From Abditibacterium sp. (lineage in GTDB: Bacteria; Armatimonadota; Abditibacteriia; Abditibacteriales; Abditibacteriaceae), in contig OZ251992.1 of the NCBI GenBank assembly GCA_965246885.1, positions 64,001 to 128,000 of the forward strand: a stretch of 64,000 nt of DNA, read 5' to 3'. Made by a program: the position numbers and the translations under genes. Below the pieces are notes generated by a model. That model saw nothing but the letters and a program-made list of their open reading frames with translations, had not been told where the DNA came from and did no database searches. This document shows, piece by piece, positions 1 through 64,000 of this stretch (within the stretch, counting starts at the first letter, position 1; the number at the start of each line of letters is the position of its first letter).

Positions 1-1533
1 GCCGATGCCGTCCAAGCCCAAGCGGAAGGGCGCGTTGAACAAGTTGGTCTCGAAGTCGAGGTCGCCTAAGGTGCGCGCGTTGTGGGGATAAACCCCTTTG
101 CGAAGCAAGCGGCGGGCGGTAAAGTTGATGCCGGTTGTGTCGAACTCCGTGCCCGTCGCGCGGGGGATGTTGGTGGCGCCGGGGGTGGGAGTCGCGGGCG
201 TGACGGACTTGGATTTTCTGCCGCCGAGCAAGCCGCTCAAGCGCTCGGTCGCGGTGCGGGTGGCGGCGAGGGTGCCGTTGAGGTTTTCGACGGAGCCTTT
301 GAGGTTCGCTTGCAAGGACGGGTCGCCGACGATGCCCGCCAAGCTGCCGGACACTTTCTCCAAGTTGGCGGCACTCGCGTTGAGACTGGAGAATATGCCG
401 CGCGTTTTGCCGTCGGGAGTGTCGTTGAGGGCGCCCTTGAGTCCGGTCGCCGTGTCGCGGAGCGCTTCGGCGCTTTCGCGCAGGGCGGTGAGCGCTCCGG
501 TCAAGCTCTTGCCGGTGTTGGGGTCGGCGGCAAGGCCCGCGATGCCCTCGCTGGCGCGCTCGATGTTCTCGCTGGCGCGACGCAGGTTGGTGAACGAGGC
601 TTGCGCGTTCTCCTTGAAGCCGCCCGCTTTGAAGGTGAAGTTGAGGGTTTCGGTCAACCCCGCGATGTTGTTCGAGGTCTTGTCCAAGTTGCCCACAAGC
701 GAGCGGAACTGCGCGCGGTTGTCGCGGAACAGGCTGTCTATATTGCCGCGCACGTCGCCGATGATCTGCTGCGTTCCGTTGCTTAGCCCGTTGGTGAGGC
801 CGCCGATGCCGCGCGTGCCGACTTCAATGTTGTGCGCGGCGACGGCGGCCTCCGCCGAAGCGCGCTGCGCGTTTTGGAGGGTAGTGTCGAGGGAGCGCGC
901 GCTTTGCGGGTTGCCCAAGCCGAACTTGAAGCCCTGCGGCCCGAAGCTTTTGGACGCGTTGTTGGTCAGGCGCGCGACGCCATCAAGGGTGGCGGCGAGT
1001 TTCTCTTGCGTTTTCCCACTAAGCGCGCCTTTGTTGAGCAGTTCGAGGGTGTGGTTGAAGTTGTTGAGAGTGCGCGTCAGTTGGCGCGCGGTGTCCTCGC
1101 TCGAAGCCGCCGAAAACAGCCCGCCGACGGCGCGGCAGGGAATGATTTGGTCGCGCAGGTTGGGCAGATATTGCAGTTGGCGGGGACGGTATTGGCCGCG
1201 AATGTCGATGTAGTTCTCGCCGATAAGCCCGGAGTTCTGGACGGTGTACGCGTAGGACTGGAGCAACTGAAACGGCGGGTTGGAGCGGCGCACTTCGAGC
1301 GTCAGGATGGGGTCTTGCGTTTTGGGGTCGAAGCCGACTTCGGCGACTTGGCCGATTTTCACGCCGCGCAAGCGCACGTCGTTGCCTTGCGCGATTTGCG
1401 CCGCGCCCACCAAGCGCACGTAGTACTTGTCGGCGCCCAACCCCACGCCGCGCAGGTAAAAGTAGCCGAACACGATCACGAACAGACCGAGCAGGAACAC
1501 GATCCCAACCTTGATTTCGTTGCCGTAGCGCAT
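1..1533 (-). CDS. mlaD: MlaD/MCE family protein (3' end runs off the window)
   Basis: Manual minus-strand translation from ATG 1533: MRYGNEIKVGIVFLLGLFVIVFGYFYLRG...GNDVRLRGVKIGQV...SGLIGENYIDI (TM helix plus MCE motifs), then a long helical region; directly downstream of mlaF. Not in the ORF track because its stop lies outside the window. Confidence 0.85.
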   Translation of the reverse strand, partial: MRYGNEIKVGIVFLLGLFVIVFGYFYLRGVGLGADKYYVRLVGAAQIAQGNDVRLRGVKIGQVAEVGFDPKTQDPILTLEVRRSNPPFQLLQSYAYTVQNSGLIGENYIDIRGQYRPRQLQYLPNLRDQIIPCRAVGGLFSAASSEDTARQLTRTLNNFNHTLELLNKGALSGKTQEKLAATLDGVARLTNNASKSFGPQGFKFGLGNPQSARSLDTTLQNAQRASAEAAVAAHNIEVGTRGIGGLTNGLSNGTQQIIGDVRGNIDSLFRDNRAQFRSLVGNLDKTSNNIAGLTETLNFTFKAGGFKENAQASFTNLRRASENIERASEGIAGLAADPNTGKSLTGALTALRESAEALRDTATGLKGALNDTPDGKTRGIFSSLNASAANLEKVSGSLAGIVGDPSLQANLKGSVENLNGTLAATRTATERLSGLLGGRKSKSVTPATPTPGATNIPRATGTEFDTTGINFTARRLLRKGVYPHNARTLGDLDFETNLFNAPFRLGLDGIG

Positions 1534-1566
1534 GAGGAGTGCGGAGTGCAGGAAGCGCGCTCCTCT

Positions 1567-2322
1567 TTAAAGGATAATCGGCCCGTGCGCTTCGCCCCGC
1601 AGAAACTGTTGCACGACGGGCGAAGGCGAGGCTTCGACTTCGGCGAACGGGCCGCTCGCCACGATGTGCGCGTCGTGGAGCATCAGCACAAAGTCCGCGA
1701 TGCGGCGCACCGATTCAACGTTGTGCGTCACGACGACGTTGGTGGTGTGGCGCGTGTCGCGCACCTTGATGATGAGGTCGTCTATCACGCGCGTCATCAC
1801 CGGGTCGAGACCCGAATCGGGTTCGTCATACAGCACGATTTGCGGCTGCGTCGCCAACGCCCGCGCGAGCGCGACGCGCTTGCGCATGCCGCCCGACAGT
1901 TCCGAAGGCCGCTTGCCCTCGATGTCGTGGAGGCCCACCTCGCCCAGAAGTTCCTTGACGATGGGCGCGACCTCGGCGCGCGATTTCCCTTGGCGCTCCA
2001 ATCCAAAGCCAACGTTGTCGGCGACGCTCATCGAGTCGAAGAGCGCCGAGTATTGGAACACGAAGCCCATTTCGCGCCGCACCTCGTTAAGTTCCCGCTC
2101 GCTCAGGGGCACGATGTCCTGCCCATTGACGAGTATCTCGCCGTCGTCGGGTTTGAGCAGCCCCGCCATTAGCCGCAAGAGGGTGGTTTTGCCCGACCCC
2201 GACGTTCCGATGAGGCACGACACGGCGCCGCGCGCGAGCGAGAACGACAGGTCGTCCAACACCGCCTTGCGCCCGCCGTCGGGCGCGGGAATGGAAAACG
2301 AGACATGGCGGAATTCAATCAT
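1567..2322 (-). CDS. mlaF: ABC transporter ATP-binding protein, MlaF/Mkl type
   Basis: Walker A GTSGSGKT, FQYSALFDSM, LSGGMRKRVALARA, YDEPDSGLDP; start taken at MIEFRHVS. Confidence 0.9.
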   Translation of the reverse strand: MIEFRHVSFSIPAPDGGRKAVLDDLSFSLARGAVSCLIGTSGSGKTTLLRLMAGLLKPDDGEILVNGQDIVPLSERELNEVRREMGFVFQYSALFDSMSVADNVGFGLERQGKSRAEVAPIVKELLGEVGLHDIEGKRPSELSGGMRKRVALARALATQPQIVLYDEPDSGLDPVMTRVIDDLIIKVRDTRHTTNVVVTHNVESVRRIADFVLMLHDAHIVASGPFAEVEASPSPVVQQFLRGEAHGPIIL

Positions 2323-2430
2323 GGGCGGGAAGGGGGCGCAAGGCAAGGGCTTTCCCCTGATTCCTCTCATAGTTTGTCTTCCCCGCGCGAGGAGGCACGC
2401 GAATGGACGCTCGTCCCGCCAACTGCCCCC

Positions 2431-3792
2431 ATGAACTCCGTTATCCTTTTTGGCTTTCTCGCCAATTTTATGACTGCTGTTACTGTCGTTTGCGGCGTCG
2501 TGCTGATTCTGCTCGTGGCCTTCGATGTCATCGTAACGGTCTTGCACCCCGAAGTCGAGTCGCCGCTTTCGACGCGCTTCCAACTGCTTCTCTGGCGCGG
2601 CTTGCGCGCTTTGCAGCGCCTGCTCACGCCGCGCAGGGCCGAGGCAGATACGAGCCGCACCGTGCTCAACTGGGGCTTGCCACTTATGGTTTCGGGACTG
2701 ATTGTGTTGTGGCTGACAGTGCTGGCCTTCGGCTACGCCCTCATTTACTACCCTTGGATTGACGACCCGCACGCCTTCAACTCGATTCACACCGGGGCAC
2801 ACAGTTACTCCAAGGCGCTCTACTTTTCCGGCGTCACGCTCGCCACGCTTGGCTATGGCGACATCCAGCCCGTGTCATGGCAGTTCCGTTTGCTTTCCAT
2901 TTTCGAGGGCTTCACTGGCGCGGTCGGCATTGGCTTGCAGGTCGCGTACGTTCTGGCCGTCTATCCGGCGTTCTCGCGCCTTCGCACGGCGGGGGTGTCA
3001 CTGGATGCCGAAGTCGCCGGACAAGCCGGAGGCTTGCCGCTTTTGCGCCGCTACATGACCAGCCCCGGCCAGTGGAATCCCGGCTTGCCCGGACGATTGT
3101 ACACGCTCGCGCAAGACATCCTCGCCATCACCGAAGCGCACGAAACGCACCCTGTTCTGTATTACGCGCACCCGCGCCGCGTGCAGCACTCCTTTTTGCG
3201 CATCTTGGCGACCGCGCAAAACATCGTCATCCTCTTGCGCTACTGCCTGTCGCCCGATGTGCACCCCGACATGGTGCGCGACCCGCAACTGCTGCTCCTC
3301 GAACAGTCGCTGCACTACTCCTTGCGCCGCCTCAACGCCAGCCTGACCATCAGCGACTCGCAAGAAGAAATCATCACCAAGAACCGCGCGCATCTGACCG
3401 AGGAATACAACCGGATGTGCGCCCAACTGGAAGCGCTGGGCCTCACCTCGTCGCGCCAGAAAGCCACCACACCCGTCCCCGTCTTAGTGGACGCCGCGAT
3501 GGAGGAGGCGCCCAATGAACCCAAGGAGCGCCAAGACCCCGCCATCGAAGCGGGCACCGTCACGACCCAACCGCCCAGCACCGGCGACCACCCCGAAGTC
3601 CCCGACGGCTCCGACCCGCTCGAACTGCTCGACCCCGCCCTCGACTTGCAATCCAAATCCGCCCTCGACGCCTTCCTCGTCTTCCACGCCGAAACCGACT
3701 CATACCTGAGCGCCTACGCCCAAGCGTGCGGCTACACCGTCCAAACCGCCACCGCCGACCAACAAACCTCGTGGTGGGTGGGAGCAGGTTAA
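2431..3792 (+). CDS. Potassium channel family protein with long C-terminal region
   Basis: TM helices around ALYFSGVTLATLGYGD (TxGYGD selectivity filter). Confidence 0.8.
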   Translation: MNSVILFGFLANFMTAVTVVCGVVLILLVAFDVIVTVLHPEVESPLSTRFQLLLWRGLRALQRLLTPRRAEADTSRTVLNWGLPLMVSGLIVLWLTVLAFGYALIYYPWIDDPHAFNSIHTGAHSYSKALYFSGVTLATLGYGDIQPVSWQFRLLSIFEGFTGAVGIGLQVAYVLAVYPAFSRLRTAGVSLDAEVAGQAGGLPLLRRYMTSPGQWNPGLPGRLYTLAQDILAITEAHETHPVLYYAHPRRVQHSFLRILATAQNIVILLRYCLSPDVHPDMVRDPQLLLLEQSLHYSLRRLNASLTISDSQEEIITKNRAHLTEEYNRMCAQLEALGLTSSRQKATTPVPVLVDAAMEEAPNEPKERQDPAIEAGTVTTQPPSTGDHPEVPDGSDPLELLDPALDLQSKSALDAFLVFHAETDSYLSAYAQACGYTVQTATADQQTSWWVGAG

Positions 3793-5249
3793 TGACCTCC
3801 GCCACCACATCCCCCGCAACCTCCTCCCCCGCCCCCACCGCCGCAACCTCCCCCGCCAGCGTCGCCGCCCGTTGAGGCCGGGTATAAAACACTCTGCATT
3901 TGTGGTGGAAACGCTCCCGCGCCAAGGAGTGCGAAGCTCATGGAGAGCGCGTCGTAGTCCCCCGACAGTCGCGCTTGAGCGCTGGCGTCCGCGTCGTAGC
4001 GCGGCCCAAGGTGCAGCCTGAAACTTTGCGCTTCGGGCACGTGGCGCTCGAAACGAAGCTGATTCAAGAGGGCATCGCCGCTCTTCGAGCGCCGCGCCGG
4101 GTTCGTTAGAAAGTGGAACAACAAGGCCAGTAGAACCCCGCACGACAGCAGCAAGAACCCAACCGGGCGCTCGCGGCTCAGGCCGACCACGATTTTGATG
4201 GCGCCAACGCCCAACAGACCGAATGTCGTGCCCAACATCCAATTGTCCGCACGGCGCTCGACCTCGCGGCTTACCAGCAAGCCGAGGCCCCGCAACTTCT
4301 GGTCAATGGCGCCGAGTTCTCCCTCCAATCCGCGCCGTGCGCTGGAAGCGGGAACCTCGTTGCCGCCGGAAAGGCGCTGCCACAAAGCACGTTCAAAGGG
4401 GTGAAGCGGCGCGTCCACCCTACCCGTTGCTCGTATGCCTTTCTTTGTGGTTTCGAGCGCGCCTTTTTCCCAAAGCGACGCCAGCGCGACATCCACAGCG
4501 AGCATTTTACCGTCGCGCAAGCGTGCCACTTCGTAGGCGTCGAGCGGTTGCGCCGGTAACGCCGCGTCGTGGGGAAGTAGCAAGCGTTCGCGCGCCCACC
4601 ACGCCAATGCTAACGCTCCAGCGCTCAACGTCCAGAAGAACTGGAGAAACGCTTCGCCGTGCCAATCGAATACGTTCGGCCCTATGCTCTGGGCTTCGGC
4701 GCACCCCGCCAAGAACAGCAACAGCAGCACCGGTGCCAGTCGCATCTTACTGCCCAAAGGAACTGCCCCGCCCAAAGGCTTGTGAACAACCCACGCGCGG
4801 CGCAGATTCACGCGGCGAAACGAACTCGCCTCGCCGAACCGCACCGATAACGGTGGCCAAACGTCGCGCGGCGGCTCATGCCCAAACGCGGCGCGGTAAG
4901 AGTCAAGCGTCCGTTCATACCAGTTCTCGAACTTGTCGCCCTCGGCCCACCCGCCCTTAGTTGGGCCATGATGAAGCGGAAATCCCAGAATTTCGCCGCA
5001 CAGTTCATCCCAATACGAGCGCGTGTAAACGAGGTGCAGATGCCACGCCTGATCTACTTCGTCCGAAGGCGTGACCGGATGCCCACACGTCGCGGCCAGA
5101 AAGAGAAACCGTTTGTATTCCTCCACCACGCGCAACGCGAAGGGGTGAGTCCAGCCGTTGTCGCGCGCCAATCGCTTGGAAAACGAGAGCGCCGCGTCGC
5201 CATCCAAATCCAGAGCATCGAGCTTTCGCCGAAGAAGCTTTGTGTCCAC
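3789..5249 (-). CDS. Glycine-rich-domain / TIGR04222-type membrane protein
   Basis: N-terminal EYKRFLFL...PSDEVDQAWHLHLVYTRSY, middle LDAYEVARL and IVVGLSRERPVGFL, C-terminal GGGGCGGGGGGGGCGGCGG tail; start (GTG 5249) uncertain. Confidence 0.75.
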   Translation of the reverse strand: MDTKLLRRKLDALDLDGDAALSFSKRLARDNGWTHPFALRVVEEYKRFLFLAATCGHPVTPSDEVDQAWHLHLVYTRSYWDELCGEILGFPLHHGPTKGGWAEGDKFENWYERTLDSYRAAFGHEPPRDVWPPLSVRFGEASSFRRVNLRRAWVVHKPLGGAVPLGSKMRLAPVLLLLFLAGCAEAQSIGPNVFDWHGEAFLQFFWTLSAGALALAWWARERLLLPHDAALPAQPLDAYEVARLRDGKMLAVDVALASLWEKGALETTKKGIRATGRVDAPLHPFERALWQRLSGGNEVPASSARRGLEGELGAIDQKLRGLGLLVSREVERRADNWMLGTTFGLLGVGAIKIVVGLSRERPVGFLLLSCGVLLALLFHFLTNPARRSKSGDALLNQLRFERHVPEAQSFRLHLGPRYDADASAQARLSGDYDALSMSFALLGAGAFPPQMQSVLYPASTGGDAGGGGCGGGGGGGGCGGCGGGGH

Positions 5250-5330
5250 ACCGCCAGTGTGAACCCCCGCTAAGCGCGTTGCCACTCCAAAGCCGTTCAA
5301 GCGGGCGGGCTACACTTTTCGCCCTTGATT

Positions 5331-8081
5331 ATGAGTTCCACTCCCACCGAAATGGCGCCGCAGTTTGACCCGCATCCCGTCGAGGCGCGTTGGGGCGCGT
5401 TCTGGATTGAGAATGGCGTTGGGCGCGCGTCGGGCGACCCGGCACAGGCCAAGCCGTTTGTCCTCACCATTCCCCCGCCCAACGTCACGGGCGTTTTGCA
5501 CTTGGGGCACGCGCTTCAGCACTCCATTCACGACTGCCTCCTGCGCTACCATCGCATGAAGGGCGACGCGGCGCTGTGCGTGCCGGGGACGGATCATGCG
5601 GGCATTGCGACGCAGATAAAGGTCGAGCAACTGCTGCGGAGTGAGGGCACGTCGCGCGAAGAGTTGGGGCGCGAGGACTTTTTAGAACGCGTGTGGGAGT
5701 GGAAGGAGCGCTACGGCGCGACCATCATCGAGCAGATGCACGCGCTCGGCTGCTCCTACGACTGGGAGCGCGAACGCTTCACGATGGACGAGGGCTACGT
5801 CAAAGCCGTCCTGACGGTCTTCAAGTCGTGGTTCGACCGGGGGCTGATCTATCGCGGGTACCGCTTGGTGAACTGGTCGAGCGGCGCCAAGACAACCGTC
5901 TCGGACTTGGAAATCGAAGCGCGCGAGGTGAGCGGCTCGCTGACGTATATCCGCTACCCCGTTGAAACCTCCCCCGGCCCCTCCTCCGAGAGGAGGGGAG
6001 AAGCTGCCGAGTTCATCACCGTCGCCACGACGCGGCCCGAAACGATGCTGGGCGATACGGCGGTCGCGGTGCATCCCGACGACGCGCGGTATGCGCACCT
6101 GCGCGGGAAGAACGTGGTGTTGCCGCTGATGAACCGCGCCATTCCGGTCGTGTTTGATGAGTCCGTCTCGATGGAGTTCGGCACGGGCGCGGTGAAGATA
6201 ACGCCCGCGCACGATCCGAGCGACTATGAGATGGGCACGCGGCACGGGCTGGAAATGATCTCGGTCATTGGCTTCGACAACCTCATCACCGACGCGGGCG
6301 GCGCGTATGCCGGGATGGACAAAACCGACGCGCGCAAGCGCATCATCGCGGATTTGAAGGCGCTGGGATTGCTCGAAAAGGTGGAGCCAATCACGCACAC
6401 CGTCCCGCACTGCGCGCGCACGGGCGTGGTGATTGAGCCGCTTTTGTCCGAGCAGTGGTTCGTGGCGATGAAGGAATTAGCCCGCCCCGTCGCCGACGCC
6501 ATCCGCATGAATCGCGTGCGCTACCACGCGCCGCGTTTTGCGCAAACGAGCTTGGAGTGGTTAGATGGCATCCGCGACTGGTGCATTTCGCGGCAACTGT
6601 GGTGGGGTCACCGCATCCCCATCTACTACGGGCCAAACGGCGAAGTGGAGTGCTCGATTGAACCCATCGAGCGCGAGGGCTGGCACCAAGACGGCGACGT
6701 GTTGGATACATGGTTTTCGAGCGCCTTATGGCCCTTCGCGGTGTTGGGCTGGCCCGACGCCTTGGAGCGCGCGTGGTATCCCACGTCGGTTCTGATCACG
6801 GGCCGCGACATCCTCAACCTGTGGGTGTCGCGCATGATTACCACGAGCTTGGACTTTGTGGACGGCCAAGTGCCGTTTCACGATGTCCTCGTGCATCCCA
6901 CCATTCAGGACTCCTTCGGGCAACGGATGAGCAAATCGCTCGGCACGGGCATTGACCCGCTCGAACTGATAGACATCTACGGCGCCGACGCCACACGCTA
7001 CGGCTTGTTGCAACTCGCGGGCGGCGCGCAGGACACGCGGTTTTTGGATGGCGCCATGACCAAGCTGGGCGAAACGGCGGTCAAGCGGTGGATAAAGGAG
7101 CATCGCGGCGAAGCCCTCCCGCTCGAATGGAGCGACGCCGACGGCAAGCCGACCGAGCGCTTCCCGCAAATGCAAGCGGCGCGCAACTTCGCCAACAAAA
7201 TCTGGAATGCCGCGCGCTTAGTGCTGAGCGCGCAGGTTGACCAGTGGAATGGGGAACTGCCGCAAGACCTGCCCTCGCGTTGGATTGCCAAACAACTCAA
7301 CGAAACAATCGTCAAAGTCACCGACTCGCTGGACGCCTACGCCTTCGACGCCGCGTGCCGCACGCTCTACGAGTTCATCTGGGGGGACTTTTGCGATTGG
7401 TTCTTGGAAACGAGCAAGCCCCAACTGCGCGAAGGCGACGCGCAACATATCGCGTTTATGGCGCACGTTCTCGAAGTCTCGCTGCGCTTGCTGCATCCGT
7501 TCATGCCGTTTCTGAGCGAGGAGATTTGGAGCCGCGTTACGGGGCGAGAGGGCGTGTGCCTTGCCGCGTGGCCCCAAGCGTACCCTTACCAATCGCCCGG
7601 ATTCGAGTCGGACTTCTTTCTCATTCAAGATGTCACACGCGCGGCGCGTAGCCTTCGCACGCAAGCGCAAATCCCGCCTTCCAAAAAGGTCGCCATGACC
7701 GTCCAAACTCACGGGACGGACGGCTGCATGGGGAACCTGCTGACCAACGGCTATCTCGTCGCGCAACTGGCCAACGTGGAACCGCTTGCAATTCAACGGT
7801 TCGGCACCGAGCGTCCCGCCAATGCCATCGCCGAAGAAAACGAACTCTTCGCCGTTGTTCTGCCGCTCGAAGGCCTGATAGACGTGGCCAAGGAGCGCGC
7901 CAAATTAGAGCGTCAACTGGAAGCGGCGCAAAAGGACGAGGCCAAAGTTGCGGGCAAACTGGCCAACCCCAACTTCGCCGCCAACGCGCCTGCCGAAGTC
8001 GTGGCCAAAGACACCGCGCGCGTGGCCGAACTGCGCGGCCAAATCGAGGTATTGACCGCGCGCTTGGCGGCGCTTTCCTAA
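5331..8081 (+). CDS. valS: Valine--tRNA ligase
   Basis: PPPNVTGVLHLGHA, GTDHAGIATQ, DWCISRQLWWGH, RMSKS, C-terminal coiled coil KLANPNFAANAP. Confidence 0.97.
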   Translation: MSSTPTEMAPQFDPHPVEARWGAFWIENGVGRASGDPAQAKPFVLTIPPPNVTGVLHLGHALQHSIHDCLLRYHRMKGDAALCVPGTDHAGIATQIKVEQLLRSEGTSREELGREDFLERVWEWKERYGATIIEQMHALGCSYDWERERFTMDEGYVKAVLTVFKSWFDRGLIYRGYRLVNWSSGAKTTVSDLEIEAREVSGSLTYIRYPVETSPGPSSERRGEAAEFITVATTRPETMLGDTAVAVHPDDARYAHLRGKNVVLPLMNRAIPVVFDESVSMEFGTGAVKITPAHDPSDYEMGTRHGLEMISVIGFDNLITDAGGAYAGMDKTDARKRIIADLKALGLLEKVEPITHTVPHCARTGVVIEPLLSEQWFVAMKELARPVADAIRMNRVRYHAPRFAQTSLEWLDGIRDWCISRQLWWGHRIPIYYGPNGEVECSIEPIEREGWHQDGDVLDTWFSSALWPFAVLGWPDALERAWYPTSVLITGRDILNLWVSRMITTSLDFVDGQVPFHDVLVHPTIQDSFGQRMSKSLGTGIDPLELIDIYGADATRYGLLQLAGGAQDTRFLDGAMTKLGETAVKRWIKEHRGEALPLEWSDADGKPTERFPQMQAARNFANKIWNAARLVLSAQVDQWNGELPQDLPSRWIAKQLNETIVKVTDSLDAYAFDAACRTLYEFIWGDFCDWFLETSKPQLREGDAQHIAFMAHVLEVSLRLLHPFMPFLSEEIWSRVTGREGVCLAAWPQAYPYQSPGFESDFFLIQDVTRAARSLRTQAQIPPSKKVAMTVQTHGTDGCMGNLLTNGYLVAQLANVEPLAIQRFGTERPANAIAEENELFAVVLPLEGLIDVAKERAKLERQLEAAQKDEAKVAGKLANPNFAANAPAEVVAKDTARVAELRGQIEVLTARLAALS
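5968..6000. repeat. REP-like palindrome inserted in frame in valS
   Basis: CCTCCCCCGG CCCCTCCT-CCGAG-AGGAGGGG AG hairpin encoding TSPGPSSERRGE between YIRYPV and FITVATTRPET. Confidence 0.6.
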
Positions 8082-9073
8082 GCATCCAGCGTGGCAAGCA
8101 TCTCGCGCGTCAGCGCAAACCCGCGCGGTTTGCCGTCTGCAAACGCCGCCAAGTCGTCGGCCAAGTAACGCAGGATGCGCACAACAGAGGGCGCGATGCC
8201 GCCCGCGCGGTGTGGCGAAAGCAGCACGTTCGGCAACGCGCGAAACGGTGAATCGCGCGGGAGCGGCTCTTGGTCGAAGACATCGAGCGCCGCGAACAAG
8301 TCGCCGCGACACAAGCGAGCGAGTAGCGCCGCCGAATCTACCAAAGAAGCGCGCGCCACGTTGATCAGCACCGCGTCGCGGGGCATTGCTTCGAGGTGCG
8401 CGCGGCCCAGCAAGTGCGCGCTGCCCTCGTTGGCCGCCGCGCACAGGACGAGGACATCGGACTCGCGCACCAACTCCTCCAAGCCGACCAAGCGCGCCCC
8501 CAACTGCGCGGCGCGGGCGGGCGGCAGGAACGGGTCGTAAGCGCAAAGTCGCGTATGGAACGGCGCTAACAGTTCGGCCAAGCGCCCGCCGACGCCGCCC
8601 AAGCCGACAATCCCCACGCGCAACCCCGTCAGTTCGCGCTCATAAAGCGGGATGTCGCCGGGGAAGTCCGCCACCCACGCTTCCGCCGCGTTCCACATGG
8701 CGGCGTGGTAGTTCGAGGTGCGGCGCAGACTCGCCAGAATGAGCGCGAGCGCCATTTCCGCGACGGCGGGCGAAAAGCCGCGCCGCCCGACCGAAACGGC
8801 AATGTCGCGGTCAAGCAACGTCCTCGCAAAAGGCTGCGTGATGTCTATGTGCCCGCAAAAGCGCAAGCGCGGCGCCGCGTCGAGCATGGCGGGCGAGAAC
8901 ATCGGCCACGACCACATCAGGAGGGCATCCTTGTCGCGCAGAAGCGGCGCGATCTCTTCGGGAGTGTCGCACGACGCCCGCTCGATGTGGGCGAAGGTGC
9001 CCAATTCGCACCAAAAGTCGGCGAGTGGCGCCCAACTGAAGAACGTTGGCGGCAAGTTGACGAGCAGATTCAT
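8078..9073 (-). CDS. D-isomer-specific 2-hydroxyacid dehydrogenase family protein
   Basis: GIVGLGGVG Rossmann motif, LINVARASLVD, ALDVFDQEP, SPHRAG. Confidence 0.9.
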   Translation of the reverse strand: MNLLVNLPPTFFSWAPLADFWCELGTFAHIERASCDTPEEIAPLLRDKDALLMWSWPMFSPAMLDAAPRLRFCGHIDITQPFARTLLDRDIAVSVGRRGFSPAVAEMALALILASLRRTSNYHAAMWNAAEAWVADFPGDIPLYERELTGLRVGIVGLGGVGGRLAELLAPFHTRLCAYDPFLPPARAAQLGARLVGLEELVRESDVLVLCAAANEGSAHLLGRAHLEAMPRDAVLINVARASLVDSAALLARLCRGDLFAALDVFDQEPLPRDSPFRALPNVLLSPHRAGGIAPSVVRILRYLADDLAAFADGKPRGFALTREMLATLDA

Positions 9074-9094
9074 GGGATTGGGCGCGGGGCGCGG

Positions 9095-11488
9095 CTATTT
9101 CACCTCGATATCGAACTCGACCACGCGCTTTAGCCCTTGCGCGTCCTCGACGGCGAGGGTCAGGCGCGCTTTGCCGGTTTGTCCGGGCGCGGGAGACAGC
9201 GAGATTTGGCGGGTGCAGGGCAGTCCCCACCGCTCGAAGTGGCCGCTCTCGACCTTGATGCTCGCGGCGGGGAACAAAGTGGGGTTGTCGGACGTGGCGC
9301 TTACGCGCAGCGCGTCCGGCGGGGTGCTGTCGTCGGCGACGTTAAAACTGCTCTTCCAGAGTTCCCCGACTTTGAGGTGTTCGCCATAGGACGTGAAGTC
9401 AGTGGTGGGCAGGGCGTTGGCGATGCCGCTCCCGTCGGCGTTCGTGATTTTAAGCGAGTTGAGGTTGTAGGGCCGCTCGTCGGGCACGGTGAGAGTGAGG
9501 GTGTTCAAACCCGCCGCGAGCGCAAGCAGGGCGGGCGCGGAATCGGCGAAAGTGTTCTCGTTGGCGGTTGCGGGCACGTTCACAGTCTGAAGCGGCCCGT
9601 CGTTGACGGAAAACCCGATGGTTTTCGGCGCGTTCTTGAGCGTCGCGGCGCTGATTTGCAGCCGATAATTCCCGGCGCGCGGCGCGCGCAGCAGGTAATC
9701 GAGTTGCGCGCCTTTCGAGAAGTAACCGAGGAAAGCCACGCGCTCCAAAGGCTTTGGGCGTCCGGGATAGATGCGGGCGTCCACCTCGCCGGGCACGGCT
9801 TGGCCGATGGCAAGCGGGGCGCGCGGCATTTGGCGGGCGGCGTCGAAGCCCAGTTCCTTGGGCTGCGCCAAGTCGCGCAGGTTGTCGGTGATGCTCCATG
9901 TGCCGTAGGGCGACTCGAACTTGCCCGCGCCAATGACGAACCAGTTGAATTGGTCGCCGCCTTTGGAACTCCACATTCGCAGATAATCCACCATGATGTC
10001 CTTCATGCGTGGGTCGAGCGAGGCGGCTTTCTTGGCGGCGATGTTGTTCGCGCCAAAAGTGTCGGGGCCGCCCTCGTAAGCCGCCATTTTTAAGCCGTAT
10101 TTGGTGGCGAGGGTGGCGATTTCGTCCAACGTGGTGCCGGTTTTGTAGTGGTCCACCGAGGCTTGCAGCGCGTTCAACACGTCGTCTTTGCGCAGGTCTG
10201 TGCGCGCGTCGGCGCCTTGGCCGTTGCCGCACGCGAAGTAGGGCGCGACCGCGAGCGCGGCAAAGTAGCTGCTCGGCGGGCCGTAGTTCTTGCGAATATA
10301 GGCCAACTGGTTGGCGAAACGGTAGGGCACCAACTGATACGCCAAAACGGGCTTGACGCGCGCCCCAAACGAGCCGGGGCCAAACGCCCGGACGAACATC
10401 TGACCGACTTCGAGTGCCCGTCGCGCGTAGCGGCGGTCGCCCACCGTAACATCGCCTTTGTCGCCGTCGTAAGCGAGGTTTGAGTTGCCCTGCCCTTTAA
10501 CTTCCTCGACCGCCGCGTCGCGGTTCATTCCCGCTTGCAAGAAGCTGTCGTTCCACACCTCGTTCGAGTATTCGACCCACACCCGGAGACCCGGCTTAAG
10601 CTGCGCTTTCACGAGGGCCGCGAGGTGTTGAACGTAATCATCGGATGCCATGACCGGCACGTTGAGCCAGAGGTCGCAGTTCGTTTGGTTGGCGAGGGCG
10701 ACGCAGTATTCCCAGCAGATGCCCTTTTGGTTCTCGAAAAGGTGCGGTTCCTTGTCCCAGTTGACCTTGATCCGTTGGGAGATGCGCGCGGTCTGCGTGG
10801 CGTCGGTGGGGAGGGAGCGATCCGCCCACTCGCGTTCGAGGTTGCCGTTGGTGGCGTGCCAGTCCATGAAACGCAGCACGTTCGGGCGGCGCGCTTTGAT
10901 GAGCGCGAGATACTCTTCCGAGAAAAGCGGCGGATGGAGCGCGTCGTAGCCGGGGCGAATGACGCGCAGTTGCTTGACCTGCCCTTGCGTCGCGTGAAAA
11001 TCGAGGCGAAAGAACGTCACGCCATCGGGCACGACAACCTCGTAGCTGTTGGTGCCCGTCGCGGCGTCGAAAGAAGGTTTCCCAACGGTGCTGGAACTGC
11101 CGAACACCGTCAGTCGCGTCGTTCTTGGCCCAACGAACGAGACGTGGTATACACCGGGCGTAATGGCTGCCCCGTTGTCGGACAGAATGACGAAGAAATC
11201 CTCCGTCGGCCAGCCGCTTCCGTCGGTTTTGGGCGCTGGCTCGCCCGAAGCGAAAGTCTGAAAGCCGCGCGTGGTCTTCACCATGTCGGCGAAGGCTTCG
11301 TCGCGCACCCAATCAATCTCGCCGTTGAGTCCGGCGCCCAGTGGAAGGGTCGGTGCCCCTGCCAACTGGGGCGCCGCCGTGAGCTTGGGCGCCGCGTGAG
11401 CGCATCCGGCGCCCAGAGGCAGGAGCCACAGGGACAACACGAGCAACCGGAACGACGCGGTGCGTCGTAGTTTAAAAGGTGTGGGCAT
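9095..11488 (-). CDS. Secreted putative glycoside hydrolase (clan GH-A-like) with CBM-like and Ig-like C-terminal domains
   Basis: Signal peptide; LRFMDW, VEYSNEVWN and AYEGG motifs; AGNYRL...AAGLNTLTL CBM6/35-like segment; TSDNPTLFP Ig-like tail. Confidence 0.65.
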   Translation of the reverse strand: MPTPFKLRRTASFRLLVLSLWLLPLGAGCAHAAPKLTAAPQLAGAPTLPLGAGLNGEIDWVRDEAFADMVKTTRGFQTFASGEPAPKTDGSGWPTEDFFVILSDNGAAITPGVYHVSFVGPRTTRLTVFGSSSTVGKPSFDAATGTNSYEVVVPDGVTFFRLDFHATQGQVKQLRVIRPGYDALHPPLFSEEYLALIKARRPNVLRFMDWHATNGNLEREWADRSLPTDATQTARISQRIKVNWDKEPHLFENQKGICWEYCVALANQTNCDLWLNVPVMASDDYVQHLAALVKAQLKPGLRVWVEYSNEVWNDSFLQAGMNRDAAVEEVKGQGNSNLAYDGDKGDVTVGDRRYARRALEVGQMFVRAFGPGSFGARVKPVLAYQLVPYRFANQLAYIRKNYGPPSSYFAALAVAPYFACGNGQGADARTDLRKDDVLNALQASVDHYKTGTTLDEIATLATKYGLKMAAYEGGPDTFGANNIAAKKAASLDPRMKDIMVDYLRMWSSKGGDQFNWFVIGAGKFESPYGTWSITDNLRDLAQPKELGFDAARQMPRAPLAIGQAVPGEVDARIYPGRPKPLERVAFLGYFSKGAQLDYLLRAPRAGNYRLQISAATLKNAPKTIGFSVNDGPLQTVNVPATANENTFADSAPALLALAAGLNTLTLTVPDERPYNLNSLKITNADGSGIANALPTTDFTSYGEHLKVGELWKSSFNVADDSTPPDALRVSATSDNPTLFPAASIKVESGHFERWGLPCTRQISLSPAPGQTGKARLTLAVEDAQGLKRVVEFDIEVK

Positions 11489-11532
11489 GAGAGGGGGGAA
11501 AGAAACTTCGTCGAAGGCGTGTGTCACAAACA

Positions 11533-11562
11533 AACAGCCCGCAACACGTGTTGCGGGCTGTT
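11533..11562 (-). terminator. Perfect 30-bp palindrome, probable terminator or stabilising hairpin after the DUF1559 gene
   Basis: AACAGCCCGCAACAC|GTGTTGCGGGCTGTT, followed by a T-rich tract on the minus strand. Confidence 0.7.
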
Positions 11563-11573
11563 GGAAACGGGAC

Positions 11574-12344
11574 TTAGTTCATGCCCTGTTGCAGCACGCC
11601 CAAGCGGTCGAGCAACGGTTGCGGCGCGGAGCCGGAAGCGGTGTTTCCAAACGCTGTGGTGTTGGATATATTCCACAAGTTGAGCGGCGTGCCGGTGGCA
11701 AGAGGTTTGAGCGCCTTGACGTGGCCATCGGCGAACAAGTAGTTGCTGGTGCCTAAGTGGTTTTGCAAACGCAGGCTGGCGACATCAGTTACACCCTCAC
11801 CTTGGTTGGCGTAGTCGCTAACGCTGTTGGTCTCGTAGACCATGATAGTTGTCGCGGAGTTATTTAGCTCAGATAATGCGCATAAATACTCTGAGGTCGC
11901 ATAGTAACCACCAAAGATGAGCTTGCCTCCATAAGAGTTAGTCGCGTCGTGTTCGGTGTTGTACTCGCCGGAGACGACTTGGTAAGAAACGGGAATGGTG
12001 TTGTTCGTGTTTCTCATAAAGTCGTTGGAACTGTTCGATGGGCACTTGAACAATTGTGTGCTTTTGACGTAAGGTTGAATTACGAACGCCCAAGCCGCAT
12101 CTTTGGTGGGGGTGATGGGAATGGCGATCTTCGGGAACCGCTCGTCGTAGTCCTGCGTGTATTGCATGATGCCCAAGCCGATTTGCTTGAGATTGCTTTG
12201 GCAGGAGGCGCGGCGCGCATTTTCGCGGGCGCGGGCGAAAGCGGGGAACAAGATAGCTGCCAAAATTGCGATAATGGCGATAACTACGAGCAATTCTATG
12301 AGCGTGAACGCGAAGCGGCGGCTCTGGTTTGTGTGGAAACGCAT
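11574..12344 (-). CDS. DUF1559 prepilin-type N-terminal cleavage/methylation and H-X9-DG protein
   Basis: [43 protein letters not shown]...CPS...[13 protein letters not shown]. Confidence 0.92.
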
Positions 12345-12380
12345 GGTGGTTTGATGGAAGTGACTCCTGGAAGGAGCCGG

Positions 12381-13529
12381 TTAAGCTTCTCGCACCTGCG
12401 GTGCGAGAAGGACGTGTGAGACGGCGACAGGCTCGCCGGAAAGCGCGGTTTCGACCGACTCGAACAGCGAGTCCACGAGCGCGCCGGGGTCAATTTGTAA
12501 GGCCACAAACTCTTCTTCGTGGCCCAAAAGCGCGGGCGAACCCGCGTTGCAGTGCGAGGCGAGCAACACATCGGCGGGCCGCTCGCATCCGGCCTTCAGG
12601 CCGAGTTTGTGCCATGCCGACAGCGCGCCGCGCGTCATCAAGTCGTCCACGACCAGCACAGCGTCGGGCGGATTGGGCGCGCCGAACACTTCGAGCGCCA
12701 AACGGTAGCCCTGCTCCTGATGCGACTCGCGCTCGAAATCGCCGGGGGCTTTCAAGCGGCGGTTCAGGTCGTGGACAAGCGACGCCTCGAACTCTAAACC
12801 GTGCGCCCGCACACAAGTGGCGAAGGTCGTTTCGTGGGCATCGCGCTCGGCATTGGCTTCGTCCGGGGCAATGTAAAGCGGGCGATACGGCGTGACGGGC
12901 CGCCACATCGCTATGCGCCGCGCGCCGCGCCGCGCCAACTCCGCGACTCCCAAAGACAGCATGGCGTCCAAGTCAATCCCGACCGTGACGCGCCCCATGC
13001 CCGCGAAGGACACAAAGACGGCGCCTTGGCTTTCCAGACTTCGGACGGCGGCAGGGCCAAGACCGACGCCGATCACGCCGTCTATTCGTCCGCGCTCGAT
13101 GTCGAGCAACAGCGCCGCATCGAGTGGCGCGTTGACATCTTCGGGCGCGAACTGCAAACGCAACTCTTCGCCATGCTCCGCCGCGCGCCCTTTGGCCGCT
13201 TCGAGCAGCAAATCCCAGAACGGCGACGTGCCCGCCCCGCGAAAGTGCGCCGGATGGCACACCAACGCGAGGGTGCGCGTCGTTTTAGCGACGAACAAAC
13301 CCACGCCATGCTGCCGCCGGATGATTCCATTCGCTTCCAGTTCGCCGAGCGCCGCGTTGAGCGTGGTCAGGCTCACGTTTAGCTCGTCGCGTAGCTGTGT
13401 CACGCGCGGCAACTTCGCGCCCGTCCCCAACGCCCGCGCCATTTCCGCCACGCGCGCGCACGTCTCGTGAACCCGCTTGGGTGCGCGCGGCGTCGGGGCA
13501 ACTGGCGAAGAAAGAGAAGGCTGTCTCAT
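12381..13529 (-). CDS. GntR-HTH / LacI-type sugar-sensing transcriptional regulator
   Basis: GAKLP...LNVSLTTLNAALGELEANGIIRRQHGVGLFV HTH, then a periplasmic-binding-protein-like domain (PDAVLVVDD). Confidence 0.85.
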   Translation of the reverse strand: MRQPSLSSPVAPTPRAPKRVHETCARVAEMARALGTGAKLPRVTQLRDELNVSLTTLNAALGELEANGIIRRQHGVGLFVAKTTRTLALVCHPAHFRGAGTSPFWDLLLEAAKGRAAEHGEELRLQFAPEDVNAPLDAALLLDIERGRIDGVIGVGLGPAAVRSLESQGAVFVSFAGMGRVTVGIDLDAMLSLGVAELARRGARRIAMWRPVTPYRPLYIAPDEANAERDAHETTFATCVRAHGLEFEASLVHDLNRRLKAPGDFERESHQEQGYRLALEVFGAPNPPDAVLVVDDLMTRGALSAWHKLGLKAGCERPADVLLASHCNAGSPALLGHEEEFVALQIDPGALVDSLFESVETALSGEPVAVSHVLLAPQVREA

Positions 13530-13553
13530 CGGAACTCTGAGCGGAACACTTCG

Positions 13554-13583
13554 ATTATACCCACTTCGCGCCCCGCTCTAACA
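13554..13583 (-). promoter_or_regulatory. Promoter-like motif TGTTAGAG-N16-TATAAT, copy 1
   Basis: Minus strand TGTTAGAG cggggcgcgaagtggg TATAAT, 24 nt upstream of the regulator ATG; same geometry as three other copies. Confidence 0.7.
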
Positions 13584-13680
13584 CCTTGGGAGAAAATTTT
13601 TTTGGGGCGCCCGTCGGCAGACTCCGTTTAGGCCGCGACCGCCTGCCGCCTGCCGCCAAATGCCCTTCCAGACGCGGCCA

Positions 13681-13790
13681 ACTCCTTTCCGCCGCCATTC
13701 GCCACCATCGGCGGCACGGTGGCGCACCTCCGCCGCCGCGCCACAGACCTCCGCCGCCGCGCCACAGACGTCGGCCATTGCGTCGCCGAC
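13681..13790. repeat. 21-bp-period degenerate tandem array A
   Basis: Units cgcacctccgccgccgcgcca / cagacctccgccgccgcgcca / cagacgtcggccattgcgtcg at 13723, 13744 and 13765, with degenerate flanks. Confidence 0.65.
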
Positions 13791-13809
13791 CGCGCACACT
13801 GAGCGGCGC

Positions 13810-14431
13810 ATGAACAACACCAACTCTTCGGCGGGGGTTTCCAAGGCGCGCTTTGAAGCGTTTTCCGATGGCGTGTTCGCTATTGTGATTACGCTGCTGG
13901 TGTTGGAGTTGCGCGTGGCGGAGCATCTGTCACCCGAAGAACTCAGGCGCGCGCTTTTGGAGCAACTGCCACGACTGGGGGCGTATGTGCTCACTTTTTT
14001 GTCGGTGGGCGTCTTCTGGGTGGCGCACCACCTCATGCTGGGCGCGGCGGCGCGCGTTGGCCGCGTGCTGTTGTGGATAAACAACTTCTTTTTGATGCTC
14101 GTGGCGCTCCTTCCCTTCGCGGCGGGGGTGCTGGGGCGGCTACCCGTCTTCGCGCGAGGCGGTCGCGTTGTATGGCGGCAACATGGTGCTGGTCGAGGTG
14201 TTTCTCATTTGGATATGGGCGCACATTACGCGCCACCTCAAGCGTCCCGACACGCCGGGGTCGCTTGTCCAGTCGGGCTTTGCGCGCACTTTTGCGGGCT
14301 TGGGCATCTACGCGACGGGCGCCCTGTTAGGGATTGGAGGGCTGTCGATTGCGGGCATCGCCTTGTTCTGGGCGGCGCCATTATCGTATGTTTATTTGCA
14401 AGCGGTCGTTGACCACGCAGCGCACTCATGA
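13810..14431 (+). pseudogene. TMEM175 (DUF1211) family channel, frameshifted
   Basis: RFEAFSDGVFAIVITLLVL and FWVAHH motifs; removing one G from GGGG at 14133-14136 restores LGGYPSSREAVALYG and joins ORF 14168..14431. Confidence 0.75.
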
Positions 14432-14841
14432 AAATCACTTTGCCCCTCCTTGTCCACGCTTTTGAGACCGATTTTGGCGGCGTGGTGTCGAACACGCGCT
14501 TTTTGGAGTGGTTCGAGCGCGGGCGCTACGCCCTGCTCCACGCGGCGGGGTTGCCCGTCGAAGCGACGTGGGCATCCGAGGGCGTCATGGCCGTCGTGCG
14601 CCGCGTCGAAGTGGATTATCTGCTTTTCGCGCGGCACGAGGACGCCTTGCTCCTGACTTCGCGCGTCGGGGAGTGGAAGGGCGCGACGGCAACCGTCGAA
14701 CACGAGATCACCCGCCCCGCCGACGGCGCGACAATCGCGCGGGCAAAGCAAACCATCGCCTTCTTGAACCGCGCATGGAAGCCCACGCGCGTGCCCGCTT
14801 CGTATCGGGAGAAACTGGGGGATAATGCAGACGGCGAATAA
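14428..14841 (+). CDS. Acyl-CoA thioesterase (4HBT/YbgC-like hotdog fold)
   Basis: ETDFGGVVSNTRFLEWFERGR motif. Confidence 0.85.
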   Translation: MKITLPLLVHAFETDFGGVVSNTRFLEWFERGRYALLHAAGLPVEATWASEGVMAVVRRVEVDYLLFARHEDALLLTSRVGEWKGATATVEHEITRPADGATIARAKQTIAFLNRAWKPTRVPASYREKLGDNADGE

Positions 14842-15922
14842 ATTCGCAGCCAGCAGATATGTCGGCCTTCGCCGACATAAAGGCAACACGTCAACGAAGG
14901 TTGACGCTTTCGCTGGCTGCGAATTTATTCGCTTGGCCTTTGCAGTTTCAGTCCTCCTTTTCTCCGGTTGCACCCGCACCTCGGCGCCGCCTGCGCCGGA
15001 TAACCGTGTCACCCTGTACTGCTCGGTTGACGAAGAGTTCGCGCGTCCATTAGTGAAGCGGCTGGAAGCGCAGACGGGGCTTCAGATAGCCGTCCTCTAC
15101 GACACGGAGGCGACGAAAACGGCGGGGCTGGCGAACCGCATCCGCGCCGAGCGTCACCGTCCGCGCTGCGACGTGTATTGGGCCTCGGCGCTGTTGCAAA
15201 CGCTGCTGTTGTCGGACGACCACCTGCTCGCGCCGTATGACAGCCCCAAGCGCGCCGACTTGCCCGCGCGCTTTCGGGGGAAGGACTGGACGGGTGTGGG
15301 CGTGCGCGGGCGGTTGCTACTGGGTTCGTCTCCGGCGTGGGCGGCGCCGACGTTGCGCTTTGTGCCGGGCAAGCCCGCCAATTTCGCGCTGTCCAATCCG
15401 GCGTTTGGCACCGCAAGCGACTGGGCAACCGCTTACGCGACGCGAGCGGGCGACGGCGCGACGCGCGCATACTTCTCCGACCTCAAGCGGGAAGGCGCGC
15501 GCGTGTTACCCGGCAACGGCGATGTGGCGCGCGAGGTCGCGCAGGGGAATCTCGCCTTCGGCTGGGCGGACACGGACGACTACCTGAACCAAAAGCGCGA
15601 ACGGAAGCCCCTCTTCCCCGCCCGCCCGCTACGCGACAACGTCCTCGTTCCCGGCGCGGTATCGCTCGTGGCGGGGGCGCCGCACGCGGCGAACGCGCGC
15701 AAGCTGCTCGATGCCCTCGTATCCAAGAGCGGCGAAGCGGCGCTGGTGGCGGGGATGCCGGGGGTGTTTTCGTTGCGCGGGTTGGGTCTGCGCGCGAACT
15801 GGCGGTCGGGCGGCGAGGATTTCTCTTTCCTCCAAAGCGCGCCCGCCGATGATTACACGCGCTGGCCCGCGCGTTGGAAGGCGATACGCGCCCCGCTCGC
15901 GCGCCTGTTGGCGACGGGGTAA
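14825..15922 (+). CDS. Extracellular solute-binding lipoprotein (Fe3+/family 1-like); start uncertain
   Basis: Lipobox LLFSGC, VTLYCSVDEEFA, YDTEATKTAGL, ADTDD; alternative in-frame TTG at 14933. Confidence 0.8.
   Translation: MQTANKFAASRYVGLRRHKGNTSTKVDAFAGCEFIRLAFAVSVLLFSGCTRTSAPPAPDNRVTLYCSVDEEFARPLVKRLEAQTGLQIAVLYDTEATKTAGLANRIRAERHRPRCDVYWASALLQTLLLSDDHLLAPYDSPKRADLPARFRGKDWTGVGVRGRLLLGSSPAWAAPTLRFVPGKPANFALSNPAFGTASDWATAYATRAGDGATRAYFSDLKREGARVLPGNGDVAREVAQGNLAFGWADTDDYLNQKRERKPLFPARPLRDNVLVPGAVSLVAGAPHAANARKLLDALVSKSGEAALVAGMPGVFSLRGLGLRANWRSGGEDFSFLQSAPADDYTRWPARWKAIRAPLARLLATG
14834..14932. repeat. REPIN-like inverted doublet, family 1 copy R1
   Basis: GCGAATAAATTCGCAGCCAGC...GTCGGCCTTCGCCGAC...GTCAACGAAGGTTGAC...GCTGGCTGCGAATTTATTCGC. 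Confidence 0.85.
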
Positions 15923-15924
15923 GA

Positions 15925-16019
15925 GCGAATGAATTCGCAGCCAGCGAGATTGTCGGCCTTCGCTGACATGGAGCAGCACGTCAACGAAGGCCAACGTTTT
16001 CGCTGGCTGCGAATTCATT
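15925..16019. repeat. REPIN-like inverted doublet, family 1 copy R2
   Basis: GCGAATGAATTCGCAGCCAGCG...GTCGGCCTTCGCTGAC...GTCAACGAAGGCCAAC...CGCTGGCTGCGAATTCATT. Confidence 0.85.
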
Positions 16020-16076
16020 TCCTCGCCACTCAACAACCGCGCCCGCGCCGGATGATCTAAGCTCTTTTGCACCAGA

Positions 16077-17111
16077 ATGAACACGCGTCTCTTCTTCCTC
16101 GCGGCCTTGGCCGTTTCGCCCCTTGGCTTTGCCGCCGCGCAACCGGCACAACTCGCCGCTTCTCCGTTGTGCGTCAACGGCCAGTGCGCGCCGGTTATCT
16201 CCGAGACCACCTACTTCGGGCGCGCAGCGTATCGCTTGACCGATGGCAAGACCGAAGCGGTCGTCGTGCCCACGTTGGGGCGCGTCATGCGTTATGGGCG
16301 CGTCGGTGGCGCCAATCTGTTGTGGAACGCGCCGACGCCCAAGGGCCTTGATGTGGGCGGCTGGAAGAATTATGGCGGCGACAAAACATGGCTGTCGCCG
16401 CAGTCGAGTTGGGGCGTCATGCACGGCAAAGGCTGGCCACCCGACGCCGCCTTCGACGGCACGCCGCAACGCGCCGACGTGCTGACGGGCGGCAAGTTGC
16501 GCATGGTGTCCAGCCTGTCCCCCGGCTTGGGCATCTACTTAGTGCGCGTGTTTTCCTTCAACAGCGCGGGCGAGTTCGTTATCCAACAAAGCGCGGTCAA
16601 AACGGCGGGCGCGCCGGTGCGTGTCGGCTTGTGGAGCATCTCGCAAAGCGTTCCCGGCGCGTGCGTGTTCCTGCCCGTCGAGCCTGATTCGGCCTATAAG
16701 GGCGGCGCCTTCTATTTCAACGGGCAACACCCCGTGCTACAACCAGCTTCAATCGTTGGAGAGATGTTGCGGGTGCAACCGCAACCCGTCAACGGCGGTG
16801 TCAAGTTCGGCGTGGACGCGCCCGTGTCGGCGCTCGCGTCGGTGCGAAACGGCCTCGCATGGGTGCAAAAAAGCGCCAAACCCAAAGGAGATTACCCCGA
16901 CGGCGCGGCGGGATACGGCTTCCCCGTCGAGCTTTATATCAACGGCGACGCGAAGGCGTTCTACGCCGAACTGGAATTGCTCGGACCGCTCGTGAACATG
17001 TCCAAAGGCCAAAGCCAAACCCATACGGTGCGCTGGAGCCTGCACGACCTGCCCACCAAAGACGCCGCCGACGCGCAAACCCTCGCCGCCGTCGCCACTC
17101 TTCTCAGGTAG
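16077..17111 (+). CDS. Secreted hypothetical protein (DUF4380 / mutarotase-like beta-sandwich)
   Basis: Signal peptide; GRVMRYG..GGANLLW, WKNYGGDKTWLSPQ, YAELELLGP. Confidence 0.6.
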   Translation: MNTRLFFLAALAVSPLGFAAAQPAQLAASPLCVNGQCAPVISETTYFGRAAYRLTDGKTEAVVVPTLGRVMRYGRVGGANLLWNAPTPKGLDVGGWKNYGGDKTWLSPQSSWGVMHGKGWPPDAAFDGTPQRADVLTGGKLRMVSSLSPGLGIYLVRVFSFNSAGEFVIQQSAVKTAGAPVRVGLWSISQSVPGACVFLPVEPDSAYKGGAFYFNGQHPVLQPASIVGEMLRVQPQPVNGGVKFGVDAPVSALASVRNGLAWVQKSAKPKGDYPDGAAGYGFPVELYINGDAKAFYAELELLGPLVNMSKGQSQTHTVRWSLHDLPTKDAADAQTLAAVATLLR

Positions 17112-17122
17112 CGCGTCCCAAC

Positions 17123-17653
17123 TTACGCCGCCGCGCCGCGTCCGCGCCACCAGAGGCCGAGCGCGACCAGAAAGTTAATCCCTGACAAGACGTGCGTCGT
17201 CGCGCACACCGGACAAAAGTGCTTGAGGACGCCCAGCGAAATATACGCCAGCACCACCGAACTGGCCAACCCCACCGAAGCGAGCAAGAGCCTTTGCAGC
17301 GCGGCGGCGCGCATTGATGCGCCCCGGCTGGAAATGGCCGTGATAAACACGAGCGCCCAAAACAGCACTCCGTAAGCGCCGAGCGGGATCCCGAACACTT
17401 GGCCGTATTGCGAGCCGATCACCTTGTCGCAGGAAATGGTTTCCGAAATGCCGCACCCCGTCTCCTCGCCCGCTTTGATGAGCAGGTGAACGTGGATGGC
17501 CCACGCGCTCGCCGCCAACCCGCACGCCGCAAGCGCGACATGGGGCCACGCCACGACAACACCCGCGCGCGGAGCGGAGGACACGGGCGCAAGGGGCGCG
17601 GAAGCAGTAGGAGAATCGGGCGAACCCGGACGCGGCGAAAGGTTGGCGGCCAT
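17123..17653 (-). CDS. Vitamin K epoxide reductase (VKOR) family protein
   Basis: CGISETISCDKVIGSQYG and FCPVC motifs with TM helices. Confidence 0.88.
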   Translation of the reverse strand: MAANLSPRPGSPDSPTASAPLAPVSSAPRAGVVVAWPHVALAACGLAASAWAIHVHLLIKAGEETGCGISETISCDKVIGSQYGQVFGIPLGAYGVLFWALVFITAISSRGASMRAAALQRLLLASVGLASSVVLAYISLGVLKHFCPVCATTHVLSGINFLVALGLWWRGRGAAA

Positions 17654-17744
17654 ACCGGGGAGTTTAGAAAGCCGACGCGCGGGGAAGAGAGGAGTTTGGT
17701 GAGGAGTGCTTTTCACCGGCGCCATACGGTAAACCAAAGGGGCC

Positions 17745-18536
17745 ATGCTGCTTCGTCGCTCTTCCGTCCGTGCCGCTTCGAGGCCGCTTTACGACTTCCT
17801 CCAGTTCTTCGGGCAACTCGCCTCGCTCGCCCTTGAAACCGGCTGGTGCATCGTGCGCGGGCGCGTTGATGTGAAGGCGACCATCCGCCAAATGGCCGAG
17901 GTGGGCGTCGGCTCCTTGCTGGTCGCCCTCATCACCGTTGGGTTTTCCGGCGCGGTGACGGCGCTTTACCTCGCGGCGCAACTGACGCGCTACGGGCAGG
18001 GCGGCTACACCGGCGCGCTCGTGGGCAAGTCGCTCGCGCTCGAAATCACGCCCGTGATTACGTCCATCGTCGTCGCGGCGCGCTCCGGCAGCGCAATGGC
18101 GGCGGAGTTGGGTTCCATGACCGTGACCGAACAAGTGGACGCCCTCAAAACGATGGCCACCCCGCCCGTCGAATACCTCGTCGTGCCGCGCGTGGTCGGC
18201 ACCGTGTTGATGATGCCCATCGTCGCCGTCCTTGCCAACCTCGCGGGGTTGTATGGCGCCAGCCTGACCGCCGCGCTGGGCGGCGTGTCGCACACCATGT
18301 TTTGGCACTCCTTCCAGAACATGGAAGTCTCCGACATGATCAACGGCCTGCTCAAAGTGATTCCCTTTGGCGCCCTTATCGCCTTGATTGGATGCCGCCA
18401 AGGGTTGACTACCAGCGGCGGCGCGCAAGGCGTGGGCCGCGCAACGACCAGCGCCGTCGTGTTCGGCTCCATCGCCATCTACGTCGTGGACTTCTTTATC
18501 TCGCTCCTGCTCCAAGACGCCGCCAAGTGGCGGTAG
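17745..18536 (+). CDS. mlaE: MlaE family ABC permease
   Basis: ARSGSAMAAELGSMTVTEQVDALKTM, GGAQGVGRATTSAVV. Confidence 0.92.
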   Translation: MLLRRSSVRAASRPLYDFLQFFGQLASLALETGWCIVRGRVDVKATIRQMAEVGVGSLLVALITVGFSGAVTALYLAAQLTRYGQGGYTGALVGKSLALEITPVITSIVVAARSGSAMAAELGSMTVTEQVDALKTMATPPVEYLVVPRVVGTVLMMPIVAVLANLAGLYGASLTAALGGVSHTMFWHSFQNMEVSDMINGLLKVIPFGALIALIGCRQGLTTSGGAQGVGRATTSAVVFGSIAIYVVDFFISLLLQDAAKWR

Positions 18537-18540
18537 GCGT

Positions 18541-18645
18541 AGCGACTGAAGTCGCAGCCAGCGGAGTCGTCGGCCTTCGCCGACGTAGAACCTGCCACCT
18601 CGTCGGCGAAGGCCGACGACTCCGCTGGCTGCGACTTCAGTCGCT
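18541..18645. repeat. REPIN-like inverted doublet, family 1 copy R3 (perfect 45-bp inverted repeat)
   Basis: 18541-18585 is the exact reverse complement of 18601-18645; lies between convergent genes. Confidence 0.92.
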
Positions 18646-18652
18646 TCTCCAC

Positions 18653-20386
18653 TTACATCGCGTCAATCGGCATCTTCACGTTGCCCACGCTCTTCCCCGG
18701 CCAGTCGTCCGTGCGGAACGGCGACGCGGGGAGCCACTCGCCCTCTTTCGTCTTGCAGCCCAGCGTCGCGCGCGCCATCGGGTTGTTCGCCCACGCATAC
18801 CGCACCGCAACGGGGTTGGGGACTTCGGGAGAGTACACCTCAACCTCGTCACCGAATAGCCCCGCCGTCGCATGAACGAACTTATGGTCGGCGCCTGCTA
18901 TATCAAAGCCGTCAAGTGGGCCGTCGTGCAATGTCGCCAAGCCCGCGTTCACATGGTCGAACTGGAGGCGAATATCGTTGCGCGGAGGCTCAAGACCCCG
19001 AAGGTCTACTATCTTCATCCCGCGATACGTCGGCCCCGAAAAGTCAATCTTCTCCCCATACACGTGTGAGCGCGCCCACAGCGCGAGGCGGTGGCCCACA
19101 TCCTGCTTGTCCTTGGGATGCACGTCTTTCTCTTCGCCGATGTCAATCGTGACCGCCATCCCCGTCTGGGGCAGCGAGAGCGCCATCGCTTGAGCTTCGC
19201 GCACTTCCGACCACTCGCTTTCGATGGGTTGCGGGTCGGGCGGCAGTACACTGGCCAACTGCACGAAGGCAAAGGGCAGGTCGGGCCGCCCCCATTGCTT
19301 GCGCCAGTCGGTAATCAGCGCGGGGAACAGCGTGCGATATTGGTATCCGCGATTGTCGTTGGTTTCGCCCTGATACCAGATGACGCCGCGCAGGGCATAC
19401 GGGATGAGCGGCGCTATCCCGCCGTTCCACAGCCCCGTCGCGCGGTGGGCAAAAGCGGGGTCTATGGGCGCTTTCGGCTTAGCGGGTTCGGGTTGCTTCG
19501 CAGCTTTGGCCGCGTCGTCTGCCGTTTGCCACGCGGCCAGTTTCGCGTCGTACTCCTTCTTGGCGGCAGGGTAGTCGCGCGCCACCGCGTCCCACCGGTC
19601 GAGAATATCGCGCTTGAGGCCCGGCTCCCCAGACAGCGCCTCGCGGCTCATCCACGCTTCCCCCGGCGTCCAACCTTGCGAGACGTGCAAAATCCCAATG
19701 GCCACTGGACGACGGCTTGAAAAAAAGCGGCCAATCACCGGTAAATCATTCAGAATCGGCGAGCGGGCGGTTGGCTTGCTGTCGCTTATGAATGGTATAT
19801 CACCGAGCGTTGGCGGCGCGGGGGAAGCTGGCGCGTTCAAACTGCGTTGCAAGTCGCGCGCGAAGAAGTAGGCCACCGCCGAAAACTGCTTGGCCGTGTC
19901 GGGCGTGCACTTGACCCACTGCCCTTTCACGTCGCGCTGGGGCGTGTCGGCGACCGCCGCGCTTCCGTTGAACTCGCGGATAAGCGGAAAGTTCGCTGCC
20001 GCCATCTCCGCCTCGCCGTTTGTGGCGCGGTCGAGGGTGAACGCCATATTGGACTGCCCGCTCGCCAGCCAAACTTCGCCAACATAGACATCCGACAGCG
20101 TCACCTCATTATGGCCCTTGACGGCCAACACATAAGGCCCGCCCGCGCGTTGCTTGGGGAGGTTGGCTTGCCAACGCCCATCGGCGCCCGCGACCGCTTC
20201 GGCGTTCGCGCCGTTCAGCGAAACGGCGACCTTCTCACCGGGCGCGGCGGTTCCCCACACGGGGAGAGTGGCATCGCGCTGAAGCACCATGCCGCTTGCA
20301 AAAAAAGAGGGGAGCGTCACATCGGCCCGCGCCGCAAGCGGCGCGGTGAGTATAAAACCTGCAAGGAGGAGCGTGGATGATTTCAT
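18653..20386 (-). CDS. Sialate O-acetylesterase (SASA) family protein
   Basis: GEVWLASGQSNM, FSAVAYFFAR, GVIWYQGETN, DVHPKDK, PVAVRYAW, PASPFRTD. Confidence 0.9.
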   Translation of the reverse strand: MKSSTLLLAGFILTAPLAARADVTLPSFFASGMVLQRDATLPVWGTAAPGEKVAVSLNGANAEAVAGADGRWQANLPKQRAGGPYVLAVKGHNEVTLSDVYVGEVWLASGQSNMAFTLDRATNGEAEMAAANFPLIREFNGSAAVADTPQRDVKGQWVKCTPDTAKQFSAVAYFFARDLQRSLNAPASPAPPTLGDIPFISDSKPTARSPILNDLPVIGRFFSSRRPVAIGILHVSQGWTPGEAWMSREALSGEPGLKRDILDRWDAVARDYPAAKKEYDAKLAAWQTADDAAKAAKQPEPAKPKAPIDPAFAHRATGLWNGGIAPLIPYALRGVIWYQGETNDNRGYQYRTLFPALITDWRKQWGRPDLPFAFVQLASVLPPDPQPIESEWSEVREAQAMALSLPQTGMAVTIDIGEEKDVHPKDKQDVGHRLALWARSHVYGEKIDFSGPTYRGMKIVDLRGLEPPRNDIRLQFDHVNAGLATLHDGPLDGFDIAGADHKFVHATAGLFGDEVEVYSPEVPNPVAVRYAWANNPMARATLGCKTKEGEWLPASPFRTDDWPGKSVGNVKMPIDAM

Positions 20387-20428
20387 GGGTTTGCTTGGTG
20401 GTATCGTGGAGGTGGTGCCGCGCTTCGC

Positions 20429-21346
20429 TTAGTTCGTCAGCGTCCAGCACACGCCGTCGGAGGGGTGACGCTCCCGGTAGGGATGCATCGTGAGGCCGTT
20501 CTGCTTGGCGAGGGCTTTGGCGAGGCCATACTCGGCTTTGGGGCCGTCCGAATTGCCGACGACGAACGAGAAGCCAAAGTTCGTGCCCGCCGCCAATTTC
20601 AGGTCGGCCAATTCCGAGCGGGGGATGGCCACCTCATAGGTGAGCGTGTTGCCGTCGCGCCGGACGAAGCTTTGCGCGGCGGGAACGAGGCCCGTCGTCT
20701 TGGGGCCGCGCGGTTGGTGCGGCCAGTCGTTGATGCGCGGCAACCCCGGCGCCAGATAGCGCCATACCTCGTTGCCCCAGCCCGCGACGCCATAAATCGA
20801 GTACTCGCAATCCGTGTCCGGGAACGTGTGGAAGCCAACCGGCACACCGGCAATGGGCTTGAGGTCGTGCCAGCCGGGGTTCGTGTCAAAGGCGACTTGC
20901 AAGCGGTCGCGGCGCAAGGGGAAGCCCGGAACCGACACTTCTGTTTCGGGCGCGGCGGTGAACGTAACGCCAATGGGCACGCGGATGGGTTGCCCTTCGA
21001 GGCCAATCAGTGGCGCGGCTCCGGCGGCATCGGTCATGGAGGAAGTAATGCGCTTTTCGGGGTCGCGCGTCGTTATCTCTTGCAGTTCAAGGGCGAAATC
21101 GCGCACCGTCCCATTATCGGTGCCCTTGGTGAACGCGATGCGCAGGGTGGGCACCTCGCCCGGCAGGAACAGTTGCCCCGGCGCGTTCGAGCCAAGGAAA
21201 CGGCACGACGTGTTCGGCATCCCCGCATGGAGAACGGCCATGTTCTCGGCCAAAACGAGGGGCACCTGCGCGTGCGCGGCGCGCGGAACAAGAAGAGCAG
21301 CGCCCACCAAGAAAGCGGCTCCCAAACGGAGTGCGGGTTGAGTCAT
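20429..21346 (-). CDS. Secreted protein; internally deleted paralog of 41039..44005
   Basis: N-half ENMAVLHA...FTKGTDNGTVRDFALELQEITTR and C-half RDRLQVAFDT..GWHD...NGLTMHPY...WTLTN match the two ends of the 988-aa protein. Confidence 0.75.
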   Translation of the reverse strand: MTQPALRLGAAFLVGAALLVPRAAHAQVPLVLAENMAVLHAGMPNTSCRFLGSNAPGQLFLPGEVPTLRIAFTKGTDNGTVRDFALELQEITTRDPEKRITSSMTDAAGAAPLIGLEGQPIRVPIGVTFTAAPETEVSVPGFPLRRDRLQVAFDTNPGWHDLKPIAGVPVGFHTFPDTDCEYSIYGVAGWGNEVWRYLAPGLPRINDWPHQPRGPKTTGLVPAAQSFVRRDGNTLTYEVAIPRSELADLKLAAGTNFGFSFVVGNSDGPKAEYGLAKALAKQNGLTMHPYRERHPSDGVCWTLTN

Positions 21347-21452
21347 TGGATCGGAGCAAAACAAACGGACGGCACAGAAGAAGACAGCCTCTCCCAAGGG
21401 AGTCCGATATGAGACTGCGCCGCCGCGCGGGAGTTGTGCCCAAAAATCCGCC

Positions 21453-21605
21453 TTCTGGGAGCGACCCGCCGCCGTCTGTCACTATTTCCCAGACGTGCGC
21501 CGTTCGCCGACAGATGTGTGGGAATCGCCGACGGACGTGCGCCGCTCGCTGACAGACGTGTGCCGCTCGCCGACGGACGTGTGCCGCTCGCCGACGGACG
21601 TGTGG
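21453..21605. repeat. 21-bp-period tandem array B
   Basis: gtctgtcactatttcccagac / gtgcgccgttcgccgacagat / gtgtgggaatcgccgacggac / gtgcgccgctcgctgacagac / gtgtgccgctcgccgacggac (twice). Confidence 0.85.
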
Positions 21606-21708
21606 CACCGAAAACGGGCCGGAAACGAGAGGAAAAGCGAGGGCGTGAAGGGGGAATCATCCGGCGGCCTTTCGTCGCCGGGAAACGGCCCTCACGCGCG
21701 CCCCTGCG

Positions 21709-23933
<2,225 letters not shown>

Positions 23934-23938
23934 AACAG

Positions 23939-24175
23939 ATGTCGAAAGAACAACTCCTCGAACTCGTGGCGCCGCTTTCCTTGGAGGAGCGGCGCCAACT
24001 GCGGGAACTGCTGACCGAAGGAGAGCTACAACCGCTTTCTCCTGAAGAGGTAGAAGTCCATCCGATGATGAAGATCGTGCGCGACATCGAGCGACTACCG
24101 CCAATGGATGCGCCGCCCGATTTTTCTATTAACCACGACTTCTATATTCATGGCGGAGACAAACGTGAATCGTGA
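23939..24175 (+). CDS. Putative antitoxin upstream of the PIN toxin
   Basis: 78 aa ending DFSINHDFYIHG; overlaps the start of the PIN gene. Confidence 0.7.
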   Translation: MSKEQLLELVAPLSLEERRQLRELLTEGELQPLSPEEVEVHPMMKIVRDIERLPPMDAPPDFSINHDFYIHGGDKRES

Positions 24176-24581
24176 AGGCGTCTTCGTAGACATAGGTGCA
24201 TGGATTGGGCTGTTATCGAACAGCGATGTGCACCACTTGCGGGCTGTCGAGGTGTTGGCAACGCTCCTCGCCCAGAACCGTCCGCTCATCACAACGCACG
24301 CGATTGTGCTGGAAGTGGGCGATGGCTTGGCAACCAAGCGGCGGCGCCAGTTTTCGGGCGCGTTTCAGGCGTTGCTGTTGGCTCCTTATACAGAGGTAGT
24401 AGCCCTTGAGGAATCCCGGCTGGCCGAAGCGTGGGCGCTTTATGACGGGCGGCGGGATAAGGAGTGGAGCCTGACCGACTGCTTTTCCTTTGTGGTGATG
24501 CGCGAGTATGACCTGCGCGACGCCTTCGCCCACGACCACCACTTCGAGCAGGCTGGCTTTCGCGCGTTGATGCGCGCTTAA
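24165..24581 (+). CDS. vapC: VapC/PIN-domain toxin
   Basis: VFVDIGAW, THAIVLEV, WSLTDCFSFVVM, AFAHDHHFEQAGF; GTG start with upstream GGAG. Confidence 0.88.
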   Translation: MNREGVFVDIGAWIGLLSNSDVHHLRAVEVLATLLAQNRPLITTHAIVLEVGDGLATKRRRQFSGAFQALLLAPYTEVVALEESRLAEAWALYDGRRDKEWSLTDCFSFVVMREYDLRDAFAHDHHFEQAGFRALMRA

Positions 24582-24599
24582 TCAATATCTAAAAACCTA

Positions 24600-27224
24600 A
24601 TGGCAATCAATTCAGTCAATTCGAGCGGCAACTTAGTGGATGCCGATGGCAAGGCGGCTTATGCGCGCGAAGTCATCCCGATGCGGATTCAGGACGAGAT
24701 GCGCGTTTCCTACACGCGCTACGCGATGTCGGTTATCGTCGGGCGCGCGCTGCCCGATGTGCGCGACGGCCTCAAGCCCGTACATCGCCGCATTTTGTAT
24801 GCGATGTATGACCAGAACATGACCCCCGACCGGCGCCGCGAAAAGTGCGCGTCGGCGGTGGGCGAAGTTCTCAAGAAATACCACCCGCACGGCGACCAAT
24901 CGGTCTACGATGCCCTTGTGCGCATGGCGCAAGACTTCTCCATGCGCTACCGCCTCGTGGACGGGCAAGGCAACTTTGGCAGCGTGGACGGCGACGCGGC
25001 GGCGGCTTACCGCTACACCGAAGCGCGCTTGGCGCCCCTCGCAATGGAACTGCTGCGCGACATCGAAGCGGAAACGGTGGACTTCGTGCCGAACTTTTCC
25101 GAGTCCACGACCGAGCCGTTCGTGTTCCCGTCGGTGTATCCCAACCTGCTGGTGAATGGGAGCGCGGGCATTGCGGTTGGCATGGCGACGAACATTCCGC
25201 CGCACAATCTCGGCGAAGTGTGCGACGCGGTAGGGGTGTTGCTCGACAACCCCGACGCTTCGATTGGCGATCTCATGGCGGTCTGTCCCGGCCCCGATTT
25301 CCCGACTGCCGGGTTAATTTTGGGCACCAAAGGGGCAAACGCCGCCTATCACACCGGGCGCGGAAGCGTGATTATGCAAGCACGCGCCACGATTGAGCCG
25401 ATGGACGGCGGGCGCAACGCCATCATCGTGACGGAACTTCCCTACCAAGTCAACAAAGCCACCCTGATTGAGAACATCGCGGCTTTGGCGCGCGAAAAGC
25501 GCGTCGAGGGCATCTCCGAACTGCGCGATGAGTCCGACCGCCAAGGCATGCGCATCGTGATGGAGATCAAGCGCGACGCCAATCCCAGCGTCGTCCTCAA
25601 CTTCCTGTATAAGCACACCGCGCTTCGCACCAGTTTTGGCGTCAATACCCTCGCCATCGTGGACGGCTCACCGAAAGTGCTCACGCTCAAGTCCGCTCTC
25701 GAAGCGTTCGTGCGCCACCGCGAGGACGTGATCACGCGGCGCTCGAAGTTCCAACTGCGCAAGGCCGAAGCGCGCGCGCATATCTTGGAAGGGTTGCGCG
25801 CCATTCTCGCGTCCATTGACGAGGTCATCGCGCTTATCCGGGGTTCGGAATCGCGCGAGGACGCGCGCAACCGGCTGATGAACGAGGGCGTTCCCGCTTA
25901 CGTGGACGGCGCCCGCGCCGCCGACGGCACGATGGTGACGCTGTCGGAAATCCAAGCCAACGCCGTGTTGGACATGCGCTTGGGCCAACTCACGCAGCTT
26001 GACCGCATGAAGATAGACGACGAGTACGCCGACCTCATGAAGGAGATCGAGCGGCTGCGTGGCATCTTGGAATCGCCGCAAAAGGTGCGCGGCATCATCA
26101 AAGCCGACATGGTGCGCATCAAGAAGGAATACGGCGACCCGCGCCGGACGCAAATCATCGCGCGCGAAGCGCAGGAACTCAAGCCCGAAGACCTCATCGC
26201 CGAGGAAGATGTCGTCGTCACCATCACGCGCGACGGCTACATCAAGAAACTGCCGAAGGACACCTACAACGTGCAAGGGCGCGGCGGACGCGGCAAGGTC
26301 GGCTTGAACAAGAAGGAAGAGGACATGATCGAGCACCTCTTCGTCTGCTCGACGCACCACACCCTGCTTATCTTTACCAACCGGGGCAAGGTCTACCAAC
26401 TGCGCGCCTTCGAGATTCCCACCGCCTCGCGCCAAGCCAAGGGAACGCCCATCATTAACCTGCTTCAAGTCGAGCAGGGCGAATACGTCACCGCCGCGCT
26501 CAACATCTCCGACTTTTCCGACGACCGCTTCCTGTTCATGGTCACCAAAGAAGGCACGGTCAAAAAGACCGCACTTTCCGCCTACGACACCAAGCTCTCG
26601 AAGGGCATCATCGCCATCAACCTCGAAGGCTCCGACGAACTGCGCTTCGTGTTCCAAACCGACGGCAAGAAGGAGATTATCCTCGCCAGTCGCCAAGGCA
26701 TGAGCGTGCGCTTCAACGAGGCGGACGTGCGCGCGACGGGGCGCAACACGCAGGGCGTGACCGGTATGCGCTTCAAGTCGGGCGAAGATTACATTGTGGG
26801 CGCCGTGCCCGCCGATTCGGAAACGCTCATGCTCACCGTCAGTGAAAACGGCTTGGGCAAACGGAGCCGCATCGAGGACTACCGCTTGCAAAACCGGGGC
26901 GGCACGGGCGTCATCACGCTCAAAGTCAGCGACAAGACCGGCGAACTGGTCAGCCTCCAGAGCGTGCGCGACGACGAGGAACTGCTCATCATCACCCGCA
27001 ACGGCATCGTCATTCGCCAGCGCATTGACACCATCCGCGAAACGGGCCGCGTCGCGCAAGGCGTCAAGCTCATCAACCTCGACCCAAGCGACAAAGTCGC
27101 CGCCGTCGCCAAAATCCTCCAAGAACCCGAAGGCGACGACGTGGAACCAAGCGCCGACGCCGAGAGTCCAAACGGGCAGTTGGAACTGCCCGACAACGCC
27201 GACACGCAAACGGTCGAAGCGTAA
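24600..27224 (+). CDS. gyrA: DNA gyrase subunit A
   Basis: RALPDVRDGLKPVHRR, YHPHGD, AAAYRYTEAR, GyrA box QGRGGRG, C-terminal pinwheel repeats. Confidence 0.97.
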   Translation: MAINSVNSSGNLVDADGKAAYAREVIPMRIQDEMRVSYTRYAMSVIVGRALPDVRDGLKPVHRRILYAMYDQNMTPDRRREKCASAVGEVLKKYHPHGDQSVYDALVRMAQDFSMRYRLVDGQGNFGSVDGDAAAAYRYTEARLAPLAMELLRDIEAETVDFVPNFSESTTEPFVFPSVYPNLLVNGSAGIAVGMATNIPPHNLGEVCDAVGVLLDNPDASIGDLMAVCPGPDFPTAGLILGTKGANAAYHTGRGSVIMQARATIEPMDGGRNAIIVTELPYQVNKATLIENIAALAREKRVEGISELRDESDRQGMRIVMEIKRDANPSVVLNFLYKHTALRTSFGVNTLAIVDGSPKVLTLKSALEAFVRHREDVITRRSKFQLRKAEARAHILEGLRAILASIDEVIALIRGSESREDARNRLMNEGVPAYVDGARAADGTMVTLSEIQANAVLDMRLGQLTQLDRMKIDDEYADLMKEIERLRGILESPQKVRGIIKADMVRIKKEYGDPRRTQIIAREAQELKPEDLIAEEDVVVTITRDGYIKKLPKDTYNVQGRGGRGKVGLNKKEEDMIEHLFVCSTHHTLLIFTNRGKVYQLRAFEIPTASRQAKGTPIINLLQVEQGEYVTAALNISDFSDDRFLFMVTKEGTVKKTALSAYDTKLSKGIIAINLEGSDELRFVFQTDGKKEIILASRQGMSVRFNEADVRATGRNTQGVTGMRFKSGEDYIVGAVPADSETLMLTVSENGLGKRSRIEDYRLQNRGGTGVITLKVSDKTGELVSLQSVRDDEELLIITRNGIVIRQRIDTIRETGRVAQGVKLINLDPSDKVAAVAKILQEPEGDDVEPSADAESPNGQLELPDNADTQTVEA

Positions 27225-27237
27225 AAGTCGAGCACAG

Positions 27238-27271
27238 ACGCCCCACTCGAAATCAACGAGTGGGGCGTTTT
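27238..27271 (+). terminator. Rho-independent terminator after gyrA
   Basis: ACGCCCCACTCG-loop-CGAGTGGGGCGT TTT. Confidence 0.8.
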
Positions 27272-27307
27272 GTATCCGCGCAGGCGTGTTTCCCGAAACT
27301 TGCGCCG

Positions 27308-27684
27308 TCATGCTCGCGGCAAGAGGAACACTTGACCCGTCGGGGCGGCAAAATCAATGAGCACCACGTCGTAGACGCGCTTCTGGAATTTCCACTCGCC
27401 GTCTTGTTTAATCAAGTCGTCGGTGTAGAACGCCAGAATGTTCATGCCTTTGACTCTGGGGAGCGCCCCTTCGCCGTTGGGTCGGCTTTGCCGATTTCGT
27501 TGAGCGTGACCTGTGCCCGCGCGGTTGTTTCGCCCAGCAGGGTGATGGTGGTGGCGTGGTTCATTTGCACGAATAGCTCTTGGCTTTCGACGGCGCGCTT
27601 GACTTCGGTCATTATCGCTTCGATGCCCTCGTAGTGCCCATTGATGGAAGCATGGAATTCCCACACGCCGCTTGCACTCCAGCA
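27308..27684 (-). pseudogene. SnoaL/NTF2-like protein remnant (5'-truncated, frameshifted)
   Basis: WSASGVWEF..YEGIEAI..VQMNH..TARAQVTLNE in one frame continues as AFYTDDLIKQDGEWKFQKR in another; shift near 27480. Confidence 0.65.
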
Positions 27685-28002
27685 CGCCGGAACAAGAGCC
27701 TACGGCAACTATGCGCCCGATGTCGTGCAACGCCTTTCCTTCATCAGGCAAATGCAGAGCGCAGGCTTCACTTGCGCGAGATAAAGCACGTCTTGCAAGA
27801 GTGGGGCGACGACGCGAAAGCGACACCCAAATCAGAGAGCGTCCAAATCATCGAGCCGAAACTACGCCAAACCGAAGAGAAGATCCGCCACTTGGAAGAA
27901 GTGCGGGCGTATTTATCCAGCAAGATAGAACGCTTGGAAGCAGAGACAGCGCCCTCCTCGCTTTCCGCAACTGGCGGAAGCGAACAGTCACCTACCCCAT
28001 GA
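27684..28002 (+). pseudogene. MerR-family regulator remnant (5'-truncated, frameshifted)
   Basis: YGNYAPDVVQRLSFIRQMQSAGFT, then a frameshift into LREIKHVL...KLRQTEEKIRHLEEVRAYL. Confidence 0.7.
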
Positions 28003-28957
28003 GTTCGCGCAGTATCGGCTCGATTTCATCTTGCTTGCCGATGTCGCGCGCGAAGTCGCGTACAAACAGCGCGGCCTCCATGCGTTCGTGCGCGGAGACG
28101 GCGGCGTGGATGTGGAACGGACGGAAAGAAACGCCCGCCGTCTTGCCGTTGGGATACAGGCCGCGCCACCGCGACATTTCAACGGTCGGCTCGAAATGCG
28201 CGTCAACGACGGAAAGAAGGGGTGCGATTTGGGACATGGGGTACATATTGTTGATTACGCTTATCTTTGTCCGTTCTCCAGCCCCGAAATATGAGGGCGT
28301 GGTGTAACAAACCAACTCGTCGCTCCGACCAAAGGTGGGCCGGATGAGCGAGAAAAGCACTCGCACCACCGCAGTCCAACTCTCGAAGTTGCCGTTGGCG
28401 AAAGACAGCACCGAAAGGCGGCGCTCGTTCTCATCCAGCGCGGCAAATCGGCGCGAAAGACGCAGTTCGTCGGCCTGCGCGTCGAGGCCATCGGTGTGCA
28501 AACGGCCTTCATCGCCCTGCGGGTCGAGAAACTCCACATAAGCAGAAGCGGGGCGCGACACGAACTCCAACGCCTTCGTCCACGCGAAGCGCGGCGTCGG
28601 CGCCAGCCAGCGCGCGGGCAGCTTCTGGCGGGGGGACTTCACCAAGAAGCGGCCCAAGCGTAGCAGCGCCCAGTCATCGCCGTCGGGGAAAGGCACGACG
28701 CGGTAGTGGCGGCGCGTGGCCCAACAGTCCGACAGGCGGCGCGTTAGTTGGTCGCGCTTGAATGCCGTCAGCGGGCGCTTAGGCGAGACTGAATACGCGA
28801 GGTCGCACCACACCAGTTGCGGGTCGCTCCCTTGTGGGCGGAAGAAAAGGTCGCCCCACGCGGCGCGCCACTCGATGACCGGCGGGTCGGGCACGCGCCC
28901 CGCCGCGCGGAGCGGCAGTTCGTCCTCGAACGGGGCAAAGAGGTCGCGGATGTTCAT
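27992..28957 (-). CDS. Hypothetical protein, paralog of 63103..64000
   Basis: Shared blocks RDLFAPFEDEL, IEWRAA.GD.FFR, WCDL.Y...KRPL, RVVPF.DG.DWAL and HER.EAAL..RDF.R.I. Confidence 0.75.
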   Translation of the reverse strand: MNIRDLFAPFEDELPLRAAGRVPDPPVIEWRAAWGDLFFRPQGSDPQLVWCDLAYSVSPKRPLTAFKRDQLTRRLSDCWATRRHYRVVPFPDGDDWALLRLGRFLVKSPRQKLPARWLAPTPRFAWTKALEFVSRPASAYVEFLDPQGDEGRLHTDGLDAQADELRLSRRFAALDENERRLSVLSFANGNFESWTAVVRVLFSLIRPTFGRSDELVCYTTPSYFGAGERTKISVINNMYPMSQIAPLLSVVDAHFEPTVEMSRWRGLYPNGKTAGVSFRPFHIHAAVSAHERMEAALFVRDFARDIGKQDEIEPILRELMG

Positions 28958-29034
28958 GGGCATCGGGCAGTTCTTCCTAATCTACAAAAGCGCCGGGGCA
29001 TCCTCCGGGCACCCCGAAAATTTTCCCGCCAAAG

Positions 29035-29064
29035 TGTTAGAAACAGTTGCGTCTTGGGCATACT
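29035..29064 (+). promoter_or_regulatory. Promoter-like motif TGTTAGAA-N16-CATACT, copy 2
   Basis: TGTTAGAA acagttgcgtcttggg CATACT, preceded by AAAATTTT, upstream of the regulator gene. Confidence 0.65.
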
Positions 29065-29121
29065 GTTTCTGTCCCCATCTGCCCCTTTTGCCCGGCAAAG
29101 CGGCGGGGAGGGGCGGACTTT

Positions 29122-30357
29122 ATGGCGACACGGCAAGAAATCGCGCACTCCAAAGCGGGCCTATCGGACGAACTCCGGGGCCACCGCGACGGCGGTTTGG
29201 CGCCGGGCGCGCCGCTCCCGTCGGTGCGCGAGTTGGCCGCGCGGCACGGCTTGTCCAAGCGCGCCGTCAACGACGAACTGCAACGTTTGGCCGACGCCGG
29301 GGTGCTTTACACCGTCCCGCGCGTGGGCACCTTCATCGCCTCACCAAAACAAGGCGCACCCGGCCCGACCAGCGATACCGTCGCCCTCTTGTCGGTTGCG
29401 CCCCTGCGAAGCGGCTCGAACGCGCGGGCGGACGGCTGGACGCACGCCATCGAAGACGGCGCCGCTAGCGCCATCCACGCCGGAGGGCAGCACGTGTTGT
29501 CCTTGCAACGCGACGGTTTTCTCGATGAAGTCGTCGGGCCGGGCGCGGTCGAACGCTTGGCCGCGCGCAACCTGAGCGGACTGGTCATCTCCGACATGAT
29601 CGGCGAGGAAGACCACCTGCATCGCCTCTTGACCGGCTTCGCCAAGATACGGGTTCCCGTCGTGGCCATCGGGGGACACGCGGCGTTTAAGGGCTGCGAC
29701 CGCGCCGTGTCCGACCACGAAGCGGGCGCTTACGCGCTCACGCGCTGGCTGTTAGGGCGCGGCAGAACGCGCATCGCCCAAGTCTGGAGTGCCCCCGCGA
29801 GCGGCTACTGGTTCCCGGCGCGCATGGCCGGATACGCGCGGGCCATGCGCGAGGCCGGGTTGGAAGCCGCCGCCCCGCTCATCGTGCCCGTGCGCGGACA
29901 CGCCGACCGCGCGCAGTTCGAGAGCGCCGCCGCGCAGTTCGAGAGCGCGCTCCGGGAAGGGGGCGCGGGTGTGGATGCCCTGCTCGTGGACACCGATGGT
30001 CACGTCCCATTCGTCGCGGCGGCGCTCCGGCGCATGGGAAGCGAGCCAAACCGCGACGTGCTGCTGGCGGGCTACGACAACTACTGGCAAATGATGGACG
30101 CGGGCGACTTAGAGCGCACCTTGCCGGTCGTGACCGTAGACAAAGGCAACTGGCAGTTGGGCGAAACCGCCGTCGCGCTCCTGTGGGAGCGCCTCGCCGG
30201 AGCCTTGCCCCGCGCGCCGCAAACCCGCGCCGTCGCGCCGCACTTAGTGGAAGTCGAAGCGCAACGCGCGCACCTCTGGCGCCACGCGCTACTGACCGTC
30301 GGGCCACCCACAATAGCCCACAATCAAGCAGGAGTTCCCGTCGCGCAAGCGGCGTAA
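29122..30357 (+). CDS. GntR-HTH / LacI-type sugar-sensing transcriptional regulator
   Basis: PGAPLPSVRELAARHGLSKRAV...VPRVGTFI HTH; SDHEAGAY, LLGRGRTRIA and DVLLAGYDN sensor-domain motifs. Confidence 0.88.
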   Translation: MATRQEIAHSKAGLSDELRGHRDGGLAPGAPLPSVRELAARHGLSKRAVNDELQRLADAGVLYTVPRVGTFIASPKQGAPGPTSDTVALLSVAPLRSGSNARADGWTHAIEDGAASAIHAGGQHVLSLQRDGFLDEVVGPGAVERLAARNLSGLVISDMIGEEDHLHRLLTGFAKIRVPVVAIGGHAAFKGCDRAVSDHEAGAYALTRWLLGRGRTRIAQVWSAPASGYWFPARMAGYARAMREAGLEAAAPLIVPVRGHADRAQFESAAAQFESALREGGAGVDALLVDTDGHVPFVAAALRRMGSEPNRDVLLAGYDNYWQMMDAGDLERTLPVVTVDKGNWQLGETAVALLWERLAGALPRAPQTRAVAPHLVEVEAQRAHLWRHALLTVGPPTIAHNQAGVPVAQAA

Positions 30358-30411
30358 ACTTAGTGTCGGGGTTCCGATACAACCGCCGGAAGTTCCGGTA
30401 AGAACAACACC

Positions 30412-31188
30412 ATGAATCACAAACTTCGCTTCGAGACAATGGGCAAGAAGGGGTCTGCATTTACCCTTATAGAATTATTGGTAGTCATCGCTATCATCGC
30501 CATCCTTGCTGCTATCTTATTCCCGGCCTTTGCCCGCGCCCGCGAAAACGCCCGCCGCGCCTCGTGCCAGAGCAACCTCAAGCAAATCGGACTGGGCTTC
30601 GCCCAGTATACGCAGGACTACGACGAGACCTACCCGCTCAGCAGAACGGGACAACTCAACGTTCCGTCCAACAGACACGACGCATGGTGGGACGTGTTGC
30701 AGCCCTACCTGAAAAGCACGCAAATCTTCCAGTGCCCCAGCGACCCCAACAACGCGGGAATGCCCAACGACAATTTCAAGTCCCAAACCGCCGCGCCGTT
30801 GGAGCGCCCGAACATTTGGTCGAGCTACGTCGGCAACGTTTATATGCTCGCCATCGACAACAACCCGTTGGCCATCGCAAGTGTCGCCAGCACCGCCACG
30901 ACCATCATCGTTTCCGATGGCGCGACTCAAATCAACGCCACCGCGCCCTTCGTTACTCCCACCTCGCCTGCTAAAACCGTCCAATGCCCTTGGCTCGTCG
31001 CCGACCCCGGCAATGCCACCCAGTTGGGCTTTATGGACAGCGGCGACAACAACTGGGGCGGCCCCAGCGTGCGCCACTTGGAAACGGGCAACGTCCTGTT
31101 TGCCGATGGCCACGTCAAGGCGCTGCGCGCCGAGAAGTGGTTCTACGCCAACACCCCTTGGCTCGACCCGACTAAGGGCGGTAGCTAA
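30412..31188 (+). CDS. DUF1559 prepilin-type / H-X9-DG protein
   Basis: [23 protein letters not shown]...SCQSNLKQ...CPSD...[14 protein letters not shown]. Confidence 0.92.
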
Positions 31189-31302
31189 GGCGAAGCGCCT
31201 TTCGGAAGTGGTGCGGCCCGAACAGGAGCCGCGCCCTCCCTTCCGAAGAGTTCTTGCCGCCGCCTCGACCTCAAAGCGGCGGCACTATTTACAGGAGGAA
31301 TC

Positions 31303-32058
31303 ATGTCGGCTTTGCACAGTGGAAACGGGCGTTTGGGTTTCACGTTGCTGGAATTGCTCATCGTCATTGCCATCATCGCCTTGCTCGCGGCGATTCTGTT
31401 CCCGGCCTTTGCTCCGGCGCGCGAAAACGCGCGGCGGGCGGCTTGCCAATCAAACCTCAAGCAGTTGGGCTTGGGCTTCGCGCAATACACGCAGGACTAC
31501 GACGAGCGCTTGCCCGGTTACGTCGTTAGCCACACTGATGGGAGCCAATCGTGGAAGCGCGTGCTTTTTCCCTACGTCAAGTCAACGCAAGTCTATAGTT
31601 GCCCGTCCAACAAGTTCGGCCAAAGTCCGTCGGGCGACAGTCCGCCCTACGTTACAATCCCCACCGGTCAGCCCGTCTTCGATGTTTCCTACCTCGCCAA
31701 CGCTTCGGTGCCGGGCGCTGGAGGCACCACACCGATGCGCTCCGCCGACCTCGCCGTCAATATCGCGGCCATCACCAACTCTTCCTCCACCATTCTCCTC
31801 ACCGAAGGCACATGGGGCGGCTGCGACATTTCGTTCAACTACTCGCCCTTTGTTTTCGCCGACCAAGTTGTGACGCAGCACAGCGAGTTTCGCGGCCACA
31901 ATGGGCGCGTCAATTTCCTGTTCGCCGATGGCCATGTCAAGTCGCTCAAACCCACCGCGACGGCTTCGCCCGTCAATATGTGGACAATAGACGGCGCGGG
32001 CGCGAGCGATCCCACCTTGACCGCGCTGATGGCTAAATGGGAGGAGTTCCTGCGCTAA
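31303..32058 (+). CDS. DUF1559 prepilin-type / H-X9-DG protein
   Basis: [23 protein letters not shown]...ACQSNLKQ...CPS...[22 protein letters not shown]. Confidence 0.92.
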
Positions 32059-32074
32059 TCTGCTCTATCCACAA

Positions 32075-32204
32075 ACGTCCGCCGCGCGACGGGGGGAGGA
32101 ATTCGTCCCATGATTTCCTCCCCGCACGCCATAAACTCCTCCCCGCGTCCCATGATTACCTCCCCGCACGGGATGATTTCCTCCCCCCGTCGCGCGGCGG
32201 ACGT
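32075..32204. repeat. 21-bp tandem array C enclosed by a perfect 27-bp inverted repeat
   Basis: Arms at 32075-32101 and 32178-32204; units cccatgatttcctccccgcac / gccataaactcctccccgcgt / cccatgattacctccccgcac / gggatgatttcctccccccgt. Confidence 0.88.
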
Positions 32205-32337
32205 CCCTGACGGGACGACGGACGGAATTATCCTCGCGCGGGGAGGCGCGCAAGGCGCGATTTCCACCGCCCTTCGCCTGAACTTCGCGCCCCTTGAAAT
32301 AGTCTCAGCAAGCAAAGAAAGAAACTTCTCTGTTTGC

Positions 32338-32367
32338 TGTTAGAAACCCTGCCATTTTTGGCAGACT
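32338..32367 (+). promoter_or_regulatory. Promoter-like motif TGTTAGAA-N16-CAGACT, copy 3
   Basis: TGTTAGAA accctgccatttttgg CAGACT upstream of the third tandem DUF1559 gene. Confidence 0.6.
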
Positions 32368-32451
32368 ACACCTGTATCCACTTGAAGGCCCTCGATTCCC
32401 GTCGCTTCCGCATAGGGAAGATAAAGGCAACCCATCAAGCTCTCAATCATC

Positions 32452-33195
32452 ATGAAATACATCGTTTTAACCGATACCCGGAAAGCCGTTAAGGGATTCA
32501 CCCTTATAGAATTGTTGGTAGTTATTGCTATCATCGCCATCCTTGCCGCCATCTTGTTCCCGGCTTTCGCCCGCGCAAGAGAAAATGCCCGCCGCGCTTC
32601 TTGCCAATCCAACCTGAAACAAATCGGCTTGGGCTTTGTGCAATATGTGCAGGACTACGACGAGAAGTACCCGCCGTTTGGCCCCGCCTCCTACGCCGAG
32701 CCGAACGTTTGGACGGAGACGCAGCCCTACATCAAGAGCGCGCAGGTCTTGGTGTGCCCTTCGGACTCGACCACGACGAACTACCCGACCTTGAAGCTCA
32801 GCACCATCTCGTATTTCCCAAATTACTTGGTAACGGGGCAAGCTTGCGACTTCAGCACTAATGCCTCATGCGCCACCACCGTTGGCTACTACCCGATATC
32901 GCTCAGCACTATTGTTAACAGCGCTCAGACCCTGCTGGTCGCCGAGAATCGTGCGAATGACAACCCACGCTCTATGGAGGCGGGTAACGTAGATTCCTAC
33001 TACTTCAACCAAGCCACTTACGGGACTTCTTACGCTCTTGGGCCGTATCGCCACTTCGACGGCGCCAACTACCTCATGTGCGACGGCCACGTCAAATGGC
33101 TCCGCCCCAGCGCCGTCAGCAGTGGTGGCCCGACGACCAATTACGCTGGTACCGCTGTTTCCGGCAAAGCCATCTGGATGGATCCGACCAAATAA
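32452..33195 (+). CDS. DUF1559 prepilin-type / H-X9-DG protein
   Basis: [23 protein letters not shown]...SCQSNLKQ...CPSD...[14 protein letters not shown]. Confidence 0.92.
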
Positions 33196-33243
33196 TCGGG
33201 ATTGAGCAACGCCTGTCCACAGGGGTTGGCCCGCACGCAGCAC

Positions 33244-33283
33244 AAAGTGGTCTCGCTTCCTCCGAAGTGGGGCCGCTTTTTTT
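33244..33283 (+). terminator. G-U-rich hairpin plus U tract after the DUF1559 gene
   Basis: AAAGTGGTCTCGCTTC-loop-GAAGTGGGGCCGCTTT TTTT; the stem closes fully only with G-U pairs on the plus strand. Confidence 0.65.
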
Positions 33284-33361
33284 GGGCGGTGTGTATATTT
33301 CTGCGCAAGCGATAAAACAGCGCGCCCCTTCGGGCGCACGGGAGTGTCCAAGCCAACGACC

Positions 33362-34108
33362 ATGTTTTTAACGCAACAGGATGTTTTGAATTACGAGCGC
33401 GACGGGTTCGTGCTGGTGCCGGACGTGTTTTCCGGGCGCGAAGTGGAACTGATGATCCGCGAAATCGAGGGCGGCGCGCGCGTGCGTGAGACGCGGCACG
33501 ATATGGCCGACGCTTCCGGCAAGAAGGCGGGGCTGGCCATTTGGAACGATTTGGGCGACGATTTGTGGGCGGCGGCTTCGACGCATCCACGCATCGTCAA
33601 CTCTGTGCGCATCCTTATGGGCGAGGAGATCGCCTTCTTTCACGGCAAGGTCATGCTCAAGGAAGCCAACAGTGGTGGCGCGTGGGAGTGGCACCAAGAC
33701 TACGGCTACTGGTATAACGAGGGCTTCCTGTTTCCGCGCATGCTCAGCGCCTTTGTCGCCGTTGACCGCGCGACCAAGGAGAACGGCTGCTTGCAGGTGC
33801 TTCGCGGCAGCCACAAGCTGGGGCGCCTCAATCACGGTCAGGTCGGCAACCAAGCCGGGGCGGACGCGAAGCGCATCGAGGAGTTGGAGCGCCGCTTGGA
33901 GCGCTTGCACGTCGAAATGGCGCCCGGCTCCGTCTTGTTCTTCGATTGCAACCTGCTCCACACCTCGGCCTCCAACAACAGCCCACACCCGCGCCGCTCC
34001 TTTATCGTGTGCTACAACGCCCTCGCTAACCCGTGTCTGAGCGGTCATCACCGCTTCGAGACGCCCTGCCCGGTCGCGTCCGATGACGCCATTTTGAAGT
34101 TCGCGTAA
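33362..34108 (+). CDS. Phytanoyl-CoA dioxygenase (PhyH/EctD-like) Fe(II)/2OG dioxygenase
   Basis: WHQDYGYW, ENGCLQVLRGSHK, LLHTS.SN.S..PRR. Confidence 0.88.
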   Translation: MFLTQQDVLNYERDGFVLVPDVFSGREVELMIREIEGGARVRETRHDMADASGKKAGLAIWNDLGDDLWAAASTHPRIVNSVRILMGEEIAFFHGKVMLKEANSGGAWEWHQDYGYWYNEGFLFPRMLSAFVAVDRATKENGCLQVLRGSHKLGRLNHGQVGNQAGADAKRIEELERRLERLHVEMAPGSVLFFDCNLLHTSASNNSPHPRRSFIVCYNALANPCLSGHHRFETPCPVASDDAILKFA

Positions 34109-34126
34109 CCCCCCGCCCCTTGTTCC

Positions 34127-37100
34127 ATGCATAAACTCTTGCTCCCCGCGCTGGGCACCGCCCTGCTGTGCCCTTTTGCCGTTGCTGACCCGCTCCCCCC
34201 CGTCGGGCAGTGGGACGGCGTCACCTCATCCGCCAAGTTGGATGTTCCCTACGAAAACCCCATGCAAGTCGGGCCGCCCTTTGGCATCGTGTCGTTTTTC
34301 AACCACCCTTGGCGCTATTATATGGACACGTGGCCCGCGACGCGCTTCCTCGAAACCCCCGGCGCCAACTGGAACGTAGACCCAAAATACGCCGACTCGT
34401 TGGGGCAGATACTCGACGAAAGCGGCCTGCGCACCGTCCGCGTCGAGATCGGGTGGGGCAACATGGGCTGGGACGACGACTTGCCGCAAGACCGGAAAGC
34501 CCAAATCGCCGCGCAACTCAAGGCGCTGCAAAAGCACCACATCCGCCCGATGATTCTGCTCAACTGCCATCACGGTGGCCCCGGCCCGATGCGCCAGTTC
34601 GACGTTTCCGTCGCCGCCGACGCCAAGAAAGGCGACCGCACCCTCAAGCTGCGCCCCGAAGACACCGCCAAGATTCACGTCGGTTACACCGGCCCAATGA
34701 ACCCCGATTACATCGCCGCCGACCCGCTCATCACGAGCGTGGACGCCGATGGCACCTGCCACCTTTCGGCGGGGCTGGGCGGCGACGTCAAGGCCGGGAA
34801 GTTTTCGCTGTTTGAACTCAAGTATCGCCCCTTTCAGGGCGTGAAACTCAAGGGTGGGAGCGAAGCCGACAACGCCCGCGTCGCGGGGGAAGCGCACGCG
34901 ACGGCGGATGGTTGGGCGCGCTACGCGGCGTCGGTGGGCAAGTTCGCGCGCGAAACGCTCGGCACGCCGACCGATTCCGGCTTCGACATCGAGGTGTGGA
35001 ACGAGCAGACTTTCGGCGCCAATTTCCTCAACATCAACAACTACTACGACGAGAAGCTCGACTTTTCCGAGCCGCTTTCCTACACCAAGACGCGCGCCCT
35101 CACGCCCGATATGCGCCCCGACGCGCAGACGCAGTTCAAGTCCGAGGGCGCTTACGTGATCCTCCCGATGACCATTGACTACTTCAACGACCCGGCGAAC
35201 GGCTTCCACAATGTCAAGGTGGTGTCCGGCTTTGCCAACCAGTGGCCTTGGGATTCGGGAACGACGTTGTGGAATGGGCAGACCGGCTTTTCGCGGCACT
35301 ACTACACCGGCTACTATCAAGATGTCAAAGCGGACGGATCGCCCATCTCGCAAGTGGGCGCCGGGGCAATTGACGCGCTTGGCGGCTTCGACGGCACGCA
35401 TGACAACAAGGACTGGCACACCATCCTCCCCGGCACGAAATACATTCCGCCGCCCTTTCGCATCGGCATGCCGGAGTTCATGCACACCGGCTTCAAGACC
35501 GAGAGTTTGACGCGCGACGTGTTTCCCGACTCGCGCTTTTCGGGCATGGGCGGGCACGGGCGCTACACGCACAACGGCGACTTTCGCCCCGCCGAACTGT
35601 GGCAGACCGAGGTCAACTACGCCCGCGCGCCTTGGAGCGACGAGTTGGCCCAAGCCGCAGGCGTCAAAGAAGACGACCCGCGCTTTCTTGCCCTGATGGG
35701 ACGTATGGCGGGCAAGACGCTCTTTCGCCAGTACTTCTTCCACAACCACAAGGGCCTCACGCGCATCTACATGTTCGCGCTTTCGCCTGCGATGAACAAC
35801 TTCGGGATGTTCCCGCCCGCGTTCTACGACGCCATAGACAAAGCGGGCAACAAAATCACCCCCGCCGTGCGCGCCGCAGAACCCCCGGAATGGAAGGGGA
35901 TGACATGGATTACCCGGCAGATAGAAACCGGGAGTCAGCCCGACATCCAACCTGCGCCGCGCCCGCTCCGCGTGGACGGGATAGTCGAATACAAGCCGCG
36001 CCTCGTCTTTGCGGGCGATGGCACGCCGCGCCACCCGCACCAGTGGAACCGCGACTGGTTCGCGTTCCTGCCCTACCAACTGGCGGCGAACAAGTTCCTC
36101 ATTCCGTATTACGTCGCCACGCTCGACATGACGCACTCGTATGATGCGAAAAAGAACCCCCTCGACCCGGCGCGCTACGATATGCCCGACCAAGAGTTCG
36201 AGGTGACGATTGGCAACTGCGCGGGCAAGGGCGCCAAAGTGTCGGCGTATGACCCGCTTTCCAACGCCGCCGTCCCCGTCCAAGTCGTCTCCTCGACGCC
36301 TGCCACCCTCACCGTTCGCCTCAAAACGGTGGACTATCCGCGCGTCTTGATGGTCGAAGAGGCGAAGGTCGGGCCGCAGATACTCGACCCGAAAGTCGTG
36401 ACGGACGGCGCGGGCAAGCTGACCGTGAGTTGGAAAACCAACGTGCCCGTCAACGCCGCCAAAGTGACTTACGGCAAAGACTGGATGAACCGCTCCGCCC
36501 AAGAAATAGTGCTAAAGGGCGGCGCGAACGCTTACTCCATCAACATCCCGACCGGACAAAAGGGCATCTTGGCGGCGCGCATCAAGGTGACGACCAACGG
36601 CCTGAGCGACGTGTGGCCGCGCTGGGACGAAGACCCACAAGGTCAAGTCGTCGTTCCCGGCTCCACCAAAGACGACGTGAAAGCCGCCCCACCCGCGCCG
36701 CCCAGAGCGACGGGGACGCTGGCCGCCGTCGCGCTTACGATGCCCGCCGGAGCGAAGTTGCCGCTTCTCGAAGCTAACGCCGCGCGCGGCTATCGCTTCC
36801 GTCTGCCGGAAGGCGCTGTCTTGACGGGCGTCCCCGATGACCGCGAGGGCGCCCTCGGCCAAGGCGCGAACGCCGTCCGTTTGCGCGTGCGCTACCTCCC
36901 CGGCGCGGCATCGGCGGCGAACCAATACCTGCCCGTCGCGTCGGCCATTGACGCCTCCTCGCTTATGCCCGTTACCTTGTCCGACCACACCGCCGCGACG
37001 CTTGCGACCTTCGACCTCGCCGACGCCGCGCATCCCGGCATGACCAATCTGGGCCAACGCTTCCTCCTCATCCCGACCGGCAAAGACAACGGCGACCTGC

Positions 37101-37201
37101 TTCTCCTGTCCGCGAGCGGCACGCCCCAAGCGGTCAAAGCCAACGACGCGCTTATAAAAGCCGTCTTTGCGAGCGTCACACTCGACGCACCCAAAGGCTG
37201 A
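34127..37201 (+). CDS. Large secreted protein, putative clan GH-A glycoside hydrolase
   Basis: Signal peptide; RVEIGWG, IEVWNEQ and LWQTEVN motifs. Confidence 0.6.
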   Translation: MHKLLLPALGTALLCPFAVADPLPPVGQWDGVTSSAKLDVPYENPMQVGPPFGIVSFFNHPWRYYMDTWPATRFLETPGANWNVDPKYADSLGQILDESGLRTVRVEIGWGNMGWDDDLPQDRKAQIAAQLKALQKHHIRPMILLNCHHGGPGPMRQFDVSVAADAKKGDRTLKLRPEDTAKIHVGYTGPMNPDYIAADPLITSVDADGTCHLSAGLGGDVKAGKFSLFELKYRPFQGVKLKGGSEADNARVAGEAHATADGWARYAASVGKFARETLGTPTDSGFDIEVWNEQTFGANFLNINNYYDEKLDFSEPLSYTKTRALTPDMRPDAQTQFKSEGAYVILPMTIDYFNDPANGFHNVKVVSGFANQWPWDSGTTLWNGQTGFSRHYYTGYYQDVKADGSPISQVGAGAIDALGGFDGTHDNKDWHTILPGTKYIPPPFRIGMPEFMHTGFKTESLTRDVFPDSRFSGMGGHGRYTHNGDFRPAELWQTEVNYARAPWSDELAQAAGVKEDDPRFLALMGRMAGKTLFRQYFFHNHKGLTRIYMFALSPAMNNFGMFPPAFYDAIDKAGNKITPAVRAAEPPEWKGMTWITRQIETGSQPDIQPAPRPLRVDGIVEYKPRLVFAGDGTPRHPHQWNRDWFAFLPYQLAANKFLIPYYVATLDMTHSYDAKKNPLDPARYDMPDQEFEVTIGNCAGKGAKVSAYDPLSNAAVPVQVVSSTPATLTVRLKTVDYPRVLMVEEAKVGPQILDPKVVTDGAGKLTVSWKTNVPVNAAKVTYGKDWMNRSAQEIVLKGGANAYSINIPTGQKGILAARIKVTTNGLSDVWPRWDEDPQGQVVVPGSTKDDVKAAPPAPPRATGTLAAVALTMPAGAKLPLLEANAARGYRFRLPEGAVLTGVPDDREGALGQGANAVRLRVRYLPGAASAANQYLPVASAIDASSLMPVTLSDHTAATLATFDLADAAHPGMTNLGQRFLLIPTGKDNGDLLLLSASGTPQAVKANDALIKAVFASVTLDAPKG

Positions 37202-37225
37202 GCCGCCGTTTCTATCCATCACCCA

Positions 37226-40200
37226 ATGAACTTCCACTTCTCGCGCGCTCGCAACCTCGCGCCTCTTGCCCTCCTCCTGTGGGCGGCCTCATCAGCGCAC
37301 GCGGCGGGCGCCGTGTCCGCGCTGTCCGTGCGCCAGCCCATCACCCAAGACGGCGGGCTGTATAAGACGGGCGACGAAGTGGATGTGGATTACTCGCTCC
37401 GCTCCGCCAAGCCCGTGACCGTTTCGGTCTGGAGCGCGCGCCCCGCCGGAACCGGGGCGCGCTGGTATGCCGATGCTTCCACCCTTTTGGCGCGCTTTCC
37501 CGTTGCGTCTAACAAGGCGGGTGCGCAGCATTTCACCTTCAAACTGAGTGCGCTCAAAACCCCGTCCGTTCCGCTCCCCGGCGTGCCAGAAGCGGGGCTA
37601 CCGCACTCCAATTACAAGGACAACCCCGAATGGGTGCCGGGCGCTTTGCCGGGGCGAATGGTTGTCGAAGTCGCGGCGGGCGGGGACAATGTCGTGTGGA
37701 CGCCCGCCCGCTTTCGGCCTGTGGGCCAAGTGCTGTCCGGCTCGCGCTTCATTGACGGCTTCATTCACGGCTCCACGCACGACTCGCAGGGGCACATCGT
37801 CGCGGCGGACTTCAAGAACTGGCGCGCTTCGCGCTACTCGCCCGACTTCACGCTCGAAGGCACCTTTCCCGCCACCCTCGGCGGCGGGCAGGCCAGCGTG
37901 CCCGGCGAAGCGCAGGACGCTTTCGTGGACTCGCACGACAACGCTTACGTCTTCAACGCGAGCGGCATTTATAAGTTCGACTCGCAAGGCCGCCCCGCCG
38001 GATGGAGCGACAACTCCGACTACCTCAAATACCCTTACCCCAGCGAGATCAAGAACGTGTTGGGCGTGCGCATAGACGAGAACGCCAAAGAACCCAAGCA
38101 ATACGTCTTCGGGCCGGGCGGGGGCGGCGCGGGCGCCAAGAACTACGGGCCGGACGCCGTCAAGAACCCCGGCTTCGTTTTTCGCTGGGGCGGCGCGACC
38201 ATTTATAAAGACGAGATTTACCTCGTGCGCGCCAAGCCCGACCCGCAAGTGCAGGTCTTCGACCTCGCCGGGAAGTTCGCGCGCGCCGTCTCGCTCGCGG
38301 CCTTGCCCGCCGACATTGACTACCTCGCCGCGCGCGCCACCCCCAACGGGCGGCTGTGGCTGGCGGCCTCAAACGGCAACGTCTACGGCCTCAACAACCA
38401 GAGCGGCGCCGTCGAGAAGACGGTTGCCGTCTCTACGCGCACCCTGCACGTCGGGCCGGACGGCACGCTGTACGCGCTCGAAGGCTCGCGCGTACGCCGC
38501 TTCAATGGCGAGGGCCAGCCGATTCCCTTCGGCGCCGATGTTCCCGGCACCATCGAAGCGGGGAACGCTCTCGAACTCCAGCCCGCCGCGCGCAAACTGC
38601 CCGACGGCGCACCGGGCACCACCAAGCGTATCTTCTCCGTCGTTGGCAACGCGGATGGGAGCTTTACGGCTCTCACCAACGAGGGTGACAACTACGGCGG
38701 CGGCCCCTTGCGCGCCCTGCGCTTCGCGCGCAACGGGCGCTTCTTGCCCGACACCGTCGAGGGCACCGCCCTTGCTTTGCAAAACGGCAACGTGTTCGTC
38801 GGGGCGGAAGCCGGGCAAGTCGGCGCCAGTTGGAGCAACATTGGCGACACCGCGCAAAGCGTGGCCGTGCGCGCCACCATCAAGAACCTTGACGGCGAAA
38901 CCATTGGCACGAGTGAACAAACCTACGCCGTCGCGCCGCGCTCGCTGGTCTGGCAACCGCTCTCGCTGGGCAGCATCCAAGCGCCCGGTTACTACGAGAT
39001 CAACCTCGAAGCGCGTTCCGGCGGGCGCGTGGTGTTGCAACAGCAGATGTATGGCGGGCGCGTTCCGCCGCGCGGCCACACCTTTCCGGCGTATTCGCCC
39101 TTCGGTTCCGTGCGTATGGAAGACGAGCCGGAACTGCTGCGGCGCGCGGGCGGCGGGTTGTCGCGCAACCACCAGCCCATCTACTGGGACGCCATCGAGC
39201 CAAAGCCGGGGCAGTGGAAACTCGCGGCGCCCGACACGATGAAGGTCTACCGCGACCGCTACGCCATGCCCGCGATGATCATCATGGCCTATGGCGAGCC
39301 TTGGCTGGAAGGCGGCTTCCCCAACTGCCGCATCTACCGCTACGACACTTGGTTCGACTACGCCGCGCGAGTGACCGAGCAGCACAAGAACACGGCGCTT
39401 ACGTGGCAGTTCTGGAATGAGCCGAACTTCTTCTGGCACGTTCCGGGCGAGTTCCGCTACGAACACTACGCGCAGATGCTGCAATATACCTACGCCATTG
39501 CCAAAGCGAAAGACCCCGAAACGCGCCTGATTTGCGACGGCTTCGCGGGGTCGGCGCACGACATGGGCGACCTCGCGGGTATGGGCGCGGCGGGCTGGAC
39601 GGACGGAGTGCCGATTCACTACCCCGGCGCGACCACGCTCGCCTTCGACAAGATGCCCATCAATGGGGGCGTCGAAACCAAAGCCCCGATGGTCAAAGAA
39701 CTCGCCGCCATCCGCGACAAGAGCTTCCCCGGCAAGGAGATTCTCAACACCGAAGAGGGGCTGTGGGGCTTGGAAACGCGCACCATCCGCTCCGGCCCCG
39801 AACTGCTCGCGCGCATCTACGTCTCGCAAATCGCGGCGGGCTGCGACCGCCTCACGTGGTTCGAGGCGTTTAGCCCCAACGACCCCAGTTACCTTCTGCG
39901 CGGCTTCGACGCGGGGCCATACCCGACGTATTTCGCCTACGCGACCGCTTCGCGCTTCTTGGAAAACGCGCAATACGTCGGCGCTTCGGGCGAGGGCCTC
40001 GCCCAGTCGCACGTCTTCGCCGTCGCGGGCAAACCGCTCGTCGTCGCGTGGAGCATCCAAGGCGAGCGCGACCTGACGCTGCCCGCAACCGGCGCGCTGT
40101 CCGTAACGGACTGGCAGGGCAACACCCGCCAAGTCGCGCCCAAGAGCGGGCAAGTAACGCTCCACTTGGGGCCAAGCGCGCTCTTCATCGAGGGCGTCAA

Positions 40201-40993
40201 CCCTGCCCTGCTCGCGCAAGTGGCGGCCAAACGGCTGGCGGGGCAAACGCCGGGAATGCTGCTCATCAGTCAGACCTCGCTCGATTTGAACACCCTGTTT
40301 CACGCCGAGCGCGACGCCGAAGTGCAGGCCCTGCTTCCCGGCGTTGATGTATTGAACTCAGGCGGTGAACTCGTCGGCACGCCCGCGATGGCCTCGCGCG
40401 CCGTCGAAGCGGCGCACACCTTCATTCAGAAGCAAGAAAGCGACGGGCGCTACCTCAAGCAAGCGCGCACCGCGCTCGAAAGCGCGCGCCGCGCCGACTA
40501 CTTCATGCGCTTCGCGGCGCCCTCCAACCCGACCTATGCCGCGCGGCTCGCGCTGTATGTGGCGGCTCTGGCGCGGCAGGTGGAACTCATTGCGCGGAGT
40601 GAGAAGGTCTGGTATCCCGGCGTGATGCTCCGCGTGGCGCTCGACACCTCGGCCCTGCGCGCGAAGACGCCCGACAAGGAGCCGCTCGATGAGAAGTTCA
40701 ACCCGCAAGTCGCCCACAAACCGGGCGAGACGGTCGAATTGGAAATGACGGTTTACAACTGGACGAAAGCCCCGCTCGTGGGCGAAGCCCGGCCCGTCGT
40801 GCCCGCCGGATGGGTGCCCGCCCAAACCGCGTTTCCCTACTCCGTCGCGCCCAACGCCTTCCAACGCTTCACGACCACCGTCGCCATTCCAGCCGACGCC
40901 CCCAATGGCGTGTATCCGATGGGGATGGAGACCACGTACAAAGGCAGCGCGCAGCGCGAACTGCACACGCACCGCGTTTCCGTCGTTCGGTAA
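37226..40993 (+). CDS. Large secreted protein: beta-propeller region, GH39-like catalytic domain, C-terminal NEW3-like domain
   Basis: Signal peptide; propeller-like repeats (VGPDGTLY); WDAIEPKPGQW, WQFWNEPN, LNTEEG; VPAGW...IPADAPNGVY. Confidence 0.65.
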   Translation: MNFHFSRARNLAPLALLLWAASSAHAAGAVSALSVRQPITQDGGLYKTGDEVDVDYSLRSAKPVTVSVWSARPAGTGARWYADASTLLARFPVASNKAGAQHFTFKLSALKTPSVPLPGVPEAGLPHSNYKDNPEWVPGALPGRMVVEVAAGGDNVVWTPARFRPVGQVLSGSRFIDGFIHGSTHDSQGHIVAADFKNWRASRYSPDFTLEGTFPATLGGGQASVPGEAQDAFVDSHDNAYVFNASGIYKFDSQGRPAGWSDNSDYLKYPYPSEIKNVLGVRIDENAKEPKQYVFGPGGGGAGAKNYGPDAVKNPGFVFRWGGATIYKDEIYLVRAKPDPQVQVFDLAGKFARAVSLAALPADIDYLAARATPNGRLWLAASNGNVYGLNNQSGAVEKTVAVSTRTLHVGPDGTLYALEGSRVRRFNGEGQPIPFGADVPGTIEAGNALELQPAARKLPDGAPGTTKRIFSVVGNADGSFTALTNEGDNYGGGPLRALRFARNGRFLPDTVEGTALALQNGNVFVGAEAGQVGASWSNIGDTAQSVAVRATIKNLDGETIGTSEQTYAVAPRSLVWQPLSLGSIQAPGYYEINLEARSGGRVVLQQQMYGGRVPPRGHTFPAYSPFGSVRMEDEPELLRRAGGGLSRNHQPIYWDAIEPKPGQWKLAAPDTMKVYRDRYAMPAMIIMAYGEPWLEGGFPNCRIYRYDTWFDYAARVTEQHKNTALTWQFWNEPNFFWHVPGEFRYEHYAQMLQYTYAIAKAKDPETRLICDGFAGSAHDMGDLAGMGAAGWTDGVPIHYPGATTLAFDKMPINGGVETKAPMVKELAAIRDKSFPGKEILNTEEGLWGLETRTIRSGPELLARIYVSQIAAGCDRLTWFEAFSPNDPSYLLRGFDAGPYPTYFAYATASRFLENAQYVGASGEGLAQSHVFAVAGKPLVVAWSIQGERDLTLPATGALSVTDWQGNTRQVAPKSGQVTLHLGPSALFIEGVNPALLAQVAAKRLAGQTPGMLLISQTSLDLNTLFHAERDAEVQALLPGVDVLNSGGELVGTPAMASRAVEAAHTFIQKQESDGRYLKQARTALESARRADYFMRFAAPSNPTYAARLALYVAALARQVELIARSEKVWYPGVMLRVALDTSALRAKTPDKEPLDEKFNPQVAHKPGETVELEMTVYNWTKAPLVGEARPVVPAGWVPAQTAFPYSVAPNAFQRFTTTVAIPADAPNGVYPMGMETTYKGSAQRELHTHRVSVVR

Positions 40994-41038
40994 AACTTTC
41001 CGGCGGCTACTGGAGTCGAACTACACAGATATTCAATC

Positions 41039-44005
41039 ATGAAATCTCACTTTGCTTTAGCTCTTCTGGCGGGCGGCTTGTTGGCCACCGTGTCCCTTCC
41101 CTCGCGCGCGGCGGAATTGGTCATCCCCGAAAATATGGCCGTCTTGCACGCGCGGATGCCCGACAAGACTTACCGCTTTTTGGGCACCAACGCGCCCGGC
41201 CAAATCTTTTATCCCGGCGAGACGGCCAACGTCCGCCTCGCGCTCACCAAGGGCACCGATACGGGAACCGTGCGCGACTTCGCCCTTGAAATTCAAGAGA
41301 TCACCACCCGCAGCGCCGAAGGGCGCGTCCAAGCCGACGCCTTCTTTGGCTCCGTCCCGCTCATCGGACTCGAAGGCAAGCCGATCAGCGTGCCAATGAG
41401 CGTTTCTTTCGACGCGGCCAAGCCCGAAACCGAAGTGGAACTGAAAAACGTGCCCATCCCCGCCAAGTTCGGCACCTATGCGCTCGTCTTGACGCGCGGC
41501 GCGGGCGCGGCAGCGACGCGCCAATTCTTGGGCACCGTGTGCCGCGTGCCACTGCGCCGCCCCTACGGAACAATGGACAACGTGCCGACAGCGACCGACG
41601 GCGTGTTCTTCGACAATCCCGCGATAGCGAACCAGCGCGCCGCGCAAATCGGGCGCGTCGGCTTTCGCGGCTGGCGCACCGAGGGCGCGTGGTTTGAAAA
41701 GGAAGACGGCACCTACGACTGGAGCACCCTCGACCCCATCTTCAACGCCGCCAAAGCCAACGGGATGCAGGTCATGATGACGCTTTCGGGCCACCAGCCT
41801 TGGGAGATGCCGTTCAAAGAACCCATCCCCGCCATCGGCTGGACGCCACAAACCGGTGGCTACTCCGGCACGGGCGATTGGGTGACGGCGCCCGAAAACT
41901 ACCCGCGCTATGGCAAATGGATTCGCGCTTTCGCCGAACGCTACAAAGACACCCTCTGGGGCGTCGAGAACTACAACGAGCCTTGGGAAGCGGGCGGCAT
42001 TTCCGGCTGGGCACGCGACCTCAATCAATACCGCGCCCTGCAAAAGCTCATCGCCACCAACGTGCGCGCCGCTAACCCGAAGATCAAGATCGTCGGCACC
42101 TCCTCCATCATGAACACCGAGGACAAGTTCTACTCTGGCGGCGACCGCGAATACGACCAATATATTGACTCGTGGTCAGACCACTACGTCAGCCCGCCGA
42201 TGTGCTACGGCCCCCTCGTCGCCGCCGCACACGGCAAAGAAAGCCTCGAAACCGAAACGTGGTTCGTCAACTCCGAGTATCAACTGCCGCAGATTTCCCA
42301 GTTCCTCGCGTCCGGCCAAAAGCGCCTCACGCCGTATCACCCGCAGTCCCTCTTTGACGCCGTCCCCGGTGTGGACGATCGCTACCACACCCCCACGCCC
42401 GTCGTGGCGGCGTCGGCGGCGTTCAACTACTTCGTCACCGGCAAACGCTTCGAGAAGATGCCCTTCCTGAACCACCTGCCCTTCGTCTTCCAGTTCGGCC
42501 ACGACGATGACAAGACCGCCCTGCTCGTCATGTTCGGGCGCCTCATGCCCCTTCTGGGCGGCGACCCCAAGGACGACCTGTGGAGCCAAGTCAACAACGC
42601 CAAGGGCGGCACCATCACGATTGACAACCGCGACGGCTTGCTCCAGTTCTTCGACCTCGCGGGCAACCCCGCGCACGTCAAAGAAAAGAGCGTCACCTTC
42701 CCGCTTGGCATATTCCCGACCTACATCCAGTGCGCCAAGGGGCCGCGCGCCGCCGTCGAGCGCATCCGCGCCGCGCGCATTGACGGGCAGCACCCCGTCG
42801 AGATTCTGCCGCACGACTTTTCTGCCGTTCCCGGCGCGGGCGTGACGCTTTCCGTGACCCTCCACAACGCGCTCAACCGCCCCATCACCGGCAATTTGGC
42901 GGTCAAGTCCGCGAGCGTCACCTTCGCCCAAGCCACGCAACCCGTGAGTCTCGCGGCGGGGCAAAGCAAGAGCTTCAGCTTCCCCGTCCAAAACGTGACC
43001 GCGCCCGCCGATGCCGGGTCGGGCAACACCTATCCCGTCTCCTACTCGTTCACCTCTGACGCGGGCAACGCCGACTACGCCGAGGACATGAACGCGGCCA
43101 TCGCGCCCAAGCGCACCATGACCATAGACGGCAACATGGACAAGTGGAAGGACATCCCCGGCGTCACCGCCATTGGCACGCAGGACAAGATTGATCTGGG
43201 CGAACTCGCGCGCCGCCCTTGGGTTAGTCAAACGCAGGCCAACCCCAAAGCCACCGTCGCCGAAGTGAAACTGGCGTGGGACGACAACTTCCTGTATATC
43301 GCGGGCCGCGTCCAAGACCCAACCGACGATTATAAAACCGGCATTCGCAACGCGGGCAAGGACGACAACCAGTACTTCCACAACGCCGCCGATGACACCG
43401 TCGAGCCGTATAAGAGCTTCATCGAGAGGAAGCGCACCGAACTGAAAGACCCCAAGCTTTCCTTCGCGCAGGTGCCCTATGTGTGGAAGAAAAGTCCTTG
43501 GCCCGACTATGCTTGGAACCGCGACCGCTTGCAGTTCGCCTTCGATACCACCCCTGGCTGGCACGACATGAAGGGCGACTCTGACCGCGTGCCCTACGGC
43601 TTCCACGTCGTTCCCGATTCGGATTACGAGTACTCGCTTTACCTCACCAACGACGGGGGTGGCGAACTGTGGCGCCTCTTGGCCCCCGGCGTCCCGCGCG
43701 TCCATGACGTGCCGCGCCAACCGCACGCGCCCAAATTTACCGGCACGGTTCTCGGCGCCAAAGAAGTGGTCAAGCGCGACGGCAACACCTATATCTACGA
43801 AGCCGCCATTCCGCGCGCAGAGCTTGGCGAACTCAAGTTTCAAGCGGGCAGTCAGTTCGGCTTCACGTGGATGGCGGGCAACGAAAGCGGCCCCAGCGCC
43901 TACTACGGCGAAAACAAAGCCGTCACCAAGACCAACGGCCTCACACTGCACCCATATTTCAGCCGCAAGCCGAGCGCGGGCGTGCGCTGGACGCTGGTCA
44001 ACTAA
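41039..44005 (+). CDS. Large secreted protein: GH39-like domain plus CBM9-like sugar-binding domain
   Basis: Signal peptide; GTYDWSTLD, ENYNEPW, LETETW; TIDGNMDKW, KLAWDDNFLYIA, YEAAIP. Confidence 0.65.
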   Translation: MKSHFALALLAGGLLATVSLPSRAAELVIPENMAVLHARMPDKTYRFLGTNAPGQIFYPGETANVRLALTKGTDTGTVRDFALEIQEITTRSAEGRVQADAFFGSVPLIGLEGKPISVPMSVSFDAAKPETEVELKNVPIPAKFGTYALVLTRGAGAAATRQFLGTVCRVPLRRPYGTMDNVPTATDGVFFDNPAIANQRAAQIGRVGFRGWRTEGAWFEKEDGTYDWSTLDPIFNAAKANGMQVMMTLSGHQPWEMPFKEPIPAIGWTPQTGGYSGTGDWVTAPENYPRYGKWIRAFAERYKDTLWGVENYNEPWEAGGISGWARDLNQYRALQKLIATNVRAANPKIKIVGTSSIMNTEDKFYSGGDREYDQYIDSWSDHYVSPPMCYGPLVAAAHGKESLETETWFVNSEYQLPQISQFLASGQKRLTPYHPQSLFDAVPGVDDRYHTPTPVVAASAAFNYFVTGKRFEKMPFLNHLPFVFQFGHDDDKTALLVMFGRLMPLLGGDPKDDLWSQVNNAKGGTITIDNRDGLLQFFDLAGNPAHVKEKSVTFPLGIFPTYIQCAKGPRAAVERIRAARIDGQHPVEILPHDFSAVPGAGVTLSVTLHNALNRPITGNLAVKSASVTFAQATQPVSLAAGQSKSFSFPVQNVTAPADAGSGNTYPVSYSFTSDAGNADYAEDMNAAIAPKRTMTIDGNMDKWKDIPGVTAIGTQDKIDLGELARRPWVSQTQANPKATVAEVKLAWDDNFLYIAGRVQDPTDDYKTGIRNAGKDDNQYFHNAADDTVEPYKSFIERKRTELKDPKLSFAQVPYVWKKSPWPDYAWNRDRLQFAFDTTPGWHDMKGDSDRVPYGFHVVPDSDYEYSLYLTNDGGGELWRLLAPGVPRVHDVPRQPHAPKFTGTVLGAKEVVKRDGNTYIYEAAIPRAELGELKFQAGSQFGFTWMAGNESGPSAYYGENKAVTKTNGLTLHPYFSRKPSAGVRWTLVN

Positions 44006-44038
44006 GGGAACCCGCCGCGCGGCGCCGCTTGCCGATGG

Positions 44039-44073
44039 AGCGGCGTCGCGCGGTCTGCGCGCGACGCCGCTTT
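44039..44073. terminator. Hairpin at the convergence point of two operons
   Basis: AGCGGCGTCGCGCG-GTCTG-CGCGCGACGCCGCT TT. Confidence 0.65.
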
Positions 44074-46225
44074 ACGCTTCCACGATGTACACGTGGTGCC
44101 GCGCGACGGCGGCATGCCCGTCCGAGACGGCTTCCGTTCGGCCCAAAACGTCGCGCACCCGCGCGCCGGGGGCGGTAGGAAAGGTGCCATCGCGCAGTGA
44201 CCACAAAACAGTGCGCCCGCTACTGTGCCAGACGATGCCTGCGTCGTCAGGGAGGATGTGACGGGTCTGCATGGCGTCATTCACCTCGTTATAAGCGTGA
44301 AATAGGGCGAGGTGCTGCGGTTTGGGGCGGTCAACGTCGCCGCGCAAGTCACCGTAACTCCAACTTAGCTCGTTGCGTTGGATGTCCCAGAACAAGCTCC
44401 ACATTTGGCGGCAGGCGAGGCCGCGAAAGAACACGTCGTCTGCCTCGGCACCCGTCATTTCAAGGGCGGGGACATCGAAGGTGGCAATACAGTCGCTCCA
44501 CAAGGGCAAGCAGTCCAGACGCAGTTCGACGCCCGGCCCGTGCCGGTGGATGCCGAAGACGCCCAAGTCCTCGTTGCAGTACACGTAGCCAATGCCCTGC
44601 ATGTCGCGCATCAGATCGAGGTGCGCGCGGTATTGCGACAGAATGGCGGAGGGCGGCTCGACTTCGGGGCGGACGTTGCCGAGCAAATGAGTTTGGTCGG
44701 CGGTGACGCCGCTCGAACTGTTGGGCCGCGCGTTTTGCACCCAGTGGAATTTGTCGCTGGACAGGTTGAAAGAAGAGTCGAGGAAGATGCCGCCCAAGCC
44801 AACGTCCTTGCTGGCCGCGCCCCAGCGTCGCAGCCAGTAGTCGCGCACCGCCGCGTCGCGCAGGTTGAGGACGCAGAATATGGGCGTGTAGTGATCGGCT
44901 TCGATGGCGTTGGAAGCGTTGCGGACAAAGGGCGCATCAGCCCCATCGAGCGCTTCCATGACGGAGCCTTCGCGCGGCAGGAAACGGATGCGCTCGCCGC
45001 TGGGGTCGCTCGACGGAGTGCGGCTCCAGTCGAAGACCCACGAGAGAACGGAGATGGAGGTATTGCCCCACATTTCGGGGTTGGCGCCGCCCGCGCGCAC
45101 GTCGGCGCACAAGGCGCGCAGTTTGTCTTTGCCGACGGAATCGGCGACTTGGTAGTCAACGGTGCAGCACATGTTGCCCACGCCCCACGTGTTCATGTTG
45201 TTTTGGAAGTGGTTGGCGATGTAGACGGTCTTGCACCCGGCGGCGAGCAGCTTGGGGACGCCTTCGCGCCGGTAGTAGTCTATGTCGGGCGCCGTCCATT
45301 CCTCGATTTGCCCGTAGGTCGTGACGCGCTCGCGGCGCATACCGAGTTCTTTGTGCAGGGCGTCGTGAACCAGTTCGCGGACGGCGTCGTAGGCGTTGAA
45401 GCGCTCGTGCGGCGCGAGTTCGTCGGGGCAAAACAACACTTCCATCGGGGTGGTTTGGAAGTGGGCGCCCAAATCGTCGCAGTGTTCGTGGTAATGGACG
45501 AGTAACTCTTCGCCGCGCGGTTTCTCGAAGAGGGAGCGGATGTGCGCGGGGCCTACCGCCCACGTCACGAGCGTACCGGAGGGCGAGGTGGCGAAGGTGA
45601 AGCCTTGCAGTTCGGTTTGGAGCGGCAGGAACTGGAAGGCGCTGGGGTTGGCGCAGTCGGGGATATACCACTCGCTGGAGTAAGCGTCGCTCGCGTCGCG
45701 GAAGCGTTGAATCGAGGGCACGAAGCAGTTGCGCATCCAGAACTCGCTCCCGACGGCGGAGCCGCCGACTTCCCACGTTGCCCTGTCGAGGATTTTGTAA
45801 ATGGGGTAGGCGCCTTCGTAGACGTATTGGTAGGAGAAGCCGACGAAGTCGCGCCCGCCGAGAGTGCGCGAGACGGGGCGAATTTCGAGGACGAGCGAGG
45901 TGTCGGGCGCGGGTTCCGGGCCGCGCGTCCAGTCGCTCAGATTAAGGCGGGGGCGCACTTCGTGTACCATCCACTCCATCAAGCCGCCGCGCTCGACGCT
46001 CATCGAGAACTCCAAGCGGTGCCCGCCGCCGTCCAGAGTGCGCTGGGATTCAAGCCGGAAGTCGCGCATCTGCTCGCCGTTGGGCGTGCGGATGTCAACA
46101 CCCATCGGGCGGCGCGGGTTGCGGAGCGCGACATCCCCGGCATGGACGGCGCCGATGCCGAGGAAGAAGCCGTCGCGTTCGACCAGTTCGAGAGAGATGC
46201 CGTTGGGGAGGGAGATGGAGTTCAT
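44072..46225 (-). CDS. Conserved hypothetical protein, possibly a TIM-barrel glycoside hydrolase
   Basis: 718-aa ORF within the operon; LNLRDAAVRDYW...GLGGIFLDS resembles an Asp-nucleophile GH motif (inference). Confidence 0.55.
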   Translation of the reverse strand: MNSISLPNGISLELVERDGFFLGIGAVHAGDVALRNPRRPMGVDIRTPNGEQMRDFRLESQRTLDGGGHRLEFSMSVERGGLMEWMVHEVRPRLNLSDWTRGPEPAPDTSLVLEIRPVSRTLGGRDFVGFSYQYVYEGAYPIYKILDRATWEVGGSAVGSEFWMRNCFVPSIQRFRDASDAYSSEWYIPDCANPSAFQFLPLQTELQGFTFATSPSGTLVTWAVGPAHIRSLFEKPRGEELLVHYHEHCDDLGAHFQTTPMEVLFCPDELAPHERFNAYDAVRELVHDALHKELGMRRERVTTYGQIEEWTAPDIDYYRREGVPKLLAAGCKTVYIANHFQNNMNTWGVGNMCCTVDYQVADSVGKDKLRALCADVRAGGANPEMWGNTSISVLSWVFDWSRTPSSDPSGERIRFLPREGSVMEALDGADAPFVRNASNAIEADHYTPIFCVLNLRDAAVRDYWLRRWGAASKDVGLGGIFLDSSFNLSSDKFHWVQNARPNSSSGVTADQTHLLGNVRPEVEPPSAILSQYRAHLDLMRDMQGIGYVYCNEDLGVFGIHRHGPGVELRLDCLPLWSDCIATFDVPALEMTGAEADDVFFRGLACRQMWSLFWDIQRNELSWSYGDLRGDVDRPKPQHLALFHAYNEVNDAMQTRHILPDDAGIVWHSSGRTVLWSLRDGTFPTAPGARVRDVLGRTEAVSDGHAAVARHHVYIVEA

Positions 46226-46230
46226 GCGGA

Positions 46231-47241
46231 TTAAAGTTGCGAGAAGTCGAAGACCACGCCCATTGCTTCGGCGCGGCGCGTCATCAGCAGGTCGTACGCT
46301 TCGCGCGCTTGCAAGGGCGAGAAGCGGTGGGTGATGAGCGGCTCGACGTTCATCTGCCCGCGCTCCAAGAAAGAGAAGAACAGTTGCACCATGTGCGGCT
46401 TCGTCCACCACTCGCGGTCGGTGGCAACGAGCGGCGGGTAGCCATCGTGCGCGCCCACGATGGACACGCCGCGAATCATCACGTCCGATGACAGACGTTG
46501 CTCGGACGGCGTGCCCGTATCGCCGAGCAGAAGTAACTTCCCGAACCTACGCGCCAAGCCCAAAGCGGGCGAGAACACGGCGGCGTGCCCGGTCACGTCA
46601 TAGACCACATCGGCCATGCGCCCGCCTGTGATGCGCTCGACCTCGGTGCGGGCGCTGGCTACATCGCCTTGAAAAACGTGCGTGGCGCCGTGCGCGCGCG
46701 CCATCTCCAAGCGGGCGGGTGCAGTATCAATGGCGATGATGTGGCCCGCACCGAAGGTGCGCAGATACTGTACGACCAACTGGCCGAGTAGCCCTAAACC
46801 GATAACGACGACGGTGTCGCCCAACACATGCTCCGCGCGGCGCACGCCGTTCTGGACGATGGTGGCCAAGCCGAACCACGTCGCCGCTTCGTCAGACACG
46901 CCATCGGGGATAAGGATCGCCTCGCTCGCGTCATGCACGAAGAACTGGCGATGATGCCACCGGCACGCGACGCGGTCGCCGATCTTGAGGGTTTCGACAC
47001 CCTCGCCGACTTCCAACACGCGCCCCGCGTTGCTGTAGCCGGGATAGAACGGGTATTTCACCCAATCCTCCCAGTTCGTGCCCGACTCGAACAAGCGCCC
47101 CAAACAGATGCACTCGGTTCCGGTGCTAATCAGGGTGCGCGCGGTTTGGACAAGAATTTGTCCCTTGCCAAGTGGCGCGACGGGTTCTTGGCGCACTTCG
47201 ATGGCGTCTTTGCCGGTGAAAACGATGTTGTGTGATTGCAT
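46231..47241 (-). CDS. MDR-family (zinc-binding type) dehydrogenase
   Basis: LISTGTE, PGYSNAG, GLGLLGQ, LITHRF. Confidence 0.88.
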   Translation of the reverse strand: MQSHNIVFTGKDAIEVRQEPVAPLGKGQILVQTARTLISTGTECICLGRLFESGTNWEDWVKYPFYPGYSNAGRVLEVGEGVETLKIGDRVACRWHHRQFFVHDASEAILIPDGVSDEAATWFGLATIVQNGVRRAEHVLGDTVVVIGLGLLGQLVVQYLRTFGAGHIIAIDTAPARLEMARAHGATHVFQGDVASARTEVERITGGRMADVVYDVTGHAAVFSPALGLARRFGKLLLLGDTGTPSEQRLSSDVMIRGVSIVGAHDGYPPLVATDREWWTKPHMVQLFFSFLERGQMNVEPLITHRFSPLQAREAYDLLMTRRAEAMGVVFDFSQL

Positions 47242-47262
47242 GGGTTGGTTAGAAGCGCCGCC

Positions 47263-48690
47263 TCAGACGAAGCGGAAGTCGGGTGTGGCGCCGCTTGCGA
47301 GGGTTTCGTCCACGACGCGCCACATGTCGTCCTGAACGCCGCGCGCAGTGTAAAGGCCGAGCAAGGAGAATACGAGAGTCGTGTCGGCGGGCTTGCGCTC
47401 GCGGCGGATGGACGTGCGCGCCCCCCAGTCGCGGTAAACGGCGGCGAGCTTCTTTTCCTTGCCGTTGTGAGTCCAGATGCCGCCGTGATTGGAAATGTCG
47501 TTGGCGAGGGGCATGTCGAAGGTCGGCCAGTTGATGAAGCCGTTCACGTGCGGCGCGAGCGCGTCCATCAGTTGCGCGGAGTAAAAGGCGTGTTCCTCTT
47601 CGGAGCGAAAGGGCAAGTCGTTCAAAAAGCGCGACTCGCCGCCGCCATACCAGCCCCACTCTTGCAAGACGACGGGCTTGCCATAGAACTCCAAGCGGCT
47701 CATGCCGATGCAGCAGTTGCGCCAAAAGCGCCACTTCGGGCCGTCCTGCGCTACGTCGTCGAGCGGGTCGCGGTTGTATTCGGGCAAGCATTGCAACGCG
47801 GGATACGGGTGGTGGGAAATGAAGTCGAACAGGTCGTGAACGGCGCGGTTGTGAAAGCCGTTGGCCAGCCAGAGGTCTTGGTCGGGCGACAGCCACGTGT
47901 TGTTGCCCGAACACACCATGTGCCCCGGCGCGGCGGCGCGAATGACTTCGCACTGCGCTTTGCACCACGCATAGCCGCGCTCGTTGAGGTAGTGCCGCAC
48001 GTCGTTCGCGCGGGCGTCGAAGGGCGCTTCCTCGAAGTGAATCGAAGCGGGCACCTCCTCGAAACTCCCGTAGGACGCGCCGCCGTAGACGCGGTTCATG
48101 GTAGCGGCGTCGCCGTAGCGGGCGCGCAAAAAGGCGGGCCAGCCGTCCAAAAGCATGGCCCCGACGCGCGCCGCATCGGGCGAGCCGGGCGCGACCATGT
48201 GCTGAACGTCGTCGTAAAGTAGCTCGTTGCGCAAGTCCCACGCCCAAATCGCCGGATGCCCCGCGTAGTGCGCGCAAAAAGCCGCCCAGAACGCGCAGCT
48301 TTCGTCGAGGGCGCGCCCGCTATCGGCCAGCCGCTCGACATCGAACCAGTCGTTGCCGCCGATGTAGCCGCCAACGGGCATCAGATAGATGCCGTGCTTT
48401 TGCGCGAGGGCGATGAAGGTATCCCAGTTGTGCAGCCCGTCGGCGCGCATTCCGCCGCCGCCTTGCGCGTCGAAGACCTCGTTGACGCCGATGGCTTGGC
48501 GCAAACAGTTGAGGCCCAGTTCGCTCATCAACCCCAAGCGGCGGTCGCAGTCGGAAGCGTCGAAGTTTTGAAAAAGCGTGCCCTGACCGGGATGCTGGTC
48601 GTCGAGGATGTTGCCGCCGAGCGGCGAGATGAAGGCACCGTCGGAGGTTTGGAAGTTCCACCGGTCGGGCGCAACGCGGATGGGCTTCAT
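47263..48690 (-). CDS. GH5/GH42-like glycoside hydrolase
   Basis: GLNCLR, HPAIWAWDLRNE, DFISHHPYP, KPVVLQEWG. Confidence 0.75.
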   Translation of the reverse strand: MKPIRVAPDRWNFQTSDGAFISPLGGNILDDQHPGQGTLFQNFDASDCDRRLGLMSELGLNCLRQAIGVNEVFDAQGGGGMRADGLHNWDTFIALAQKHGIYLMPVGGYIGGNDWFDVERLADSGRALDESCAFWAAFCAHYAGHPAIWAWDLRNELLYDDVQHMVAPGSPDAARVGAMLLDGWPAFLRARYGDAATMNRVYGGASYGSFEEVPASIHFEEAPFDARANDVRHYLNERGYAWCKAQCEVIRAAAPGHMVCSGNNTWLSPDQDLWLANGFHNRAVHDLFDFISHHPYPALQCLPEYNRDPLDDVAQDGPKWRFWRNCCIGMSRLEFYGKPVVLQEWGWYGGGESRFLNDLPFRSEEEHAFYSAQLMDALAPHVNGFINWPTFDMPLANDISNHGGIWTHNGKEKKLAAVYRDWGARTSIRRERKPADTTLVFSLLGLYTARGVQDDMWRVVDETLASGATPDFRFV

Positions 48691-49691
48691 CCTCGGCTCC
48701 CCCGAAGCGCTGCGAAGTCGCGGAGCATCGCCACTTCGCGCGGGTTGAGCGCGCCGTCGCCCATCGGCCCGACGTTTTGGAAAAAGCTCGTGCCCAAGAT
48801 GCTGCACCGCTCGAAGTCGTCGAGTAGCCCCCCGCCCGTGCGGTAATCGTCGCGGTCGGGCTGCCAACTCCAGCCGTTTTGCGTCGCCGTCATCCACGCC
48901 ATCAAGGGCAAGTCGCCGATTTGCTCGGAGTTGAAGCCCTGCGTGTTCTGCCCCGGCAGGTCTATCTCCCATACCTGATAATCCTCGCCCGCGAGCGGCA
49001 GGACGTGGTGGTTATTGGTAATCATCGCGTCGGGTTGCAAGCCGTGTATCAGGTCGTATAGCTGCGTGAGCGGCCACCTGTTCTCGGTTTCGACATCGGT
49101 CTGCCCCTCGCTCGCTTTGGCGGCGGGCCACCAGCCATCGAACAAAAAGCCCGCGACCGGCCCGTAATTGCGGCAGAGTTCCTCGACCTGCGCCAAAAAG
49201 AACGCGCAAAAAGCCTCCCAATCGCGCGGTGGCGCGAACTCCACGCCGCCCCCGTCCGGGTGATTCCAGTCGAGAAGCGAAAAGTAAAAGTGCAAGGCCA
49301 CATCGCGCTCGTGGCAGGCACTCGCCAAATCCGCGACCAAGTCGCGCCCGACCGCCGCGCGCGTGCTTTTGAAGTCGGTGTTCGCCGAATCGAACAAGCA
49401 GAAGCCGTCGTGGTGTTTGGTCGTCACCATAAACGCCGTCGCACCCGCCTCGCAAAACGTGTCGAGCCACTCGCCCGCATCGAAGCGCGGCGCCGCGAAC
49501 CGCTCCATGCGCGCCGCGTATTGCTCGCGCGGAATCATCTCCAAGCGCCGCAACCACTCCTTCGAGCCATCGAGCGAATACAGACCCCAATGAACACTCG
49601 CGCCGAATTGGTCGCGCGCGAAGCGTTCATACGCGCGCGGCGTGGCTTGCAACTGGGCTTGCGAGGCCCATGCGTAAGGGGAAATTTGCAT
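48687..49691 (-). CDS. Alpha-L-fucosidase (GH29)
   Basis: VHWGLYS, TTKHHDGFCLF, YFSLLDW, LFDGWW, NVGP. Confidence 0.9.
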   Translation of the reverse strand: MQISPYAWASQAQLQATPRAYERFARDQFGASVHWGLYSLDGSKEWLRRLEMIPREQYAARMERFAAPRFDAGEWLDTFCEAGATAFMVTTKHHDGFCLFDSANTDFKSTRAAVGRDLVADLASACHERDVALHFYFSLLDWNHPDGGGVEFAPPRDWEAFCAFFLAQVEELCRNYGPVAGFLFDGWWPAAKASEGQTDVETENRWPLTQLYDLIHGLQPDAMITNNHHVLPLAGEDYQVWEIDLPGQNTQGFNSEQIGDLPLMAWMTATQNGWSWQPDRDDYRTGGGLLDDFERCSILGTSFFQNVGPMGDGALNPREVAMLRDFAALRGSRG

Positions 49692-49702
49692 TGTGGTGTT
49701 CA

Positions 49703-49797
49703 AGCGACTGAAGTCGCAGTCAGCAGAAACGTCGGCCTTCGCCGACAAAGCACGTCAACGAAGGTTGACGATTCCGCTGGCTGCGACTTCAGTCGCT
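49703..49797. repeat. REPIN-like inverted doublet, family 1 copy R4
   Basis: AGCGACTGAAGTCGCAGTCAGC...GTCGGCCTTCGCCGAC...GTCAACGAAGGTTGAC...GCTGGCTGCGACTTCAGTCGCT. Confidence 0.88.
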
Positions 49798-49804
49798 CAA
49801 TGTT

Positions 49805-50839
49805 TTACACCGCCACCGACGGCACATCCACTGGCTTGCCCGATTCGATGGACTCGTTCATGGCGATAACCGTTGCGAGCGAGCGCGCAGCATCGGAATA
49901 CGGCGAGCGCATGGTGGAATAGTCGCCGCTCCGCACCGCCTCCAAAAAGGCGACCATTTCGGCGTAGTGGTGCGAGGCGCCTTCGGGCATAGCCACCATC
50001 TGTTCGTCTATTTTCTGTTCGCCGATGTTGCCGTGCAGCCGCTCGTCTAAGTCCAAGTTGAGGCGGAAATCCTCGCCAATGAAGGACACGGCGACGCTCA
50101 TGTCGTCCGCCGCCCACGAGTGCAAGTGCGCGCCCGACGCGCCCGACGCGAAGCGCAGGTTGGTCGAGGAGGACTCTTCGATGGTAAAGTCGGCGCTTTT
50201 CTGGCGGCGGATGTTGTTGCCGTAGGTGTGCACCTGCGTGATGTCGCCCGCGAAGAAGCGGATCAGGTCAATGGAGTGGATGGCTTGGTCAAGGATATGC
50301 CCGCCCGACCGCTCCTTGAGCAAGAACCAAGGCGGCATCGTCCATTTCGTGGTGAGCGGGCACAAAAACGCGCTTTGCACGAGGTGGATGGTGCGGCCCG
50401 CGAGCAACTCGCGCAAGCGGTTGACAATCGGGAACCAGCGATACATGAAGCCCACAACAACCGGCACGCCGCCGTGCGTGGCGATGGCGTTAATGGCGCG
50501 CGCATCCTCCAAGGAAAAAGCGGGCGGCTTCTCGACGAAGACGGGGAGCGCGCGCCCGTTGCGCTGGCCAAAGTCCGCCGCGCCTTGCACGACTTCGCGC
50601 CGCGCCAAGGGCGGGGTGCAGGAGATGATGGCTTCCAATTCCGGCTCGGCTTCGAGCATGGCGGACACGCTCGTGTAAAAGCGCGCGCCAATTGCGTCGG
50701 CCATCGCGCGGTGCGCCTCGTTCATGTCGCACATGGCGACCACTTGGTTGCCGCCCATCATTTGCAGGTTCTGGGCGTGGGCCTTATAGATGCCCCCGAC
50801 GCCGATGGCGCCGACTTTGACGGTGTGGTTGTTGTTCAT
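49805..50839 (-). CDS. Gfo/Idh/MocA family oxidoreductase
   Basis: GAIGVGGI, VFVEKP, VGFMYRW, GGHILDQAIHSID. Confidence 0.9.
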   Translation of the reverse strand: MNNNHTVKVGAIGVGGIYKAHAQNLQMMGGNQVVAMCDMNEAHRAMADAIGARFYTSVSAMLEAEPELEAIISCTPPLARREVVQGAADFGQRNGRALPVFVEKPPAFSLEDARAINAIATHGGVPVVVGFMYRWFPIVNRLRELLAGRTIHLVQSAFLCPLTTKWTMPPWFLLKERSGGHILDQAIHSIDLIRFFAGDITQVHTYGNNIRRQKSADFTIEESSSTNLRFASGASGAHLHSWAADDMSVAVSFIGEDFRLNLDLDERLHGNIGEQKIDEQMVAMPEGASHHYAEMVAFLEAVRSGDYSTMRSPYSDAARSLATVIAMNESIESGKPVDVPSVAV

Positions 50840-50860
50840 AGCGTTGGAAATTCTACCGGT

Positions 50861-51784
50861 TTAAGCGAAGCGGCCCGCGTCAAAGCGGCGCACGCCGCGC
50901 ACCATCAGGCCCTGCTGGTTTTCTTTGCGCGCGGTTGCGGCGCTCTTTTCGGCTTCGGCGCGGTCTTTGGCGGTGGCGGCGCCGACGGTTACATAGTCGT
51001 CCGCCGCGCGGTAGCGGTGGATGACGACGGGGCGGGCCTGCGTCCCGAAGTTTTCCTTCGAGCCGTGAATGGTCTTGACGTGGAACACGATGGCGTCGCC
51101 CGCCGCGCCTTTGATGGGAAGCGCCGCTTCCCAAGGCCACTCGTCTTCATCCAATCCCAAGTGCGAGAAGGTGTCTATGTGGCGGAGTTGCCCCTTTAGG
51201 TGTGAGCCGGGCACGACATGGAGCGCGCCGTTGACGAGATCCGTGTCCACCACGTAATTGAGGAACGCGACCGGCCCTTGGAAGCGATGCTCGAAGTAGG
51301 CAGAATCTTGGTGCAGGTGCTTGGGATGCCCACCGACCGGCTCTTTATACAAGCACTGGCCGTAGTCGGACAGTTCGATGTCGGGGCCAAGAATCGCTTC
51401 GACGAAGTCCAGCTTGGCCGCGTCGAGCGCCGATTGGAGGAACGTGGCGCTCGTGCGATAGGAATAAGGCAGCGTCATCAGTTGTTGCTCGCGCTCGAAA
51501 TTGGGCGGCGCGGGCAGAAACAGCGTGCCGTCGGGCGTGTGCCAGCCCAACTCGCTCCTGGTCGCTTGCGGCAGGAGGGAAATGGCGGTTTGCGCCACCT
51601 CTTCGACTTCCGCGCGCACGGTCGAAAGGTAGGGCGTGAACAGCCCGCGCACGACGAGGCAGCCCTGCGCGCGGAAAATCGCTGCCGCGCGCTCGATACC
51701 CGCCGGGTTGCCGAGGTCGCTCGCGGCGATCTCGATGTCGGCGACGGAAACCGTCGGCGCGGCAAATGTGGTGTGTGAGTCCAT
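50861..51784 (-). CDS. PhyH-family Fe(II)/2OG dioxygenase
   Basis: LHQDSAYF, NGALHVVPGSH, TIHGSKEN. Confidence 0.88.
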   Translation of the reverse strand: MDSHTTFAAPTVSVADIEIAASDLGNPAGIERAAAIFRAQGCLVVRGLFTPYLSTVRAEVEEVAQTAISLLPQATRSELGWHTPDGTLFLPAPPNFEREQQLMTLPYSYRTSATFLQSALDAAKLDFVEAILGPDIELSDYGQCLYKEPVGGHPKHLHQDSAYFEHRFQGPVAFLNYVVDTDLVNGALHVVPGSHLKGQLRHIDTFSHLGLDEDEWPWEAALPIKGAAGDAIVFHVKTIHGSKENFGTQARPVVIHRYRAADDYVTVGAATAKDRAEAEKSAATARKENQQGLMVRGVRRFDAGRFA

Positions 51785-51793
51785 GAGTAGTCC

Positions 51794-52783
51794 TTAGGCC
51801 CAACGAATCAGCGCGGCGCCCAACGATGGGTCGCGCGCAAGCAAACGAGCATACAAACTTACCACCCCATCGGGCGCGATGCGCTCGGTGATGAACGGGG
51901 CGACCGTCAGTTTGCCCTCGCTCATCAGCGCTAGGATGGGGCGCAAGTCGCCCCATGCACAAGGAAACAGAAGCGTGAGTTGCTTCGAGTGCGCGGCGAT
52001 AAAGCCGAAGCGCACCTCGCCGGGGTAGTGCCCTTGCAACACCACGCGCGCCCGGTTCGCCGCCAACCCAAGCGACGCATCAAGAACGCGCGTATTGCCC
52101 GAACACTCGATGACCACGCTCGCCCCATCGGGATGATCGGCGCGCAAACGCTCGTCGAGCGCGGCGACATCGCCCGCGACGGCGACATCGGCGGAGAACT
52201 GCTCCGCCAAGCGCGCGCGTTCGGCGTTGAGGTCGCACGCGAAGACTTTGGCGCCGCGCGCGCGGCAAATCTGCGCCGCCAATTGCCCCACTATCCCTAA
52301 TCCTACGACGGCGACAACATCGGCCCCGGTCACTTGCGCGCGCTCGACGCCCTGATTCGAGACGGCGCCGAGCCACGAATACGCCGCCTCGTCGTCGCTC
52401 ACCCCATCGGGAACGCGCACCAACTCCTCTTGCGCGAAGTCGCCCGTCACCGACACGATGGGGTGCGACTGGTGCCCGTTGCCCGACCCTTGCCCGTAAC
52501 CATCGGGCTGAAACAAGGACAATCCCGAACACACCCGCTCGCCGACGCGGTAGTTGTCTACCCCCGGCCCCACTTCGGCGACGCGCCCCACGCCCATGTA
52601 ACCCAACAGCGCGGGAAAGGTGCAGCCGTGCAACTGGCCCGACACGACGAGATACTCCGTTCCCACGCTGACTGCCGTGAGCGTGTTGGCGACGCGCACT
52701 TCACCCGCTTCGAGGGAGCGCGTCTCGAAGGAGCGCACTTCGGCGGCGCCCGATGGCGCAATGATGATGGCGGAAGTCTTCAT
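51794..52783 (-). CDS. MDR-family (zinc-binding type) dehydrogenase
   Basis: VSVGTE, LGYMGVG, GLGIVGQ. Confidence 0.85.
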   Translation of the reverse strand: MKTSAIIIAPSGAAEVRSFETRSLEAGEVRVANTLTAVSVGTEYLVVSGQLHGCTFPALLGYMGVGRVAEVGPGVDNYRVGERVCSGLSLFQPDGYGQGSGNGHQSHPIVSVTGDFAQEELVRVPDGVSDDEAAYSWLGAVSNQGVERAQVTGADVVAVVGLGIVGQLAAQICRARGAKVFACDLNAERARLAEQFSADVAVAGDVAALDERLRADHPDGASVVIECSGNTRVLDASLGLAANRARVVLQGHYPGEVRFGFIAAHSKQLTLLFPCAWGDLRPILALMSEGKLTVAPFITERIAPDGVVSLYARLLARDPSLGAALIRWA

Positions 52784-52786
52784 AAA

Positions 52787-53752
52787 TTAGCCCGCGAGCG
52801 CTGTCCAACGATTCGGATAGGGGATGTGGTTCGCCTCGCGGTAGCGGTTGCGCAGCGCGGCAAAGTCGGCGGCGGTGCGCGTTTCCCGTTCGGGATGCGC
52901 GCTTGAGCGCACCACGAAGTCCGCTTCGGGCGGGTAACAGGCGATCTCGACGCCCTCGGCATCAGGTGTATACTCGTCGGGCGTTCGCCCGACGTTGTTG
53001 GGCACCTCGGCGCTTTGGTAGCGCAGGTCGAGGCTCCAGCGAACCTCTTGCGAGGCGTTCTCCTTCGAGCAGTGCGGCGTCAGGTTCGTCATCAGCAGCA
53101 CGTCGCCCGCTTTCATCTCGACCGGAAGAGCGCCCTCGAAGCTCATCTCCTCGTCGGGAATGACCAAATACCCCGCCTTGCCGCCCGCGTAATGACGCGC
53201 GACGCCGCTCTTGTGCGAGTTGGGCAACACCCACATACAGCCGTTGTGGAGCGTCGCGTCCACGAGCGGCACCCAACACGTCACGATGAGTTGGCTGTCG
53301 CAGTGCGGCTCGAAGTAACCGGAATCTTGGTGCCACGCCACTTCGCCGTGCGCCCAGTTGGGCAACTTGGGCCGCACCCGATACACCGACGAGGCCACGA
53401 TCTCCGGCCCGACGAGCGACTCGATGCAGTCCAAAAGCGGCGGATGCGCGAGCATGGCGAACATTTCTGGCCCGTTGAAGCCCCCGCCCGCGCCGCGCAG
53501 CAGTTCCTTATGGTAAATCTCGCGGCCCGCTTCTTCCGACTCTTCCATGATGCATGCCAAGCGGCGCTCAAACGGCTCGTCCGCGAAGGTGTTCGGCAGC
53601 AGCCCCTCGGCGTGCAAACGCGCGGCGGCCTTGTCCACGATGTCCGCCAGCGCGCCGCGAATCAAACCGAGGGCGTCCCCATCGAACACGCCCTCTTTCA
53701 CAACCCAGCCTTCGAGCCGGAACCGCTCGACTTCTTGATGCGACAGATTCAT
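52787..53752 (-). CDS. PhyH-family Fe(II)/2OG dioxygenase
   Basis: WHQDSGYF, NGCMWVLPNSH, TPHCS.EN...VRWSLDLRYQ. Confidence 0.88.
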   Translation of the reverse strand: MNLSHQEVERFRLEGWVVKEGVFDGDALGLIRGALADIVDKAAARLHAEGLLPNTFADEPFERRLACIMEESEEAGREIYHKELLRGAGGGFNGPEMFAMLAHPPLLDCIESLVGPEIVASSVYRVRPKLPNWAHGEVAWHQDSGYFEPHCDSQLIVTCWVPLVDATLHNGCMWVLPNSHKSGVARHYAGGKAGYLVIPDEEMSFEGALPVEMKAGDVLLMTNLTPHCSKENASQEVRWSLDLRYQSAEVPNNVGRTPDEYTPDAEGVEIACYPPEADFVVRSSAHPERETRTAADFAALRNRYREANHIPYPNRWTALAG

Positions 53753-53871
53753 GGTTTCTTCCGCTTCTGCTCCCCTGCCCCTGCGAAGCAGGGGCGCAGT
53801 GTAACAGTGCATATGGGTGTCTACTACTCCATTATTCCCCTAAGATGCCGCCTCTTGGCCCTACAACACAA

Positions 53872-53910
53872 AAACACGCGGCGCCCCGTCGAATTGGGCG
53901 CCGCGTGTTT
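53872..53910. terminator. Hairpin terminator after the minus-strand DUF1559 gene
   Basis: AAACACGCGGCGCCC-loop-GGGCGCCGCGTGTTT with A/T tracts on both sides. Confidence 0.75.
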
Positions 53911-53997
53911 CTTTTGCTGTTTTGACTGGATGCCACCTTGAGGGGCCGTTACGCCGCCTGCTCGCTGGTGCAGCGAATAGTGGCGTCAGAGCCGCCT

Positions 53998-54742
53998 TTA
54001 CTGGGGGAACGGAGAAGAATAAGCGCATTGGGCGCTGCCAGTGGCGTCCACAGAGTAGCCCGTCAGATTGGGATATGGGCCGCCCGCTTTGCCTTTTTGC
54101 GCTTTGACGTGACCGTCGGTGTAAAGCATATTGGTGGTTTCCAAATGCCGGTAAGCCAAGCTCGGCCCCAAGTCAGGCGTGTCGACATAGGACTGCCACG
54201 TGGCGTTAATAAAACCGGTTTGATCGCGCTCAACGACCATAACTGTCAAGGCAGTCGCGGGAATTTCTGCCAAAGCGCGAGGGACAGATGCTCCCGGATA
54301 AAAGCCGAAGACTTGATTGACAGCAGAATAAGAACGTGTTGCATTGGCCCCATAAAGCGGGTGCGTCACGCGTAGCGAGGCAGTATCGCTGGGGCATACG
54401 ATGAGTTGCGCACTCTTGAGATAGGGTTGCGTTACTGTGTCCCACGTCGCCCGCACCGGGCCGGTGCCGGAATTGTCGTATCCCATGTCCGCGCCGGGGA
54501 ACCGCTCGTCGTAGTCTTGCGTGTATTGCAGGATGCCCAAACCAATTTGCTTGAGGTTGCTTTGGCAGGAGGCGCGGCGCGCATTTTCCCTCGCGCGGGC
54601 GAAAGCGGGGAACAGGATCGCGGCGAGAATGGCGATGACTACCAATAATTCTATTAAGGTAAATCCGAAACGGCCTTTGGCAGAATGTTGATGAACGAAC
54701 AGGATGTTTGGTGTCGGTAATTCCGACTGTCTCTTAATGCAT
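53998..54742 (-). CDS. DUF1559 prepilin-type / H-X9-DG protein with a damaged 5' end
   Basis: [20 protein letters not shown]...SCQSNLKQ...[14 protein letters not shown]; no in-frame canonical start before FTLIE; the ATG at 54742 (after GAGG) is one base out of frame. Confidence 0.8.
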
Positions 54743-54807
54743 TGTTCCTCGTTCTTTCCTCCGCTGAGGAAACGGCGGCGCAGGCTGCGCGGAATAAGGA
54801 CGCCTTT

Positions 54808-54837
54808 ATTATACCCAGAGAATACCCCTGTCTAACA
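54808..54837 (-). promoter_or_regulatory. Promoter-like motif TGTTAGAC-N16-TATAAT, copy 4
   Basis: Minus strand TGTTAGAC aggggtattctctggg TATAAT, preceded by an A/T tract. Confidence 0.7.
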
Positions 54838-54944
54838 GGAAAATGGAATTTTTTTTGGCGCGCGCGGCCCATTGTCCCCATCGGCTCGACAGATTGCGAA
54901 TTTCCCGGCTCCTTTCTTGGCAAGACACAAGTAAATCAGACAGC

Positions 54945-55118
54945 CGCCGCCCTCTGGGAAGCAAGCGGGACGGCGGCGAACAATTCCCAGAAGGCGGCGA
55001 CAAAGTGACAGACGCGCGCCGACGACTTCCAGACGTGTGTCACTGGTCGGCGCATGTCTGTCATCGCTCGGCGCGCATGTGTCGCTCGTCGGCGCGCGTC
55101 TGTCATCGGTCGGCGCAC
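54945..55118. repeat. 21-bp-period array D with a perfect 20-bp inverted repeat
   Basis: Units gtgtgtcactggtcggcgcat / gtctgtcatcgctcggcgcgc / atgtgtcgctcgtcggcgcgc / gtctgtcatcggtcggcgcac; IR arms 55006-55025 and 55086-55105. Confidence 0.85.
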
Positions 55119-55219
55119 GGCTGCGGTGGCGTGTCAGAGTTCTGGCGGCGCAAGGGAGACGAAGAACTGCGGGCCACATTTGACCGTCAGTAGTGGCCTC
55201 GCGCGCGCCACGCGGCCCG

Positions 55220-56002
55220 CTACCCTTTCCAAGCGAGCGCCACGAGCGAGGTACCAAAACGGAGCGGACGTTTGAGCAACACGCGGCCTTCGGCTTCGAT
55301 GAGCCGAATCATGGCAGCGTTGAGAAACGGCGGCAGGACGGGCAACACGGCGCCCGTCGAGTGACGCTGCGCGTCGCGCGGACGTTTGGGCAAGCGCGGC
55401 AACACCAGATGTCGCCATAAGTAAGCGGCGGGCGGCATCATGCTCATGGCAAAAGAAAGTTTCTCGACGCGAAGCCCCGCTTCGCGCAAACGCGCGCGCA
55501 GTTCGTGTTTCTCGTAGCGCCGGAAGTGGTGGAGCGCTTCGTCGTGCGCACTCCACAAATGACCATACGCTGGAACCGTCAGAATCAAGGCGCCCCCCGG
55601 CTTGAGGACGCGCGAGACCTCGCACAGCGCGCGGCGGTCGTCGCGCAAGTGCTCCAAGACGTCCATCATTGTCACGCAGTTGGCGATGCCCCCTTTAAAG
55701 GGGAGTTGCATCGCGTCACCCTGCGACAAAGCGAGGTCGGGCAGGTTGGTTAGTTCCGCCCGCGCGTGCGCCAGCGCCAGAGGCGAAAAATCGAGGCCAA
55801 TGACGCGCCCCTCCGTTCCGACGGCTTCGCGCAGCATCGGTAAGTTCGCACCCGTGCCGCAGCCGATGTCCAGCAAACGCGGGTGGGACACCAAGCGCGG
55901 CGCGATGTACTCCAGCAGCGTTTTAACGATGCGGCGCCGCCCCACAAACCACCAGTAATGCGTTTCCAGTTCGTGCATCCGCTCGTATTCTTCGGGATTC
56001 AT
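55220..56002 (-). CDS. Class I SAM-dependent methyltransferase
   Basis: ETHYWWFVGRR, LLDIGCGTG, MDVLEH, WSAHDEALHHFRRY. Confidence 0.88.
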   Translation of the reverse strand: MNPEEYERMHELETHYWWFVGRRRIVKTLLEYIAPRLVSHPRLLDIGCGTGANLPMLREAVGTEGRVIGLDFSPLALAHARAELTNLPDLALSQGDAMQLPFKGGIANCVTMMDVLEHLRDDRRALCEVSRVLKPGGALILTVPAYGHLWSAHDEALHHFRRYEKHELRARLREAGLRVEKLSFAMSMMPPAAYLWRHLVLPRLPKRPRDAQRHSTGAVLPVLPPFLNAAMIRLIEAEGRVLLKRPLRFGTSLVALAWKG

Positions 56003-56062
56003 AAATGCGTCCGTTAGTTTGCGCGGTTTTAGCCTTATTGTTGAGTTGCCATTTCGGTCAGA

Positions 56063-56144
56063 CCCGTAGGGGTAGCCCACGTGGTTGCTCTGTGGCGCCC
56101 CTCGGTGACGTTGCGAGGACAACCACGTGGTCTACCCCTACGGG
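56063..56144. repeat. GTAG-type REP inverted doublet
   Basis: CCCGTAGGGGTAGCCCACGTGGTTG ... CAACCACGTGGTCTACCCCTACGGG. Confidence 0.8.
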
Positions 56145-56286
56145 GGATACGACTGCCGCCTCCCTTAAGAATCTTGCTTTTCCGCCGTTTCCCCCTTGCG
56201 AACTACCTTTAAAAGCGTGTTAAATGAAAGGGCCATTCATCGGCTTCGCGGTGCCTTCGGGCGGGCGCGAGGAGGAGGCGCCACTT

Positions 56287-57951
56287 ATGGGCGGGTACGA
56301 CTCTAACATTTCTCATTCAACGGCCAACGCACAAGGTGCGGGGGCCGTTTTTCATGTGTCCGATTTGGCCTTCGCGGGCGAATTTCAGGAGGAGCCGCAA
56401 GGGTTTTCGTCGGAAGTGCAAGACGGCGACCGACCGCAGGAAGAGTGCGGCGTGTTCGGCATTTACGCGCCGGGGTTGCCCGTCGCGCGGCGCACTTTTT
56501 TTGGCATCTTCGCGCTGCAACACAGGGGGCAGGAAAGCTGCGGTATCGCGGTTTCCGATGGGCGGGAATTGCGCATCCACGCCGATATGGGCCTCGTCTC
56601 GCAAGTGTTCAACGAGGGCGTCTTAGCGGAGTTGCCCGGCCATATCGCGGTGGGGCACAACCGCTATTCGACGACGGGCGGCTCGAACGCTTGCAACTCG
56701 CAGCCGCTCCGTTGCCACTCCTCCGACGGCGAACTGGCGCTCGCCCACAACGGGAACCTCGTCAATACCGTCCAATTGCGCCGCGAGTTGGAAGCGGAAG
56801 GCGCCCACTTCGAGACGACGATGGACACGGAGATCATCTCGAAACTGTTGGCCCGTCACGCCGATTTGCCCCTTGAAGAGGCGCTCCTCAAGATGATGGA
56901 GACGGTGTCGGGCGCCTACTCTTTGGTGATGATGACGCGCGACACCCTCATTGCCGTGCGCGACCCATCGGGCCTGCGACCCTTGTGTCTGGGGCGCCTC
57001 AAAGATTGCCAAAACGACGACTGCTATGTGGTGGCGTCGGAAACGTGCGCGTTGGGGCCGGTCGGCGCGGAGTTTGTGCGCGAAATCGAGCCGGGGGAAA
57101 TCGTCTTCATTAACGCGGCAGGCGTCGAATCGTTGCACTTCAAGGGAGAAGCGCCGGGACACGAGCCGCGCCAAGCGCTGTGCGTGTTCGAGTTCATCTA
57201 CCTTGCACGCCCCGACTCGCAGCTATTGGGCCAAAACGTGCATGCCGCGCGTCGCCGGATGGGAACGCTCCTCGCCAAACAAGCGCCTGTCGAAGCCGAT
57301 GTGGTGATCGGCGTGCCCGATTCGGGGCTACCCGCAGCCATTGGCTACGCCGCCGGAAGCGGGATACAGTATCAGGAAGGGCTGATTAAAAATCGCTACA
57401 TCCAGAGGACGTTTATTCAGCCCGACCAAACGCAGCGCGAAATGGGCGTGCGCATGAAACTGACGCCCTTGGACGACGTGCTCCAAGGCAAGCGGGTGGT
57501 CGTGGTCGAGGACTCCATCGTGCGCGGCACGACGACCAAGCGCATCGTGCAGATGATCCGCGACGCGGGCGCGACCGAGGTGCACCTGCGCATCAGTAGT
57601 CCGCCTTACAAGTGGCCGTGCTTCTACGGCATAGATACGGCGGCGCGCAAAGACCTGATCGCGTTCCAAAAGAGCGTCGAAGAAATCCGCGCGTACAACG
57701 GCGCGGATTCGCTGGACTATATCTCGATGGACAACCTGATTGAAGCGGTCGGCGCGCCCAAGAACCAGTTCTGCCGCGCCTGCTTTGACGGCGAGTACCC
57801 CATTACCATCCCGGATGATGTGCGTTATACAAAACTCGTCTTCGAGAGCGGCGACCCCGGCCCCGAATCGGAAGGCAGCTTCTCCCTGAACGAAGCGGGC
57901 GTTATCGAGACCCCGGCAGAACACGAAGCGCGGGAAGTGGTGGGGGTTTGA
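56287..57951 (+). CDS. purF: Amidophosphoribosyltransferase
   Basis: EECGVFG, LQHRGQE, GHNRYST, AHNGNL, VEDSIVRGTT, PCFYGID; start uncertain. Confidence 0.96.
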   Translation: MGGYDSNISHSTANAQGAGAVFHVSDLAFAGEFQEEPQGFSSEVQDGDRPQEECGVFGIYAPGLPVARRTFFGIFALQHRGQESCGIAVSDGRELRIHADMGLVSQVFNEGVLAELPGHIAVGHNRYSTTGGSNACNSQPLRCHSSDGELALAHNGNLVNTVQLRRELEAEGAHFETTMDTEIISKLLARHADLPLEEALLKMMETVSGAYSLVMMTRDTLIAVRDPSGLRPLCLGRLKDCQNDDCYVVASETCALGPVGAEFVREIEPGEIVFINAAGVESLHFKGEAPGHEPRQALCVFEFIYLARPDSQLLGQNVHAARRRMGTLLAKQAPVEADVVIGVPDSGLPAAIGYAAGSGIQYQEGLIKNRYIQRTFIQPDQTQREMGVRMKLTPLDDVLQGKRVVVVEDSIVRGTTTKRIVQMIRDAGATEVHLRISSPPYKWPCFYGIDTAARKDLIAFQKSVEEIRAYNGADSLDYISMDNLIEAVGAPKNQFCRACFDGEYPITIPDDVRYTKLVFESGDPGPESEGSFSLNEAGVIETPAEHEAREVVGV

Positions 57952-58017
57952 GGGGAAGCCGAGGAAAGGGATGAGGACTTTTTGCGGGGGCTAACGAATG
58001 TAAAGGCAAGGCCTAAT

Positions 58018-58138
58018 GTTGTCATTCCGAGGGGAGCCTTGGCGACCAGAGGAATCTGGTAACTGGCGCAAGTTCAGTGCTGACCACGCGGCGCCCATAG
58101 ATTCCTCTGGTCCCTTCCGCTTCCCTTGGAATGACAAC
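58018..58138. repeat. TGTCATTCC-type REP-like inverted doublet
   Basis: GTTGTCATTCC...GACCAGAGGAATCT ... AGATTCCTCTGGTC...GGAATGACAAC. Confidence 0.8.
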
Positions 58139-58260
58139 GCGACGCGCTTGATGGATGCCCAATGTCGTTTCCCAGAAGCGCGACCGTTGTGGTTGGGGGC
58201 CGTTACAAAGTGTTCGTCCGAGAGTTGCCGGTCAGAGAGCGGCTAAAATCTCTTCGTCTT

Positions 58261-59295
58261 ATGAGTCAATTGCCCGCCACGTACGCCCAATCGGGCGTCC
58301 ATATCGAAGCCGGAAACGAACTGGTGCGCCGCATCAAGCCGCACGCGCAGCGAACGCACACTCCCGGAGTGATGGGCGGGATCGGCGGCTTTGGGGCGCT
58401 GTTTCAGCATGACTTTTCCGTTTACCAAGAGCCGATTCTGGTTTCCTCGACCGATGGGGTGGGCACCAAGCTCAAGTTGGCGTTTGCGCTTGGGCGGCAT
58501 GATACGGTTGGCCGCGACTTGGTGGCGATGTGCGTCAACGACCTGATTTGTTGCGGCGCGAAGCCGCTCTTTTTCCTCGATTACTTCGGCACAGGGCGCC
58601 TGTCGCCGGATGTCGGGGAGCAGGTGGTGCGCGGCATTGCCGATGGCTGCGTCGAAGCGGGGTGTGCGCTTGTGGGCGGCGAAACGGCGGAACTGCCGGG
58701 GTTTTATACCGAGGGCGAGTACGACTTGGCGGGGTTCACCGTCGGCGTCGTGGACAAACCCAAGCTCATTGACGGCGCCAAAGTGCAAGTGGGTGATGTC
58801 GTGTTGGGCTTGACATCGAGCGGCTTGCACTCAAATGGCTACTCGATGGGGCGCAAGCTGTTGGAGCCGTTGGGTTACAACACCTTCGTGCCCGCGTTGA
58901 ATCGCACTATAGGCGAGGCGTTGCTGGAGCCAACCACCATTTACGTGCGCCCCATCCTGTCGCTGCTTGAAGCGGTCGAGGTGCGCGCCGTCGCTAATAT
59001 CACTGGCGGCGGCTTTTACGAAAATATCCCGCGCGTGTTACCGGAGAACACCGTCGCGCGCATCCGGCGTGGCTCGTGGGAAGCATCGCCGCTTTTCGAG
59101 ATGATGCGCGCGCAAGGCGGGGTCGCGGAGCGCGAAATGTTCACCACGTTCAACATGGGCATTGGCCTCGTGATAGTCGTCGCCCGCGCGGACGTGGCGG
59201 TGGCCCTCGCGCACTTGGCGGCGGCGGGCGTGCGGTCGTTCGAGATTGGGACGATTGAGGCGGGCGAAGGCGCGGCGCGGGTGGAGTTGGTTTGA
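58261..59295 (+). CDS. purM: Phosphoribosylformylglycinamidine cyclo-ligase
   Basis: GGIGGFG, TDGVGTK, GGETAELP, SSGLHSNGYS, TFNMGIG. Confidence 0.96.
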   Translation: MSQLPATYAQSGVHIEAGNELVRRIKPHAQRTHTPGVMGGIGGFGALFQHDFSVYQEPILVSSTDGVGTKLKLAFALGRHDTVGRDLVAMCVNDLICCGAKPLFFLDYFGTGRLSPDVGEQVVRGIADGCVEAGCALVGGETAELPGFYTEGEYDLAGFTVGVVDKPKLIDGAKVQVGDVVLGLTSSGLHSNGYSMGRKLLEPLGYNTFVPALNRTIGEALLEPTTIYVRPILSLLEAVEVRAVANITGGGFYENIPRVLPENTVARIRRGSWEASPLFEMMRAQGGVAEREMFTTFNMGIGLVIVVARADVAVALAHLAAAGVRSFEIGTIEAGEGAARVELV

Positions 59296-59389
59296 GATGG
59301 CGCGCAACAAGTTATCACTGGTGCGCTTTGTAAGAACTGCCACGCCGCCGTTCACGCGGGGTTGATTACACTGGAAAGGTAGGAGAGAG

Positions 59390-59464
59390 CGGGATGTAGC
59401 TCAGCTTGGTCAGAGTACTCGGTTTGGGACCGAGTGGTCGCTGGTTCGAATCCAGTCATCCCGA
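59390..59464 (+). tRNA. tRNA-Pro (TGG)
   Basis: Acceptor CGGGATG/CATCCCG; anticodon arm CTCGG-TTTGGGA-CCGAG; GGTTCGAATCC T arm. Confidence 0.93.
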
Positions 59465-59497
59465 TAAACTGCGCTTCGCTGGGGCGAAGCGCAACAT

Positions 59498-59568
59498 GCA
59501 GAAGTAGTTCAATGGTAGAACTTCAGCCTTCCAAGCTGACTACGCGGGTTCGATTCCCGTCTTCTGCT
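59498..59568 (+). tRNA. tRNA-Gly (TCC)
   Basis: Acceptor GCAGAAG/CTTCTGC; anticodon arm TCAGC-CTTCCAA-GCTGA; GGTTCGATTCC T arm. Confidence 0.93.
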
Positions 59569-59571
59569 TCT

Positions 59572-59605
59572 AAAACCGGAAACGCGCCTGCGCTTCCGGT
59601 TTTTT
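59572..59605 (+). terminator. Terminator-like hairpin between tRNA-Gly and tRNA-Arg
   Basis: AAAACCGGAA...TTCCGGTTTTTT. Confidence 0.55.
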
Positions 59606-59607
59606 GC

Positions 59608-59679
59608 GGCCTGTTAGCTCAATGGATAGAGCGGTTGCCTTCTAAGCAATTGATAGAGGTTCGATTCCTCTACGGGCTA
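59608..59679 (+). tRNA. tRNA-Arg (TCT)
   Basis: Acceptor GGCCTGT/ACGGGCT; anticodon arm GTTGC-CTTCTAA-GCAAT; GGTTCGATTCC T arm. Confidence 0.9.
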
Positions 59680-59851
59680 CTCTTGCGTCAGGGGCAAAGC
59701 GGCGCGTCAGTCCCGCCTTTTTCCTCATTGCTCCCCCCACCATCCGTGCCTTGCCAGCCGTTGAAGAGGTCGGCTAAAATTCCTCTGCCGCTTTTTCGGA
59801 AGCCGCTTCTCTGTTTTGCTGTTCCAAACAAAATCTTTCCGAGGTGATTTT

Positions 59852-60931
59852 ATGGTGCGACTTGCACCGAAATCGCGCCGCACCGCTCCCGCTTCGTCTC
59901 GATGGGCGAGCCTGATGGAGCAAGCGAGCGCATCCAGCGCCGGGGTCTCCAAGCGTTCGATGGCCGTTGCCTCCGCTTGTGGCTTCGCGCTTTTTGGCTC
60001 TTCGACGCTGTCCACCCAGTCGAAAGCTCAGCCTGAAACAACAGGAGCAGGAGCCAAGGCCGCCATTGCCGCCTTGCCCACACCCAAAACCCACGTCGTC
60101 GCCTTGGTTGGCGGTCAGAAAGTCGTTGCTGATATAGATGAACCGGCCCATGCCACCGTCGGCTCCATCCTACGCGCCATGAACGTGACCGTCGGCCCGC
60201 TTGACCGCGTGACGCCCGATACTTCGACGCCCTTTTCCGCGACCCAAACCATCTCCGTCGCGCGCGTCGAGTCAAAGTTAGTGCACGCCTACGAAGCGGT
60301 TCCGGCGCAGTTGCTGTACCGCCCGACCACCGCCATCCGCGCCGGGAAGACCCAACAAATCCAAGCGCCGCGCGCGGGGAAGATCGAAACCACCACGCGC
60401 GTTTGGCTGCTCAACGGCCACGAAACGCGCCGCGAGTTCGTGTCCAAGCGGCTGTCGCTCGCGCCGCAACCGCGCATCATCGCCCTTGGCGCGCGCTCGA
60501 ACCTGCTCCCACAAAACGTGCGGCCCCACGCCCGGTATGCGCGGGCGCGTGGCTACGCCAACTCGTTTCGTGGCGGCTCGCCGCGCGACCGCGCGATGGG
60601 CATCGAAAACCAGTCGAGCGATTTCGCCAACTTGCGCCCGCTCAAGTGCATTGACGGCGTGCTCACGACGGGCTATTCGGCTGGCCCCGCCGGGGGTGCC
60701 GTGTCCAACTGGACGGCAACGGGCGTGCGCTGCACTTATGGCGCAGTCGCCGTTGACCCGCGCCTCATTCCGCTTGGCACGAAGCTCTACATCGAAGGCT
60801 ACGGCTATGGTTTCGCGTGCGACACCGGCGGCGCCATCAAAGGCAAGCACATAGACCTCGCCTTCGATTCGCCGCGCGGCGCTTTCGCGCACGGCAAACG
60901 CCGCTCGCGCGTGTGGATTCTGGGCCGCTAA
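59852..60931 (+). CDS. G5 and 3D domain protein (YabE-like putative cell-wall lytic protein)
   Basis: TVGSIL..MNVTVGPLDRVTP, G5-like segment, AVDPRLIPLGTKLYIEGYG..CDTGGAIKGKHIDL. Confidence 0.88.
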   Translation: MVRLAPKSRRTAPASSRWASLMEQASASSAGVSKRSMAVASACGFALFGSSTLSTQSKAQPETTGAGAKAAIAALPTPKTHVVALVGGQKVVADIDEPAHATVGSILRAMNVTVGPLDRVTPDTSTPFSATQTISVARVESKLVHAYEAVPAQLLYRPTTAIRAGKTQQIQAPRAGKIETTTRVWLLNGHETRREFVSKRLSLAPQPRIIALGARSNLLPQNVRPHARYARARGYANSFRGGSPRDRAMGIENQSSDFANLRPLKCIDGVLTTGYSAGPAGGAVSNWTATGVRCTYGAVAVDPRLIPLGTKLYIEGYGYGFACDTGGAIKGKHIDLAFDSPRGAFAHGKRRSRVWILGR

Positions 60932-61027
60932 AAGCCCCAAAGTAAGAGAAGGGGAGAGCATCCAAACAACGCTCTCCCCTTTTTCGCGCTTGGCGAGGCT
61001 TTTGCTTTGCACTGCGGATGAATTTCT

Positions 61028-62083
61028 ATGCAAAAACCGATTTTCGCGGCGCTTTTTTGCGCGGCAATGGCGGGAAGCGCGCGGGCCGATGTCACTTGGG
61101 AACACACGGCGCAAGTGACCTTGGGCACGGGCATCCCGCTCGTGACGATGAACCTCCGCAACGACTGGAGCGGCCAAAACCACCGCGCTCGTTTCTCGTT
61201 CGACGCCACGACGATGGGCGCTGGCGCGCAAGGGCGCGGCACGGTGGATATCATTGAGCGCTTGGGCGACGACCGCTTGGTGCTTGCGCTTCGCAACCCA
61301 GCTAACACCGGCGTCGAGCGCTATGTGGACGAGCCGTACTCCACGCTCCAACAACGGTTGCGCATCAATTTCTTCGAAGTGTTCGACCCGCAGTTCGCCG
61401 CCCACGCCGAACCCGTTCCCGCACTCACCGACGAACAGCGCAAACGGTTGGGCCAAGAACTCCGCGCTTACATCAAGCCGTTTCAGGAACAGTTCTCGCG
61501 CCAATACTTCCGCGAGTTGCCCGAAACGCGCACCATCAAGGGATTGGAGTGTCGCGGCTACCGCTACACCTCCCTCACCATCGTTCCCAAACAGGGCAGC
61601 ACCGCGCAACAGTCGGTGCGCATGGAAAGCGAGTTTTGGATCGCCAAGGAACAGCCGGGCGACGACGAGATCTCCTCTTTCACCACCGCCGCGAACAAGC
61701 TCAAGTCCGGGCCGCAAACAGTCTCGATGTGGATCAACGAAGCGTTCCCCATCCTCGCTGAAGCCATGCCCGACGAAACGCAAAACGCCATCGCCGCGCT
61801 GATTGGGCGCAAGGGCGACGCCAACTACGGCTTTCGCGGCACGCCCGTGCAGTTTTTCGTGACCGTCAAGTTGCCCAAGGAAGAAGCACCGATGCCCGGC
61901 ATGAGCGACATCCGCTTTGCCGCCAATCTGACGCGCCGCTCCGAAGATCCAATCCCCGCCCGCGCCTTCGCGTCGCCCACCAACGTGCCGCGCACCGAAC
62001 TCCAGCCGTTTTTAGACTTGGTAAAAAACGGTCTCAAGCAAGCACGCGACGCCATGAAGCATGGCATGGGGTCAATGCTTTAA
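61028..62083 (+). CDS. Secreted hypothetical protein
   Basis: Signal peptide ending ARA-D; ETRTIKGLECRGY...EFWIA resembles DUF4412-like proteins (weak). Confidence 0.6.
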   Translation: MQKPIFAALFCAAMAGSARADVTWEHTAQVTLGTGIPLVTMNLRNDWSGQNHRARFSFDATTMGAGAQGRGTVDIIERLGDDRLVLALRNPANTGVERYVDEPYSTLQQRLRINFFEVFDPQFAAHAEPVPALTDEQRKRLGQELRAYIKPFQEQFSRQYFRELPETRTIKGLECRGYRYTSLTIVPKQGSTAQQSVRMESEFWIAKEQPGDDEISSFTTAANKLKSGPQTVSMWINEAFPILAEAMPDETQNAIAALIGRKGDANYGFRGTPVQFFVTVKLPKEEAPMPGMSDIRFAANLTRRSEDPIPARAFASPTNVPRTELQPFLDLVKNGLKQARDAMKHGMGSML

Positions 62084-62146
62084 AACGGTGCGCTGGAGTA
62101 CGCCCAGTCCGCACGTTGGAAATAAATTTGCCTATCCATTCGGGCG

Positions 62147-63097
62147 ATGATAGTTTCGGAGAAGGGACTTTGGAAAAAGGTATTGCCGGTGTATGGGCAG
62201 TCCACCGGCGCTGTGCTCGGCGTTTCCATTGCCGTTGCCTTCGCGGTGGAAACGTTGGGTTGGACGCAACTCGCCTTGCCCATCCAGCCGTTTTCCATTG
62301 TCGGGTCGGGGCTGTCCATCTTGTTGGTGTTCCGCAATAACGAAGCGTATGGGCGTTATTGGGAAGCGCGCACGTTGTGGGGGCAGGTCATCGCCCACTC
62401 GCGCTCGTTTTGCCGCGCGGTGTTGACGCTTTCGCGCCCGAACGCCTCGCAACACGGCCCGCACCCGCACGAGGCAAGTTCGCCAGAGTTGCACGAGATG
62501 CGGCGCGACTTGGTCTATCGGGCCATCGCTTTTCTTGGCGCGCTCACCAGTTCGCTGCGCGGCGAGTCGGCGTCCGACCTCGATTTCGCCGCGCTGGAGC
62601 CGCTCCTGTGCGCCGACGAAATTGCGGCACTCAAACAGCAAAAGAACGGGCCGTCGGCGCTCCTGCACACGCAGGGCGAGCGCTTGGCGGACGCTTGGCG
62701 CGCGGACTATTTGCACCCACAGCACTTGGCGGTACTGGACGAACAACTCACCGACTTGACGCTCGCGGCGGGCGGGTGCGAGAAAATCGCGCGCACGCCC
62801 ATCCCACCCGCCTACGGCTTTTTGGCGCGACGCATCGTGTGGGTGTTTGTGCTACTTTTGCCGTTCGCGCTTGTGTCGCAAATGGGCTGGAAGACGGTTT
62901 TCCTCGCGCCGATGGTAGCTTTCCTCTTCGGCGCACTCCAACGCTTCGGCGAGGAAGTGCAACATCCTTTTGAACCCAAAGACGACGGCCTCCCTCTCGA
63001 CACGATGGTGCGCCAGTTCGAGATCGAAGTCCGCCAACGCTTGGGCGAATCGCGCCTTCCCGAACCTCTGCGCGAGGAAGCAGGCGTTTTGCTGTAG
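62147..63097 (+). CDS. Bestrophin family ion channel (YneE-like)
   Basis: VFRNNEAYGRYWEARTLWG, GGCEKIARTPIP, QHPF...LPLD. Confidence 0.9.
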   Translation: MIVSEKGLWKKVLPVYGQSTGAVLGVSIAVAFAVETLGWTQLALPIQPFSIVGSGLSILLVFRNNEAYGRYWEARTLWGQVIAHSRSFCRAVLTLSRPNASQHGPHPHEASSPELHEMRRDLVYRAIAFLGALTSSLRGESASDLDFAALEPLLCADEIAALKQQKNGPSALLHTQGERLADAWRADYLHPQHLAVLDEQLTDLTLAAGGCEKIARTPIPPAYGFLARRIVWVFVLLLPFALVSQMGWKTVFLAPMVAFLFGALQRFGEEVQHPFEPKDDGLPLDTMVRQFEIEVRQRLGESRLPEPLREEAGVLL

Positions 63098-63102
63098 CCG
63101 TC

Positions 63103-64000
63103 TTAAACAACGCCCAACAACTTGCGCAAAAGCGGCTCCACTTTGTCGCTTTGGTCAATCTCGCGCCCGAAGTCGCGCCACAAAAGCGCCGCTTCAAGGC
63201 GCTCGTGTTGGGAAGACGGCTCGATGACGAACGTGGGTGCGCTGTGTGGGCGGAGGCCGCGCCAGTTGGACTGTTGGAAGTGCAGAGGCAGCGTGCTCAC
63301 CAAAACTTCAAACAGCCTTTGCGCCGGGCCGGAATGTCGGGCCTTGAGATACGTCCATTCAGGAAAGAGTACAACTGTTGTCCCGCGAGCGCCTATCCAT
63401 GTTGTAGTGGGCTTCTCCGCCTTCGGGCCGAGCACAAGTTTTTGCAGGGCGGGCACCAACACCTTCCACTTTTCGTCCGTTCGCGGCTCGCCGACATACG
63501 GCGACCATTGGCGGGCGTGGGCGTCCATTCGGGAGAAGGCGCGCGCTTGTTCCCGTTCGTCGCTCGGCTGTTGCGCGACCCAGTTCTCGAACCAAGCGAG
63601 GTCGCTCGACAGCCAAGCGAGGTGCGTCTGTCCCTGCGCGAAGTCGCTCTTCCATTGCCAGATGGCAGCGTCTGTTTGAGCGGGCGACTTGACCAACGCG
63701 CGCTTGGGGCGCACGAGCGCCCAATCACCGCCGTCTTCAAAGGGCACGACGCGGAAGAAGGTGCGCCCTGCGTAAGCCCGCGAAACGCGCTTGACGAGAG
63801 TTGCGCGGCGGGCGGGTGGTAGGGGGCGTTTGGACGTGATGGTGTATCCCAAATCGCACCAGAGAACCTCCGGCTCCATCCCCTTGACACGGAAGAAGAA
63901 GTCGCCAAAGGCGGCGCGCCACTCGATGAGCGGCGGGTTTGGGTTGCGGGGCGAGGGCAGGAGTTGCAACTCGTCCTCGAAGGGGGCGAAGAGGTCACGG
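63103..64000 (-). CDS. Hypothetical protein, paralog of 27992..28957 (start lies outside the window)
   Basis: Frame is open to the window edge (RDLFAPFEDELQLLP...); shares conserved blocks with the 28-kb paralog. Confidence 0.75.
   Translation of the reverse strand, partial: RDLFAPFEDELQLLPSPRNPNPPLIEWRAAFGDFFFRVKGMEPEVLWCDLGYTITSKRPLPPARRATLVKRVSRAYAGRTFFRVVPFEDGGDWALVRPKRALVKSPAQTDAAIWQWKSDFAQGQTHLAWLSSDLAWFENWVAQQPSDEREQARAFSRMDAHARQWSPYVGEPRTDEKWKVLVPALQKLVLGPKAEKPTTTWIGARGTTVVLFPEWTYLKARHSGPAQRLFEVLVSTLPLHFQQSNWRGLRPHSAPTFVIEPSSQHERLEAALLWRDFGREIDQSDKVEPLLRKLLGVV

Follow-up and report, generated by a model that had tools for sequence, protein, structure and literature searches.

We conclude that, on balance, three loci in the 64,000-nucleotide stretch analyzed here (the window) are probably glycan-utilisation operons whose outer-membrane receptor slot is taken by a DUF1559/H-X9-DG pilin with a putative role in capture and uptake. 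Sister pilins encoded behind sensors for B12, B1 and nickel suggest a pilus with swappable nutrient-catching subunits. Classical polysaccharide utilisation loci (PULs) carry a binding/transport pair at the position of the pilin.

The first-pass annotation had described two long converging arms and a third locus ordered as regulator, DUF1559 gene, hairpin, large secreted protein and dehydrogenase. Pfam matches bore out both descriptions, together with gene models for the arms and folding for the third locus (Table 1). The start at 29122 follows our own gene model, the longest open reading frame beginning at 29047. At the convergence point, the inverted repeat at 44039–44071 is present, and an overlapping alternative hairpin (44014–44054) also folds. 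The claimed lack of ABC, MFS and TonB/SusCD genes likewise held: no gene of the three loci gave a Pfam match to ABC permeases, MFS carriers, TonB-dependent receptors (TBDRs) or SusD. Carrier-type families occur in the source genome as a whole (14 PF00528, 2 PF02653, 5 PF01547, 13 PF07690 and 1 PF00474 matches), none of them within these loci. The loci hold neither a solute-binding protein with permeases nor an MFS/SSF carrier, so they do not class as ABC/MFS-type loci.

Table 1. Features of the three loci, in window coordinates
Feature	Coordinates	Strand	Basis
GntR-HTH + LacI-type sugar-sensor regulator, head of plus arm	29122..30357	+	PF00392, PF13377, PF00532 (Peripla_BP_3 type)
DUF1559/H-X9-DG prepilin 1	30412..31188	+	PF07596, PF07963; TIGR02532, TIGR04294 above cut-off; model pLDDT 89, type IV pilin fold
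DUF1559/H-X9-DG prepilin 2	31303..32058	+	PF07596, PF07963
130-nt inverted repeat containing 21-nt repeats, in the pilin 2/3 gap	32075..32204		-79 kcal/mol
DUF1559/H-X9-DG prepilin 3	32452..33195	+	PF07596, PF07963
Hairpin + U-tract at pilin/enzyme boundary, putatively terminator/attenuator-like	about 33244..33283	+	folding
PhyH-family 2-oxoglutarate/Fe dioxygenase	33344..34108	+	PF05721, 126 bits
1024-aa signal-peptide protein	34127..37201	+	GH-A-like NE..E motifs only
1255-aa secreted protein, GH39-like catalytic part + NPCBM-associated domain	37226..40993	+	PF10633; weak PslG match, E=0.0016; NEP motif
988-aa secreted clan GH-A-like protein, CBM9-like C-terminus	41039..44005	+	Atlas clusters, invariant residues
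Two overlapping GC-rich hairpins where the arms converge	44014..44071		sequence and folding
717-aa orphan protein	44072..46225	-	no family match
MDR-family dehydrogenase	46231..47241	-	PF00107
GH42/GH5-like hydrolase	47263..48690	-	PF02449, E=7e-8; PF00150 weak; NE..E motifs
GH29 alpha-L-fucosidase family	48687..49691	-	PF01120, 184 bits
Gfo/Idh/MocA oxidoreductase	49805..50839	-	PF01408, PF02894, PF22725
PhyH-family dioxygenase	50861..51784	-	PF05721
MDR-family dehydrogenase	51794..52783	-	PF00107
PhyH-family dioxygenase	52787..53752	-	PF05721
Long hairpin, then U-rich tail, 3' of minus-arm pilin	53864..53917	-	-39.6 kcal/mol
DUF1559 prepilin, head of minus arm	53998..54738	-	PF07596
Third locus: D-2-hydroxyacid dehydrogenase	8078..9073	-	PF02826, 152 bits
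Third locus: 812-aa secreted orphan, GH-A-like NE..E motif	9095..11533	-	motif scan
Third locus: hairpin 3' of pilin	11535..11560	-	folding
Third locus: DUF1559/H-X9-DG prepilin	11574..12344	-	PF07596
Third locus: GntR-HTH + LacI-type sensor regulator	12381..13529	-	PF00392, PF13377

The 'GH-like' labels given to the large proteins held in part: beside the clear GH29 match, motifs were present in the proteins at 34127, 37226, 41039 and 9095, but the 44072–46225 protein has no clear motif. We take the NE..E and Asn-Glu-Pro patterns to be clan GH-A-type catalytic motifs. For 34127 and 9095 these motifs came from the motif scan and profiles gave no match; both proteins, and 44072–46225, were without a Pfam match at E ≤ 0.01 or a PDB sequence match, and NCBIfam returned nothing for 34127 or 44072–46225. 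In the 41039 enzyme, N313, E314, P315, E404 and E406 are invariant across 37 sequences, a pattern that predicts a clan GH-A-like glycoside hydrolase with conserved acid/base Asn-Glu-Pro and nucleophile Glu; its family also occurs in Planctomycetota/Verrucomicrobiota. For the GH+CBM assignment of the third locus, the NE..E motif of 9095 marks a candidate catalytic part, and the CBM6-like tail is a lead only (best Atlas score 0.81; GH30+CBM6 cluster 0.79).

The N-terminus of DUF1559 proteins is a prepilin-peptidase cleavage/methylation motif. All five window genes match PF07596 (50–59 bits against a cut-off of 23.3) and the class III signal model TIGR02532, and four exceed the cut-off of the H-X9-DG model TIGR04294, the fifth carrying the motif by pattern. 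E5 is conserved in 56/56 copies, position -1 is A (37) or G (19), and the N-terminus is near-constant (80% identity) compared with a variable head (25%). Structure prediction for two pilins (pLDDT 89 and 91) returned the type IV pilin fold, in which a long N-terminal helix packs against a head made of a beta-sheet. In structural comparison of the pilin 1 model (residues 16–244; best Z 5.9, rmsd 3.3, 117 aligned), the best 24 rows were all pilins or pseudopilins at middling Z; the second model behaved similarly, with pilins filling the best 19 rows, and Foldseek with the pilin model gave no match at E ≤ 0.001. By model and alignment, DUF1559 genes encode predicted type IV pilin-fold proteins whose assembly helix hardly changes from copy to copy and whose head varies.

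The source genome is Abditibacteriota-like, about 93% complete (92.7%), and holds ~60 DUF1559 genes. The pilus machinery anticipated by the first-pass annotation was found: one locus, away from the three loci, carries PilB, PilT, PilC and prepilin peptidase, and several secretins lie elsewhere, completing the assembly set. PilM/N/O were assigned from gene order alone, the PilN/PilO-like genes being without a Pfam match. A search for TBDRs (PF00593) gave 0 matches in this 92.7%-complete genome, where a TBDR may be absent from the assembly.

The proposed association of DUF1559 genes with regulators and CAZymes was also recovered. A regulator is directly adjacent in 15/46 DUF1559 loci of the source genome versus 0.9 expected, and of its 27 GntR/LacI-type regulators, 19 have a DUF1559 gene no more than two genes away. 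In three other genomes the adjacency again exceeds chance, with the pilin directly next 3' of 8/13 (G046), 9/19 (G022) and 8/14 (G026) regulators (expected <0.2). CAZyme/CBM domains occur beside DUF1559 genes in 22/134 cases compared with 3/114 (p=2.3e-4), and multi-pass membrane proteins (≥6 helices) are near pilins in 8/46 loci versus 10.5 expected, not significant. In 27/46 source-genome pilin loci no regulator lies within three genes, and about half have neither a regulator nor a CAZyme nearby.

Predictable ligands emerged among relatives, where head clades conserved across many families are each associated with a single nutrient signal: a cobalamin riboswitch, a TPP riboswitch, a nickel regulator/permease, or LacI/GntR-type regulators with glycan enzymes. 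The order cobalamin riboswitch then pilin occurs in 47/60 genomes, the pilin being the first gene after 49/82 riboswitch matches; 51/52 B12-linked heads fall in one clade (support 97), which includes a source-genome copy set apart from its 55 paralogues. Behind TPP riboswitches the pattern occurs in 22/43 genomes (first gene after 22/56 matches), loci retrieved through TPP-pilin head similarity alone carried the riboswitch in 20/20 cases, and four genomes have the order pilin-ThiN-SSF. Queries with ThiC, ThiG, Thi4, ThiM, ThiE and BtuB found no match in the source genome. The nickel-linked clade has a His-rich head (motif in 22/25 loci), and at least 10/25 loci have NikR, NicO or HupE no further than 1.5 kb away. 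Pilin 1 relatives have mixed neighbours, and no ligand-specific clade was seen for the window's own pilins.

An intact inner-membrane carrier often lies 3' of the pilin (BtuFCD, SSF) or beside it (NicO/HupE). The idea that the pilin replaces a whole binding/transport pair was therefore not upheld, and the pilin would fill the slot of the outer-membrane receptor, not that of the whole transporter. Relatives carry btuB behind the B12 riboswitch, the position of the B12 pilin; because the two coexist in 4/13 genomes of the genus, the B12 pilin is no strict substitute for BtuB, and the 0/60 overlap seen across the phylum sample is in part a product of scoring at most 34 candidates per genome. As for the pilus-based glycan uptake first proposed, ligand-linked head clades support substrate-specific interchangeable subunits, but these are not glycan-specific.

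In the mechanism that we propose, sensing or lack of a nutrient would induce the cognate pilin, which prepilin peptidase would cleave and which would then join, as a minor subunit, a retractable type IV filament common to all the pilins. Ligand binding would fall to the head, the ligand here being a glycan or pieces of one, and retraction via the secretin would deliver it to the periplasm. Co-encoded signal-peptide hydrolases would cleave glycan in the periplasm or at the surface, and separately encoded inner-membrane carriers would import the products (BtuFCD, SSF and NicO/HupE where vitamins or nickel are concerned, and perhaps DUF6785 proteins in the case of sugars), leaving cytoplasmic GH29, dehydrogenases and PhyH enzymes to complete breakdown. 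The hairpin 3' of the pilin gene could yield more pilin than enzyme. Extended to Armatimonadota, and perhaps PVC bacteria, this would amount to TonB-independent outer-membrane uptake, with dozens of interchangeable, separately regulated receptor pilins on one retractable type IV filament that would capture glycans, cobalamin, thiamine, nickel and further scarce nutrients and draw them through a secretin, a generalization that we hold tentatively, at slightly under even chances.

Type IV pilins sit in the inner membrane before assembly, and DUF1559 proteins could be ligand-specific binding proteins anchored there, or in a short periplasmic pseudopilus, passing ligand to permeases while the outer membrane is crossed via porins or an idle secretin. 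We regard this as unlikely. It would fit the adjacency to inner-membrane carriers, the failure of a motif search of the source genome to find a short classical major pilin, and the Pfam name SBP_bac_10, PMC2754498 terming the family solute-binding in its available text. However, B12 operons already have BtuF beside the pilin (in G054 the order is riboswitch, pilin, BtuF, BtuD, BtuC), so the B12 pilin does not stand in for an absent periplasmic binding protein, and it occupies the BtuB position of relatives. The invariant E5 and 80%-identical helix point to selection for filament assembly, and the models match the pilin fold; a periplasmic-binding-protein fold was not among the structural matches listed, which leaves that fold possible.

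Adhesion to polysaccharide particles, or pseudopilin-like help in hydrolase secretion or display, would do without import in the glycan loci. Large signal-peptide proteins are adjacent in 13/46 DUF1559 loci versus 3.7 expected, the structural matches include the pseudopilins EpsG and PulG, the source genome has several secretins, and the MUL2 pilus is described as mediating attachment to glycans (PMC13174399). We nonetheless find this account rather improbable: it leaves the B12, TPP and nickel clades unexplained, whose operons carry carriers or salvage enzymes, not secreted hydrolases; the minus-arm enzymes mostly lack signal peptides; and, of 37 metagenome loci (≥9 kb) that encode relatives of the 41039 enzyme, 2 have a pilin nearby and 35 have none, a scarcity that also speaks against our preferred reading. 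A role for the pilins as ligand sensors or surface-variation cassettes, merely co-regulated with their neighbours, seems very unlikely, even with many copies in housekeeping contexts and fast head divergence. Riboswitch control and head-clade conservation fit uptake, as does the repeated position of the pilin upstream of carriers. In general a vitamin riboswitch shuts down its genes once the vitamin is available, behaviour better matched to scavenging than to sensing.

Receptor pilins for uptake, our preferred reading, have partial parallels. ComP of Neisseria binds its ligand as a low-abundance subunit of a pilus that retracts. Named a DNA-binding/uptake pilin in the PDB title of 5hz7, this minor pilin was among the best structural matches (Z 4.5–4.6) and may by analogy share the proposed working principle; ComP is one receptor for DNA, whereas the ~60 paralogues here have larger heads and vitamin, metal and glycan links. 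Like SusC/SusD PULs and riboswitch-controlled TBDR operons, the pilin loci run from regulator to substrate-specific envelope gene to enzymes or carrier, with CAZymes and regulator co-localised; unlike SusC/SusD and btuB/OMthi, they have no TBDR barrel (SusC-like or other) and, among the genes of the window loci, no SusD-like lipoprotein, and a ~250-aa pilin takes the slot. Since the pilin itself cannot be the channel, it would need a shared machine. The order TPP-pilin-ThiN-SSF mirrors the Bacteroidetes order OMthi-pnuT-tnr3 given in the available text of PMC5613172. Akkermansia MUL2 similarly ties a type IV-like pilin system to glycans in a diderm, with glycan attachment and periplasmic accumulation (PMC13174399; likewise the accessible part of the review PMC12418764). 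MUL2 comprises a single conserved locus of four genes, which include the archaeal-type pilin MUL2A and MUL2B/PilM; compared by gene order and description, the order differs here and dozens of substrate-specific pilins are spread across catabolic operons.

A large paralogue family is common to the source genome and to planctomycetes, for which the available text of PMC10632474 gives 68 paralogues, 2 of them essential. In the accessible portions of PMC4807772, PMC10632474 and PMC2754498, function is given only as 'solute-binding' by name and the family is called PVC-restricted; here, DUF1559 was found in 61/61 Armatimonadota genomes, with a predicted pilin fold and nutrient-linked clades. Energy-dependent dextran uptake into the planctomycete periplasm, in which pili-like fibres of unidentified composition at crateriform structures bind the dextran, is described in the available text of PMC5394234, which leaves open how macromolecules pass the outer membrane; in this DUF1559-rich phylum, such fibres might by analogy contain DUF1559 proteins. 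Our literature search found no description of pilin-headed nutrient uptake gene clusters.

DUF1559 is among the largest families without an assigned function in Armatimonadota and planctomycetes, which degrade polysaccharides with few TBDRs (0–6 per genome across the 61 Armatimonadota genomes searched). If the proposal is true, it describes a general alternative to TonB-dependent receptors, with the window loci as its PULs, and pilin clade plus regulator would predict substrates of orphan hydrolases like those of the window. Pilins with predictable ligands (B12, thiamine, nickel) open the question to direct testing.

Two local details concern the arms themselves. Between pilins 2 and 3 lies a 394-bp gap that holds the 130-nt inverted repeat, so the plus arm may comprise two transcripts. 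The minus-arm pilin lacks an ATG in its reading frame: the ATG at 54742 belongs to another frame, and the in-frame codon at 54738 is ATT. Its hydrophobic helix is 3 residues short; contigs of two runs match the window there, and this copy may be degenerate.

The DUF1559 genes of the window belong to the H-X9-DG prepilin family (PF07596), and by signal sequence and predicted fold their products are type IV pilins. PF07596 had 62 matching places in the Abditibacterium genome (3.56 Mb on two contigs, 92.7% complete; 2980 genes in our own gene model, with approximate starts and heuristic counts of signal peptides and helices), and our own profile gave 65 DUF1559 matches, 56 of which are canonical copies distributed over 46 loci. 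All 56 carry E5, and they are 80% identical over the first 60 residues and 25% over the remainder, here called the head. Structure prediction, proposed by the first-pass annotation, was run on two pilins and returned a pilin fold for both. Modelled at pLDDT 89, window pilin 1 aligns to pilins over residues 16-244, with Z scores of 5.9 for Thermus PilA4 (rmsd 3.3, 117 residues), 4.8 for EpsG and 4.5 for ComP; these values are middling, and pilins filled all of the top 24 rows of the comparison. A Foldseek search with the pilin model returned nothing at E<=0.001. Among the structural matches listed for the two pilin models there is no periplasmic-binding-protein fold. Named relatives of the window pilin, and of the thiamine-linked pilin described below, are from Abditibacteriota/Abditibacterium.

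Gene calls and family searches bore out the gene order and families previously read from the sequence for three pilin loci (see table), with strong matches for two GntR regulators with a LacI-type sensor domain, five DUF1559 proteins, three PhyH, two MDR, a Gfo/Idh/MocA protein, a GH29 and a 2-hydroxyacid dehydrogenase. The hairpins described with them were likewise recovered, one 3' of every pilin block and another at the convergence of the arms; a scan for promoters and terminators gave no excess over shuffled sequence. The minus-arm pilin has a helix shorter by three residues, and downstream of its ribosome-binding site come an ATG that is out of frame and an ATT that is in frame. An assembly error behind this odd start was ruled out by the agreement of contigs from two runs, which are identical to the window in this region and come from one study that may be the source sample.

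Features of the window (bare positions) and of contig C1 of the same genome
Feature	Position	Strand	Remark
Plus arm	29122-44005	+	
Minus arm	44072-54738	-	
Third locus	8078-13529	-	
Window pilin 1	30412-31188	+	
Minus-arm pilin	53998-54738	-	
Large signal-peptide proteins	41039-44005, 37226-40993, 34127-37201, 9095-11533		named by first position in the text
717-aa protein	44072-46225	-	minus arm
Palindromic repeats, ~100 nt	14833-14933, 15923-16024, 18536-18650, 49703-49797		one family, REP/MITE-like; the last lies in the minus arm and separates the GH29 gene from the Gfo gene
21-nt imperfect repeat arrays	21490-21623, 32104-32187, 55009-55137		intergenic; two upstream of pilin genes
Paralogous ~300-aa proteins	27992-28957, 63103-64008	-, -	one divergent from the plus-arm regulator; no Pfam family for 27992-28957, the paralogue scanned
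SBP_bac_11 orphan binding protein	14825-15922	+	outside the three loci
ABC ATPase	1567-2322	-	outside the three loci
MlaE permease	17745-18536	+	outside the three loci
Sialate O-acetylesterase-family protein (PF03629)	18653-20386	-	secreted; not part of the three loci
305-aa ORF	20429-21346	-	
Cobalamin riboswitch and B12-clade pilin C1:3011322 (L040/L163)	C1:3011030-3012122		
TPP riboswitch and stand-alone TPP-clade pilin C1:852191 (L018/L202)	C1:851451-852399		
NikR and nickel-clade pilin C1:1949228 (L028)	C1:1946082-1949768		
DUF1559, then metallophosphoesterase (L032)	C1:2256538-2259059		twin-arginine-like leader on the latter
DUF485, DUF1559 and SSF genes (L029)	C1:1989368-1992332		DUF1559 lies between; sole SSF match of the genome; DUF485 and SSF presumably an ActP-like pair
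DUF6785+DUF6784 genes (L082, L035)	C1:323499-325466, C1:2473337-2475409		far end of two pilin loci
Filament machine genes	C1:2.397-2.413 Mb		PilB, PilT (by motif), PilC, A24 prepilin peptidase, pilin-like genes
Secretin	C1 1.139 Mb		3' of PilN/O-like genes
Three tandem secretin-domain genes (L080)	C1:2111654-2116287		no adjoining ATPase
Tandem short DUF1559 pair (L006)	C1:143756-145328		starts C1:143783/144675; 99% identical

Counting CAZymes near DUF1559 genes, as had been suggested, revealed an enrichment: glycan-degrading or CBM domains occurred in 22 of 134 genes within two genes of a pilin, compared with 3/114 controls (p=2.3e-4; 134 of 181 neighbours and 114 of 136 controls were used, the 47 neighbours left out being regulators, PhyH, AraC, short or window genes). 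A GntR/LacI-sensor regulator adjoins 15 of the 46 pilin loci, where 0.9 would be expected from 2000 random placements, and for 19 of the 27 regulators of this type in the genome a pilin is no more than two genes away; the regulator-pilin order is repeated in three other genomes (8/13, 9/19 and 8/14 regulators). Large secreted proteins (13/46 loci versus 3.7 expected) and PhyH (4/46 versus 0.6) also adjoin pilins. The regulator/pilin pattern is real and non-random. Transporter depletion as a statistical signal was dropped, as proteins with at least six helices were not significantly depleted across the 46 loci.

The sole cobalamin riboswitch match in the genome lies directly 5' of a DUF1559 pilin. 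Across 60 genomes with 82 such matches, the next gene is a pilin in 49 cases, and in 53 a pilin lies within the following 4.2 kb; sorted by the gene behind the riboswitch, 47 genomes have a pilin only, 10 a TonB-dependent receptor (TBDR) only, three neither and none both, in a survey in which some loci had a 1.5 kb flank only and related genomes are not independent. For the TBDRs, 56 of 84 rows were compared by script and the other 28 by eye (0/28 within 3 kb downstream). A quick, midpoint-rooted tree of the heads groups 51 of the 52 B12 pilins, the Abditibacterium copy among them, in a single clade (support 97) from which the 55 paralogues of that copy are excluded. The named top matches of a B12-head profile are labelled Armatimonadota or "bacterium". 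Operon orders include pilin-BtuF-ATPase-FecCD (genome G054), pilin-BtuF-CobU-CobT (G008) and similar, as judged from hand-picked genes, many others having no family match. A BtuB query found no match in the Abditibacterium genome; BtuF/C/D-like genes are present. Among its genus relatives, btuB, encoding the B12 TBDR, follows the riboswitch in 10/12, and deeper scoring gave six genomes with btuB only, three with the pilin only and four with both. Strict exclusion is ruled out by these four genomes; btuB and the B12 pilin are thus alternatives that are not mutually exclusive.

The genome's only TPP riboswitch match likewise directly precedes a pilin. Over 43 genomes with 56 TPP matches, 22 matches in 22 genomes have a pilin as the next gene; the remaining matches are mostly followed by thiamine synthesis genes (by eye, five confirmed). 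A similarity search with the TPP head recovered 80 loci, with a riboswitch upstream in all 20 picked for checking. A TPP-clade pilin with its riboswitch, L295, sits in a genome labelled Trueperaceae, which may reflect transfer or mis-binning. Five thiamine synthesis queries had no match in the Abditibacterium genome. The order pilin-ThiN-SSF occurs in four genomes, a layout like that of OMthi-pnuT-tnr3 in the available text of PMC5613172. At the nickel locus, NikR is followed by a His-rich pilin convergent with a NicO-family gene; of 250 other genomes, 30 contain relatives (41-74% identity). The His-rich motif is present at 22/25 loci, and at least 10/25 have NikR, NicO or HupE no more than 1.5 kb away (14 neighbours profile-tested). 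The DUF1559 protein preceding the metallophosphoesterase is possibly a phosphate-scavenging pilin, to judge from its gene neighbour.

All 61 genomes of the phylum examined contain DUF1559, with 0-6 TBDRs each. The Abditibacterium genome, 92.7% complete, yielded no TBDR match, and classical importers are few (14 PF00528, 2 PF02653, 5 PF01547, 13 MFS and 1 SSF matches). The presence of LpxC, a lipid A enzyme, indicates a diderm cell. Six multi-helix DUF6785(+DUF6784) proteins are candidate inner-membrane carriers, and a role in sugar transport is our guess. Prepilin peptidase, PilB/PilC and secretins, which the first-pass annotation had wanted located, are all encoded outside the window. Two secretins are Tad-type; the three in tandem are candidate gates for the pilin system. 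A motif search found no short classical PilA, and the 99% identical DUF1559 pair, among the pilins closest to ribosomal-like (high-expression-like) codon use, is a candidate major pilin.

We consider it probable that the DUF1559 family is a ligand-specific uptake component. The genomic basis comprises the pilin fold, the constant assembly helix, the nutrient-linked head clades, a separately encoded machine and the lack of a detected TBDR, and pilin genes are placed ahead of enzymes or inner-membrane carriers. In the full mechanism, induced pilins would join a shared retractable filament, a pilin within it would bind ligand, and the bound ligand would be delivered through a secretin; that this holds in its entirety, including glycan capture by the window copies, we favour by a little. 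Counted against pilus-based uptake are the mixed gene neighbourhoods around relatives of window pilin 1 (9/29 loci have a regulator no more than 1.5 kb away), the 27 of 46 pilin loci without a nearby regulator, and the rarity of pilins beside the 41039 family, detailed below. The same proteins could instead be binding proteins anchored in the inner membrane, a reading that we regard as unlikely. Adhesion or enzyme secretion would suit the adjoining large secreted proteins and is rather improbable given the riboswitch-linked clades, and sensing or hitch-hiking seems quite improbable.

ComP is a precedent for pilus-linked uptake. Others are MUL2 (PMC13174399, and the available text of PMC12418764) and, in the accessible part of PMC5394234, planctomycete dextran-binding fibres. 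The window loci are not SusC/D or ABC polysaccharide utilisation loci, yet resemble them in layout. Papers naming DUF1559 give it no function in their available text, and our literature search (few subscription papers, without supplements) found no account of this pilin arrangement, which, if our reading holds, would be a new form of type IV filament-based uptake.

For the large proteins, labelled "GH-like" earlier, family matches were weak or absent; 34127 and 9095 show GH-type motifs alone, and 44072-46225 has no clear GH-type motif. The 41039 protein has 185 relatives at E<=1e-50 (named ones from Planctomycetota and Chthoniobacterales), with invariant NEP and Glu residues, and falls in Atlas clusters with GH39, GH42 and CBM9; 37226 has a weak PslG match. 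PDB sequence searches with 41039, 34127, 9095 and 44072-46225 gave no match. A fixed association between the 41039 family and pilins was ruled out: of 37 metagenome loci of at least 9 kb (53 fetched), two had a pilin in the flanking sequence. The 305-aa ORF fuses N- and C-terminal parts of this family, omitting ~670 central residues, and looks like an internally deleted paralogue.
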